DNA from: Haliotis rufescens
Taxonomy: Eukaryota
Direction: 5' to 3'
DNA: 64,000 bases
Assembly (NCBI RefSeq): GCF_023055435.1
Contig: NW_025963791.1
Span: forward strand, 23,808,001 to 23,872,000
Below, piece after piece: positions 1 to 64,000 of the stretch. A model generated the notes under the pieces. It saw only the letters and a program-made list of their open reading frames with translations, was not told where the DNA came from and searched no databases. How positions within the stretch are numbered: position 1 is the first letter of the stretch; every line of letters starts with the position of its first letter. The translations under genes were made by a program, and so were the position numbers.

Positions 1-171
1 GACGAACATGCTTAGTTAATGATAATAGAGATGAGCTGGTGGCGTCACTTCTGAAACGAAGGTATTGGGGCGAAAGGGTTAAGGGTATATATGTCAACAG
101 AATGGAGGTACGATGCACTGGGTAATCGTGGAACCTTGTTGTAGTGTGTGTTGAATTGTCTGTGGACTTAC

Positions 172-1368
172 AGTTTGCAAAATGTAGAGCAGGGAGGCGA
201 GAACACGCACAGGCATGCTGAAACGCAGCTCTAGATACTGAAAACACAATAATAATAATTCGTCAATTCCTCAACCAGCGTAAAGTTTTGCCGACGACGT
301 CAACAAATAACGAGTCCTTTTAACGATTTTATACGATTTTGATCATGGTATTCAATCATGGTATTTGATATAAATCTACAATTAACGTCAAAAATTAGGT
401 ATCACTGAAAACGTCTCAGCGACTATCAAAGTTTATAAGAAACGAAAAACCGCTTGTTAATACATGAGTCAAGTAAGATGATAGCGCAAAACAGGTTTCC
501 TGTCATGGCAAACAAATATTGCATTAGGTAATGTAACACGGGTATCTGACTATGTTAACTGAATTCGATTTTGTAAGGACGCCATGGTCTGCTACTTCAA
601 TCCATTGTGAGCTGTAATCAAATCTGGGCGCACGCTGTGATGGAACAGCTTAACGTTAGGACTTCTAATAATAGATAACGTGTTTCAACCAAATGTTTAC
701 ATAAACTAGTATGAATAATCAGGAGCATGTCTTTGTTGCACAGATATAAAAATGTATATGCAGGTTTGTTTATAAAGCATTCTTCAAGGTCTGATAGTTT
801 CTATTATAATATTTATCTGCCCCCAAATCAACGGGCACATAAAATACTGACACACAGGCCGCTTCTGTGTACCTTTCTCGTCGTCAGTTACGGGCATAAC
901 ATTGCGTATGCCTGATGGAGAAAACAAGATTCTCCTTTAGCTGACATAAAAAAACCCATAAATAGCCTATGCCTGTAATGGATTATTGGACAGTAAACTC
1001 ACCTGAAATACACTTGTCACATTCAGATTATAGAAGAATGGAATGAATACAACTGAAGCAATGACCATTGCAAAAACAAATGCAAGGCATAACCACCAAA
1101 ACATCGTCGTGTAGTTGTACATCTCAGCCGGCGTCCCCAGCAACGTTAATGCAGAGAGAAATGTCACCAGCAGCGACATCGCCACGGGGAGGACGTACAT
1201 ATCTTTACCGCCCAAAAGGTACTCCTTAGAATTGATTTTGTTTCTATCTTTGATGGCATAGAAAAGTCCGATCCCGGCCGATATTGCCAATGTGAGACTG
1301 AAAAGGACATAGTCGGGGATAGTAAAGGTCTTCTTCTGTCCAGTGTTGATGCTGTAGTCCTCAGACAT
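172..1368 (-). CDS. SLC5A8-like: Gene A: SLC5 sodium:solute symporter (SMCT/SMVT-like), 5' part only (exons 1-2); continues beyond the left edge
   Basis: Exon 1 1368-1003 (366 nt, [10 protein letters not shown]...EYLLGGKDM...[16 protein letters not shown]...SVFQ|gtgagt). Exon 2 237-172 (66 nt, ttttcag|[22 protein letters not shown]|gtaagt). Both match SLC5A8/12/6-type N-terminal motifs and the exon sizes of genes B and C. Confidence 0.93.
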
Positions 1369-1820
1369 GATGGAAGGTCAGTATCCTGAAGTGACACAAC
1401 ACTCACTGAGAAACAGTTTATGCTTCGTAGCGCGCTATCTCTGTCACCCTCGCGCACAGAAATACCTGCCTGTGTGAGCCCTTCCCCGTCACGGCGACTG
1501 CTTGTGTATAGGAAATATACTTGTGTGAGTGACAGTGTACACAGTCGAAGGCTGTCACCGTTCTCGTTGAGGTAAAGGTGTTTGATGTATTCAAACACAC
1601 GTTTTATTGGATGTGGTGGAGAGTATGGTTTCTTACTTCTGATTACATGACCATTTATAGAACGTCCATGAGGGTGCAATGTACAAAGCTGTAGGCAATT
1701 CCAACCATGGAGTTTTGTTAAGGACAGACACGAGATATCACCCAACGGTATCTAGGTTCCGATTCAAAAGTGCAAAATTGTCCTGTTCCGAATGACATTT
1801 ACAGATATGGAATCCACCCT
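1369..1820 (-). promoter_or_regulatory. Putative 5'UTR/promoter of gene A, homologous to the upstream region of gene C; candidate TATA at 1659-1653
   Basis: Aligns by eye with 22150-22592 (e.g. ctgtaaatg.cattcggaacagga, gttgggtgatatctc, tacagctttgt.cattg). TATAAAT lies on the minus strand about 290 nt upstream of the ATG. Confidence 0.5.
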
Positions 1821-4800
1821 CCTTTGAAACATCTCAAATGAGACATTCTTAATTCAACAAAGGTAACTAGCCATAGCTTGGAGTTAACACGCTTCAGGTA
1901 ACTTGTCACTCAAAACTTGCCATCAAAGGGAACACATCTCAGGTTCCATATCTATCAAAACCGGCGACCAAAGTGTGTAGTCAGGTGTCAACACGACAAC
2001 TATGAGAACGAGAACGTCAACAACGAGAACTATGCTTCAACCGTTCAAATTAAACATCTGATTAATATGATAATAAACTGCAGCGTGGTGAGATGGCAAA
2101 ACATGTATCAATGGCAAAATGCATCCAATAACACCCAATACACCAACACATAAAACTGACAACTTTGAGCTCATTCTTTTCTTTAAATACGATGAACCGT
2201 GACATTATAAAGTGGTTTATAGGTAGATTGAATACTAATCTATAGATGTAAACACATTTGAAGATACATATGTGTGTTTATGGAAGATTTTCACCGCCCG
2301 GACCCATTCGGACCCAACACAAGCCAAACACTTCTGATAGAAAGAATGTAGAGGGGAAAAGGGCTTCACTTTTGAGCACCGTGTTTGCTACTGCAATGAG
2401 GCACTAAAGTGTTATATAGGTAGATATAATACTAGTCTATAGACGTAAAGCTTTTAGAAGCGCTTTGACAGTTATTAACATATGTCAGCCCTATGACATT
2501 CGCGAATATCCACTTGCAGAAAACATCCTGTGTTGGTTTAACATGAATTAGTAAAGGTTAATTAGGGATGCCAATCACGTTAATTAATGAAAGAAGAGTA
2601 GTCAAAACACTGACATTTCGAATTCCTGCCCAGGACATTACACCCCTGCACGCTAAGGTCGGTGAGAAACCTTCTCATCAAAGAAAAGACAGTCAAGACA
2701 CTGACTTTTCGGTATGGAATCTCGGTATGTAGCTATAATTATCAGTTTATTACATTGCTGAAATACGCTACAGTCGGAAAGCGCACGTTAAATCTCCTAT
2801 ATCAGTCAGTCAGTCATTGCTGAAGATGCATTTTGATTCAAACTCAATTAAATGAGCAAAACTATACGTTTCTGGACAATTGAGATCTGCCTAGATATGC
2901 ACGTTTCGTTTTATTATTCTGCAATCCATTTTAGTATTACCCGCTGGCCCGGCCCGGCCCGACTTTTCTTGGCCCGACTTTAAGGCAATCCCCAACAATA
3001 TGGTGCCTGAATACAAACTGCACTCATCATTTTCTCACCTTTATGCACAGGCCAACAGGCGTTCATATATAGTCATTATGACATCACAGACACACACCCG
3101 CACACCTTAACGTCAGCTCACTCATCCACATATACTCAAAATGACTGAACACGAATGAATCTTTAAAAAGACACACATACAAAGTATCAAAACATTGATA
3201 TCTTGTTCAGATCCCGCCCCCTTCTTCCCCTCCTTCCCCTACCCTTTGGTAGAACAAAATTAAATATACCCAATAAAGGATGTGGGCTTCACACATTGTA
3301 TGGTTAAGACGCCGTGCAGAGTTGTGTCCCCTAGGTGTACCCGCCACGTTTGATCGTAGTTTGGGTATGTTTCAAAAGTATGCCAGCACAAAAGCTGTGA
3401 AGGTCGAAAGGTCCGCATCACTTTGGTCAGGAAATACATAAACATTAATTCTTTCAGAAAAGTGATCTCCAAACGAGAAATCTGTATATATGTTGATATA
3501 ACCAGCCAATATGCCTTTATTCTCCTTACAACTTGGTCATGTTGTGTCAAACGTGTTACCAATAATAAATGAAAAAACACCCAATGAAATGTCAATAACA
3601 TCAAAATATCATACATATAGACATACACCACCATAGCAATGAAAATGTTAACCAAATATGGAAAAGCACATACAAATGTATGTACAATTCAAATATCCAA
3701 CGCCATCCTGCATTCGTTCGGGACGAATTATGATGTACATGCATTCCGTTTTCACGCGTACCTCCATTATTTCCACAGAATGTCAGAGCAAATATGTTGA
3801 CCATTTGCAATATTTGTACAACGAAGGGGTACATGGAGCACAAACATGAATTATAACTTAATAACGATAATAACGACAGGTAAAACATTTTACCGATGTA
3901 TCCGTAACATTTTATATACCCAAGAACAAACTGGATAAGTCTAAAATATTAATTAAATGCAATATTAAAAAAATGTTCCTGATCCATGCTGTTTGTCGAA
4001 GTCAACATAATTGTGCGGTGGACAAAATGTCAGATTGGTATAAATTTCGTTCATGCACGGACAACTCATTTGAACACAATTTATGGTTCAAGAAAATATG
4101 GTTTGTGAATATTATGGGTCCGTTTTAGTTACTTTAGCCATGGGTAAATTAAAGTAACTACGTGGTAGCTCGTCAGGACGCTATACGATTGTATATGTTT
4201 TACCTTCTCCGGGGTATCGGGTAGACCCACTATTTGGTTCGTGAGGGTTTTCTGTAAGTGAACATCTCGAAATGTATGACTACATTGTACTCGTACCTAC
4301 CATGGGAAGCATCTATATAATTTTATTTATTCGCACATTATGCAATATTTAGGAAAACACGCATGTTTTTAAATAATCTCAGGGAGGACATTTTACATCA
4401 CAATACAAATGCAGGATGAACATATGGTTTCTTTTATATAGGGCATCTGATGCTGATGGGAGTCAATGTCAATGTTTGTAAGGTATCATCTCAAACCTTC
4501 GGTAATATTATGTTAAGCCGTTCCTTGAGAGAAACGTCAGATACATGTGAATGGTCAATAAGAAAAGGATAATAGCTTTTCTGCTGAAGTAAACTGTGAT
4601 ACAAAAACAATCATGTATATGACATCCATTTTTTCTGTGACAAGTTTGCTAGTTTGATAACGTGAACATACACGACGCTCTAGTGAACGAATTCACCAAA
4701 ATTTAAAATTAGCACATTCACCAGTAAAACAGACGTAGTTTTGGTTTTTACTGTAAAATGAAAATCATGTGAAATAAATGAAAAAAAAGAAGTGATATCA

Positions 4801-5165
4801 TGTTGTTGATATGAAACTATGTTTCTTGTCTTACAAATCTCGAATCAGTGAGATTGTAGCCTGTAAAACACCTGAATGAATGGCGTGGATGCGTGAATGA
4901 ATGGGATGAGAAAAAATAGTCCCGTTGTCCAATGAAAATGGATCTTTGTTCAACTGACCAATCAGCTTCGAGAATCACTAATTGCACACAAGTATCAAAA
5001 AGATTTTACACTGCATATTTGATCCCATATGGGTAATAAACAAAATAGTAAATAACTCATATTAGCCATCAACATACAAATACTTACTTTACTAAATACA
5101 AACCATGTAATACAAGTCAAGAAACTAAACGTATCGATACATCTACTTAATGGAGTCAATGGTAA

Positions 5166-5322
5166 TACAGTAAAGTATAACGAACTCAAAGGGACTACTA
5201 ATTTTAGTTCGTTATAACCGTACTTACAGCATAATTACAGCAAATAGTCTGGACCAAACAGTAAGTTCGTTATATCCGTAAGTTCGTTATAAGCGTGTTC
5301 GTTATAACCGTAGTTTACTGTA
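5166..5322. mobile_element. Tc1/mariner (pogo/Tigger-type) MITE
   Basis: TA|CAGTAAA...TTTACTG|TA termini with internal gttcgttata repeats; related to 46268-46446. Confidence 0.75.
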
Positions 5323-5432
5323 ATTTAAAGCGAGAGTTTGGGAATCAGCTCGCTTGGCGGTGGTACCACTGTACTTCCAGTGTACACAAAAACACACACA
5401 ACAACACATGACCTGGGTGAATAAACAATCAG

Positions 5433-5438
5433 TTTATT
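5433..5438 (-). terminator. Candidate polyadenylation signal for gene B
   Basis: AATAAA on the minus strand about 850 nt after the stop codon, followed by a GT-rich tract (catgtgttgtgtgtgttttt). No transcript evidence. Confidence 0.3.
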
Positions 5439-6284
5439 AGACAGCCACAGAATCATATATATAATCAGTCAAAAATAGCAATGTTTACAATCAGTTATAG
5501 AAGCGCATTTATGGGAAGAACAAGATCATTAAACAAGATCAATACTACAATAGTCACGATACATATTCCAAGGTACACAACGTAATACAATAGTTTACAA
5601 ATAATAGGATATAGTACATCCGACCCCTAAACTAATACCAGTACACTGCCCGAGTTGGCATTCACACAAGATACACACTAGTTCAGCCACTATACATATT
5701 CCCAAAGATAAACAACGTAACAATGTTGTCCGTATTTATCCTACAACAGAAATTTCTCATTTACTGATTAAACTCACGATAAAATTGTAATTGTGAACCT
5801 TAGTGGCGCTATCTCGACGGAATGTAAACAAATGACAGAAGCAATGATGATAAAGGTGTTTATGAGTGAAGTTTGGTAAGAAAAATAGCTTACCAGTTGC
5901 TAGTGTGCCACGAATGTATACGAAAAACGTGTGATTTATGGTAGATTATAAACAGCTGTAGAAACAGATACAGGTATTGACGCCTTACAATTATTTGCGA
6001 AACTCTTTTCTGACCAGCACGTCGAGAAAAACTGGTCCAGGAGTATGTCCGATGTGCGTTATCGATTTGACACTTGACAGGTTAATTATTTTTTAACATG
6101 GTCCGTCAGTTTGTAATATTCCATTAGTTCACAATTTCTCACTATACCCAATCCTTAATACATCTATGTCGCATATAACGTGTTAAAATATTTATCGATT
6201 TTTGTCCATTGTCCTCATGTTAATAGTAATATATCATTAGTCAATGACAATATGAAGTTCAATTAATTTTCACCTGCATTTTTA

Positions 6285-9158
6285 TCACAAGTTCGTGTCC
6301 GTTTCCAATTGTTTTGTAGGTTCCGTTTCTGTTTCAAAGCCGAGGTTTATAAAAGCAGTGGCCCTGGGAGGCGTGATGTCAGTATTCCCCTTCACCAGTA
6401 TGTGCCCCGAGGGTGGGGAGTTCTCGAGGGTGTGAGGGGTGCTGACTATGGACGTCTTGTGTGGGGGTTGATTCTGTAGGATAACACATAATAGTACATT
6501 ACTTTTATGGTAAGGTTATCGATACAATTAGTTTCAGTAATGCTCAGTCAGCATATTAGTTTTTGTTTTGCAAACTGACAAGTTTATGCCAGTGGTTCCA
6601 TTGTTTTCAATTGTCTGCGAAGTGGCAACGTTTCGTCATAGCTACGCATTGTCGCAACTGAGGATAGATGACATCATTCATTGTTCGTGACTTCGTTTCA
6701 GCAAAAGATTGACTGAGCTGAAGTCTCCACTAGTGATCGGGAGACACACATTTTTCAAAACCAATTCAAATAAGTGTCGAAACTTACAACATTAATTTTA
6801 CTCGGACACAGATACTCCCTAATTCACCACAGCCCGTAGGTTATAGGGCATTTTGATTTTCTTTGTATTTCAAAACTTGAAGGATTACGCATTTGCTGAA
6901 TATGAATCAGAGTGAGAGTTATTAATAAAAAGGTTTTCCGAGTTTTGTTTTGAATTGAAGTTTGTTGAAAGAATCATAATGCTCGGTATCTGCATATACA
7001 TAAAAGGCAAATAGTACCACGAACCAGACAAGGCGACAAGGGCGCAAGTGACAATGCCACACTCTCGGTAGCGATAAAGAAATCACTATTCGAGTCTTTG
7101 GGCAATCTGCTTGCATACAAACCCGTAACGTTATGGTTGTGACAGTGAAGATTGACGTAGTTAGCGTTACATGAAAGATAAACTTTCGGAAACAATATTA
7201 AAACGTTATAATGAGTAAACGCATTTTTAAAAAAATCGTTTTTACAGTCACACAGGTGGATATCATTATGTTTGTTTACTGTTTAAAAATGTAGCAATAT
7301 TCCAGCTACATGACCGCGGCCTCAAAATAATCGAGTCACAGCCAGACAAACCAGTGACTGGTATTATGAACAATATGTCACGCCTTCAGGGTACGATGAC
7401 ACGCAATCGACCACGTCACTGCGCCTGGCCATCGTTGCATCTAACGACATCTTACTGGGGTCTCTCCAGTCCCGGAATCTCTACTGACAAGTCATAATGT
7501 AGTTATGCTAATTGGAAAATAAATAATTAGTTTAAATACAGACATTACCACAGCACAATAAACTTACACGTCTATGGTTGACTCCACATCTGAGAGGTCG
7601 GAGTATCATCTCTGGCATGCAGAAGAAGAGCCGGTCAAACAGAGGACAGACTAGACGAGGGTCCATGGTCCGAGGATCTCTGCGGCCTATAACATGTCAA
7701 TCAGTATCTTACACAGAAGAAGAGACGGTCAAACAGAGGACAGACTAGACGAGGGTCCATGGTCCCAGGATCTCTGCGGCCTATAACATGTCAATCAGTA
7801 TCTTACATAGAAGAAGAGCCGGTCAAACAGAGGACAGACTAGACGAGGGTCCATGGTCCGATGATCTCTGCGGCCTATAACATGTCAATCAGTATCTTAC
7901 ACAGAAGAAGAGACGGTCAAACAGAGGACAGACTAGACGAGGGTCCATGGTCCCAGGATCTCTGCGGCCTATAACATGTCAATCAGTATCTTACACAGAA
8001 GAAGAACCGGTCAAACAGAGGACAGACTAGACGAGGGTCCATGGTCCGAGGATCTCTGCGGCCTATAACATGTCAATCAGTATCTTACACAGAAGAAGAG
8101 CCGGTCAAACAGAGGACAGACTAGACGAGGGTCCATGGTCTGAGGATCTCTGCGGCCTATAACATGTCAATCAGTATCTTACAAATGTTAAACATTTCTT
8201 TATATATGATACACCATTACAATGTGATGGTTTTAACACTGTTCTCCAAATAATGCGTTTAGTATTCATATCATTACCATCATAGTATCATAATTTATTT
8301 TACGACGTATTCCGGCTGTACCATAGCGTGAGAAAACGGCAATACCAGACGTTGTACCCATTTGGGAATCATTTGAGTGAGTGAGTGATATTTTTAGCAA
8401 TATAATCACGGCGGGGGACACCAGAAATGAGCTTCGCACATTGTACTCCTGTGGGTAATCGAACCTCTGGTTTGGGTGTGATGAGTGAACACGTTAACCA
8501 CCGAGCTAATCCTAAATCATCATAATTGTTTTTACGCCGTATTTTAGCTGAATTGTGTCGGGGGAAGACAGAAATAGGCTTCACACATTGAACCCATTTA
8601 GGAACCATACCTGTGAGTAAGTGGGTCGGTGAGTGAGTGAATGAGGGTTCATCACTGAAGTGGGGCGGTCGGGTAGCCGAGTGGTTAAAGCGGTCGCTCG
8701 TCATGCCGAAGACCCGGGCTCGATTCCCGACATGGGTACAATGTGTGAAGCCTAGTTCTGGTGTCCCCCTACGTTAAATTGCTGGAATATTGCTAAAAGC
8801 GGCGTAAAACCATACTCACTCACTCACTCATCATTGAAGAACACAACTCACCCGTGATGAGGCTGACGATCATACCGACGATGATCACCACGGCCATTGC
8901 TGCCGGAGTATAGTACAGGTAGGACAATTTGTACATCGGGAGAAATGGGTCCCTGGAAATACATAATCGATATTGTTGGTGCTAGAGTTTGATGTACAGA
9001 TATTTGCGGATTTGTGTCTTGTGATAAAGGCTCAACAGAAGTATGATTGGGGATGGAAAAAAATCATTTGTTTTGAAATATCAGAAAAAATGAAAACGTC
9101 CCCATTAAATGTTCGCTGGATATGTTAGGTATCCTGCCAAAAATGAGGTGGTGGTGGT

Positions 9159-9191
<33 letters not shown>

Positions 9192-12100
9192 GTGTGTGCA
9201 ATGATGAAATTGTTCGGTTTCACCTTTGACAGAAAGTAATTTGCGTGTTTTGACCGTGTTTTGTCTCTAACAGAAGTAGTACCCCCTCCCCATCAGCCCC
9301 ATCCCTCAGAATGTTACACGGTGGGTCCCTTTGCTGCCAGAATCCGATGTTACTGTTTCCCTGACCCAATGTGCTTCTTAAATTGCCAGCATAGTTTTTT
9401 TCAAGGTTTCCTTAAATGAAGTGACAAGTGCAAGAATAGTGAAAGAAACAATGAAGACACTCATAGGCTGTTTGACCCCTTGACATCTCACCTGGATCCC
9501 ATTGGTTCAACGGAACTGGTAAAAGGTGTAACAGTACTTGGCGTTAACAACGTCATTGTCGTAGTGATGTTCCAGTTGCATCCCTCAGTTGACGTAGGAA
9601 GCGGTGTACTTGTACGCACAGCGTTGACAAAGGCACCAAAGCCAATCCAGCACATGAATGCTAAGGAGGTGAGGCAACCGACGACAGCTCCCTTAAATAA
9701 ACACATCCAGGTATGCTTTAATTACGATAACATGTGTTTGTTGTTAAACGTTGCACTGAGTCATATGATGACGATGGCTTATAATTATTCGAGTTTGGAC
9801 CATAAACACAGTGATTCATATAATGAGCGTCCCATTACAATATCCCATGTCGTAAGATGACATATCTTAACCAAGTCACTGAGTCTGACAACCCGATCTA
9901 CATGTACCTGGTCGCCTCCAACGACAAGCATAGGTTGCTGGATACCTACTCCAACACGGAACACCACCGGTATGTGTTCGGTGGACACACATGGATCTAT
10001 CCTATTATTATGCATACTGTTTTAGAAAGTTGCATTGTAATTTTGACATAACAAAAACGAACTAATTTGTTAGACTAGGCGTTAAATATGCACAATTCTT
10101 ATTTTTCCTGCCTTTTCTTTTTTAAATAACTATTATTATTATTATTATTATTAATAACCATCGCTTAACGAAGGCACCAATGCTATTCAAACACATGAAT
10201 GCTAACGAGATGGGGCATCCAGGTATGCTTTAAGTACGATAACACGTGTTTGTTGTTTGACTTTGCACAGTGTCATATTCCAGCTATATTATGGCTTATA
10301 AATATTCGAGTCTCGGTCAGACAATCCAGTGAGTGATATTATGAGCAGCCACGCCGATGACACGTCATAAACCGAGTCACCGAGCCTGACCACTCGATCC
10401 ATTAAGTCGTCGTTGACGACCAGCATGCATGTTCGTGCCGGGGGATCTACTCAAACCCGGACAAATTAGATAAGAAATACGATCAATCTTTCAAAAAATT
10501 AAGATCATTCATCAACTCGTTAATAAGCAAGCTGTTTTGCTAATATAGCATAAGGGGCGGTCGGGTAACCTAGTGGTTAAAGCGGTGGCTCGTCACGCCG
10601 AAGACCCGGGTTCGATCCCCGACATGGGTACAACGTGTGAAGCCCATTTGTGGTGTCCCGCGCCGTGATATTGCTGGAATCTTGCTAATAGCGGCGTAAA
10701 ACCAAACTCACTCATTCACTAATATAGCATAAACAGTAATAACGAGCTGTTAAAAATTGATATCCCTAGGCCTCTTCAAGTTTTATATTAATGCTATGTA
10801 GAAGAAAATACAAAAATAATTTCCTACCCGAGCGTTCGCCCATGGAAAGAACATTCCCAGCACAAACAGCCCGAACGTTGGGCCGTTCAGAATACTGTAC
10901 ACAGTGTACGATGCCTGAAAACAAGAGGCATTCTATGGTTAAAAAAAGAAGAAGTTTTATATAATGCTTATAAAAAATCCTTTTCCTGCCAAGTTAATTT
11001 TACAACTAAGTGGATAGAAATGAAATAGAACATACGTGTATAAAGCGTCAACGCCAGAGAATAACAAGTCTCGATTACACGCCGAAACAGATTCCATCCC
11101 GAAAATGACAAAATAGGGATGAAAATTACATGAATGGATCACACTAATGAAGACATCTACAGAGTTCGGCTTCATAAATACTGACATACATGACGCCTGT
11201 AACATAATGAGGTCCGGACCACACAAACCACTTGTAGTTGTATAGACAAGAGCTCATATCAGGGTTGGTCTGCGCTTTATGTAAACCGTCTAAAATGACC
11301 GTGCCGAGCAGTCATCGTCACCGCTCAATTTACAACGTGATTCATACTATCTATCTCCTATGTATATACTGAAATACGACGAAGGCATATTTACCTGCAG
11401 TACACTGCCAAGCTGAGACACCACGAAAGCAAGGGCAATTGCCAAACAACCGCAAATAATAACTGAAAATATAAATAAATTTCCTTTCTTCAATCGTATT
11501 ACACATATCATTGTGAAAAATTAATGTGTGTAATGTACATTTTATTTGTAATTTCTATGCCGCCGTTTTCATTTGTGAAATCTTGGAGATATCTACTTAC
11601 CAATAATCCTAGAGAGAATGGCCATGCCTTTATCTGGGAGGTTCTTACAACAGAATGGCTTGATGAGATCGTGAGGGATCACTGCCCCGAGTGCGTTCAG
11701 ACCGGAAGACAGGGAACTGAATTAAAGCAGAGACGATGAATTAGATTAAAGGTAAATAATTAAAATAATTGTTAACTCATGTAAAAGGGTGATACAAAAT
11801 TATCTGCGATGTTGGATGGGAGTCAGGTGTTTGGTTCGAACTCAAGAATACAATATATCAATCGAGTAAGTAAGTGTCCGTTGAAGGAATAAAACAGTTT
11901 CACATACTGTAAATCTTGAAATTAATGCGAGAATGAAAATAATCCTAAAAACGGATTTACAAACTTGGTCAATAATAATGTGAAATTTGCGAAAACACAA
12001 CACTAGACATGATTTACCATTTTAATTGTGTTTCATGTTATGCAAGGCGTTATTTTATATGCAAAAAATAAGATTACCGTGTGAATTGTTTTGTAAACTA

Positions 12101-15100
12101 AGCCGCAAATAGCAACCAGCTGTACACGCATTTTCTCCAAGATCTACCGGTTATTCAGTTAAAAATACCCAATAATAGAAAGTATACGAATTTTGATGCA
12201 ATGATCGGAAGAAATTGTATCTGAAATTATTTTTTTTAGCATTTTAGGATGTGGTACTAGTTTTTTTTAAATCTATAAATCATGGAGTATAAGTAATGTT
12301 TGAGTGGCTAAATGAGAAGGGTCATAGAACGGGATACCCACCTGAGACTTCCACTGAAAATACAAGACATGAATATTCCAGGAATTCCTTGGAGGTGACC
12401 CAGGATGTCCATCACAAAGAGGGGCACCAACTGCGAGAGATGGAAACAATATTAGAAGAACACAATATGTATTGTCATCGTGGACGAATCTAAATGAACT
12501 AACTTTTGCATAAAGTTATGAATGTGATGTGATGTCAGTCATACATATATGAATGTACCAGTACTCTTTTCTTTATGCTGTTAATATACATAGTTTGAAG
12601 CTCAAAAAAGCTGCTTTCGTAGTGGCTAATGTCGACTTCCTGTTAGTCATTTCATTGGTCGGTCAAAGTTCGCGAAAGGTCGTTCTGATGACGTGACCTG
12701 CAATGGGATAGTCTCAGCAGTAGTGTGAACTTGTATCTGATTTTAATGAGATTGAGGTACCGGTAATCTAAGCATGTGATTAATTCTGTTTTGTTCATTT
12801 AAAGCAATGATTGTTAATTGTTGAGCAAGTTTATCTCTGCAGCCATAATATATCGGGACAGAGAAACGAGAAGCCTAAGAAATAATCTACATACAGTAAT
12901 ATATATGTATGTATGTATGTATGTGTATGTATGTATGTATGTATGTAGATTATTTCTAAGGCTCATTTCTCTGTCCCGATGCCCATCCCGATTCCGATAT
13001 CTTTTTAAATAAATTGTGTCATTGAATCCTATCATACATGTAGCGCCTACCTGATCTGTCTTGGTAACTAGCTTTTCAAAGTTGATGGGGTGGCAGTCGC
13101 TGTAGAAGGCAAACATGACGATGCCTATCATGCAACAAAGGCTGATAATACCGATGAGGCCAAACAGATTCAGGATCATTGCACTGTGTGGCAGAATAGG
13201 GTACACTTTAGGTACTGTATAATAATAATGTCATGGAAATACATCTATGAACAGAAAACTACACTGACTGTAAAACCATTCATTGCCTGTGTTGTGTATA
13301 TGTTTTCTTACACAAATATTGAATACGCTAGTTGATGTATTGTGCAAAAATAGTTGAATAGTTGACAATAACCAGCAATGCATAAATTCCCAGAATATGT
13401 TCATGTGTTGTGCCTCCATAGAAATACATGATATATGGCTATATGGTCTCTTGTTCGAAGGACTTAATTATGCTTCTGTTATGCTCAAAAGAAGTAAAAC
13501 GACAACTTTATGACTCCCTCATGGTCGCCCTGCATTTTCCGTACATTTGTGACTTGGAAACACTTGGACATGATATGGCTCTCTGGACTTGGGCTTGATT
13601 ACATCCATACAGCGACATCCAGAAGAAAGCTCCGCCTATCACAACCGACCAGAACGAGTGTCGAGTAGTCGGATCGAAGCTGAAACTGCAATGTGAAATA
13701 GAACATGAATTTCCATACAATGTTATAACTATCCCAGTTATTCTGAGCTTGGCCTATTTCGTTATTATGACGCTTGGTGTCGAAGCATCCCGTCCGTGCT
13801 CTTGGGTTAAACAGATGTCAGACGTCTACGACCTGTGTCAATTTGGGCTTCATGTCCACACTGAAGAAGGGTCTTTATTATGCTGAAATACATGTATAGC
13901 TCACACTCAATCACTCAAAACTAAAGAAACCAACTCATGAAAGTTAATCCTGGCGCGGCTACCGGCGATGTCCCAGGCGTTCTGGAAGCCGCCCATGACG
14001 ATGGAACCCTGGATGAGCACTGCCAACAGCCCGGCTAACATGACCAGTGCCTGGATGGTGTCTGTCCACAGCACGGCTTTCATACCACCCTGAATAATGG
14101 AGGGAACGTTTATTTAATGAATGTATTGTTTACAGCTGCTATTTGTTGTATTAATATTAAGTACAGTGTACGTATAGCTATTCTTATGTGGATACCTGGT
14201 TGATACATGCATGGTATAAGGACTTTATTTGCACTTCCAGACAGATAAAAAGGGGCCGAATTATTGTCACTTTAATAATAAACCAATGCTCCTTAAACGC
14301 CAATGAACCTAGGTGTTCATCTATCTAGTCTGGTATACAGATGCGTTGTTTACGTGTTTTTGTACCAGTATAGTGCGTGGTTACACGCCACAGTGTGATA
14401 CGTGTTTACCGAGTAGTATACAGAGGCATCGTTTACTTACCAGTGTAGTATACATAAGCGTTGTTTACATGTTTACCTATCCAGTGCAGTATGCAGATGC
14501 GTTGTCTACCTACCAGTGTAGAATGCAGAGACGATGTTTACGTGTTTACTTACCAATGTAGTATACAGAGTAACAACCCCACCAACTGCGCCAACCGATC
14601 CCCACAAAGAAAACCCAGTTACTGAAAATAGAGACGTTAAATATTAGGTATAACCCAGTCAGTTAGCATTCCTTTTGAAAAAAAACTATCAAAGATACAA
14701 AACAACAAATTCTGATAGTAATTCCTTTACTGATAACTAATAGGGTTTAGAGTAAGAAAATAACTCAAATACTTAAAAGTCTCAACAGGGGATGATCACC
14801 TGATAGATGACTAGTCGGGTTATTCAAATGTATGTTAAACTGGTCCCCGCCTCTTTATTGATAGTGCCCCCGCAATTTTATGGAATACCTTTTGGCTCCG
14901 TACAATGGTAGAATGGTTCCAAAGCCATAGATATGTAAAAGGAAAATGTTACTGTTGACTGTGGAAAAAAACTGTAAACGTTTACAAAGTGATAACGAAT
15001 AAAAACACACCAAGCACTCGGGATTTCTTTGACATGTAAGACAGAGGCTTGCTCAGACATGTATATACGAATGTGAGGATTGAGTATTTATCCCAGAAGT

Positions 15101-17803
15101 GGTAACCACTATCGAATGAGCATCACGTCATAACATGGTTGTCAGTTTCTAATACTAAGGAGGGGACTGTGTGTTTAACAAACGCGTTGTCAAATGCACA
15201 GTCGGCATATTGTAGCTGTGTCCCTGTAATGCTTATGTGGTCTAGTGGTAGAGCGTCCGCCCGGAGAGCGGAAGGTCCGGGGTTCGATCCCCGGCAGCGT
15301 CATACCAAAAGACGTTAAAAGATGGTACTTGTTGTTACCCTGTCTGGCGCTCGGCATTAAGGGGATAAACCAAGGACTGGTCGGGTTGGAGTCAGTATAC
15401 TGTGTCTGAGTGGGGTATTCATGTTAAACTGCGGCATGGTATCTCAGTGGGCTAGCACTATAAATCGGCATCAGTCCGGACTAGTACAAGCAGCCACACA
15501 AACACACACACGTACATGCACGTCGCTATATAAGTGCAATAATCTTGGACGCGACGTTAAACCCCATTTCACCTCACCTTTAATGCTTATAGTCTGGCCC
15601 AGCTGCAAGGCCAATCGGATTTGAATGCACCAGCTACAACCCACGCCTTCGAGATACAATGACACGCAATGTGCAAGCAAACAAACAAACAAACAAAAGC
15701 TTTTGAGTCGGCTCTTGCGACAGGTACGAGGAACTGGGGGACTATTTTGACCCGGAATCCCACAGAGTTAGAACATTCAAAACAGTCATGACGTATTTCA
15801 AATATTTTAGTCTACGCCAAGAAGATACAAACACTACATATAAAATACGCATTTAGTTCTTGCCAATTTGAAAATAGGATGTACAAGTACTATTGGACAT
15901 TCTTAAAAGCGCCCTGGAGTTTCCTAAGAAGTCATTGTTTGGAGGTTACAGTTTGGTTTATAATTAAAATCTCTATTGACCTATGTTAACCGACTTGTTT
16001 AAATCGCATAATGTGTTTGCATAGATTCACCGGTATATGTGTCAAATTCAAAGCTTTACTAACCTTCCCTAAACAAATCTCAACAAACATACCAGTGACC
16101 AGGTACGTTGTTACAGCCCCCTAACCCCATAAAATTATAACATTAACATTAACATTTACTAAACATTAACCTGCATTAACGGTTCTTAAAAATATACCGT
16201 TACTTGGATTCGAACCTTCACACACCGCTTGACATGGCATGACAGTCGTGTTCCAACATATTGATACTACCGACATATAACTTCGCCCTGCGCACTGTCG
16301 ACCAGTGCACACAGCTCGAGATCGCATTCAATTATATAACTTTATACCGTAGTCAGGGAACTGTTTCGGTTCAGTAGTTAGAAAGAAAACACTTTTATCT
16401 CCTTTGATGCCGGTTTGTATACTGTTACATCAACTGTGTGTGTGCTGCAAACGTACCTTGATTCAGTGCGAGGGAAGGTGCATACAAAACAAAGGACATG
16501 TATACAATCTGAAACGAAACACAACCGTTATAATGCGTATTTCATTAACACTGTGTTCCTAATTACAGTTAAAATATGTATTGCACATCTTGATAAGCAT
16601 AAATGACATGTTAATCCAGTTTATGACCATTTCATGAAATGTTAAATAAACTATAAAAAAGACGGTTTATTAACGTTTACTGGTCAATTGAAATTATGTA
16701 TCAATGCACGTCGTTCTATTTTTCTTTAATGATGTCCGACAATAATACTTTACGCAGTTTACATACTGTCTGAACGATGAAAGTGATGGAGGCGATAACG
16801 CGGACTGGTTTGCTGAATCGCAGCTCTAAATACTACAATTGAAGAAAACATACATGTGAGTGCACAATGAAATAAATATCATAGAGAGTAGCATTTGAGG
16901 CAAGAAAGAAACTATTCTGTCAACATATATGTTATCTTCCAAATGACGAATTAAGCTTGGGATTATTAAAAATGGTTGTCATGTGTCTAAACGTGAACCA
17001 TTAAACCCATTGTTATCATTGTACAAATGTGTTTAGAAATCTATGATATCGACCATTGAAGCAATGCATTTGGTGAGCATGTGAGTTGACGAAATACAAT
17101 ATCACGCAATATTATGCCAAAAGACGAATCTCTTTGCACGCTGAACATCAAAAGTAAAGACGATAGCTGGGAACATGGCGTATAATACACATTGGTATAT
17201 GAAAACAAGTTATTTATAACTACCACCAGTTTGTGAAAAGTCTTTTGTGTGATCTAACAAAGTATTGTATAGATGTTTGCGTTTTACAATAACGGATTTC
17301 ACAGAGACTTCATGCCTTTCAGCACACAGACTTGCATTCAAACAGATTATGTATATATGACTGTGGTACAAAACAACATTCATGCATTCACGATGTTTAA
17401 TGCGTGTCACACAGCAGATTCCTTCATTGAGACTTACCTCAAACATGCTTGTCAGGTTAAGCTTGTAAAAGAATGGAATGAAAATCTGGGACGAAATTGC
17501 GATGGCAATAATGAAAGCCAAACATATCCACCAAAACATAGTAGCATAGATATACATCTCAGCCGGTGCCCCCAACAACGTCAACGCAGACATAAACGTT
17601 GCCGTTAAAGACATCGCTACAGGTAGTGTGTACATTTTTCTGCCTCCCATGAGGTATTCATCGGAGGAAGATCTGTTTCTGTCCCTGATGGCGTAGAAGA
17701 GTCCAATCCCTGCCGATGTGACCAAAGTAAGGCCGAAGACGACATAGTCAGGGACTGAAAATGTCTTTTTCTTCCCAGTGTAGATACTGTAGTCTCCAGA
17801 CAT
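6285..17803 (-). CDS. SLC5A8-like: Gene B: complete SLC5 sodium:solute symporter (SMCT/SMVT-like), 15 exons, 649 aa
   Basis: GT-AG exons with consistent phases: 17803-17438, 16832-16767, 16508-16457, 14621-14554, 14089-13935, 13685-13545, 13183-13051, 12430-12342, 11716-11601, 11462-11395, 10914-10828, 9691-9492, 8952-8852, 7686-7568, 6473-6285 (sum 1950 nt). Motifs [55 protein letters not shown]; ends ETDTNL*. Confidence 0.93.
7621..8184 (-). repeat. 6 x 94-bp tandem array made of the gene B exon-14 acceptor plus the first 68 nt of the exon
   Basis: Units start at 7621, 7715, 7809, 7903, 7997 and 8091. The lowest-coordinate unit continues into the real exon 14. Confidence 0.95.
8662..8830 (+). 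mobile_element. tRNA(Asp-like)-derived SINE, family alpha
   Basis: A/B-box head (tagccgagtgg; ggctcgattcc), tail gctggaatattgctaaaagcggcgtaaaac(actc)n, TSD tcatca(c/t)tgaag. Degenerate inverted copies lie at about 8373-8640. Confidence 0.85.
9161..9188. repeat. Poly-G run of about 28 nt (poly-C run of similar size at 58293-58320)
   Basis: Directly visible homopolymers. Confidence 0.9.
10157..10460 (-). pseudogene. Degenerate local duplicate of the 5' part of gene B exon 12 and its upstream intron
   Basis: aaggcaccaa...cacatgaatgctaa...catccaggtatgctttaa.tacgataaca repeats 9620-9960, but the acceptor segment is deleted. Confidence 0.75.
10554..10720 (+). mobile_element. SINE family alpha
   Basis: Same consensus; 14-bp TSD ctaatatagcataa. 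Confidence 0.88.
12595..12760 (+). repeat. Unclassified interspersed repeat, second copy at 45935-46090
   Basis: Shared tgtcgacttc.tgttagtcatttca.tggtc.gtcaaagttcgcgaaaggtcgttctga...tctgattttaatgagattg. Confidence 0.75.
12855..12977. repeat. Inverted repeat (about 38-bp arms) with a (GTAT)n loop
   Basis: gggacagagaaa.gag..gcctaagaaataatctacatac / gtatgtagattatttctaaggctcatttctctgtccc. Confidence 0.85.
14315..14570 (-). repeat. Degenerate tandem repeat derived from the gene B exon-4 donor junction
   Basis: Recurrent gtttac(t/c)taccagtgtagtatacaga, the reverse of TATACTACA(C/T)TG|gtaagtaaac. Confidence 0.75.
15237..15579 (+). mobile_element. tRNA-derived SINE, family beta (central domain resembles the Meta/MESC-type SINE core)
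   Basis: A box tggtctagtgg, B box ggttcgatccc, core gtcataccaaaagacgttaaaagatggtac...ggcgctcggcattaagg, tail (cacct)n, TSD taatgcttat. The core assignment is from memory and was not searched. Confidence 0.85.
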
Positions 17804-18462
17804 TGTGAGCAACTGTTTCTCAGTCTATTTGTCGCGAATGATATATGAAGTAAAAATATATACAATATAGAGACTGTATTAGTAAGATCTACTTGACTGA
17901 ATGTGTCACAATACACTGTATTTGTAAGAACTAGACGTGTACGAGTGGCTGAATACTCTTCCTACAAAAGGCGGTAGTCGCCGTAAGTAGGCTTAGGGCT
18001 TGAATACTCTAAGAAAAAGTTAGACCCATCTTGTGTTGTATATGAATTGACACAAGCAAGTAGTGTATTCAAAGTCGTGGCCATACACCGTATTCTGTAC
18101 ACGATTTTCTATCCACTAGACTGTATGACAAGTAAGGATGACTTCAAATTTAACCTTTCCTTTATGATGACCAATATTTCAACAGCTCAGTAAAGGTTTA
18201 ATGGTAGACATGTAGAGGACATTCACAAACTTGACGCACATTTGAAATAATACTGATACAAAGGCTCATTGACTCTGCTGTGGACCTGACGAAACAAAAC
18301 GTACCGGCGCATAAGGATATTGAGTTGTTTCCATAATTAGGAAACATGATTTTTGAAAGACCTTTCGTTGATTTCCTTTATATTTTTCTGTTAAAACGGT
18401 TTGTGGTCTCCGTGTGCTACCACAGCTTTCTTTTTGTAATATTTTGTTTCACTTGACTTGTC

Positions 18463-18860
18463 TATGATCTTGAAGATGGACACTTTAGCTCACCTGGCCT
18501 GAAAGACAATGTGAGCTTCTGTCGGCACAAGACGTCCATAGTCATCGTCCATATAGATGGCTTTGTGTGTGGATGTATGTTACTATGAGGGGCTTTGTTC
18601 AAGGCATGAACATTGGAAATTATATATGGCCGCCAAACAGCCATCTTTGATTTGGAAAACAATATTTATTTAAAAGTGTTCTCCAAGATCTAAAAGTTGG
18701 TGGGTGTTTGTTATAGACATCTTGATCGGAAATCACGCATGGCTGCCTTTTGTCAGCTTAGATTTATAAAGACTCATTCAAAATCTATTTAAAACATTTT
18801 TTGTAACAACAAAATATTACTAAAACCATTTATAGATATATGAAACACAAAATTTATTAT
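18463..18860 (+). mobile_element. Helentron/HINE-type non-autonomous repeat plus flank; duplicated at 26465-27420
   Basis: tttagctcacctgg...gtgagctt subterminal inverted repeat followed by gtcc/gtcg microrepeat, a layout typical of these elements. Confidence 0.6.
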
Positions 18861-19167
18861 TTGGGGCATAATTACAAACAATAAAATGCATCAATTATAT
18901 CAGAAATATACAACGAACAAGTTGATGTGTTACACACAGGCATTAAACAGGTAAATAAATATAGACATTCTTCGTTTAGCTTTCGTAACAAAACTTGAAA
19001 CAATTGAATGCTCATTGAAAGATAGAGCTCATGGTTCAAGGATACATTGCATGTAGCTCATAACCAATCTCCTTTTTCCTTTATTGCCATGGAGAAGATG
19101 GGGCTTCAATAGAAGGCAAAAGCCTCAATAGATACATGGGCCGTAGGTTTTCTATTTAGTTACGAAG

Positions 19168-19435
19168 GTTGGTTGGTTGGTTTGTTGTTTAACGCCGCAC
19201 TCAACAATATTCAAGCCATATGACGGCGGTCTGTAAATAATCGAGTCTTGACCAGACAATCCAGTGATTGACATCATGATCATCGTCCCACGCAATTGGG
19301 ATCGATGACATGCATCAACCAAGTCAGCGAGCCTGACCACCCGATCCCGTAAGTCGCCTTTTACGGGAAGCATAAACGCCTTTAACGACAAGCATGGGTT
19401 GCTGAAGACCTTTTCTACCCCGGATCTTCACTGGT
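19168..19435 (-). mobile_element. Delta family non-autonomous retroelement (about 270 bp, no tRNA head)
   Basis: Consensus cccgtgaagatccggggtagaataggtcttcagcaacccatgcttg...gctggaatattgctgagtgcggcgttaaa(caa/caac)n; more than 20 copies or fragments in the window. Confidence 0.85.
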
Positions 19436-22149
19436 CTCCGTTCAGTAAATATGCATGTTCATTGATTGATCTTCATATATTATCATTGGCTGACAATAAA
19501 AATAACAACGTCGGTTTGATAATGGATGTATACTCACAGTGTCTTGAATGCATGACTTGTAATTATGATATTAAGTATTTTGATGTTAGTTGTAAATAGT
19601 TATTTTCTATATTGTGCATACTTGGTTAGTGACCGTTTAAATTCTTGTTGTATTTGTATGAATATATAGGAAACGTGTGAAAAAAACTAAACCCATATGT
19701 GACAAGATGTCAAACATGTGACAGTCGTTTATATTTGATCACGATATGGTCATGCATGTTAACGCTGTCAACGCAGCCAAACCTGTCACAGGAATAGGGA
19801 TATCATATTTCTATTTTTTTTTTTTCATTTTTATCAAATCATAATATACATCAGTACAAAAAATATAATCATTACTTTACTACCAACTGAAAACATGCAT
19901 CTGGCGTATTCCTCAAGGAACGTCTTAAGATTACCGAAGGTTTAAGATGATACGTTACAAACGTTGACATGCCTCACTCCGATCAACTGCGGAAATCCTC
20001 TACAAAGTTGAAAAGAAAGTTAACATGTGTTCATCCTACGTGTGTATTTAATGCAAAATGTATGTGTATGTCTGTACTCACCGAGATAATTCAAACACGT
20101 GCGTGTTGTTATATTGAATAATGTGAAAAATAAATAATGCTTCCCTGTTTGTCGAGATGTATCGGACAGTTCACCGACACAGAACTCCGAGGGGTCTCAA
20201 GAACGATACAGTTGGTCTACTGGTGGATACACCAGTGATGGTATAACCATAAACTATTTATACCCTCGGGCGAGTTAACATGTATTTACCACTTTCGTTC
20301 ATACGTGTCACGTCTGATATAGGTGATTGAAACGGACATATAATATTCACAAAACATATTCACTTGAGCCATAAATAGTTTACAAATGCACAGGGCAAAA
20401 GAGACGGCGTTGCCTTAACGAAATCTTTTAGAAATCAATTACATTTTGTCCACCGGACTGTGATAATGAATTTCAAAAAGAGGGTGGATTAGGAACATTA
20501 TGATATTACATTTAGTTATTATTTTGTTCTTGGATCTATAAAACGTCACGGGTACCTCGGTAATATGTTTTACATGTCATGAGTTATTAAGAGAGAATTA
20601 ATATTTTTACTCTATGTACAACTAAATGTAATAAAATTACAGTTATACGTAAAAGCCTTATATCGCGTGGAGGTTAAGTTAGATTTATTTGTATCCGGTG
20701 TTGTCTTTCTCAACTGAAACAAGTCTTATACCAAATTTCATATTTCAGTATTTTCGCCCGATTTGAATGTGGCTGACAATATACTGTGCAGATGGTTGAT
20801 CAGTTTCGTTTTGATACTGTCTGTGTTGAACACGATATGTAATACTCAAGTCTATCACATAAGGGATCTACATAACAGTTTGATCCGTTATGCCTTGTGA
20901 TCAGTTTCAGGCAAGTAAAAAGCTGTCTAGTGAAACAGTGCATGTCATCGAACCGCAGTGGTCAGGGATATTTTCTTTCTGGTCCTATGTAGTCTGATGT
21001 TGATTATAGAGTAAAATCCATCTGGCCAGAAGGGGTACACTGGCCGCTGGAGATGATGACCGATAGTTACATCCAACTCTAAGTCTCCCATTCGATGTCG
21101 CTAAGTGTACAGGCCGCGGTATAATAACCAACTGATTTTGTATAGGGCATCGATACTTGGGGTTGACTGCCTAACCGTTGGTTATTGTTGCCATAAAGGT
21201 TATCTAAGTGCAGCTAGCTCCATGACACTATTCACGGCGTAATTTGGAACTTAGGGGCAACAACGAAGTAAACCGAATCATGGAAATTGCCTTCATTTGG
21301 TATGACTCTCTTATGCTTGACGTTAGGGTAAAATTGCAGATTCCAAGGAACATAAAACAAGTATTGTGAGAGAATAGAATCAGAGTATAATATTTCGAAC
21401 CGAACGCGTTCAGTTAGAATCTGTGATTCAGTTTCAGTACGCGTACGAGTTTGGTGAAACCTTACACCAGGTACGACAGTGAAGGTGAATCGTACACACT
21501 GTCGTAGGATTCTGGCACTCCTAGTCAACGCAATTTCTAAATAAGGCAAGGCTATAATACCAATGTATTATTACGTCGTACAAATATCGCAAAGAGTCAA
21601 CAGGTCTGATCTGACATTCTACATCAACAGTGGGAATAAAGGGATGTAAGACTGAAAGAAAAATGTATGTACTTCATCAATATTGATTCCGATAGAAGTA
21701 ATTGGTGGATTATATTATGGGAGATTTTTATGATGTTACTGACATTTACCATCTTTTGTTCGCATTTTCAAATGTTTTGGGGTGTAATTTTAAATCTATT
21801 ATATTTTGATGTTATTGACAGTTCATGAGGTGCTTTTTCCTCGAATATTGGAATTAATTGTTTTGAAGGTGTGTTTTTTTTATATCTATGGTATTTCTGG
21901 TATTGGGAACACATGTGACACAGCTCGAAACTCCTGTGAGGAGAATATGTATGTAGGTTTTGCGAGTTACTGTATCGGTGTTTACTTCGAGCGCACCTTT
22001 TGAGTGGTACTATTCCTGAAGTGTATTTACTTTGTGCGTAGGTTTACCGTGGAATGGTAAGTATGTTCGATTTGTGCACAGGTTGTGAGTGGCAAGGAAC
22101 TGAAGTGTGTTCACTTTGTGCGTAGGTTAAACTTTCCTCAGAGGTTTTA

Positions 22150-22592
22150 AAGGAGCATGGACGTCATAACTGTAAATGCCATTCGGAACAGGATAATGTG
22201 TAGTTTCTAATCGGAATCGGAATAATTGTTGGGTGATATCTCACAAAGTTTCTCAACAAATATCCATGTTTGAAATTGCATACAGCTTTGTGCATTGATC
22301 CCACATTCATGTTCTTTAATAGTCATGTGATATACATGTGTAGTAGAAAACCAAAGGCTCTCCCACTTCCACTGAAATGTGCACCTTCACCTCAAAGAGA
22401 ACGGTGACCTTCTTCGACTGTGTACTCATAGAAATATATCTCCTATTCACAAGAACTCATCGTGACCGGGAAAGACTCACAAAGGTAGAGTCCACAACCG
22501 ACTGTACTATACGGGAGAGGGTGAGCGTAAACTGTTTCTCCGTGCGTATTTTGTCACTCCAGGACCAGCGTGGACAACACTGACCTTCCATC
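22150..22592 (+). promoter_or_regulatory. Putative 5'UTR/promoter of gene C (paralogous to gene A upstream region)
   Basis: Conserved non-coding blocks shared with 1820-1369, ending in ctgaccttccatcATG in both genes. Confidence 0.5.
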
Positions 22593-25500
22593 ATGTCTGA
22601 GGACTACAGCATCAACACTGGACAGAAGAAGACATTTGCTATCCTCGACTATGTTCTTTTGAGTCTCACCTTGGGAGTATCGGCTGGAATCGGACTTTTC
22701 TATGCCATCAAAGATAAAAACAAAGTTAATTCTAAAAATTACCTTTTGGGCGGTAAAGATATGTACGTGTTTCCCGTGGCGATGTCGATGCTGGTGACAT
22801 TTCTCTCTGCATTGACGTTGCTGGGGACGCCGGCTGAGATGTACAACTTCACGACGATGTTTTGGTGGTCATGCCTTGCATTTGTTTTTGCAATGGTCAT
22901 TGCCTCAGTTGTATTCATTCCATTCTTCTATAATCTGAATGTGACAAGTGTATTTCAGGTGAGTTAACTGTCCAATAATTAATTGAACATACGACATAAT
23001 GGTAGTACAGATAGAGGTTATTTATTGTTTATATTAGATTAAAGAGAAATTAGTTTTGTTTCCACCAAGCATGCATCATAGCGTGGGCCCAGACTGAATT
23101 AAGCCTCTTTTAAATTCACAAAAGGAGAGCACGACGTCTATATAAAGTCATCATTATCTTACATATTTTGTGTTATCAACAAGCAACATTCCTGATGCAA
23201 ATTCAAGTTGCCACAGAGTATATTTTGTTCGTGTTGTTTTCCAAGTTGAAACGCGAAGGATAACCAAGACATCGGTGTGCACAAACAAAATTGTGAAATC
23301 AGCACATACACTAATATTGAATAATTAACAGTTTATATTGAAACACATATTATGTTTTATTAGATACAACGTATTAATGAGAATATGGGAATTATCATAA
23401 GAAGGCTGTTGTTCCCTTTTTTTCATACCAAGAGTCTGCAATGCATTTAAAAGTTGCTTTCGTGTCACAACATTCACTCAAGTTTTTCTCAATCGCCTTT
23501 AAACATAATTCCCATTGGTCAGTTCGACCCCGCTTATATTAAAAAAATAATTTCGAGATTTCGTTGGAATGTGAGATATTCAGGTTTCACCGAAGTGGTA
23601 AACGTCTGAGACCTGCATCACTTCGGGCTTTCCTCCCACACTAAGCTAACACGCCGCATTATAACTGTAATAATGTTACAAGCGGCGTTAAACACCCACT
23701 CACCCACTCTTCCACTCCAGAATTAAAAAGGAACGTGTTGCACTATACAATCATTAAAAAGGCATTAAATGGGTCAAATATGTGGCAGCAATAATATATA
23801 ACAAAGTAAATGTACTCGGTATAGGTACAACCAGCCTTCTGGGAACTAGTACCTCGCAAAGTATCACGAATCAAGGAGTTGGTCCCGGAAGTGAATCGAT
23901 TTGCTTGTTTGTGTGCTGTTTACCACCGGACTCAGCAATAGTCCATCTATATGACGGCGGTCTGTAAATAATCGAGTCTTGACCAGACAATCCAGCATCG
24001 ACACGCAATTGGAATACGACAAGCATAGTCGCCTGTTACGACCTATTCTACCCCGGATCTTCACGGGCTACTGCAAACAGGTCACATATGCTTGTCGTAA
24101 GAGGCAACTTTGTTCATGCATGTCATCGTGTCATAAAATTGCGTAGATCGATGCTCGTGATGTCAATCACTCGACTGTCTGCTCCAGTTTCGATTATTTA
24201 CAGACCGCCAACAAACCAACGAATGTATCAAAATAATCTATAAACAAACCAATCCATAAAAAAATACGTGACCATTTACCTTAACATAAATTCAAAAGTA
24301 CACATTACGACTCTGTCCTGATGTAGGGTACTTCATTGATGTCCATTACAGTAAGGTAGGTTGATCTCATTTTATGCGCACAGTAAGGTATGTTGATCTC
24401 ATTTTATACATACAGTAAGGTAGGTTGGTCTCATTTTATAAGTACAGTAAGGTACGTTGATCTCATTTTATACGTACAGTATAAGATACTTTGATCACCT
24501 GTTATACTTACAGTAAGGTACGTTGATCTCCTGTTAAACGTACAGTAAGGTACGTTGATCTCCTGTTATACGTACAGTAAGGTACTTTGATCTCCTGTTA
24601 TACTTACAGTAAGGTACTTTGATCTCCTGTTATACGTACAGTAAGGTACGTTGATCTCCTGTTATACGTACAGTAAGGTACTTTGATCTCCTGTTATACT
24701 TACAGTAAGGTACTTTGATCTCCTGTTATACTTACAGTAAGGTACGTTGATCTCCTGTTATACGTACAGTAAGGTATGTTGATTTCATTTGATACGTACA
24801 GTAAGGTACCTTGATCTCCTTTTATACGTACATTAAGGTACTTTGATCTCCTTTTATGCGCACAGTAAGATACTTTTGCGCTTACAGTGACGTAAATCGA
24901 CTAACAGATCTCGGTACTTTAAAAAAAACACTTCTCCTCTTTGTATAACTAGTTGATGGTCTGATCATACATCTTCAGTTACAGTATCGTCACAGAACCA
25001 TTGTACATGAACAACATAATTGAAATTTAAATATTAACAACACATACCCTACAGAAATATGTTGGTTCATGTCATAACACAAATACGCAAGAGAGTACAC
25101 TCTGGTTTGGGAATCATAACGAATGATTTTTTTCTGTTCTCTTCAGTATCTAGAGCTGCGTTTCAGCAAGCCTGTCCGTGTTCTCGCCTCCCTGATCTAC
25201 ATTGTGCAAACTGTAAGTCCACAGTCCATTTAAGCCACACTACAACTAGGTTGGTTGGTTGGTTGGTTGTTTAACGCCGCACTCAGCAATAGTCCAGCTA
25301 TATGACCGCGGTTTGTAAATAACCGAGTCTGGACCAGACAATCCAGTGGTTAATATCATGAGCATCGATCCACGATGATACATGTGATGGCACACATTTT
25401 ACAGTGAAAATGCAGGTTACCACGTGAAAACTTTTCTTGATTACCCAGTGCAGCATATCTTCATTCTGTTGTGATGTATACCTGGACCTATTCGCCACCA

Positions 25501-28500
25501 TACCTTCATTTCGGAAGTGACGTCACCAGCTCCAATATTTCACTATTAACTAAGCACAGAATTCCTCTACGATTTCTACGATTTAGATATATAAGACACT
25601 TGATAACGTGATGCTGCAAATGATTCTTATGTCTTCGACATAACATTTTACTTGGTTTATAGCACTGATCAGTGTTGGAATATATAATAATATATGATAT
25701 ATAAATGTCGTATGGAGTATACACTGTTTAAATCTTTCCGTTTCCTTCCTACTGGATTCAGTGCAATATTGTTTCAATGTGACTGCATTTACAGAGTGCG
25801 TATATGTCGTTCGTCCTCTACGCCCCATCACTGGCTCTAAATGCAGGTATGTTTTTCCTTTTGACTGCGAAAGGTCTCGTAAAGTCGTTTAAGGTTAAAA
25901 TAAGAAATAACCGAACCAAATTAATTAAAAATAAAACTCAATTAATAACGTGGTTAAAAGAGAGCTTCGTTTCGTAAATTACTGAATCTATTGATGGTTG
26001 TTGAAAGTAAGAGCATTCACAAAATTAAATAAACCAATTGAAACACTTCATTACTGAACAACATTCGCTATTAATATACGAACTAATTACCCATGCTTGT
26101 TCCCGTGCCATGTGGATTAATTTAATCATACATTGCAGCGTGAGTTGACCCGTTCGAACATATGTGTTGACGCTGTGTTGATTTTCTTTAAGTGACTGGA
26201 CTGGATCTATGGGGATCAGTGGTGGCTGTTGGAATCATTGTGACGCTATATACAGCTCTGGTAACTCATGTTTTGTTTGCGTTGTTAACATAGTGACAGC
26301 CCTATAATATAGTGATGCATGAGATGTAATTTGTCTGCCTATTCACATTGACCAGCATGTATGCATGGCCCTATAGGATATACTATCAGAACCATTACAA
26401 TTCATCGTGAATGAGTGACTTTGGTCTTTCAGTTTTATCACATCATGTCAGCTTAAAGTTGGAGTTATGATCTTGGAGATGGACGCTTTAGCTCACCTAG
26501 CCGGAAGGACAATGTAAGCTTTTGTCGGCACAAGACGTCCATCGTCATCGTCCACAACCAGTCTTCTCCGAAACTGCTTGATGGCTTCAGCTGAAATTGT
26601 GTGTGGATGTTTGTTACTGTAAGGGGCTTTGTTCAAGTCATCAACATTGGAAATTAAATTTGGACGCCAGATAGCCATCTTTAATTTGGAAAACTAGATT
26701 AAAAAATCTTCTCCAAGAGTTAGTGAGTGAGTGAGTGCGTATGGTCTTTATGCCGTTTTTAGCAATATTCCAGCAATATCACGGCGGGGGACACCAGAAA
26801 TGGGCTTCACACATTGTACCCATGTCGGGAATCGAACCCGGGTCTTCGGCGTGACGAGCTAACGCTTTAACCACTAGGCTACCCGACCGCCCTCTTCTCC
26901 AAGCGCCAGAGATCTGAAATTTGGTGGGTGAAATGGGCATCATATGCAGTTCCAAGTTTGTTATAGACATCTTGATCGGAAAAAAAAAAATTTCATTCCA
27001 TTTGTAAGTAAGGATAAGATTTATGGATGAACAACTTCTTTATTACAATTAAGAGAGACGTTTTGGTGTAGGTTCCAACACCGTTATCGAACAAGTGATA
27101 TACAGAGTATGGTTGACAAGTATATATACAGGTAGGAGGCAATGTTTACCCAGTAGAGTAGATAGCAGATGTACTTATACTGGATTGGAGAAGCCTATTT
27201 GTTCACAAAAGGGGGCAGTTAAGACATTACCGGCGAAGTCAGTAACATAAACAAAAGTGTAAAGACAGTAATATAGACAACAGGATGTAATAAAGAAGTT
27301 GTTCATCCATAAATCTTATCCTTACTTAGTACTCCAAATTCTAAATGCCTATCAAAGAAGTTATTTCATTTGTAACAACAACATATTACCATTTATTGAT
27401 ATATGAAACACAATTTATTGTTTGATAATTATTTTATACCATTAGAACCATTACAATTCACCGTGAATGAGTGACTTTGATCTTTCAGTTATATCACATC
27501 ATGTCACCTTAATGTGGGAGGAAGAGCGTCTGGTAGTTAGAGCGAAGGCCGTGGTTCGAGTCCCCTCATGGGTACAATGTGTGAAGACAAATCCCGGTAT
27601 CCTGATACTGCGACGTAAGCCCTGACACAAGGCAGACATACCTCAGTATTACTTTCAAAGGAATGTCAAACCAAACCCACAGTGACTCTTTGTGTGATTA
27701 GGGCAATCGAGTAGCTTAGTGGTTAAAGCGTTCGCTGGTCACGCAAAAGACCTGGGTTCGATTCCCAACATGGGTACAATGTGTAAAGCTGACTTCTGGT
27801 ATTGTTGTGGCATGTGTACAGCAACCAGGCCACAAATCAGGCGAAGTCAGGCACGTTGGTCGTGGAGAGAAGTTGGGTGGGCAGAATGTTTCCTGAGAGT
27901 TTCTAGGGCTTCTAGGTGCGCCTCAAACTGAAACACATGCTACACATGGTGGATTGATTTGGAACATTATCAATATGCACATAAATATTATATTAATCGG
28001 AAAGACCAATTTGTGTAGATTTATGGTACTGACAAAACGACATTCCTTAATGCCAGCTGCGGTTCTGTCACATCTACTTCATCATTCATCTCTGTGTTTC
28101 AGGGGGGAATGAAGGCTGTGTTGTGGACAGACACCTTCCAGGCTTTTGTCATATTAGCGGGGTTGTTGGCTGTTCTCATCCAGGGTTCCATCGTCATGGG
28201 TGGCTTCCAGAACGCCTGGGACATCGCCGGGAATAGATCAAGAATTTACTTCAATGAGTACGTATGGTTGATGGAACGACATCACTCTTCCCATGATCAT
28301 AACCAGTTGTTTGGATAATTAAACCGAGCTCCTCCTCATCTCGTGTATTGTCTTTGTTGCAGCTTCAGCTTTGACCCCACTACCCGCCACTCTTTCTGGT
28401 CGGTTGTTGTGGGCGGGTCCTTTCTCTGGATATCACTGTATGGAGTTAACCAGGCTCAAGTCCAAAGAGCCTTGTCTTGTCCGTCTGTATTTAAAGCCAA

Positions 28501-31500
28501 GATGTGAGTATGATGTAATACTCAATGTACATGATGAAAGCGCGCGCGTGCGTGTGTGCGTGTGTGTGTGTGTGTGTGTGTCATATATATACCTGTATAA
28601 GTACAATTATATACATATAAGTACATGCTCAGATTATACCTATTATTATTGTTTATTATTTCCCAATTGAAATGGTGCCAAAATAGAAGGCACCCGTTTT
28701 TTTTAATAATTAAAAGCCCATTGTGGGATTCCGATTATATCATAAGTTTATTAAACAGTGACGACACCAGGTTTTCCTAAATGGTGAGCGTATCCTGTCC
28801 CATCACTGGCACAAAGGCAAGTCAATTGTTCACCTGATAAGAAACACACGGGAACATACTGTACAAATCAAAATAAGGAATTACCCTGAACATGGTTACT
28901 GATGTTTCAAATTAGGAAATGCCCTCCTCGTGGCTACCATAAAAGCTTTACTAAGACCATGAATGGAGTAATTCTGATGAAACAACTCTTAATCAGTAGG
29001 CGCATTTGATCAACTGTCGTATGGCGCGCTTTGGTATGTACGTAGAAAGAGCATGCTCGAGTGTACTTCAAAAGTTGTAAAATGTGGACACCAAATGCTG
29101 GAGCTGCTGGAATATTGCTCGACACAAAGGGAAAATCTGGTGGATATTTGTTTGTCACTCTGAACTTCATTTACGAGATATCAAGCAAAGATAACACCCA
29201 CGTTATGACCATGAATCCATTGAATAAATACGTTAAAATGTGTAAAGTTAAAGGCTTGAAAATAATACATGTATTATTCAACATTGACGAGTCAGTTAAA
29301 CTTAAAATATCTGCATGAATATGATGTTAAAAGCGATGAACTGTGCTTCAGAATGCAATGTAAACAATTTATTAGATCGACTTGTGGGTGTATGTAAAAT
29401 CAACAAGACCCTTTTTAAAATCATAGAAAATATCTGCTAATAGCTGAGATCTAATATAATCCCCTCCAAAATGCAATAACAAAGTGATCTGTGGATATGT
29501 GCAATATGTCTCTTTAAATGTAAATTATCGATTAGTGATCGTAATGTTTCCTTGCTTTCTAAGGATATTATTTGTAAACCTGCCTGGCCTCATCCTCATA
29601 GTCAGCCTCTGCTGCATGATTGGCATCGTCATGTACGCCTTCTACGCCGACTGCCACCCCATCAAGTTCAACAACCTAATCAGCAAGTCAGATCAGGTAG
29701 GGCAAGTTTGGAGTTTAACAAATAGTACAATCAAACAAGAAGGAACATAACCTGAAACACCCTTACCCAGTCACACTGGTAAATGTCTTCCTTTAGCCTC
29801 TTCTGTAGCTCAGTGGTAATTTGTCAACACTTTATCTCCTCGCTCTGGTAATATGCCAGATCTTTATCTCGACACACTGGTAATATAATATGTCAGATCT
29901 TTATCTCGACACACTAGTAATTTAATATGCTAGCTCTTTATCTCGACACATTGGTAAATTATTATGACAGATCTTTATCTCGACACACTGGCAATTAAAT
30001 ATGCCAGATCCTTATCTCCACACACTGGTAATTTAATATGCTAGATCTTTATCTCAACACACTGGTAATTTAATATGCCAGATCTTTATCTCCACACGAT
30101 GGTAATTTAATATGCCAGATCTTTATCTCCACACACTGGTAATTTAATATGTCAGATGTTTATCCCCACCCGCTGATAATTTAATATGCCAGATCTTTAT
30201 CTCCACACGCTGGTGATTTAATATGCCAGATCTTTATCTCCACACGCTGGTAATTAAATATGCCAGATTCTTATCTCGACACACTGGTAATTTAATATGC
30301 CAGATCTTCATCTCCACACGATGGTTATTTAATATGCCAGATCTTTATCTCGACACACTGGTAATTTAATTTGCCAGACCTTTTCTCAACACACTGGTAA
30401 TTTATTATGCCAGATCTTTATCTCCACACGATGGTAATTTTATATGCCAGATCTTTATCTCCACACGCTGGTAATTTAATATGCAAGATCTTTATCTCCA
30501 CACGCTGGTAATTTAATATGCCAGATTCTTATCTCCACACACTGGTAATTTAATATGCCAGATCATTTTCTCAACACACTGGTAATTTAATATGTCAGAT
30601 CTTCATCTCCACACTATGGTTATTTAATATGCCAGATCTTTATCTCAACACGCTGATAATTTAATGTACCAGATCTTTATCTCGACTAGCTGGTTACACT
30701 ATATCTCTACAGACTAGCTTGTGATATGTCAAGCATGCATCTCCACACATCGGTAATATGTCAACTATTCATATCCACGCACTGGTAATATGTCAACTCT
30801 TAACCTCGACATACTAGTATTATATCCGATTTGTTTAATTCTATAAAATGGCTACCACCACGTTTCACTTTCATTGCCACAGCTCGGGGTTAACGACAGT
30901 CAGTTGTATTTAAAACCCACATATGTCACCAACCTCCACGTGCAAATGTCCTTATTCAGAAGCATGGGAAGGCAGTTAGAAGCTAGTTCAACAACATTGA
31001 AACATTCAATGATAACGCTGTTTGATATCTTATGCAAACGTCTCAACGACGCTCAATGTGCCACAATGCTCTTTTTGATAGTTTCAGTCACTTAGTGCGA
31101 CGCAAATGAAACTGTTCATCAAATATCCATAATCCAGTTACAGTCATGTCAATGCTACAGACACATTTACATTTAGATGTGATTATGATTCAGAGTTGGA
31201 CGTGAGTCGCAGGCATATTTCACTCGCTGGGTTATTCAGTTTGGCTGGTTATTCATATGATCAACACTATTTTGAACCAACGCTATACATCACGTTAGGG
31301 CAAAATAGATAGATTTATGAGAATGTACGCTCACGATAGAACACTTTCCTTAGAGATGTCATGTATTGAAATATATAAGGTCAACACGAGAGTATAATCG
31401 TTTATCTCATTTATCTGACTAAACTCATGCCATTGGGAGTAAAAGGCAGATTAGCGGTGAAAATAATAGGAATGGATCACTGAAAGTCAGTGGTGAGAAA

Positions 31501-32750
31501 GGCTGAGTGTATATTTATAACGCAAACACACAGTTATTATTTTTTAAATAAGCAGTGTCACATTAAATTACAAAATGTTTAAATCAAAATGATACATTTA
31601 ACATAATACGTTCTGGCTTAATTGTATAATTTGTATATTCAGCTCCTGCCCTTATATGTAATGGACATCTTGGGCCATATTCCCGGAATACCTGGAGTGT
31701 TTGTGTCGTGCATCTTCAGCGGAAGTTTGAGGTGATTCATTGTATTCCGACTTTTCATAATTCATAATTAATGTCACTGTTGCATGTACAGGCTAGACCG
31801 AAGTATTCACGGGATATAATGATTTAAATTTTTTTAGGCAGCTCAGATGATATTTAATTTATCAATTTTTTTATGATTATATATATATATCTATTTATTT
31901 ATTTATTATTATTTTTAAATTATTTTTTATATTATTATTATAATTATTTCACCATGGATACACTTGCATTTTAATGTGTCTCATAACCCTAATAAGGCTG
32001 GATGTACAAGCTTTTGTATTGAACACATATTATGTTAAAAGTTTTTACCATGACGGCTTGTGCTTGTGACACAGAAATAAACATTTCTCTCTTTAATCAC
32101 GGGTGGTCCAATCACTGTGGTGCGTCCCTCAGGCCTGCCAGAAACTTATGATCATGGAATCACAGATTCGCACAAGTTAAGTTAGCACATGAAAATAGAC
32201 AAACTTGACTCCGCACTGTCATCAAGTATCTCCAACTGAAATTGCTCTAGCAGACCTCCATGTGGTCATAATTTCAACTTCAGAGAATGATGTTGAGGAG
32301 TGGGTAGCGGTGTTCAAGAGGGAAGAAAGTGATTAAATCAGCAACCAATTCCATCCATCATAGTTAGGTTCAGAACGTTTCAGCCACCCTTCCTACATGA
32401 TAGGATTGCACTATCAGGAGAAATATCGCGATCGTCAGTTGGGCCAACTGCATGTGCCTTGCCTCTGCACATAGGGCACCTCTCGGCTGACACAAAGCAC
32501 CCTAATGTTAACTCTAAGAAAAATCAAAGTCAGGCTGTCAAAACTACTGCACACATTCACACTGTCGTGCTTCAGTGGCCAACTCGTCATCCTATAACTT
32601 CACTTACTTGGAGCTGAGCCGCACATGACCCTATGCCTCTAGCCAGGATCACATTTGTATGTATTGAGGGGACGAGAAGGTGAGGAGAGGTGAATTTGGG
32701 TTTAACGTCGCGTCCAGGATTATTGCACTTATATAGCGACGTGCATGCAC

Positions 32751-32802
<52 letters not shown>

Positions 32803-35800
32803 CTGCTTGTACTTGTCCAGACTGATGCCGATTTATAGTGCACGCTCACTGAGATACCATGCCGCAGTTTAACATGAATATCCCACTCAGACACAGTATA
32901 CTGACTCCGAGCCAACCAGTGCTTGTTTTAGCCCCTCAATGCCGAGCGCCAGACAGGGTAACAACAAGTACCATCTTTTAACGTCTTTCGAACCCCTGAC
33001 CTTCCGCTCTCCGGGCGGACGCTCTACCACTAGACCACGGAGGCGGTCGGGAAGAGAAGGTGGAGTAGGAGCAAATTGTGTAGATTGATGACTTGTATTG
33101 TCGTTTGTAACTAAGAACTGATGACTGTTGTTTACCATCGAGTGCATTATATTCAAAAATAGCATCTTCTTGTTTATGTTGTATTTCTAGAGAACGCCAC
33201 ACACGTGATCAATGATATTCTCTCAATGAGTGAGTAGTGACACATCGGCATAATGTCAATCTAACAATGGACAAGATTAATCAGATGTGATTTGAAACTT
33301 CAATATACATGTACACAATTGTCCTCGTTCAATCATTACATTACTTCATGTGCCATCATTTCTTCCTCTTTCCCTCCTCAGCACCATATCCTCCTCCATG
33401 AACGCTCTGGGCGCCATCATTCCCTGCGACCTCATCAAGCCATACTGCTGCCCCAACCTTTCTGATAGGTCCATGACCATTCTTTCGAAGGTCATAGGTA
33501 AGTAGACACCAACACATTTCTTTGGAACCGGAACAAGTAGTCTAACACTGAAATTCATATATTGGCTTGTTTGACGTACGCTCTAAGGCCATGCAATCAT
33601 CATCATCATCATCATCATCATGATGTAATTTACGGGCAAGTAGAATCAACATAGCAACTTTCCAGATTTTAATACTTTTGGGGAAACTTAATCACAAATG
33701 CTTGACAAAAATTCAATTTAAAAAAAATAACCGAAAATAGGCGAAATTGCCCCCCAAACGAAAAATTCCTTCGCTGAGGGGATTCCCTAACTGGTGTTAA
33801 AACGGGTGCCGTTTTTTTACGCGCTGCGCAATTTCAACGATCATAATGATCGGGCCGACGCCTAGTTTGCCTGCTTCTTCCTCGGAATGTTTTAATGTAT
33901 TACGTCTTTTTTCTGTCTGCTCATCCATTTGAGTACCGTGTCCATAACTTATGTCACCTTAGTAACAGCACTGAAGATGCCTTCAGTTGCTTAATCAGCG
34001 GATTAATCCCTGACAGCCATTTATTATGTTGAACGGGGCCGGGGGTAGCTGGTGTTTCATTACCCAAACGGGATGTTAGTAATAAAACGCTAACAAATGT
34101 TATATTTGTGATTTGGGACAAAACTCTCGTTAATTGTTATTTTCATTATTTCCATTGTCAAGATCAAGGGTCGTGCGAACAGGAAGTGCGAACAGGGTCA
34201 ATTGTGAACTGACAAGAGAGTAACGTCACATCAAACATTATGGCGTCATGACGTCCGAACTTGTATGTTTTTTATAAGACGGTGACTGGCCAGATGTATA
34301 TTTTAACCAATGATGATTTATCCTGATCCCAGTTTGTATTCAGACCGCCTCCGTGGTCTAGTGGTAGAGCGTCCACCCGGAGAGCGGAAGGTCCGGGGTT
34401 CGATCCCCGGCCGCGTCATACCAAATGGCGTTCAAAGATTATACTTGTTGTTACCCTGTCTGCGGCATGGTATCTCATTGGGCTAGCACTAAACAAATCG
34501 TTATCAGTCCGGACTAGTACAGGCAGCCACACAAACACACACACATACATACACGTCGCTATATAAGCGCAATAATCTTGAACGCGACGTTAAAGACCAT
34601 TTCACCTCACCTCACCAGTTCGTATTCATTTTAACTGCATGAGCAGCGTTTTCTTTCAATGATAGTCACACCAGTGCATACTCTTCGCCCAACTAGCTGA
34701 ATCTCGGCGTTCTAAAGGTTACCTCTGCGAGTCCGGAGACGCTAATGTGTTTTAAAGCCGTTATCATTATGCTCATAATCTGCCTTTGCTTCAATATACG
34801 TTCTAAACGGTTTTCGAACCCGTGGCCAGAGGTCATTCACCGTGACCCAGTCTCGTAAATCACAATCAGTGCTTAGAAATCTCCGCATGAAGTGTCCGGA
34901 CAAGCAGAGCATTCGGACACTTCGAGGGTGCTTATAATACGCCGGCCGACGGACGGGCAATGGACGGACGACCAAAGGACAACGCGTCCTTGAACCTGTG
35001 TTTCAGAGGGGCTATACCCATTCTATACAGAATCATAAGTATCGCTGACCTAGTCATCATCATTAGTGGCCAACGCGTTAGCACATCACACTAAGTCCCC
35101 ACAAGATTACACTGTTGGAAATCGACTTCTGGTATTGGATTGATATGGTCGAAATAGTTCTAATGGCGGCGTAAAACAGTACTCAGTCACTGACTATCTT
35201 TTTTTCAAGCATATTCAGATTCGGCCGATACTATTATGCTTGCGCTTTAGTTGGTTGGTCTGTTTGCTGTTTAACTCCGCACTCAGCAATAGTCGCCTCC
35301 TACGACAAGCATAGTCGCCTTTTACGGCAATCATGGGCTACACATGTATGCAATTTGTATAAGATAACATGCACCAACAGAGCCACCGAAACTGACCAAG
35401 CGACCACGTTAGTTGCCTCTTACGACAAGCATGGGTTGCTGAAGACCGCCGTCATATAGCTGGAATATTGCAGAGTGCCTCGTTAAACAACAAACTAAGA
35501 CACAAAGCATTGAAAAGGACGACAGAAAACTGTTCTCGTAGATGATCTCGATGCCACAAGTATGACCTATATTTAAGATTTGTTTGTTTGTTGTTTAACG
35601 CCGCACTCAGCAATATTCCAGCTATATGACGGCGGTCTGTTAATAATCGAGTGTAGACCAGACAATCCAGTGATTGACATCATGAGCATCGATCCACGCA
35701 ATTGGGATACGATGACATGCATCAACCAAGTCAGCGAGTCTGACCACCCGATCCCGTTAGTCGCCTCTTATGACAAGCATAGTCGCAATTTACGTCAAGC

Positions 35801-38800
35801 ATGGGTTCCTGAAGACCTATTCCTCCCCGGATCTTCACTTGTCCCTTGCAATTTATTAAAGTGCGCAAATTACAATATGGTTTATCATGTACAGTATCTA
35901 ATATTTACTTATATCCCAGGCATATGTCGTTGCTCTACCGGATACTTCTGCATTTGACAACACAAGTCTTTGGGTCCACAACATTTATTCTGATATCATG
36001 CAGCTCCATCATTATCATGAATTTAGTCTCCAGTTAGAATCTCCTAGGCCTAGGTCGGTCAACCTCTATGCTGTCAACAGCTACCAGGGTCAACACTCGA
36101 CTCACACAAAGCATTGTCCATTTTTTTCCAAATAGGCGAATCTCGATCAGAAAACCACGTGCCCCATTTGCGACACATGTATGGTCAGCCTGCGGTCTCT
36201 CGAACCTCATCCACAATGTCACGCTTCAGTGGCCAACCGGCCTTTGTCTAACTCTAATTACATGCAGCTGACCCATACATGACCCATACATGAACTCGCC
36301 ATTGAAATTAACAATTTAAATTGTGTTGTCCAGTTAAATAATATATGGCTATAAACCCAGAAAAATAAACGATTGTTCATTTCCGAAATTCCCAAGATCA
36401 AACTTCAAATTCAACTGTGGTGATATCAACATAGACGTCACCGACTGCTACCAATACCTGCGAGTTCTTTTAACAGAACACCTCGACTACAGTTTAATGG
36501 CGAAAGCAGCAACAAAATCAGCTGGCAGAGCCTTGGGCCTTTTAATTAGCAAATTCAAGTTACATGGCGGATTGCCTTTTAAGGTGTTTACTAAACTTTA
36601 TGATACAATGGTGTGGTCGATAGTTGTATACAGTGCTGCTCTGATGCCATATTTAAAGACTTCATACTCAGCTGGGAAAGAGATATTAGTAGAGACGTCT
36701 CAACCCGTGGTTCCGGAGGCAATAAACTCAAGTCGAATTATCAAACGGAACACTACCTGCAAGTCCCTTTGAAGATATCAGATGTTGGGTCGCGCCTATT
36801 CGAATAGAGACGGGTCATTACGAGGGTATGCCGAGCGATCAGAGATCTTGCTTCAACTGTGTCAATGAGATGCATGTCCTCCTGTTATGTCCAGTATACG
36901 AAGAAGAATGACGAGATACCCTAACCAAATGTCAACAAAACGCTAACTTTCAGTGTCTCAATATGCAAGAGAAGTTACACTATGTTTTAACTGACAAGGC
37001 CAAAACCTGCCAAAGTATCTTATTAAAGCGTCGTTGTATAAATAGTTTTATCCTTTTTATTGTGTATTTTAATGCTTGTTTACTGTTTATACATTGTCTT
37101 AACTATACGTATAAGTCTCTCACAAACTGCTGGGCGATTGGGCATGGTTTTATTTTTTATGTACTTCATACAATGTTCTATCAACTGTACCATGAGTGAG
37201 ACTTACATAAACAACTCTGTCTGTCTATATGCTAAGTATTTTGATGTATGCTAATGATATCGCCCTTGTTGCACTAGACGAGCATTCATTAAAACGAATG
37301 TTAGATTGTGTGGCAAACTGGTGTTTACTTGTAAACATTTAGAAAACTAAGGTTGTTCATTACCGTCCATGTTCTGTTAAAAGATCCGACTTTACCTTTT
37401 TGATTGGTTGTGAAGAGGTAGAAACTGCTCATGCTTACAAATATTTGGGATTTGGTTACATGAAAATCTTGACTTGAATTTTACTGCTAAAGAAATTGGT
37501 AAATCTGCTAATAGGGCACTTGGTGTCTTGATTTGTAAATTTAAGTCAGTTGGTTGTTTGGCTTATCACGTTTATAAAACTCCAGCCTATCATATCCAAT
37601 GGATCTGCAATTTGGGAGCCAAGGAATATAATTTACCTGTATTAATGCTATCCCGAACTGAACATGTAGATTCTTCTTAGCTGTCAGTAAAAGACCCCCA
37701 AATTGGCTGTCCGTGGTGTAATGGGCTCGATGTCAACAGTAACTAAACAAAGAATTGAGATTTACGCTTTTGGTGCAGATTGTATGCTTCATATTAGTCA
37801 AGAATAATAAGTGCCGTATGTAAATGGTCGGTTAACTTTCGTAAATCTTGGAATAATAATATTTACCCCTGCTCAATAGTTTGCAGTTACAAATTTCCGA
37901 TTTGTATAATATCTCATGTTTAGATTTCAACCTTGCCATGCACTTAGATAGTTACGATTGGCTGAATGATCTCGGGAATGACAGAGGTCTAGACAAGGGA
38001 AACAAGTTGCGTACAAATAGACTGTTCAAAGACACCTTGACTGTTGAAACAAATGTTTCTGCTAATATGAGCAGATCTCAACGCAATGTAATAAGTTGAG
38101 CTGCGGCACTCTGTCATTAGAAATAGGTGAGGTGAAATGGGGTTTAACGTTGCGTCCAAGATTATTGCACTTATATAGCGACGTTCATGCACGTGTGTGT
38201 GTGGCTGCTTGTACTAGTCCGGACTGATGCCGTTTTATAGTGCTAGCACACTGAGATACCATGCCGCAGTTTAACATGGATACCCTACTCAGACACAGTA
38301 TACTGACTCCGAGCCGACCAGTCCTTGTTTTAGCCCCTTAATGCCGAGCGCCAAACAGGGTAACAACAAGTACCATCTTTTAACGTCTTTTGGTATGACG
38401 CGGCCGGGTACACCTTCCGCTCTACGGGCGGACGCTCCACCACTAGACCACGGAGGCGGTCGCCATTAGAAATAGAATTCGATAGATTTACCCGCCCTAA
38501 AAAAACATTTCAGGACAGTATTTGTACACTGTAATATTAATGCCGTTGAAGATGAGATACATTTTCGTGCCGGGTGTAATCTCGTTTCAGATTTAAGGTA
38601 TGATGTATGGCAATTAGCATCCAGCTGAAACTAAACAAATATGCAGATGTCCCCTGCCGACCTGACCGTATTCTTAATGCGGAATGATAAGCTTGTTACA
38701 CCCCTAGCTGCCTAAGTACGGATAAAACAGATAGGTTTTGTTAAATCATTAATGTAAACATTTAGTGTTCTGATCACGGGATAACTATTACACCTTTATT

Positions 38801-41800
38801 TCTCATACAAGTACAGTGTATGATATTTCACACAGTGTGTGATGGTATATATAGTCTTAAAAAAGAAACGCAAAGCCAGATTTGTGTGAGGTAGGAAAAT
38901 ACATTTATACGAAGAACCGTACACGGTATTGAGCCAAAATGTTGTGGAGAGAACACATGGTGATTGTAGTCATCTCAGTTATCGGTACATAAGAAAAGTC
39001 CTAGGTGAAGGTCAGCTACCATCAATAACGCGTATGTCCCCCGTAGGAATCGATAGTGGACTGACATCTCCTGCGCATGGAAGAGTCGAGTATGCGAACC
39101 ACATCCTGGGATTTGGGAGCCCACTCGGCCTGCAACGCAAAAACCAACTGCTGCAACGTCTGGGGTGTGGTTGGCGTCGGCGTAGCCGTCTGTCAAATTC
39201 ATCCCAAATGTGCTCTATCGGGTTCAAAACCGGAGAATTTTCTTCTTGTTCATTACTCTGTCCAGTTCTTCTTCGTGACCCTTTCTTCTTCTTCTTTATG
39301 ACGCTCTTTTTCTTCACGACTCTGCCCTGTTCTTCTTCATGACGCACTTCTTCTTCTTCATGACTCTCTTCTTCTTCATAACTCTCTTCTTTATGACTCT
39401 GTCTTCTTCTTCTTCATGACTCTCTTCTTCTTCTTCGTAACTCCTTTCTTCTTCATGACTGTCCTCTTTTTCTTCTTCTTCATGACACTCTTCTTCATGA
39501 CTCTCGTCTTCTTCTTCATGACTCTCTTCTTCGTGACTCTCTTCTTCTTCATGACTCTCTTCTTCTTCATGACTGTCCTCGTTTTCTTCTTCATGACTCT
39601 CTTCTTCTTCATGACTCTCTTCTTCTTCATGACTGTCCTCGTTTTCTTCTTCATGACTCTCTTCTTCTTCATGACTCTCTTCTTCGTGACTCTCTTCTTC
39701 TTCTTCATGACTCTCGTCTTCTTCTTCTTCTTCTTTTTCATGACTCTGTCCTGTTGGAAATAAGTCAAGCTGCTGTTATCTCATAGATATATTTAACTTT
39801 ATCAACTCAGGGAATATATAAAACATGTACAAAACTTCGTGATAAAACCTACATCCAGCCAAACTGCCTATGATAAATGTACATGTATTTTTTCTAGTTG
39901 TCATATTCGGGGGTGTTGCTATTGGCCTTGCAGTCCTCGTGTCTCAACTTGGGTCTGTGATGCAGGTATGTTCATTAATTGCATCTGCATGTCAACGGCA
40001 TGCCGAATGATTCAGTGTAACGAAGGATTTGTTATAAACCATTTGCCTCTGCTTATTATGCCCAGAAAGATCCCGGAAGATTCAGGGGCAGAACAGATTC
40101 CCAGTACATCATTCTTGTCTTTAGAACTGATACCTTGTTTAACATCGTCGACATCAATGTTCTACCTTTGTCACAGTCTGAACCCGGCAAACCAGTGTCT
40201 TGTTTTGGAAATACCAAAGTGTTGCACTAACGTGGTTTAGGTTCCTGGAGAAAGGAAACATCACATATCGAAACATTTGTTTGTTTGTTGTTTAACGCCG
40301 CACAAGAAAATGGCTGCCGATCGATCACCCCATATGAACTGTAAGACGACAAGCATGGGTTGCTGAAGACCTATTCTTCCCCGGATCTTCACGGGTACAA
40401 TATCGAAACATAGAAGATGAAACTACATATAGGACGCTGTTCGCGTACATTTACAGCTGTAACATTCATTTAAACCTATTACGTAAATTATACCTGTTAG
40501 TAAATAACAAGAATATGTCATCATTAGAATTGAATCATTCAGTAAGAAACAGTAAAATTATTTTATGAATATCATAATATGAAGCGTTAACTACGTTTAA
40601 GTGGTTTGGATGTTTTATTTGACTGCCGCAAATGGCTGTAAGATTGTTGATGTTGCGTGAGGCAATTATTACTAAGTCACTCAGGTCCAAACGGTTTGAA
40701 ATCAATATAAGACAGTCACAAAATATTCTTTAAAACACAATAAGTTAAAAAAAAATAACAGTTTCACAAATTCAATACTTGTCTTTCGACAGGCCTCCTA
40801 CAGTGTGTACAGCATCCTCAATGGACCGTTGTTTGGGTTGTTTGTTCTGGGCATGTTCTTTCCATGGGCAAACGCATGGGTAAGTATTCCCACCGACTGA
40901 CACAATGTTGATGACCTGTACGTAAAGTGCAAGTCTAATGAGTATATACACCTTTGGAGATAAGGATTAATGAAAATATCGTATGCAAAACATCGAAAGC
41001 GGCGCGTAAGTAAGGCGTATTTGCACTTTTGTCCTGTCTATCAATTTCAAATGCTGAAACAAAAATGCAGCGGAGGCGGAGCCTTGTATGCAGAGCTAAA
41101 TATATAGTCCAGGTTTCACTTGGAACAAATTGCATCAGAATTTATTTCACCACAATGCATTTCCGCAAGGTCCCAAGAACAACATACTTAAAGTCTCAAA
41201 CAATCCTAGTTTGGGAAATATGTCAAATTTTGCAAATCCAAAATGGCCACCAATTGCCAATATATCTTCCGTATTTCAGATGAGGTTCTGTCTTTTGATG
41301 AAAAAAGTATGTTTTGTATTGCGACATGTTTCTAAAAAGATATTCACTATTACTGAACGTTTTCAACTATTGATAAATCTACAAAAAATCAAGATGGCCG
41401 CCAATTTCAAGATGGCTGACAAGTTTCCTTAATATGAGTTTAGACTGTGGAATCTTTTAACTCTAAACAGTGTGCTAGGACTTATATGCATAATTATTAC
41501 TTGGCAGACTAACTCATTGAAGTATGGTTTACACTTTTAGATAAAAATCTCCGTGATCAGAGCCCGCTGGTGGCCAAACATTCCAAGATGGTCGCCAAGA
41601 GATTGCTGGACTTTTTGGGGGGGGTTGAGTCCCGTCCGGGATAAAAGTACGAGAATCTGTACTTTACTAAGAAAGTGTTATCCCAAATGTAACATTTTTA
41701 ACATTTGACCACTTTCTAAATGGCATTGTGTATTCATAGCTTTCGGCCATGGGAGCCGTGCTAATTTACACTTTTCCTAGGGGTACACAAAGTACGTGAT

Positions 41801-44800
41801 CTAGACTACCAGTTGTCGGACTTTCATTTTTGTGGAAGCCTCAGTGGCTGAGTGAGTTAGATCGCTGACTTTGTGTGCTGGTGATTAGGTGCCTCACTCT
41901 GGCAGTGTCGGTTCGAATCCCGGACGGGACTCAACCCCTAAAAAAAGTACGAGAATCTCGTAGTGCCGTTTTCAAAACGTTGTTGCCGTCATGCTAGAAT
42001 GGAGATAAACCTACTGTGTTTTGAAATTTGATGTAGTTCGAATGTAGAGTAGATACCTCTTTATTATAATTTGGAACCTCGCGCTAAAGCTTTTCCTCGG
42101 CCATCGTTTTCTAAATTATGGTGGGCACAAAATGATGTTAGAAATATCTATTACTATTTTGCATGGATACTTTCACTTGAACGTGCAGTGTTATCAACAC
42201 GGTTCAAACTGGCTCTTTTCATCATATAGCCAAAGGCGTTGTGATACCGCTGCCTCTTGACAGGACCAAACACATACAAAATATAAACAAGATCTTCTTC
42301 AAAGCAGCAAACAGTTCACGTCGTTAAGACATTCATTTTTTCACATGGAGAATAGTACACAATTCCTATTCAATAATGATTTTGTAATAAAATTGTCGGT
42401 AAAATCGCTTTATTTTTTATATTAGTTTGTGAGGTGTGACATATAACGTTCTTTGTAAAGACTATGTTATCAAAAGTTCGTGAAGAAAGTATTAAGTATA
42501 TGTATTTGTATAAAAACGCTTGGGCAAATACAAAAGTGGTTGGTTCATACATTGTAGGGAGCTTTAGTGGGCGCTCTGACCTCCTTGGCCTTCATGTGCT
42601 GGATCGGATTTGGTGCATTCGCCAACAAGGTTTCCACTGCCAAACCTTCCCCTGTCTTCACTCACGGCTGCAACTGGTCCGTCACAACGACATCGATTAC
42701 TACCACTACAACACTAGGGACTACAACCACACCTTTTACGGGCTCAACCGAGATGACAACGGTTGAAGCGTCAAGGTATACAAAGTAGAATAGGTTTGTA
42801 TCGTTATTTCTCTTTCTCTGATGAGAATGTAGGAATCGGGTGATCTGAGGCTCCGCCTTTCGTTTAGCTGTACCCGGATTCGCTAGTCATATGTTTGAGA
42901 AATAGTGATCCACATATATAACTGTAAACTGTCTCAAACGGTAAATTTAATTATTCACCCCAACACCCAAACTTGCTCACTCATGTGCAAATGGAAAGGA
43001 GAGAATTAATGGTACACTTACATGTACATCGGGACCGTGAAGATCCGGAGTAGAATTGGTCTTCAACAACCCATGCATGCCGTAAAAGGCGAGTATGCTT
43101 GTCGTAAGATGCGACTAACGGGATCGGGTGGCCAGCTCGCTGACATGGTTGATGCATGTCATCGTATCTTAGTTGCGTGGATCGTTGCTTATGGTGTAAC
43201 TCACTGGATCGTCTAGTCCAGACTCGATTATGTACAGACCGCCGTCATATAGCTGGAATATTGCTGAGAGCGGCGTTAAACAACAAACAAACCGCCGAGA
43301 AGGCGGTAAAATCTTCTCACAATAAATGAATAAATGTCCCACTGACATGTTAGCCAATTTCGTATAGAGAAATACACGTTACCAAGCTGGCCTGACGAGG
43401 GTGTACAAATTTGTTGTTTGTTGTTTAACGCCGCACTCAGCAATATTTCAGCTATATGACAGAGGTCTGTAAATAATCGAGTCTGGACCAGACAATCCAG
43501 TGATTGGTGTCATGAGCATCGATCCAGAACAATTGGGATACGATTACATGCATCAACCAAGTCAGTTTTCCCACTTTCCAGTGGTCCTTTCATACCGACC
43601 TATTCCTACATTCCAGCGACCCGTTCATACCGATGTACAAGTTATCTTATCTCTACTACACGCCGACGGCGATGGCAGTGCTCGTCATCGTGGGATTGTT
43701 CGTTAGCCTCATCACGGGTCTGCTACCAAAGCTATTATTAATCAAAATTATTTTTGCTTAACATGTCGATATTTGCCGTGAGTAATGTACTGAATCTTTA
43801 TCACAACTAAAATAAGGTGCCATTTTTAAAAAAATAAGCCACAACAAACGCATTCTTCACAAATGTATTGACGGGCAATTACTAATGAATAATTATTCAG
43901 AATGTAACCGAACCTATATAATAGCTCTCAATGTTTTTCTTCTATTTTTTTTTCACAGTGAATACGAGAACTTTAGTGAATAGAATTCATCAAACTTTTA
44001 GTCACATTTTTCCATGTTTAAGGTTTGAGACGTCCGGAGAGCATTGACCCTCGTCTAGTCTGCCCTCTGTTTGACCGCCTCTTCCCCTGCTTGCCAGAGA
44101 TGATACTCAGGCCTCTCAGATGCGGGGTCAACTATAAAGGGGTAGGTCATAGCATACAAGTAACTGTATAACACCCTACAGATGGTCAGTCATTTAGGTG
44201 TTTAACGTCCAATGATAATTTCGTGGACGCGAGGACCTACACACAGTGACGACTACTCGACCCGTGAGGGAGTGAGGGAGTTGGGTTTAACGCCGCTTTT
44301 AACAGTATTCCAGTTATATCAGCTTAATGTGGGAGGAAAGCCCGAAGTGATGCAGGTCTCAGACGTTTACCACTTTGGTGAAACCCACGAGCCCGGGTAT
44401 GGTGCTGACAAACCTAGAAACATAATCGGGGAGAACCGGGATTCTGGCGTGCCCAAGGGACGCAACTCTGCACAGCGAATCGCGGCGCCTCAGACGACTG
44501 GGCCACCCGTGACCCCATTCGACCCTTGAAGATCCGGGGTAGAATAGGTCTTCAGCAACCCATGTTTGATGTAAAAGGCGACTATGCTTGTCGTAAGAGG
44601 CGACTAACGGGATCGGGTGGATCAGGCTCGCTGACTTGGTTGATACATGTCATGGTATCCCAATTGTGTGGATCGATGCTCATGATGTCAATCACTGGAT
44701 TGTCTGGTCCAGACTCGATTATTTACTGACGCCGTCATATAGGGGGAATAATGCTGAGTGCGGCGTTAAACAACAAACAAACAATCAAACAAAGACAACT

Positions 44801-47800
44801 ACTCGTGTTCACACTGACACATTTACCATTGTAGAACAGATTCTCGTCCAGAATCGCCCACGCGTGGTAAATCGCGAGTCTCTTGAACAGAGCAGTGCGT
44901 CATCTCGTTCCTCTACGAGAGAAAACCTGTGCAGTTTTTAACCTGTTTTGTTCAAGACATCGCTGTACTGTTGAAGGTACCGTAAAATCCCACATAAACC
45001 CAACTGACAATACCGAGGAGAGGCTGGATTTACTGCAATGTTGTTGTTGTTGTCTCTGTAGTATTTCAACAGAAATAAAATAGTTCAGCTACAAATCTCC
45101 GCCCACTGGACCAGACCCTTTTCCCGTGCTCTGATCCATGATAATAACGCCATCCTGTGTCTCCATGGGTCACAAAGTAGATGCAATTCATGGATTAGTT
45201 GGTTGGTTGGTTTGTTCTTTTAAGCCGCACTCCAGCTGTATGGCGGCGGTTCAATTCATGGAAAACAGATGGTAGAGAACTACTACTTTCATATGAAAGG
45301 CCAGCTTTACCTAAACCTTTGCAAACCTTACCTGTATACAGTAACTACTATATATTTATCAAACAGTCGCTATCGATGAATATTTTTCCAGTTGTGTTGA
45401 AGACACGCGGAGACGTATTTATGAAATGTGAAAGGGACGATTGCAGTTGTTATAACAATTGTTTTAACTTGCGCAACACACGAAACGAGCTTGTATGTCA
45501 CCAATCTCATCAAAATCAGATCTTAGTTCTCACTATCCCTAAACAAAGAACTGAGGACATCCCATTACTTCAGAATGACCTTTCCTCCGACCAATCAAAG
45601 TGTCGCTTACTAGATCATGAAAGTGACACTCGGAATGTGTTTTCTAATCATGCAAGCTCGAAAACGTTAACACGATGTATTCCGAACGACAGTTACGGCC
45701 CGTACGACTAATTCCGTCAAAATTATTGTCTATCTTTCGTCTAACATTTGAACGGAGGAGGCGTTGCACAGTACGTGGGAAGCACTGCCATACAATCTCA
45801 ATCACATATTAGTCCTTCCGGAATGTTCGTGTGTTCGGTTTTCAAACTTTTAATCGAGTACTGCGTCAACATATTTTTCAAGCTAGTCTGAAATGGAAGT
45901 CGCCAGGTTGAAACGAGTGCCATAAAGCTCGAGAAAGCTGCTTTCTAACTGGTTGATGTCGACTTCTTGTTAGTCATTTCAGTGGTCAGTCAAAGTTCGC
46001 GAAAGGTCGTTCTGACGTGACCCGTAATGGGTCCTCAGATCTTTGTTTAGCGGCAGCGAGAACTTAGATCTGATTTTAATGAGATTGGTATGTCACAGAG
46101 ACACTCTGACAGCGTACTGCGTACACATCCCGAATACTAGTAGCTGGACACACTACATGCTATTCCGTTACTGCCATATTGCGTTTACAGTAGAAATAAA
46201 GTTACTTTCTTCCTCCGCTCTCTGGTCATGGTTTGAAAAGTTGATATGATACTATCGTCACGCCACATACAGTAAACTACGTTTATAACGAATATGCTCA
46301 TAAAGAAATGACCGATGTAACAAACCTATGTTTCAGTCCCGGCCATTTGTTGTATATATGCTGTATATATGCTTATAACGAACTACGGTTTTTACGAACT
46401 CAAATTAGTGGTCCCTTTGAGTTCGTTATAACCGTAGTTTACTGTAGCTGTTTCAACATGCAGTTAGGAAAAATTGGTAGGTTGGTTTGTTGTTTTACGC
46501 CGCTCTCAGCAATATTCCAGCTATATGACGGAGGTCTGTATATAATCGAGTCTGGACTAGACGATCCATGGCCAGTGAGTTACACCATAAGCAACGATCC
46601 ACGCAACTAAGATACGATGACATGCATCAACCATGTCAGCGAGCCGGGCCACCCGATCCCGTTAGTCGCATCTTACGACAAGCATACTCGCCTTTTTCGG
46701 CAAGCATGCATGGGTTGTTGAAGACCAATTCTACTCCGGATCTTCACGGTCCCAATGTACATGTAAGTGTACCATTCTCTCCTTTCCACGCAATTGGGAT
46801 CGATGACATGCATCAACCAAGTCAGCGAGCCTGACCACCCGATCCCGTTAGTCGCCTCTTACGACATGCATAGTCACCTTTCACAGCAGGCGTGGGCTGC
46901 TGAAGACCTATTCTACCTGGAATATTGCTGAGTGCGGCGTTAAAAACAAACAAGCAAACAAATAAATCTTTATGAGAGATCTCAATCATATCAGAAGAAG
47001 TCAACTTTTTGTCCTAACGCTGACGGTATTTCCTTAGACTTTACAAGCCGTTTGATCTATCTTGTTTGTCGTGTTTCTTCACTGTTACTCCCCTGACATT
47101 TTTGCACGCTCTGAGCATGAAATATGTATGTATATATTCACGTTAGAAATGGAATATTCTTTATGTTGTTATAATTAGTTATTTTATCAGTTGAAACAGC
47201 GTCGCCAGGTCGTCGTTTTGGACTGTGACATGATCATTTTTTCATGGAATCCACCCGCTCCAGCAATGGACATGTGTCGTTTCATATTTGCATTATTTTC
47301 GATTTTGATTTCAGATGCGTGGAAATCTCAATGACACTTCCACCACCAAACAAGGGCAAGTAACTCTATTAAGTAAAGGTAGGTGAAGCTGAAATTATTC
47401 ATGTCGTATAATTAATCCAAGCCAAAAAAACAAACATTTGCGTTTGCTCACAGTTTTCAGTCTCGTTTCACTTGGACCCAGCTGCTTGTTACTTGAGGCG
47501 ACCTGATGGATCGGGAATTTGTTTTGAAACTATTTATTTTGTTAGCTACATCTGCACAGCCAGATATTGTTCAATAAAACTGAAAGCATAAATATATTTA
47601 AACAAAACAAGATTGTATTTTTTTGGCACACAATTTCTAGTTTTCTAATAAAAATGGTCAGTCCCTAAGTAAGACCTATTTGAATTTTAATCTTTCAAAC
47701 TTTTTCTATCCTTGTTAAAATGTTTTTTTGTTTTTTGGGGGTTTACGCCGCACTCAGCAATATTCCAGCTATATGACGGCGGTCTGTAAGTAGTCGAGTC

Positions 47801-49456
47801 TGTACCAGACAATCCAGTGATTTACATCATGAGCATCGATCCACGAAATTGGGATCGATGACATGCATCAACCAAGTCAGCGACCACCCGATCCCGTAAG
47901 TCGCCTTTTATAAAAAGCATAGTCGCCCCTTGTGAAAATACCCAAACCATGAAAAGAAATACACAATAGACTTGTTACCCATCAACACCTCTCAATGAAA
48001 CTAATGAAATATATTTTCCATCGTTCTTCTACCATTTTGAAAATACCATAAGCGATCGATTGTAGTGTTGCCACATCCATTTTCATTGAATTGTTTTTTA
48101 TATGTTCTTATAATTGCATTCTGAACGGGTGTGAAGTCAGATCCAGATTTAGTTTATTTAGAATTCAAGGCCATCTGACCGATAGTATATTATATATATC
48201 TAAAATGTAACATATATCAGTGTTTATATCAGTGTCAGGGGCGGATTGTTATCTTGTTTGTTTGTTGTTTTAACGCCGCACTGAGCAATTTTCCAGCTAT
48301 ATGACGGCGGTCTGTAAATAATCGAGTCTGGACCAGACAATCCAGTGATTGACAGCATGAGCAGACTATACCAGACCCACGAAGATTCCGGGTTAGAATA
48401 GGTTTTCAGAAACACATGCTTGCCGTAAAAGGCGACAATGCTTGTCGTAAGAGGCGACTAGCGGGATCGGGTGGTCAGGCTCGCTGACTTGCTTGATGCA
48501 AGTCATCGTATCCCAATTGCGTGGATCGATGCTTATGATGTCAATCGATGGATTGTCAGGTCCAGACTCGATTATTTACAGACCGTCATATAGCTGGAAT
48601 ATTGCTGAGTTCGACGTTAAACCAATCATCATAACAACCAACCAACCTTAGTTCCGATTTTGCAGTTTTAAGTATCAGGTCCTTATCACGAACTGGAGCG
48701 GTCAGGTAGTCTAGTGGTTAAAGCGTTCGCTCGTCACGCCGAAGACCCGGGTTTGATTCCCGACATGAGTACAACGTGTGAAGCCCATTTCTAGTGTCCC
48801 GGATATTCCTGGAATATTGCTAATAAGGGCGTAAAATCAAACTCACTCACTCACTCTACAGACGAACTTAACAATTATAGGTGAAGGGGAGTACCGACAT
48901 ATCAGCCTATGTGCTATGTGACTAACTGAATATGACCGGTAGCTAGTCTCTCCGGTTGAGTACGTTCCTATGTTTGTATCTTCTTCTTATACTGTCCCGG
49001 TTTGCTTTAATATGAGGGGGCACGGGTGGCCCAGTCGTCTAAGGCGCCGCGATTCGCTGTGCAGAGTTGCGTCCCTTTGGCACGCCAGAAACCTATGATT
49101 GTGGGTTCGAATCCCGGTTCGCCCCGATTATGTTTCTAGGTTTGTCAGCACCATACCCGTGCTGATGGGTTTCACCGTAGTGGTAAACGTCTGAAACCTG
49201 CATCACTTCGGGCTTTCCTCCCACATTAAGCTGACAAGCAGTGATGTAACTGGAATAGTGTTAAAAGCAACTCCAACTCGCTCACTCACGTTTACTTCTT
49301 TGATAGAATGCCTACGCTCACTCACTTTAATATGACCCTATTAATATCAAAGTTAAACTTTCACTTAAGTTCCAGAAGAACGGGAAACAGATATATAAAA
49401 AGCTGACGAATCACCAGAGAAGATCCAGCCTATCGATTACTATGGTGTCGACGTAG
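22593..49456 (+). CDS. SLC5A8-like: Gene C: SLC5 sodium:solute symporter, 15 exons, about 619 aa as assembled; last exon frameshifted relative to paralog D
   Basis: Exons 22593-22958, 25147-25212, 25795-25846, 26193-26260, 28103-28257, 28363-28503, 29564-29696, 31643-31731, 33382-33497, 39898-39965, 40793-40879, 42558-42775, 43617-43717, 44023-44141, 49376-49456. All are GT-AG with the same phases as gene B. Exon 1 is nearly identical to gene A. Confidence 0.92.
23900..24220. mobile_element. Two divergent delta fragments
   Basis: Minus copy 23900-24066, plus copy about 24085-24220. Confidence 0.75.
24345..24890. repeat. About 32-bp minisatellite, roughly 16-17 copies, gene C intron 1
   Basis: Unit tacagtaaggtac(g/t)ttgatctcctgttatac(g/t). 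Confidence 0.92.
26721..26893 (-). mobile_element. SINE family alpha, nested in a Helentron-like repeat
   Basis: Full-length reverse copy; TSD tcttctccaag. Confidence 0.88.
27004..27370. mobile_element. Penelope-like pLTR remnant with about 42-bp inverted repeat and degenerate hammerhead
   Basis: aagtaaggataagatttatggatgaacaacttctttattaca (about 27006-27047) is the exact reverse complement of 27286-27327; an HHR-like motif lies on the minus strand at 27055-27093. Confidence 0.6.
28545..28581. repeat. (GT)n microsatellite
   Basis: Directly visible. Confidence 0.9.
28750..29200 (-). mobile_element. Degenerate Penelope-like retroelement RT fragment
   Basis: ORF 28934-29170 encodes [30 protein letters not shown], resembling the PLE RT C-terminal NFPFLSSNIP.APAYGVYISQLIRYARACS pattern. 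Confidence 0.75.
29770..30830. repeat. 37-bp minisatellite, more than 20 copies with decayed ends, gene C intron 7
   Basis: Unit cacactggtaatttaatatgccagatctttatctc(c/g/a)a. Confidence 0.93.
32678..33048 (-). mobile_element. SINE family beta with expanded internal (CA)n
   Basis: Reverse copy with the B-box region deleted; (GT)n at about 32755-32800. Confidence 0.85.
34343..34615 (+). mobile_element. SINE family beta (internally deleted)
   Basis: TSD ccagtt(t/c)gtattca; the empty site is present in paralog D near 61145. Confidence 0.87.
35578..35838 (-). mobile_element. Delta element, full length
   Basis: Matches consensus; further fragments at 35250-35500, 25248-25385 and 40276-40396. Confidence 0.85.
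36330..37225 (+). mobile_element. 5'-truncated, degraded LINE (RT C-terminus plus CCHC knuckle; RTEX/CR1-group-like)
   Basis: [14 protein letters not shown]...[21 protein letters not shown], then [10 protein letters not shown]...[17 protein letters not shown]. Confidence 0.75.
37230..38720 (+). mobile_element. Second degraded LINE of the same type, interrupted by a beta SINE
   Basis: [11 protein letters not shown] (YADD-like), [51 protein letters not shown]. Confidence 0.78.
38127..38461 (-). mobile_element. SINE family beta inserted in a LINE remnant
   Basis: TSD g(t/c)cattagaaatag at 38113-38126 and 38462-38475. Confidence 0.88.
38850..39780 (-). mobile_element. Tc1-family transposase remnant (C-terminal half and one end)
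   Basis: Minus strand: LTYFQQD ... [20 protein letters not shown] ... ALQAEW ... SMRRRC ... GGHTRY*. A Tc1-like terminus (aaaaaagaaacgcaaa) lies near 38855. Confidence 0.8.
39240..39750. repeat. Low-complexity (TTC)n-CATGACTCT minisatellite inside the Tc1 remnant
   Basis: Variable-length unit ctctcttcttcttcatga. Confidence 0.93.
41835..41960 (+). mobile_element. tRNA-like SINE head of a further family
   Basis: A box tggctgagtgag and B box ggttcgaatccc; no clean cloverleaf. Confidence 0.5.
43033..43292 (+). mobile_element. Delta element
   Basis: Shares private substitutions with the inverted copy at 46480-46752; a partial minus copy lies at 43410-43565. Confidence 0.85.
44268..44511 (-). 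mobile_element. SINE family gamma
   Basis: Reverse copy of the 49016 consensus. Confidence 0.82.
44521..44790 (+). mobile_element. Delta element
   Basis: Full-length consensus match. Confidence 0.85.
46268..46446. mobile_element. Tc1/mariner (pogo/Tigger-type) MITE
   Basis: About 23-bp TIRs cagtaaactacgtttataacgaa / ttcgttataaccgtagtttactg, flanked by TA. Confidence 0.82.
46480..46962 (-). mobile_element. Delta element plus adjacent delta fragments
   Basis: Consensus match on the reverse strand. Confidence 0.82.
47740..48647. mobile_element. Cluster of delta elements (47740-47930 -, 48255-48362 -, 48375-48647 +)
   Basis: Consensus matches in both orientations. Confidence 0.8.
48697..48855 (+). 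mobile_element. SINE family alpha
   Basis: Head ggtagtctagtggttaaagcgttcgctcgtcacgccgaagacccggg and (actc)n tail. Confidence 0.82.
49016..49324 (+). mobile_element. tRNA-derived SINE, family gamma
   Basis: Head ggggcacgggtggcccagtcgtctaaggcg...ggttcgaatcc, body ttcgggctttcctcccac, (actc)n tail, TSD ctttaatatga. Ends about 50 nt upstream of gene C exon 15. Confidence 0.85.
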
Positions 49457-49954
49457 AAGTAGGTGACGTGAAAGGTGGCGCCATTAATCCAGGATTTGAC
49501 CCGATAGGCGAGGAGACCTCAGAACCGGAAGAATTTGTTACACATAGATTTTTGAAATCACAATTTCATCTTTATCATAAAAATTAATATTTCTGTACTT
49601 GTAATGCCATTACCCAAATCATTTCATTCTGTTTTTGTAATTGTTGTCCTGCTAGCTTCTTCTCAGTGACAAACGTCTGTACATATTAACATTATACAGC
49701 CTTCGTGACGAGCTGGTGTCAGTCGCATAAACTCCATTGCTTGTAGAATCATAATCTTTACCATTAGTTGGAACAAAAACAATCTCTTACAATCCAGGAC
49801 ACAGCTGATTTCAACATGCTGACAGATTTATGTATTTAAACTTACAACCGTCGTGTTGTCTTCAGTTTAATGTTCATAGTTACAGACAAGTATGTGTATC
49901 ATGAAACTGAAACTCTCTTGTTATTTAATAATGATTCAATGCTTCTGATTATAA

Positions 49955-50280
49955 ACTATTTATTCTACCATGAATTTGGAATTTACTCGATTCTGATTGG
50001 TCAATCAGAGGCTATCAAATCACATTAAACCCCCTCTGATTGAAACAGCTGGTTTGACGGCCGCATCGCCGCGGAAGCTAATAGTCATAGAATACGAGGT
50101 ACTATTTTCAGTCATTATCGGTATCAATATTTAAATAATTATATCAGTCATGGTAGAATGGATATAAACATACTGTGTTTTCAATGTAGAGCTAGGTCAC
50201 GCTGTGCGTTCGGTTCCAAATTCAATTTGGCGCGGTTAAGTCAACAGCTAGCTCTACATTGAAAACACAGTGTGTTTATC
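49955..50280. repeat. Palindromic MITE-like element with two inverted-repeat pairs
   Basis: attctaccatga / tcatggtagaat, and 30-bp aaacatactgtgttttcaatgtagagctag / ctagctctacattgaaaacacagtgtgttt. Confidence 0.7.
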
Positions 50281-50441
50281 TTTAATTAAATAAGGATATA
50301 AATAACCGTAATGACAAGGAATAGAGCCCTATTAGACGACATATCAAGAGTGCACGTTTACAGTGATCAGAATAAAGACACTTTAATGATTGTAAGTTTT
50401 GTCATTAAGTGGTACACATTGGAAACATCTCTTCTTTACGT

Positions 50442-50608
50442 GGGGCGTTCGGGTAGCCTAGTGGTTAAAGCGTTCGCTCGTCACGCCAAAGACCCGGGTT
50501 CGATTCCCGGCATGGGTACAATGTGTGCAGCTCATTTCTGGTGTCCCCCGCCGTGATATTGCTGGAATATTGCTAAAAGCGGCGTAAAACCATACTCACT
50601 CACTCACT
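50442..50608 (+). mobile_element. SINE family alpha
   Basis: Full-length; TSD ctcttctttacgt. Confidence 0.88.
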
Positions 50609-50889
50609 CTTCTTTACGTAGATATTTGTCTATGTTTCTATGGTTCGCGTTTCTATTGGCTGTGAGTATATTTTCGTTCAGATTATTTTTTAACAACTTC
50701 TATGTACACAAAAAATTGTTTGAAAGTAGTTTTTGTTTATTTTAGTTTTCAAATATCATGTACATTGTACCTATCTTGTTTTAAATATCGCTTTCTGTAG
50801 TCCCGTTGTAATAATTAGTTTAAAGTATATATTATGGTTATATTTTTCGCTAATACAATACATATATTCTGCATGTTACTCGTATAGGA

Positions 50890-51450
50890 TTATTATACCC
50901 CTGACCTATAGTTACATCAAGGAATTCCGTCCGTCATTCTTTGTGCGACCTATAACTTGAAGACTACTGTATGTAGATTCTTTTCAAACTTGGTGAACTC
51001 TTTTCATAGTTATAGGAGAGGTGCAGTGCTAAGTTTGATTTCAATATTTGGATTTTCTGAAAAGAATACATCGTTTCTTCATTTCCTGATTTAGAATGTT
51101 TTTACTGAAACATTTGTGCGACCTATGACTGGAAAACTACCTAATGCATTCTTTTTTAAAATTAAGGATCATTTTCCATGGTAATAGAAGAGGGTATAGT
51201 TCAAAGTTTAATTTTGATATGTGTATTTTCTGAACAAGAAATATGATTTTTTTTATGTTTTGAACTTGAATATTTTTTTACTTTAACATTTGTGCAACCT
51301 TTTACTTAAAAATTACTTCATGGATTCTTTTCCGATTGGGGGTACAGTTTATATACCAATAGGACAGGTGCAGTGCATAGTTTGATTTTGATAAGTAGAT
51401 TTTCTGAGAAAATATTGCTTTTTTCATGTTTCATGTTTGAGACCTGCTCA
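50890..51450 (+). mobile_element. Helentron/HINE-type element with three internal repeats of about 175 bp
   Basis: Start ttattatacccc, ccgtccgtc microrepeat, tttgtgc(g/a)acct recurring at about 50940, 51113 and 51289. Confidence 0.65.
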
Positions 51451-51639
51451 TTTTTTGTTTTGTTTTCTATGTAATGGTAATTTACGTAAATAAAGGCACA
51501 GAAGAATCAAATTGTGTTGTCAATTGATTAGCACTTTTAAAAATGTAACTTTTTTCTCAAAATCCAGTCTCACAATTAACTTTCTAATTACAATACGACG
51601 GATGAATATGTTTCTTCCGAGCACGCACCAGTGGAGTTC

Positions 51640-52955
51640 TGGTTGGTTGGTTGTTTAATCAACTCAGCATTTATCCAGCTATATGATATCGGTCTGTAAA
51701 TAATCGAGTCTGGACCAGACAATCCAGTGATTGACATCATGAGCATCGATCTACACATGTTGGCTTGTTGGTTGGTTTGTTGTTTAAAGCCGCACTCAGC
51801 AATATTCAAGCTATATGACGGCGGTCTGTAAATCCAGTGATTGACAACATGAGCATCGATCCACGCAATTCGGAACGATGACATGCATCAACCAAGTCGG
51901 CGAGCCTGACCACCCGATCCCGTCATATAGCTGGAATATTGCCTTATGTGGCGTTATACAACAAACAAACAGGATATAAATTCATTTGGAATTTCGGCTC
52001 AGATTTGCAAAATCCAAAAACTTTAGCTAAAGGTACATCGATATAGTTACTAACTGTTATTTAGCCAAGTCCCTTCAACTGACTTACCAATCTGAACTAG
52101 AAATAAAAGAGACAAACGAAACCACCTCATCTGTTTGATATTTAATATCTATGCATAAAGATTCAGAGTGGCTCTTCACAAGACTGCATGACAAGATTGG
52201 TTGGCTGTTTAACGCCGCACTCAGCAATATTCCAGCTATATGACGGCGGTCTGTAAATAATCGAGTCTGGACCAGACAGTCCAGTGATTGACATCATGAG
52301 CATCAATCCACGCAATTGGGATTGATGACGTGCATCAACCAAGTCACCGAGCCTGACCACCCGATCCCGTTAGTCGCCTTTTACGACAAGCATAGTCGCC
52401 TTTTACGGCAATCATGGGTTGCTGAAGACTGACAAGAGGAATGGCTTCAACTTTCCACCTGTCAACTGCCCCTTTGTGTTGAACAATATGCTCCAGCCTT
52501 TGATGTCCAGCCTTTGATTGCATAAATGTTGAGATACAATCAAGCATGCTCTTTCCGCGAAGATTTCAAAGAAACTTTTGCTCAAAAGTTGTTCGATCAA
52601 GGTTACAACATGCAATCCCTCAACAAAGTTTTCAAAACGTTTAAGGTATACATGTGGGGGACGCATGAGTATGAACACAAATGATGTCCAATGCAATTCC
52701 CAATATGGTAGAATAGGACTTCAGCAACCCATGCTTGCAGTAAAAGGCGACTATGCATGTCGTATGAGACGACTAACGGGATCAGGTGGTCAGACTCGCT
52801 GACTTGGTTGATGCATGTCATCGATCCCAATTGCGCGGATCTATGCTCATGATATCAATCACTGGATTGTCTGGTCCAGACTCGATTTTTTTACAGACCG
52901 CCGTCATAAAGCTGGAATACTGCTGAGTGCGCCGTTAAACAAAAAACAAACAAAC
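51640..52955. mobile_element. Delta element cluster between the 3' ends of genes C and D (51640-51970, 52197-52430 -, 52708-52955 +)
   Basis: Consensus matches in both orientations. Confidence 0.8.
52430..52660 (+). mobile_element. Degenerate Penelope-like RT fragment
   Basis: Frameshifted DKRNGFNFPPVNCPF...LRYNQACS...EDF...QKLFDQGY...LNKVFKTF. Confidence 0.68.
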
Positions 52956-53005
52956 GAAATTGTGATTTCAAACAATTCTCTTCTTGTTTGTATTCCAGAC
53001 ACCTT

Positions 53006-56000
53006 TTACAAATGTGTAACTAATTCTTCCGGTTTCGAGGTTTCCTCGCCTATCGGGTCAAAACATCGATCAATGGCGCCACCTTTCACGTCACCTGCTT
53101 CTACGTCTGCGGGCGACTCAACGACGTAGTGATCGGACTGGATCTTCTCCGGTAACTCGTCAGGTTCTTCAAGATCCTGTTTCCTGTACTTCTGAAGATG
53201 AAATATAAGGGTTAATGTTAATAACCTATGTGAATGTTGCTGTACAATAGAAAGAGTACAGAAAGACAAGTCGTTAGTGCAGAGTAGCGTCCCTCACAAG
53301 ATCCACCCTGATTTATCTTGGTTGGTTGGTTTGTTGTTGAACGCCGCACTCAGCAATATTCCATCTACATGTATATGACGGCGGTCTGTAAATAATCAAG
53401 TCTGGACCAGACAATCCAGTGATTATTATGAGCATCGGTCCACGCCATTGGTATCGATGACATGCATCAACCACGTCAGCGAGCCTGACCACCCAATCCT
53501 GTTCGTCGCCTGTTACGGCAAGCATGGGTTGCTGAAGACCTATTCTTCCCGGATCTTCACTGACTTATGTCTCCAGGTTTAACCAAAGTGGTAAACGTCA
53601 TTCATAGTGCATCCCTCCAACATTATGCCTACTTAAATACTACTTAAAGTGGCATTATATCTCAATTACTGTAAACACGTACGTCCAGAATGGTATTCTT
53701 AGCAAACAGACCCGTGAAGATCAAGGGTAAGAGTAGGTCTTCAGCAACCCATGCTTGCCGTAAAAGGCGACTATGCTTGTCGTAAGAGGCGTCTAACGGG
53801 ATAGTGTGGTCAGGCTCGCTGACTTGGTTGATGCATGTCATCGTATCCCAATTGAGTGTGGATCGGTGCTGATGATGTCAATCACTGGATTTTCTGGTCC
53901 AGACTTGATTATTTACAGACCGCCGTCATATAGCTTGAATATTGCCGAGTGAGGCGTTAAACAGCAATTAAACGAACGAAACGAAACACAACCAAAGCTG
54001 CTGTTTCTGCAGCCTGTGTTCAACATGTGACTTGCGGTTGAAGTCAGGATGTCGCTGTCAGACAAGACAATGCACTTGTGCATTGTACTCGTGCATGCAA
54101 ATGTGCATCAGAAGACCAATGTCTCAACCCTAACAATGCTGATAGAAGTGAAAGTGATGTGGAATAGACACGGAATGTTGTCACTGACTTCCTGGTAAAT
54201 TTCTGTGAAAAAGGCCTGAGGCCATAAACATGTGTACATTTGATGAGATTACGTTACATGCATGCTGTGACCTACCCTCTTATGTTTGACCCCGCATCTG
54301 AGAGGTCTGAGTATCATCTCTGGCATACAAGGGAAGAGGCGGTCAAACAGAGGACAGACAAGACGAGGGTCAATACTCTCTGGCCGTTGCAAACCTTAAA
54401 CATGACAAAAAAAGACAAAAGGTTTGATGAATTCTATTTACCAAAATGACTAATTAAAATTATTTGTTGGGAAAACATTAAGAGCTATAAGATAGGTGTG
54501 GTTACTTTCTGCATACTTATTCATTAATAAAGCTTGTCAATGCATTTGTGACAAAAAAATTAAAAAGTTGATGAATTCTATTTACCAAAATGACTTACTA
54601 AAATGATGCATTCATTTTGGCTTATTTCATTAAATCTGGCATCTAATATTATTTTAGTAATGTTTTCAATATATTAATGACAGCAAATATCGACATGTTT
54701 AGCATATATGACAACTGGTTAATAATAGATTCAGTAGCAGACCAGTGATGAGGCTGACGAACAATCCCACGATGACGAGCACTGCCATCGCCGTCGGCGT
54801 GTAGTAGAGATAAGATAACTTGTACATCGGTATGAACGGGTCGCTGAAATGTAGGAGTACACAGGCATTTACGGATTGCTGGAAAATAGGAACCCATCGG
54901 TATGAACGATCACAGACAAATAGGAACACATCGGTATGAACGATCACGGACAAATAGGAATACATCGGTATGAACGATCACAGACAAATAGGAACACATC
55001 GGTATGAACGATCATAGACAAATAGGAACACATCGGTAAGATCGAATCTCTGGTAAGTATTCATCGGTTTGAACGGATCGCTTGTTTGTAGGATATATGT
55101 ACGTCAGTGTGAACGGATCGCTTGTTTGAAGGATCATATATGTACGTCAGTGTGAACGGATCGCTTGTTTGTAGGATATATGTACGTCAGTGTGAACGGA
55201 TCGCTTGTTTGTAGGATATATGTACGTCAGTGTGAACGGATCGCTTGTTTGTAGGATATATGTACGTCAGTGTGAACGGATCGCTTGTTTGTAGGAATAT
55301 ATGTACGTCAGTGTGAATGGATCGCTTGTTTGTAGGATATATGTACGTCAGTGTGAACGGATCGCTTGTTTGTAGGAATATATGTACGTCAGTGTGAACG
55401 GATCGCTTGTTTGTAGGATATATGTACGTCAGTGTGAATGGATCGCTTGTTTGTAGGAATATATGTACGTCAGTGTGAACGGATCGCTTGTTTGTAGGAT
55501 ATATGTACGTCAGTGTGAACGGATCGCTTGTTTGTAGGATATATGTACGTCAGTGTGAACGGATCGCTTGTTTGTAGGGTATATGTACGTCAGTGTGAAT
55601 GGATCGCTTGTTTGTAGGAATATATGTACGTCAGTGTGAACGGATCGCAGGAACATAGAAACATACCGGAATGAACGGATCACTGGACAGAAGGAATTTG
55701 TAAACGAAACGCAACAGAAAATTTATGTTTTTAAACACTTCGATCATATTGATGTTTGAAAATTGAAGTCGGGTGGGTTGGGAGCACCAAGGTATATTGA
55801 GTGAGGGATTTAGATTGAATTGAGTCATTAGGTTGGTACGGTTTTGCGCCGCATTAAGCAATATTCCAACCTTTTCACAAGGCCACTAACCTTGAACCAC
55901 AAGGCCACCCCAACACCCAACTGAGTTGGGGAAGGCGGTAAAAGCGTTGATCTAAAACGAACTACACACAATGAATGAATTGCTTATTATAGCGTCACAC

Positions 56001-58292
56001 TGATATGTTAGACAAGTTGATGTATACATCTAGAAGTACACGTCGCCATCCTGGGCCGGTACGGGTGTAGGTGTACCTTTCTCTTTTCAACCCATGCTTG
56101 CCATAAAAGCTACAATGCTTGTCGTAAGAGGCGACTAGCGGGATCGGGTGGTCGCGCTCGCTGACTTGGTTGATGCATGTATTCGATCCCAAGGGGGCAC
56201 GGGTTGCCCAGCCGTCTAAGGCGCCGCGATTCGCTGTGCAGAGTTGCGTCCTTTGGGCACGCCAGGAACCTATGATTGTGGGTTCGAATCCCGGTTCGCC
56301 CCGATTATGTTTCTAGGTTTGTCAGCACCATACCCGTGCTCGTGGTCCGAGACCTGCATCACTTCGGGCTTTCCTCCCACATTAAGCTGACACGCCGTGA
56401 TATAACTGTAATACTGTTAAAACCAAACTCACTCACTCAGTTGCGTGGATCGATGCTCATGATGTCAAGCACTGGATAGTCTGGTCCACTCGATTATTTA
56501 CAGACCGTCGTCATTTAAACTCGAGTATTGCTGAGTGCGGCGTTAAACAACAAACAAATAATTTGCATGTGAGTGAGCAAGTTTGGGTGTTGGGGTGAAT
56601 GAATAAATGCACTTGTGTAGCACCGTTTTGGACAGTATTCCAGGTATATACGTGGGTCACTATTTCACGGGCAAATGACCAGCGAGTCCGGGTACACCTG
56701 AACGAATTGGGAGCCTCAGACCACCCGATTCCTACATGTTCATCAGAGAAAGATACGTTAATGTTTAAACCGATTCTCTTTGTATACCTTGACGCTGCAA
56801 CCGTTGTCATCACGGATGTGGTTGTAGTCCCTAGTGTTGTGGTGGAAGTCATCGCTGTCGTTGTGACGGACCAGTTGCAGCCGTGAGTGAAGACAGGGGA
56901 AGAATTGTCAGTGGAAACCTTGGCGAATGCACCGAATCCGACCCAGCACATGAAGACCAGGGAGGTCAGAGCACCAACAAACGCTCCCTGAAAAGTGCGG
57001 ACATATAGCTATAACTGTCCTCTTTTTAATTTTCACAAGCGTTTTTACATTAATACGTACATTGTATACTATATTTTGAACCCATGAAGATATGAAGATC
57101 CGGGTTAGAATAGGTCTTCAGCAATCTATGCTTGTCGTAAAAGGCGACTATGCTTGTCTTAAGAAGTGACCAACGGGATCTGGTGGTCAGGCTCGCTGAC
57201 TTGGTTGATGCATGCCATCGTATCCTAATTGCGTGGATCGATGCTCATGATGTCAATCACTGGATTGTCTGGTCCAGTCTCGATTAGTTACAGACCGCCC
57301 TCATATAGCTGGACTAGGGCACGCGTATAAAAAATCCTTTGGCGTTGATGTTTTTAATTTGAAAGACCCTATTTGAACAGATAACGTTTCCCCAAAACAT
57401 CCGATCTATGATACGTTAAGGACAGGTCATCCATATTATGTCAACCTGTGGGAATACTTACCCATGCGTTTGCCCAGGGGAAGAACATGCCCAGAACAAA
57501 CAACCCAAACGACGGTCCATTGAGGATGCTGTAGATAGTGTAGGAGGTCTGGAACATGGACAAGTATATGATTTGAGGTAGCTGTTGGATTGTTGTATTT
57601 AATGACATTTAACGATAGTTTCGTTACTACCTGAAATTTGTTTCAAAATTATTTGGACCTGAGTGAGTAATAATTGCTTCACGCCCCATAAAAAATCTTG
57701 TAGCCATTTGCGACAGTCTAATAACACAGACAAACAGCTTTAAAGTAGATAATGCTTCATATTATACGTAAAATACTTTTACAGTGTCTTACTCTGTACT
57801 AGTTAATAATTCAGTTTTAATAAAAAAGAAAGATATTTAGTGAGTGGAGGGTGCTACCGGTAAGGCAGGACATGCTTACCCTTTTCGCGAAAACCTGGTG
57901 TCATTAACTTTAACCAACATTCCGCAAACGACCGCTGTCAAAGTTATAATGTTTCGTTTCGTTCGCGCAGTAAATGTTTTCGGTTCCAATACAGAAGCTA
58001 CGCTACAAGGACATCTCATTTGAAACCCATTCAATGCTTTATATTCCAATAGATAGGAGGGCCTGAGGTGTAATTGTTTTGCGAACAGGGTATTGTCGTG
58101 GTTTCAGCTTCTATGTTAACTTTCCAAATTGATGTTTCTATTTTCAGAAACATTGACTACCTTTGTGCAACATTGGTAGTTCCTAGTCATGAACCATTGT
58201 AATTCCTAGTTCCAGAAGAGGTTTGTTTGGACAATAATATAGATTAAAGGGCAGTTTAGAAATGATTTTCATATTGTGGTGGTTTACCCCCT

Positions 58293-58324
<32 letters not shown>

Positions 58325-61300
58325 TTACGTGCGAAAATACGACAAATCAATCAGAATGCGCGTATGACTTCATGTTCTCCGTCAAAGAATCCCTCGGGAA
58401 TATTTTTTTTATTTTACATAAGTCTTGCATCTAAAATATACCCAATACATAGTTAAATGTGTTCAATAATACTGTATAATTCCACAAGTCCCAATGTGCT
58501 TTAAATTGTATCTAAAATATATAAAATATATGGGGAAATTTATGTGAACCATTACGCATCGAGTTGACAATTGTTTTAGGTATGTCCGTTTGTGCTAAGA
58601 CGGAACCCGGTCGCAAAAATGGACATTAGAGGGGCACGAGTCGCTGTTCGGCTTGTCCCGGAATGACACGAGTTGGTCACGAATGCAACTGTCAGCCATG
58701 TTTCTCGCGCTGTGGCGACAGTGGGTGTTCTAGCTCGGCGAAATGCGGAATTTAACGGATATGGTCGAATGTGTCATGTGAGTTACTTCATTAATCTAAA
58801 ATATCAACTTGGTCTCGTCGCTAAATGGCTGAAATAATGCCGATGCGACGTTAAATTTTAAGTCACTCACACTCATTATTATAACACCGGAAATGACTCA
58901 CTTTTTTCACCCGACCTTTTTCTCAAAGAAATTACCAAATATGTACAATGTTTAAGTATGACATCACAACCGGTGATCGACTTTTCTGAAATTGCGTGTC
59001 AACTGTTTGCGGGATTTTACGAGAGGACTTTCGTTGATTTAGGAATCGTACATACGTAAGTAATCAGAAACATTCTGACAATCTACGTATTGTTATTCGT
59101 TTTTGTGTGTTTTCATTGAAACCAAAAGAAAAACTTAAAAAATGACGATAAATACCGTTGTCGTTCTACGTGATTTTACATCAGTCATCAGTCAGGACGG
59201 AAACATTTGATTATTATTGACGTTTATTATCATTTGATTCTAAAATCTTTGAGGAATAAAGGGATATATGTATCGCAGCTGAGTTTGAAATATACGCGAT
59301 GTTATAATAACCGGCAAACGTGAAACGGGATTTTGTAAACGCTATCCAATATTGCGGAAAGTTCACTTCGGCGTTCGTGTTTGCGTTTTTTCCAAAACAC
59401 TCTCAGCGATTCTAGGGTCATCGATGACGTTTCAGAATGATCAGTGGTGAGTTGATAAAACAAAGACAGATTCTCGTGATCACTAATATGCTTTTTTTAA
59501 AATTCAAATTTGAATATGTAAATAAGTTAACATGAGATGTTAACATATTGTCCTATATTGCCGATCCTCAAGATCGTGGCAAGAAAGTGAGACAACAGAG
59601 AAATGTTTAACTCGGGGATTCCCAATGAAAAGTAGAACCGGTAAAACAAATCGTGAAAACGTCAAAAGGTGAAGTGTATACTTTGTAAAGTGTGTTATGA
59701 AAATGAACGTGTCATTTGAGCAGCAAATAAACCAATCACATCACCCGAAATCCCCCAAACGTCAAAATAAGACTATATTAAGTTTTACGTTTCAGTTACC
59801 AATATTACACTGCCAGGTGTGAGTGGTCATAAACAAAGTTGGCGCACAGTGATGCACATTAGAACCATCCGGGATAGAGTGGGTCTTCGGCAATCCATGC
59901 TTGCCGTAAAAGGCGACTATGCTTGTCGTAAGAGGCGACTAACGGGATCGTGTGGTCAGGCTCGCTGACTTAGTTGATGCATGTCATCGTATCCCAATTG
60001 CGTGGATCGATGCTCATATGTCAATCACTGGATTGTCTGGTCAGACTCGATTATTTACAGACCGCCGTCATATAGCTGGAGTATTGCTGAGTGCGGCGTA
60101 AAACAACAAACCAACAACCAACATGTTAGTCGGGTGTTCCGATCCCCGTAGGTACCCGGTTTTCATGCTTTATGACATGGCCTTGACACGGCTGTCGGTC
60201 GTTTCTCATGCTTTCAGACACTGGTTTGCCGGGTCCAGTATCGTTTACTTACAGGCGGCTGTGCTAAACATAGATTATTTATGACGACGGTGTTATACAA
60301 CATTCAGACAGTTCATGTCAATCTAAGGACACGCGTGTACCGAGGATCAGCTGTGCCCCTGAATCTTCAGGGGTCTTTGATATAAATAGGCAGAGGCATC
60401 TGGTTAACAACACATACTTCGTTACACTAACACAGTCGTTTGCAGTTAAAATTGGCAGTCTGTAATCTGTGAACATACCTGCATCACAGACCCAAGTTGA
60501 GACACCAGGACGGCCAGGCCAATAGCAACACCCCCGAATATGAAGACTACAAAAATACATAGGCAAATATTAGATACTGCACATGATAAACCAAGAAATA
60601 GTTAACGCACTTTCCTCAATCACAAGCATAACAGTACTAGCCGATTCTGAATATGCTTGGTAAAAGATTGTAAGTGACTGAGTAGATACTTATGATTATT
60701 GTATTTTGGCTGTCCGTTCTGAACTTCATGCGGGGCTTTCTAGGTTTGTCAGCACCATACCCGTGCTCGTGGGTTTCACCGAAGTGGTAAACGTCTGAGA
60801 CCTGCATCACTTCGGGCTCTCCTCCCACATTAAGCTGACACGCCGTGATATAACTGGAATACTGTTAAAAGCGGCGTTAAGCCCAACTCACTCACTCACT
60901 CATGCGGAGCTTTCTAACAGCTGAAAGTAACTTACGAAACTAGGTTAAGGTGTAAGGCCCCTGTCCACGCGTTTGAAACCGTTTACAACATATGGATAAC
61001 AGCTTTAAATTACAATAGTGCGGTTAATTTTGTACAGATTCGAAGAGATAACCTTTTGGACAGTTTGAGTCGGTCTTTGTATAAGTAGCTGTAGCGTCAA
61101 GGTTCAGGCAGTGCAACAAAACGCTGTTCATGCAGTTAACTTGAATACGAACTGGGATCGTGATATGTTATTAATTACTCTTTAAACAATACAGCTATGT
61201 GATTGGCTAGTCACTGTCTTGTAACAACCAATACAAGTCTGGAGGTCATGACGTCAAGATGTTTGATGTGGCGTCACTTTCTTGTCGCACTTCGGGTTAC

Positions 61301-64000
61301 ATGGTGAAAGTCTGATGGCGTTTTGTAACTTGTGAACTCGTGATCGTACATTCGTTACATGTATAAATTCAGCTTGTAAAATCACGTACTCAGCACTAGT
61401 GACCCATGTAACTCATAGTTTTGTCCTGTCGAGGGGAGAGGTTATCGGCGAGAGGGGTGTGGGGTTAACACTATAGTATATCAGTACACAGTATATCATT
61501 CTCGAGCGAGGAAAGACAGCGCCGGTCGAAGACGTTTATCATTTTGGAGATCATATTCAGAGGTTATCCTCATAATATTCCAAGCAGAAAAGCGAGTGAG
61601 TGAGTTGGGTTTAACGTCGCTTTTAACAGTATTCCGGTCATATCACGGCGTGTTAGCTTAATGTGGGAGGAAAGCCCGAAGTGATGCAGGTCTCGGACGT
61701 TTACCAGTTTGGTGAAACCCACGGGTATGGTACAAACCTAGAAACATAATCGGGGCGAACCGGGATTCGAACCCACAATCATAGGTTCCTGGCGTGCACA
61801 TGGGACGGCGCCAATACTCTTAGGTTGCATTTACATACGATATAAGTATACTAAACATAAAAAGTTATGGATCATGAATATTTGTGGGGATATTTTTGTA
61901 GTGAAGACAGCACGATTTCTTAAAACAAATTGTTTTCATGATGGTTTCGCTCAGTAGGCTTTACATACAAAATGATGTTCAAATACATGATTTTGACAAG
62001 ATGACATTATGACCTTCAGATTATACGTCAAAGAAAATAAAATATGAATTTCAGTGTTAAATTACTAATTCCGGTTCCATGGAAATGTGTTGGTGTCTAC
62101 TAACCTATGGTCTTCGAAAGAATGGTCATGGCCCTATCAGAAAGGTTGGGGCAGCAGTATGGCTTGATGAAGTCGCAGGGGATAACAGCTCCCAAGGCGT
62201 TCAAGGAGGAGGATATGGTGCTGAGGAGGGAGAGAGAAAGTTATGAATTTTGTAGTCCAAAAAAACCAAAACATTTTGGATGTTGGTTAATCAATGGAAT
62301 TCAATATCTTTACGTGTATGCAACGGATATACTGTGTCAGAGGTCATGGGTTTAGACAGGGAGGCTATATATACGTCTTATATATACCCTCTGGGTTAAT
62401 TCAATATATCTGTTTGAAAAAATCCTAGTGCAGCCCATAAGAAATTGGGTAATATCAATGGGTTAATATTACCATGGCCGGCCAGCAGAATAGCCGTCAT
62501 ATAGCTGGAATATTGCTGAGTGCGGCGTTAAACAAGAAACCAACCAACCAAGCATTTTCATCAACAGAGAATACCTAGACACTTTGAAATATTCTGTCTG
62601 GCTGTTTATTTGATTCAAATGCTGTCTGTAGGCATGGACAGTATTGTACTTAATACGTTCACAATCAAGGGCGTACTGAACACCACTCACAGTTATCCTC
62701 AGAACTGTTCAGCCACGCCTCGCATGTGCACATCTGTGTAATGCACATGCAATATAGTATATGTGGGCCTACATACATCCAAATGTTAGCCCAGGATAGA
62801 TGTATTTGTGTGTTGCATATTCCGTTATTCTTCCGAACGCACTAACATGTACAGGTTTTGTCAATGCGATGCGTTGTATATCAGTGGTCTTCTTTTTGTT
62901 TCCTGGTTTAGCCTAGCGTCTCACAGGCGAAAAGATACTGATATGCCACAACAGAACGGCCATATCACACATCCTGACATAACACCAGACAAACCAGTGA
63001 ACAACGGGATACGGTGAAAAATAATCACCAAGGTCAATCGATCTCCATTTTTGGAGATTTTTGGAGTTATTTTGCCCCTTTCCATCTCATATCATTGTTA
63101 GCTACTACTGTATATCATGCATCTGTGATACTATGATACTATGGGACCGCCTCCGTGGTAAAGCTTCCGTCCGGAGAGCGGAAGGTCCGGGGTTTGATCC
63201 CCGGCCGCGTCGTACCAAAAGACGTTAAAAGATGGTACTTGTAGTTACCCTGTCTGGCGCTCGGCATTAAGGGGCTAAAACAAGGACTGGTCGGCTCGAA
63301 GTCAGTAAACTGTGTCTGAGTGGGGTATCCATGTTAAACTGTGGCATGGTATCTCAGTGAGCTAGCACTATAAATCGGCATCAGTCGGACTAGTACAAGC
63401 AGCCACACAAACAGACACACGTACATGCACGTCGCTATATAAGTGCAATAGTCTTGGACGCGACGTTAAACCCCATTTCACCTCACCTATGATACTATGG
63501 CACTAAGCTTCTTTGCTCGACTGATCAGCAGCGTTTATAAATAAGACTAACTCCCTGTTATAAAACAAAATACAAATGGCGTTATGAAACAATTACTGTT
63601 TATAAAAAAATGTACACACAGTTACAATAACGATTAACATCATTTCTCGCAAATTGTGAATAAGTTCTTTGCTTTGGATATTTTGTTAAAGACTAATCTG
63701 TATTTATGCCATGGCATGTCAGCATGAAGGGATACAGGTCGTAGAAGTTTACCACTTTGGTGAAACCCACGAGCACGGCATGGTGCGAACAACCAAAAAC
63801 AACCTTGCCAGGGTGAATATGTACTACGAACCCACGACCACAGGTTTCTTGCATGCATAAGGGGCGCAACTCTGTACAGCGAATTGCAGCGCCTTTGGCG
63901 ATTGGGCCATCTGTGATTATATTTTGACATACTTTGGTTGATGGCTAGCATGCCATTGATTAAGAATCGTGAAAAGTCGAACTGCAACGAATTACCTCAA
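53006..64000 (-). CDS. SLC5A8-like: Gene D: SLC5 sodium:solute symporter, 3' part (end of exon 8 to exon 15); starts beyond the right edge
   Basis: Exon 8 end 64000-63996 (TTGAG|gtaatt, with following intron sequence resembling gene C intron 8), then 62220-62105, 60546-60479, 57548-57462, 56987-56788, 54843-54743, 54394-54276, 53191-53006. Ends EELVTHL*. Close paralog of C, arranged tail-to-tail. Confidence 0.92.
53320..53980. mobile_element. Divergent delta pair in gene D intron 14 (53320-53562 -, 53710-53980 +)
   Basis: Consensus matches. Confidence 0.82.
53990..54165 (+). mobile_element. Possible Academ-type transposase C-terminal Cys-cluster remnant
   Basis: Frameshifted TCG.KSGCRCQTRQCTC...CTRACKC....CLNP. 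The family assignment is from memory. Confidence 0.38.
54888..55690 (-). repeat. Compound minisatellite (about 4 x 34 bp and about 15 x 40-41 bp) derived from the gene D exon-13 acceptor junction
   Basis: Minus-strand unit tcctacaaacaag|cgatccgttcacactgacgtaca versus true junction tcctacatttcag|cgacccgttcataccgatgtaca. Confidence 0.9.
56193..56439 (+). mobile_element. SINE family gamma nested inside a delta element
   Basis: Interrupts the delta consensus atcccaa|ttgcgtggatcg. Confidence 0.85.
57080..57315 (+). mobile_element. Delta element (another copy at 59866-60122)
   Basis: Consensus match. Confidence 0.82.
60735..60901 (+). mobile_element. SINE family gamma, 5'-truncated
   Basis: Body and tail only; flanking duplication tcatgcgg(g/a)gctttcta. 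A similar truncated copy lies at 23583-23708. Confidence 0.82.
61593..61811 (-). mobile_element. SINE family gamma
   Basis: Reverse copy with the head partly deleted. Confidence 0.8.
63145..63488 (+). mobile_element. SINE family beta
   Basis: Near full-length; TSD ctatgatactatgg. Confidence 0.88.

Follow-up and report, generated by a model that had tools for sequence, protein, structure and literature searches.

Splice-junction minisatellites in an abalone SLC5 gene cluster: mirage arrays that are probably tolerated by-products of a repeat-rich genome

Minisatellites that mimic a splice junction of their host gene have been described in amphioxus as mirages, in Adh3, the globin genes BflGb6 and BflGb9, troponin C and PGBD5, and in these gene-by-gene reports, which call the mechanism unclear, they leave splicing apparently undisturbed (PMC3087553, PMC3902484). 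The 37-bp VNTR in intron 7 of the human F7 gene has a first unit that spans the donor; the first donor wins and the downstream pseudo-donors stay silent (PMC1557585). Variable internal tandem repeats also lie where exons meet introns in human segmental-duplication genes, often with alternative transcripts or new introns (PMC2812944). In the open-access full text that we searched, we found no molluscan mirage and no comparable count of junctions.

The window analyzed here, a stretch of 64,000 nt from Haliotis rufescens, holds a cluster of SLC5 transporter genes (Table 1). Gene B shows full-length SLC5/SSF homology with a PF00474 match above the cut-off on exon 5, and with the real exon 14 its frame stays open for 649 aa. 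At the B exon-14 acceptor, the B exon-4 donor and the D exon-13 acceptor lie three arrays with tandem units that span the host boundary, and many but not all of their copies carry the AG or GT (AG in six of six copies at B exon 14, three scoring sites at B exon 4 and two at D exon 13). The structure itself is already known in kind. Like the amphioxus mirages, the abalone arrays consist of boundary-spanning copies at 5' or 3' sites, with units of tens to about 150 bp, many of which keep AG or GT; unlike them, they belong to a gastropod, and their count at 2,192 junctions has been set against a null. The F7 VNTR comes closest as a model of B exon 4 and of the donor majority reported below, although two of the three window arrays are acceptor-side and what is known of the abalone arrays comes from sequence and not from splicing experiments. 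The repeats of human segmental duplications resemble the abalone arrays in having minisatellite-sized units on exon boundaries in paralogue groups, but none of their alternative transcripts or new introns was seen here and the rate in the abalone paralogue cluster is not above that in dyneins. What is new is the rate of about 2.4% of junctions, a 2:1 excess of donors and the tendency of ordinary arrays to cluster near the edges of exons. Our reading, to which we give a probability of about 0.72, is that the three arrays are mirages of a sort found at roughly one in 40 junctions of unrelated genes, and that they are likely to be by-products, tolerated in a genome where intronic minisatellites abound, and not splicing regulators.

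Table 1. Genes and repeats of the window, with positions counted from its first nucleotide
Feature	Position	Strand	Remark
Gene A, exons 1-2	172..1368	-	100% to P0005; rest of gene left of window
Gene B, SLC5 (SSF family) transporter, 15 coding exons	6285..17803	-	99.6% to P0001 over 563 aa
Gene B exon 14, 119 nt	7568..7686	-	spliced to exon 15, acceptor 6473
Mirage, B exon-14 acceptor, 6.0 x 94 bp	7620..8183	-	96% matches
Spaced copy of B intron-11/exon-12 region	10157..10460	-	79% identical to 9624-9950
Mirage, B exon-4 donor	14314..14570	-	units ~78% alike
Gene C, SLC5 paralogue, 15 coding exons	22593..49550	+	
32-bp intronic array in C	24346..24876	.	not junction-derived
37-bp intronic array in C	29815..30826	.	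matches dispersed repeat family; not junction-derived
18/60-bp intronic array in C	39240..39755	.	142 nt before exon 10; not junction-derived
Old degenerate copy of exon-13 acceptor, gene C	43576..43616	+	
Gene D, exons 9-15	53006..62220	-	100% to P0009; rest beyond window
61-bp intronic direct repeat pair, 146 bp apart	54403..54607	-	upstream of D exon-14 acceptor (54394)
Mirage, D exon-13 acceptor (real 54843)	54821..55700	-	

The unit at B exon 14 comprises 27 nt of intron and 67 nt of exon, and the real acceptor at 7686 stands in a series with decoy acceptors at 8156, 8062, 7968, 7874 and 7780. Contigs of two presumed RNA runs (X16 and X15) join the complete 119-nt exon 14 to exon 15 (joint 6473-7568) and continue past 7687 with letters that differ from the repeat spacer. 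The decoy acceptors were not seen in these two contig sets, where rare isoforms are dropped and would be hidden, and this RNA evidence covers one of the three window arrays. The segment 7695-7720 is without RNA cover, which by itself we do not count as evidence. At B exon 4 the degenerate units hold about 14-18 nt of the exon, the donor and intron; the first donor (14554) is the real one, used by the open 649-aa frame and by P0001, and decoy donors lie at 14514, 14477 and 14441. Three decoys reach at least the 10th percentile of real donors, and two of them outscore the real one. In both gene B arrays the extra copies are intronic, the terminal place being taken by the complete exon. At D exon 13 a 34-bp array of 4.8 copies (54884-55045) and a 40-bp array of 14.3 copies (55070-55648) derive from the acceptor together with the ~23 nt of exon that follow it, with the 5'-most acceptor-like copy at 55682; the 40-bp units keep the AG but have a poor pyrimidine tract, and only two upstream AG sites reach the 10th percentile. 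An older duplication of the exon-13 acceptor is common to paralogues A and C, and the D array grew from it.

A sequence-only reading of the window had listed five independent duplications at exon boundaries. All five are present close to where it placed them, but only the three arrays above span a junction, and the word independent was too strong for D exon 13 given the older duplication shared by A and C. The copy at B exon 12, whose source (9624-9950) consists of a repeat-element remnant, intron and the exon's 5' part, has lost the acceptor through a 29-nt deletion, so that it holds exon sequence but no junction today; the blind test left it unscored. The pair before D exon 14 is purely intronic, contains no exon base and ends ~10-30 nt from the acceptor. 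The same reading was right to worry about ascertainment bias, as two of its five cases fail and the three arrays of gene C that are not junction-derived had gone uncounted.

The comparison of repeats with chance that it proposed was made blind on 1.53 Mb of other genes of the same genome, in 62 gene segments of two gene families (SLC5 and dyneins). Mirages occur at 52 of the 2,192 junctions outside the window's genes (13/538 in SLC5, 29/1,142 in dyneins and 10/512 in the held-out set), and at three of 86 in genes B, C and D, a total that includes two false junctions from a false 28-nt exon aligned in C as well as the part of D outside the window (Fisher P=0.49 against dyneins). Against chance, B, C and D carry three where 1.0 is expected for tandem arrays only (P=0.05-0.06) or 1.6-2.1 with spaced pairs included (P=0.20-0.36), so the coincidence that had seemed to stand out is, for the window alone, borderline to unremarkable. 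Outside the window 46 tandem arrays span junctions versus 32.3-38.8 expected (P=0.008-0.12), but with spaced pairs the count is 51 versus 47.6 (P=0.31); the held-out set gives nine arrays versus 7.7-10.1, and spaced single duplications are not enriched (4 versus 6.8-11.9). The overall excess, 1.1-1.4x, varies with the null. Of several null models applied, with uncorrected P values, the one reported uses measured footprints; an intermediate null gave 1.4-2.0x, and under a null confined to within 250 nt of exons the excess is gone (ratio 0.73-0.92). Events on two or more annotated junctions (two in discovery and two in the held-out set, with doubtful exon calls), units above 300 bp and fully exonic events were left out before these tests, and one event of opposite polarity was not scored. 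A first, loose null (dyneins 32 versus 16.8, P=0.0006) was rejected as inflated because it kept repeat-element DNA in the denominator while dropping its events and underestimated unit footprints; none of 73 repeat-element events lies at a junction, versus 9.6 expected.

The junction excess outside the window lies wholly at donors, which are spanned by 33 arrays versus 15.9-19.1 expected (1.7-2.1x), whereas acceptors, with 13 versus 16.4-19.7, are not enriched. In the held-out set, which was specified in advance, donors and acceptors stood at 8:1, the donors alone showing a weak excess (8 versus 3.9-5.1, P=0.04-0.13). Three detection settings all gave a ratio of about 2:1 (P=0.015-0.027), and counting two donor mirages in neighbouring paralogues as the one inherited event that they are gives 35:16 instead of 36:16 (P=0.011). 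Polarity is pronounced: outside the window's genes 37 donors have downstream copies and 18 acceptors have upstream copies, against 2+2 in the opposite sense. Ordinary arrays also crowd at exons, with 76 purely intronic arrays at most 40 nt from an exon versus 32-34.1 expected (21 versus 8.5 in the held-out set) and a 2.0x excess within 15 nt of the exon in a within-intron test. A tandem array is present in 25% of 1,096 introns, and 17% of 276 intronic arrays occupy at least 70% of their intron. The suspected junction bias holds as a modest exon-edge bias genome-wide, specific neither to splice-junction DNA nor to the SLC5 cluster.

Under the reading that we prefer, a local duplication of 25-150 bp would arise through slippage or template switching in repair, and one bearing a splice site would survive if one complete exon remains. 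Because only such duplications would survive, donor copies would accumulate downstream and acceptor copies upstream, a prediction that the observed polarity matches. The array would then grow by ordinary unequal exchange, replacing intron until it meets constrained splice signals, with the consequence that array edges would crowd at exons. Among donors the spliceosome would take the first, and among acceptors that of the sole complete exon. Decoy acceptors, which are placed upstream of the real one, would do harm more often than would decoy donors, and this would yield the 2:1 donor excess. If that excess is genome-wide, it would allow first-site-wins rules of splicing to be tested cheaply in an invertebrate.

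Biased birth or exon-anchored recombination could equally account for the edge excess, the simple duplicates (n=67) being too few to separate these. We consider it unlikely that exon edges are favoured sites for duplications to arise or expand, whether through exon-started recombination or repair between divergent alleles that slips where homology ends or through R-loop or paused-polymerase breaks at 5' splice sites. Arrays are indeed constant per intron and not per base (0.22-0.26 per intron irrespective of collapsed length up to 1.2 kb), the edge excess repeats in the held-out set, and donor-spanning arrays exceed the null even though selection could do no more than remove them. However, array edges spread from -70 to +60 nt with no spike exactly on the splice site, the intronic excess is the same at both intron ends (2.1x and 2.2x), and the lack of enrichment of spaced single duplications also speaks against it. 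Against the biased birth of repeats that had been suggested, the within-intron edge excess is seen in arrays of more than three copies (1.54x, n=195) but not clearly in those of up to three (1.15x, P=0.35). A bolder proposal, still doubtful in our view, is that abalone minisatellites are seeded per exon edge and not per base through exon-anchored recombination or repair, with donor arrays reflecting the raw birth rate and acceptor arrays the survivors of selection. If such seeding is true, the one thousand or more mirages roughly predicted genome-wide, by extending the 2.4% of junctions seen in two gene families, would be an experiment of nature in which the spliceosome chooses among identical sites.

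Retention as splicing modulators, through decoy sites, poison exons or truncated-tail isoforms, is very unlikely. The B exon-14 array is common to another species, in a comparison made through proteins and one sequencing run, and a weak donor in its copy 4 could delimit an exon of 68 nt that shifts the frame; the two strong decoys of B exon 4 would also suit such a role. NCBI models of gene B from two species end inside the exon-14 array using decoy acceptors (573 aa versus 649 aa from the real exons), yet these are probably wrong and we read them as mapping artefacts; public gene models seem to be cut short by acceptor mirages. The earlier suggestion of retained modulators went unsupported in that both RNA contig sets show only the full exon 14; moreover, units decay (B exon 4 by divergence, D by loss of the pyrimidine tract), mirages are equally frequent in single-copy dynein genes, and mirages at acceptors are, if anything, fewer than expected. 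Ectopic exchange between SLC5 paralogues, begun in conserved exons and poorly resolved at their edges, might account for the three mirages in B, C and D and for the one event common to A, C and D, but we regard a cause specific to the cluster as highly improbable, as SLC5 genes carry 16 mirages at 624 junctions, a rate indistinguishable from that of dyneins (Fisher P=1.0), and the rest of the cluster 4 at 202. Near-identical tandem copies are prone to mis-assembly, but an artefact of that kind is hardly credible here: the B exon-14 copies differ by point changes, and DNA unit contigs at ~3x single-copy depth in X1 (one variant) and 4x plus 2x in X12 fit several copies, although depth yields no allele lengths. 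The protein model of the other species, in turn, terminates in an exact read-through of copy 1.

The window (G000:C13:23808001-23872000) holds four SLC5 (sodium:solute symporter) paralogues, whose exons were set by protein homology and GT/AG sites; all 36 donors and all 36 acceptors used are canonical. Gene B, with an open frame of 649 aa, matches the named Haliotis rufescens protein P0001 at 561/563 residues, and gene D matches another, P0009, at 282/282. Read from the acceptor at 49376, the frame of gene C's last exon slips by one base relative to D and the homologues, so that a stop falls at codon 620; the cause is either an assembly error in a homopolymer or an altered tail. About 29% of the intron DNA in genes B, C and D has matches in other genes of the sample.

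Five duplications had been placed on exon boundaries by the sequence-only reading. Junction repeats were found at B exon 14, B exon 4 and D exon 13, but not in the B exon-12 copy or the pair before D exon 14 (see table), and the tally had passed over three long arrays of gene C that are not junction repeats. The whole exon 14 of B is the final copy of its array in transcript order, and an older, shorter form of the D exon-13 duplication is present in paralogues C and A. The weak donor in copy 4 of the exon-14 array could create a candidate 68-nt frame-shifting pseudo-exon.

Features of the window and of two further sets of hits (window positions unless a contig handle is given; G000:C13 is the contig holding the window)
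Feature	Position	Strand	Description
B exon-14 array	within 7568-8183		6.0 x 94 bp; per unit 27 nt intron + 67 nt exon
B exon-14 array, copy 4	7808-7874	-	single G>A giving weak donor, 17th percentile
B exon-12 copy			79% identical; 29 nt missing across acceptor
B exon-4 array			unit = terminal 14-18 nt of exon + its donor; ~78% identity
D exon-13 arrays			34 and 40 bp; derived from acceptor + first ~23 nt of exon
D pre-exon-14 pair			intronic
Gene C last exon	49376-49550	+	acceptor 49376; frame shift at A-run near 49397-49401
Dispersed repeat, ~270 bp	e.g. 19168-19437, 35579-35843, 44521-44799, 52197-52429, 59867-60122		many copies, 85-92% alike
Further dispersed families	15237-15579, 8651-8835
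Self-inverted stretches	12852-12980, 50164-50279, 46381-46439, 53318-53980
Degenerate ~173-bp tandem repeat	50940-51431		between genes C and D
Dynein segment, hits L065-L069	G000:C79:4590001-4640000		6 junction-spanning duplications, 5 at donors
Donor of 89-nt exon, 4 SLC5 paralogues	G000:C13, paralogues from 23898463 and 23935434		mirage hits L021-L024 and L107 in these two; also L123-L124 and L137-L138

The B exon-14 array is real DNA and is probably spliced out. Its 94-bp unit stands at several times single-copy depth in DNA contigs from sequencing run X1 and from X12, a second species. In RNA-like contigs of runs X16 and X15, 6473 is joined to 7568 and all 119 nt of exon 14 are present; beyond 7687 the contigs run on for 176 and 116 letters, which do not fit the repeat spacer and are probably exon 13. 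NCBI's P0001 and P0122, the H. cracherodii model, are both 573 aa long; the former terminates in an exact read-through of copy 2 and the latter in that of copy 1, Q variant included. The tail is complete in P0002, the H. asinina orthologue. The array thus appears older than the split of H. rufescens and H. cracherodii, and the ends inside these decoy copies are a probable annotation artefact, short junction reads presumably having been mapped to a nearer identical copy.

Junctions were counted with a purpose-written spliced aligner. Given a limpet protein ~49% identical to the B orthologue, it placed 26/26 junctions correctly for B introns 1-13 and missed exon 15; its splice matrices had been trained on the window itself. 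The annotated sample comprised 26 SLC5, 16 dynein heavy-chain and 20 held-out gene segments, the last retrieved only after the hypotheses were recorded; the search for duplications (offsets 10-1,000 bp) was blind to exons, and dispersed repeats were masked via cross-gene matches. Junction-spanning events numbered 3/86 in B, C and D, 13/538 in other SLC5 genes, 29/1,142 in dyneins and 10/512 in held-out segments, and on inspection of their printed anatomy the majority were clear mirages (minisatellites whose unit spans an exon-intron boundary) of 2 to >100 copies. The coincidence in the window, earlier said to stand out, does not differ in rate from the dyneins (P=0.49), nor do all SLC5 genes together (P=1.0); by the standard of this genome the cluster is ordinary, and a process specific to it is unsupported. 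One dynein segment is denser than the window.

The size of the junction excess varies with the null chosen. A first null, giving about twofold, was rejected as biased; the null reported uses measured footprints and collapsed arrays and applies outside the window's genes. Junction-spanning tandem arrays numbered 46 against an expected 38.8 (1.18x, P=0.12) when repeat elements were left out and 32.3 (1.42x, P=0.008) when they stayed in; adding spaced pairs gave 51 against 47.6 (1.07x, P=0.31), and the held-out set alone showed no overall excess (9 against 7.7-10.1). A surplus of repeats over chance at junctions, as had been proposed, nearly vanishes for all junctions pooled but holds for donors (33 against 15.9-19.1, P=0.00005-0.0013); acceptors show no excess (13 against 16.4-19.7). 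Held-out donors and acceptors numbered 8 and 1 (binomial P=0.04), better-annotated genes gave 20:9 (P=0.06), and neither dropping the low-complexity filter nor setting two other thresholds moved the ratio far from 2:1.

Purely intronic arrays were also enriched in the 40 nt next to an exon, at both intron ends (76 against 34.1 expected; held-out, 21 against 8.5). Strict exon filters left 30 against 14.3, with a weaker contrast to the 41-250 nt zone (P=0.049). Conditional on the intron, array edges were enriched 2.0x in the 15 nt next to an exon and 1.45x in the nearest 40 nt, the effect lying in arrays of >3 copies. The expectation for deep intron sequence could be too high if long introns hold decayed arrays or low-copy elements that went unrecognised. 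Edge offsets were not concentrated in one spike at the splice site, and arrays per intron were level at 0.22-0.26 up to 1.2 kb collapsed length.

The analysis establishes the anatomy, frequency, polarity and donor excess of these arrays. As to their birth, growth and selection, we infer that small duplications leaving one whole exon are most likely tolerated, and would then expand as ordinary minisatellites, replacing intron sequence up to the splice signals. Extra donors trail the real one and would be ignored; extra acceptors precede the real one, and selection would remove them more often. The main rival is a bias of birth or recombination towards exon edges; retention of arrays as splicing modulators, the other option raised earlier, would give them a regulatory role that is unsupported. 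The window's arrays are an instance of an already known kind of repeat: as far as the cited account goes, the human F7 VNTR is a donor-side system with first-site selection and a model for donor-side mirages of this type (PMC1557585).

Mirages at the donor of the 89-nt exon in four SLC5 paralogues have at least 3 distinct units and reach ~140 copies and 4 kb; the site is possibly a recurrent hot spot, on small numbers. The self-inverted stretch at 53318-53980 consists of two opposite copies of the ~270-bp dispersed repeat.

What the first reader, a model, noticed from the sequence alone, without database searches (positions are those of the whole stretch)
7568..8184. Tandem array of five in-frame mini-copies of exon 14, each with its own acceptor and a newly created donor
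Seen: on the gene B strand each 94-bp unit reads ...ctgattgacatgttatAG|GC CGC AGA GAT CCT CGG ACC ATG GAC CCT CGT CTA GTC TGT CCT CTG TTT GAC CGG CTC TTC TTC TGT|GTAAGA. The unit junction places GTAAGA directly after a codon boundary. Each upstream unit is therefore a stop-free 68-nt cassette (e.g. 8156-8089) that starts in phase 1 and ends in phase 0, exactly like the true 119-nt exon 14 (7686-7568). The copies differ at the amino-acid level (PRT/PGT/HRT/PQT; RLFF/RFFF; C/Y), and copies 2 and 4 are of the same type. Inference: splicing could give (a) the full-length protein, (b) any one mini-exon joined to exon 15, an in-frame 17-aa deletion that keeps the DTNL end, or (c) read-through to V-R-Y-stop, removing the tail. 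The 26-nt spacers are too short to splice and the phases are incompatible, so the cassettes would be mutually exclusive. This would be a nascent mutually exclusive exon array built by a VNTR.
Basis: partly seen in the sequence, partly recalled or inferred. Interest (0 to 1): 0.85.

Follow-up and report, generated by a model that had tools for sequence, protein, structure and literature searches.

The report
Minisatellite copying a transporter exon's acceptor
A 94-base stretch spanning the end of an intron and the start of an exon in a mollusc-type sodium-transporter gene has been copied six times in a row; this puts five look-alike mini-exons in the intron, most likely unused decoys and not a new set of alternative exons, though no RNA data could be obtained to settle it.

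Summary
Window 7620-8183 holds a 94-bp x 6.0 tandem array, 96% matched. On the minus strand each unit is the last 26 nt of intron 13 plus the first 68 nt of exon 14. The gene is an intact 15-exon SLC5/SMCT-like sodium:solute symporter, one of at least 11 tandem paralogues. Only this paralogue has the array.

One correction: the GTAAGA donor was not newly made. It already lay in the single-copy intron.

The "nascent mutually exclusive exon array" reading is untested and less likely than silent decoys:
- The mini-exons lack the best conserved half of exon 14.
- No paralogue has such an array.
- There is no selector/docking RNA structure.
- The in-frame property is expected by chance in a few percent of such arrays.

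Junction-spanning minisatellites recur here (4 of 25 array loci in 274 kb). Other first-stage notes of this scan, on other DNA of this genome, report the same pattern. They are also known in human F7 and ABCA7, where the decoys are silent or minor.

The parts
8852..8952 (-). Exon 13 of gene B (last transmembrane helix, ...[28 protein letters not shown]). The acceptor AG is at 8954-8953. The donor is G|GTGAGT, with GT at 8851-8850. The exon ends in phase 1.
   Evidence: Sequence read; tblastn to P0031/P0016; conserved with genes C and D.
7687..8851 (-). Intron 13, 1165 nt. 470 nt of it are the five extra units. The upstream part holds an inverted pair of SINE-like copies.
7620..8183 (-). 94-bp x 6.0 minisatellite. 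With each unit taken as spacer plus mini-exon, the units are 8182-8089, 8088-7995, 7994-7901, 7900-7807, 7806-7713 and 7712-7619.
   Evidence: TRF; unit listing; genome-wide uniqueness.
7713..8156 (-). Five 68-nt pseudo-exons (8156-8089, 8062-7995, 7968-7901, 7874-7807, 7780-7713). Each is preceded by TTATAG| and followed by |GTAAGA. They are separated by 26-nt spacers that read V-R-Y-stop in frame.
7568..7686 (-). Authentic exon 14 (119 nt, phase 1 to phase 0), encoding (G)[39 protein letters not shown]. Its first 68 nt are the sixth copy.
   Evidence: Same length and same splice positions in six paralogues. Motif conserved in distant homologues.
7562..7567 (-). Authentic donor of exon 14, CGT|GTAAGT.
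6285..6473 (-). Coding part of exon 15 (acceptor ...ATCCTACAG|AAT, phase 0). It encodes 62 residues ending in T-N-L, followed by the stop TGA at 6287-6285. Many homologues end in T-K/R-L, a class I PDZ-ligand pattern.
6285..17803 (-). Gene B: an intact 15-exon SLC5 / sodium:solute symporter gene of the SMCT/SMVT/NIS branch.
   Evidence: Pfam PF00474; PDB best matches SMVT, SMCT1 and NIS; exon-by-exon tblastn without in-exon stops.

Best explanation
This is a young minisatellite born from a tandem duplication of the intron-13/exon-14 boundary of an intact SLC5A8-like (sodium-coupled monocarboxylate transporter-like) gene. The founding 94-bp segment was the last 26-27 nt of the intron plus the first 67-68 nt of the exon. 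It was duplicated with at most 1 nt of microhomology and then expanded to six units by slippage or unequal exchange. An X-Y-X order of unit types shows a two-unit step.

Only the last unit is continuous with the conserved 3' half of exon 14, so it is the real exon. The five upstream units sit inside intron 13 as decoy 3' splice sites and pseudo-exons.

Inferred, not shown: the mRNA is made mainly by joining exon 13 to the last acceptor. The upstream copies are silent or give minor products. Most of those products would carry a premature stop (VRY-stop on read-through, or a frameshift when two units are included).

The in-frame single-mini-exon route is an accident of where the breakpoints fell. 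A GTAAGA happened to lie in the ancestral intron tail, and the exon breakpoint happened to fall at a codon boundary.
For: Shown:
- The array, its unit structure and its uniqueness.
- GTAAGA is present in the unique flank of the first copy.
- Exon 14 is 119 nt with the same acceptor and donor positions in six paralogues, all single-copy.
- The part missing from the mini-exons (LPExILxPLR[F/C]GVxH) is the best conserved part of the exon, also in Pomacea, Batillaria and other homologues.
- Gene B is intact.
- There is no selector/docking inverted repeat, no unusual RNA stability (z = +1.6) and no Rfam match.
- Only one of the mutations that separate the copies is synonymous (CGG to CGT); the other five change an amino acid.
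- Junction-seeded arrays recur in the same gene cluster in apparently intact genes: gene D exon 13 acceptor, and two donor arrays of 47 and 15 units.

Precedents:
- In human F7 IVS7, a 37-bp VNTR spans the exon 7 donor and the identical pseudo-sites stay silent (PMC1557585).
- In human ABCA7 intron 18, a 25-bp VNTR includes the exon 18 donor. One-unit retention occurs as an out-of-frame isoform (PMC5954066).

Chance estimate (my reckoning from unit length and phase): a GTAAG core in a 94-nt unit has a chance of about 0.1, and a matching phase 1/3. So a few percent of acceptor-seeded arrays would look like in-frame mini-exons.
Against:
- All six acceptors are identical over 26 nt.
- The mini-donor TGT|GTAAGA is only slightly weaker than the real CGT|GTAAGT. 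A paralogue uses GG|GTAAGA as its authentic exon 14 donor. On sequence alone the decoys are therefore competent.
- Early globin experiments with duplicated acceptors gave conflicting results on which copy is used (as reviewed in PMC1557585).
- In a human BRCA1 intron 9/exon 10 partial duplication, the transcript carrying the whole duplicated region, its intron part included, was detected, which implies that the upstream acceptor was used (PMC11839443).
- The 27-nt intron-derived part shows no substitution in any copy, against six or more in the exon-derived part. That is weak evidence (P about 0.1) and could hint at constraint on the splice signals.
Confidence: 0.6

Rival explanations
1. The array damages splicing of this allele. 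The first-transcribed or any upstream acceptor is used often. This would give transcripts that end in ...FFC-VRY-stop or are frameshifted ([11 protein letters not shown]-stop), lose the conserved tail and PDZ-type end, and are likely degraded by nonsense-mediated decay. Gene B would then be a hypomorph or on its way to becoming a pseudogene, tolerated because at least 10 paralogues lie next to it.
For: - The six acceptors are identical and the decoys look competent.
- Every outcome except one route carries a premature stop.
- In the BRCA1 partial duplication, a transcript with the retained duplicated intron piece and a premature stop was detected, which implies use of the upstream acceptor (PMC11839443).
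- There is large paralogue redundancy, and at least one neighbouring copy already has a decayed exon 14 (C13:23773k: 106 nt, with stops).
Against: - Gene B has no other defect in 15 exons.
- Similar or larger decoy arrays sit in neighbouring genes that also look intact.
- The F7 decoys are silent (PMC1557585).
Confidence: 0.2
2. One reading: the five units work as mutually exclusive cassette exons. One mini-exon would be spliced from exon 13 and on to exon 15. This would give in-frame tail isoforms that lack 17 residues and differ at a few positions, with VNTR copy number setting the repertoire.
For: - The phases fit.
- The 26-nt spacers forbid adjacent splicing.
- Two units in series clash in frame.
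- The isoform keeps the T-N-L end.
- The donor core GTAAG is intact in all five units and the acceptors are intact in all six.
- Steric hindrance and frame incompatibility are recognised ways of enforcing mutual exclusion (established knowledge; the reviews PMC5740500 and PMC6071210 were listed but not read).
Against: - The route needs the conserved, well-defined exon 14 to be skipped.
- For units 1-4 the donor can also reach later unit acceptors, which gives stops.
- The deleted block is the most conserved part of the exon.
- No paralogue has anything similar.
- There is no selector structure.
- Substitutions between copies look neutral.
- The in-frame property is expected by chance in a few percent of such arrays, and many such arrays are reported in this genome.
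Confidence: 0.1
3. Assembly artefact: the real locus has one copy, or a different number of copies, and the array was inflated or mis-built by the assembler.
For: Tandem arrays are error-prone in assemblies. No reads could be laid on the locus.
Against: - The copies differ at six or more positions, in a structured X-Y-X pattern, and are not identical.
- The contig is 45.7 Mb in a 615-contig assembly, which suggests long reads.
- Many other minisatellites of similar build are present nearby.
Confidence: 0.05

Closest known systems
Human F7 intron 7 (IVS7) 37-bp VNTR (Borensztajn et al. 2006, PMC1557585)
   Same: It is a minisatellite whose terminal unit spans an exon/intron boundary, so that several splice sites of identical sequence lie in tandem. 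The exon-adjacent site is the authentic one.
   Different: F7 multiplies a 5' splice site downstream of the exon, and its units hold little exon sequence. Here a 3' splice site plus 68 nt of exon is multiplied upstream of the exon, and each unit also carries a donor-like GTAAGA, so the decoys are complete pseudo-exons. In F7 the silence of the decoys was shown by experiment; here nothing is known.
Human ABCA7 intron 18 25-bp VNTR (De Roeck et al. 2018, PMC5954066)
   Same: The VNTR directly flanks an exon and includes its splice site. In ABCA7 a decoy is used to give a one-unit-retaining, out-of-frame isoform.
   Different: It is on the donor side and has 12 to hundreds of units. In ABCA7 array length correlates with skipping of the next exon. 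No population or RNA data exist here.
Partial-exon tandem duplications that include an acceptor, such as BRCA1 intron 9/exon 10 (PMC11839443)
   Same: An intron tail plus an exon head is duplicated in tandem. In that case the upstream acceptor is used, so the duplicated intron piece is read as exon and brings a premature stop. This matches the VRY-stop route here.
   Different: It is a single 2-kb duplication in a very long exon, a pathogenic allele and not a multi-copy minisatellite, and the copy has no donor-like site behind it.
Mutually exclusive exon clusters made by tandem exon duplication (for example Dscam, 14-3-3 zeta, tropomyosin; reviewed in PMC6071210 and PMC5740500)
   Same: The copies are tandem, homologous and of the same phase. 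Exclusion by a too-short intron and by frame clash is possible.
   Different: True clusters duplicate whole exons with spliceable introns, encode interchangeable full segments, are conserved between species and often have docking/selector RNA pairing. Here the copies are truncated, the spacers are 26 nt, no pairing is found, and the array is private to one paralogue.
SLC5A8/SLC5A12 (SMCT), SLC5A6 (SMVT), SLC5A5 (NIS) transporters
   Same: Gene B matches Pfam SSF and these solved structures best. The closest named proteins are gastropod 'sodium-coupled monocarboxylate transporter 2-like'.
   Different: Substrate and role are unknown. It is one of at least 11 tandem paralogues. The tail motif DPRLxCPxFDxxFPxLPExILxPLRFG was seen in 19 of the 32 homologues retrieved; its wider taxonomic spread was not tested.

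Membership tests
Sodium:solute symporter family (SLC5, Pfam PF00474) | Significant match to the SSF profile and to solved SLC5 structures | tested here: met
   Exon 1 and exon 5 open frames hit PF00474 at E 3.9e-09 and 1.6e-08, above the curated cut-off. PDB matches: SMVT 8e-28, SMCT1 2.7e-27, NIS 1e-22.
Sodium:solute symporter family (SLC5, Pfam PF00474) | Complete, uninterrupted coding exons | tested here: met
   Fifteen exon-level matches to P0031/P0016 cover the protein from residue 1 to the tail, without stops inside exons. The exons were checked one by one.
Splice-junction-spanning minisatellite (F7 IVS7 / ABCA7 intron 18 type) | Tandem array whose unit contains an authentic exon/intron junction, with the exon-adjacent unit being the real site | tested here: met
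   The paralogue alignment fixes the real acceptor at 7687/7686.
Splice-junction-spanning minisatellite (F7 IVS7 / ABCA7 intron 18 type) | Copy number polymorphic between individuals (VNTR in the strict sense) | not testable with these tools
   No second haplotype is in the assembly.
Splice-junction-spanning minisatellite (F7 IVS7 / ABCA7 intron 18 type) | Extra sites silent or minor in the transcripts | not testable with these tools
   No RNA reads. No transcript-derived protein of this gene is in the protein collections.
Mutually exclusive exon cluster | Copies are whole exons of similar length encoding interchangeable segments | tested here: not met
   The copies are 68 nt against 119 nt. 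They lack the conserved [15 protein letters not shown] block.
Mutually exclusive exon cluster | Same phase at both ends, so that any one copy keeps the frame | tested here: met
   68 and 119 are both 2 mod 3. The single mini-exon to exon 15 route is in frame.
Mutually exclusive exon cluster | A mechanism enforcing one-of-many choice (short intron, frame clash with decay, or competing RNA pairing) | tested here: inconclusive
   The 26-nt spacers and the frame clash are present. But non-adjacent units can still be joined, and no docking/selector pairing exists.
Mutually exclusive exon cluster | Conservation of the cluster in paralogues or related species | tested here: not met
   All seven other exon 14 homologues on the contig are single-copy.
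Mutually exclusive exon cluster | Transcripts that contain exactly one of the copies | not testable with these tools

The most novel reading that the evidence does not exclude
The five units are really used, one at a time, as cassette exons joined to exon 15. A copy-number-variable minisatellite would then have created, in one step, a set of mutually exclusive tail exons for a transporter. That would be a live example of the birth of alternative exons from a VNTR, in a genome where minisatellites may be seeded preferentially on splice junctions.
Probability: 0.08. Interest if true: 0.75.

Novelty: new variant of a known kind. Interest (0 to 1): 0.35.

Why it matters
If the decoys are silent, the locus is a natural mirror image of the F7 system: six 3' splice sites, identical over the 26 intron nucleotides before the AG, spaced 94 nt apart, each followed by a usable donor. 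It could show how a lophotrochozoan spliceosome picks the right acceptor (scanning, exon definition or proximity).

If the decoys are used, the locus would show how a minisatellite can either poison a gene or hand it new in-frame exons.

The wider pattern may be the more interesting lead. Several unrelated arrays in this cluster, and by other first-stage notes many in this genome, start exactly on splice junctions. That deserves a genome-wide test against annotation.

Tried and rejected
- Protein collections: the exon 15 open frame found no candidate. A search with the tail region of homologue P0006 found only Batillaria and Pomacea proteins, not this species. The exhaustive search with the 39-aa exon 14 peptide gave 30 hits of at most 63% identity, none of them this gene's product. 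No annotated isoform could therefore be consulted.
- Spliced model: it was examined only exon by exon. Joins were made only inside a script, to read frames.
- Dscam-like docking/selector pairing: none involves the units.
- Stable RNA structure hiding the decoys: none. The array folds less well than most of the shuffled controls (18 of 20).
- Known RNA family in the intron: none.
- Selection on the mini-exon reading frame: too few substitutions to test. Five of six events change an amino acid.
- Constraint on the spacer: 0 against 6 or more changes, P about 0.1, not significant.
- Enrichment of junction-seeded arrays: 4 of 25 loci against 0.7-1.5 expected, P 0.005-0.06 depending on the exon count used. 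This is post hoc and only suggestive.
- Splice-site weight matrix: not built, because the six acceptors are identical over the scored range and exon boundaries could not be fixed independently.

Full report
**What is there**

Tandem Repeats Finder reports a single array at window 7620-8183: period 94, 6.0 copies, 96% matches, no indels, score 1072. Read on the minus strand, each unit is a 26-nt spacer, GTAAGATACTGATTGACATGTTATAG, followed by 68 nt that begin GCCGCAGAGATCC and end TTCTTCTGT. The sixth copy ends TTCTTCTGC and continues without a break into ATGCCAGAG...CATAGACGT|GTAAGT. That continuation is the rest of a 119-nt exon (7686-7568). The array is unique in the 1.33-Gb assembly. The window is contig C13, 23,808,001-23,872,000.

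**The gene**

The minus-strand gene (gene B, 17803-6285) is a sodium:solute symporter.
- Its exon open frames hit Pfam PF00474.
- Its best solved relatives are SMVT, SMCT1 and NIS.
- The nearest named proteins are gastropod "sodium-coupled monocarboxylate transporter 2-like" from Pomacea and Batillaria.
- Exon-by-exon tblastn with two full-length homologues recovers 15 exons with no stop inside any of them.

Exon 13 is 8952-8852 and ends ...ATCACGG|GTGAGT in phase 1. Exon 15 starts at 6473 behind ...ATCCTACAG and ends with T-N-L and a stop at 6287-6285. Gene B lies in a tandem cluster of at least 11 paralogues within 274 kb.

A script that joined the pieces only to read frames confirmed the following.
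- The mini-exon coordinates and the phases are as stated (phase 1 in, phase 0 out, like the real exon).
- The single-mini-exon to exon 15 route is in frame. It lacks exactly [17 protein letters not shown] and keeps DTNL.
- Read-through gives ...FFC-V-R-Y-stop.
- The spacers are 26 nt.
- The variants are PQT, PRT, PGT, HRT, PGT; RLFF/RFFF; C/Y.
- Two copies are identical.
- Two units in series give [11 protein letters not shown]-stop.

One point needs correcting. GTAAGA is not made by the junction. It stands in the unique intron sequence just before the first copy (TTT-GTAAGA, 8182-8177). The duplication only moved exon-like sequence in front of it.

**Origin**

The founding segment of 94 bp covers the intron tail and the exon head, and the junction shows 0-1 nt of microhomology. 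The copies differ by about six independent substitutions. The order of unit types is X-Y-X (units at 7968 and 7780 identical, a different one between them), which points to a two-unit expansion step. This is ordinary minisatellite behaviour.

The window has five other minisatellite loci and the 274-kb cluster has 25. A 94-bp founding duplication in this exon-dense cluster has roughly a one-in-ten chance of covering an exon boundary.

**Paralogues and homologues**

Seven other exon 14 homologues lie on the contig, all single-copy. In six of them the exon is 119 nt with the acceptor and donor in the same places. One is decayed. Their peptides, and those of distant homologues, share DPRL(V/I)CP(L/I)FDxxFPx-LPExILxPLR(F/C)G(V/I)xH. 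The duplication breakpoint falls between FPx and LPE. The mini-exons therefore lack the best conserved half. An isoform built from a mini-exon would remove a block that the family keeps.

**Are the decoys competent?**

On sequence alone, yes.
- The six acceptors are identical over 26 nt, with branch-like CTGAT/TTGAC and a weak pyrimidine tract.
- The mini-donor TGT|GTAAGA matches the consensus at +1 to +5. The real donor is CGT|GTAAGT.
- One paralogue uses GG|GTAAGA as its authentic exon 14 donor.
- The 26-nt spacer is below any metazoan intron minimum (established knowledge). A unit's donor can therefore reach only units two or more steps on, which gives a frameshift and a stop, or exon 15.
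- For the fifth unit (7780-7713) exon 15 is the only partner, so this unit and the real exon are truly exclusive.

**Is there regulation?**

No inverted repeat links the units to a common docking site. The array RNA is not unusually stable (z = +1.6). Rfam finds nothing. Only one of the substitutions between copies is synonymous. The intron-derived 27 nt carries none of the changes, but with so few events that is not significant (P about 0.1).

**Precedents**
- Human F7 has a 37-bp VNTR whose first unit spans the exon 7 donor. Five to nine identical pseudo-sites follow and are functional when tested, but they are never used while the first is intact (PMC1557585).
- Human ABCA7 has a 25-bp VNTR that includes the exon 18 donor. 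Retention of one unit occurs as an out-of-frame isoform, and array length correlates with skipping of the next exon (PMC5954066).
- For acceptors the record is mixed. The early globin duplications disagreed (reviewed). In a BRCA1 intron 9/exon 10 partial duplication, a transcript retaining the duplicated intron piece was detected; it carries a premature stop and implies use of the upstream acceptor (PMC11839443).

**The same pattern nearby**

In the 274-kb cluster, four of 25 array loci start on a splice junction:
- this one;
- the exon 13 acceptor of gene D (window 54884-55648; units are copies of CCTACATTTCAG|CGACCCGTTCA...);
- a 24-bp x 47 array made of an exon end plus donor (...GTCTCAG|GTACAT, L036:5193-6330);
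- an 82-bp x 15 array made of the exon 1 end plus donor (...TATTCCAG|GTAAGA, L020:4818-6028, minus strand).

Chance expectation is 0.7-1.5, giving P 0.005-0.06. That is suggestive only. Other first-stage notes on this genome list many more acceptor and donor arrays; these are unchecked. Two things follow. Such arrays are evidently tolerated in genes that look intact. And among many of them, one whose unit happens to hold GTAAG in a compatible phase is expected by chance (about 0.1 x 1/3).

**Verdict**

The best reading is a junction-seeded minisatellite whose five upstream units are decoy pseudo-exons in intron 13, with canonical splicing to the last copy (confidence about 0.6).

**What could not be done**

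The protein collections hold no product of this gene. Which acceptor is used remains untested.

Noticed in passing
window 54884-55045 and 55070-55648 (minus strand, gene D): There are two adjacent minisatellites (34 bp x 4.8 and 40 bp x 14). Their units are diverged copies of the exon 13 acceptor plus about 22 nt of exon (real site ...CCTACATTTCAG|CGACCCGTTCATACCGATGTAC at about 54843). In the 34-bp units nearest the real site the AG has become GT.
   Followed up: partly
L036:5193-6330 (C13:23907193-23908330, plus strand): A 24-bp x 47 array is made of the end of an SLC5 paralogue exon plus its donor (...GGGAGTCTCAG|GTACAT repeated). This gives 47 tandem decoy 5' splice sites directly behind the real one.
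   Followed up: partly
L020:4818-6028 (C13:23752818-23754028, minus strand): An 82-bp x 15 array has units that copy the end of exon 1 plus its donor and the intron start (...AGTGTATTCCAG|GTAAGA/GTCAGG...) of another paralogue.
   Followed up: partly
C13:23648001-23922000 (window plus L015-L036): A tandem cluster of at least 11 SLC5A8-like paralogues lies on both strands. Four of its 25 minisatellite loci are seeded on splice junctions (expected 0.7-1.5). A genome-wide test against annotation is needed.
   Followed up: partly
window 29849-30683; L032:1853-3199; L023:937-1360: Homologous minisatellites (37, 96 and 93 bp units) sit about 100-150 nt downstream of the same exon in three paralogues (genes C, A and D). 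This intronic array is therefore older than the gene duplications. Likewise window 24347-24873 matches an array in intron 1 of gene D (C13:23880072-23881064).
   Followed up: partly
L012 (C13:23773113-23773182 region): The exon 14 homologue of one paralogue is 106 nt, not 119, and has in-frame stops. It is probably a pseudogene copy within the cluster.
   Followed up: no
window 8408-8508 and 8674-8774: Two SLC-unrelated repeat copies lie in inverted orientation inside intron 13 (101-nt arms, 73% complementary). The same element occurs elsewhere in the window (for example 10555-10720 and 26724-26892).
   Followed up: no
window 9161-9189: A run of 29 G (29 C on the gene strand) lies in intron 12 of gene B. 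A similar run lies near 58250-58290 in gene D.
   Followed up: no
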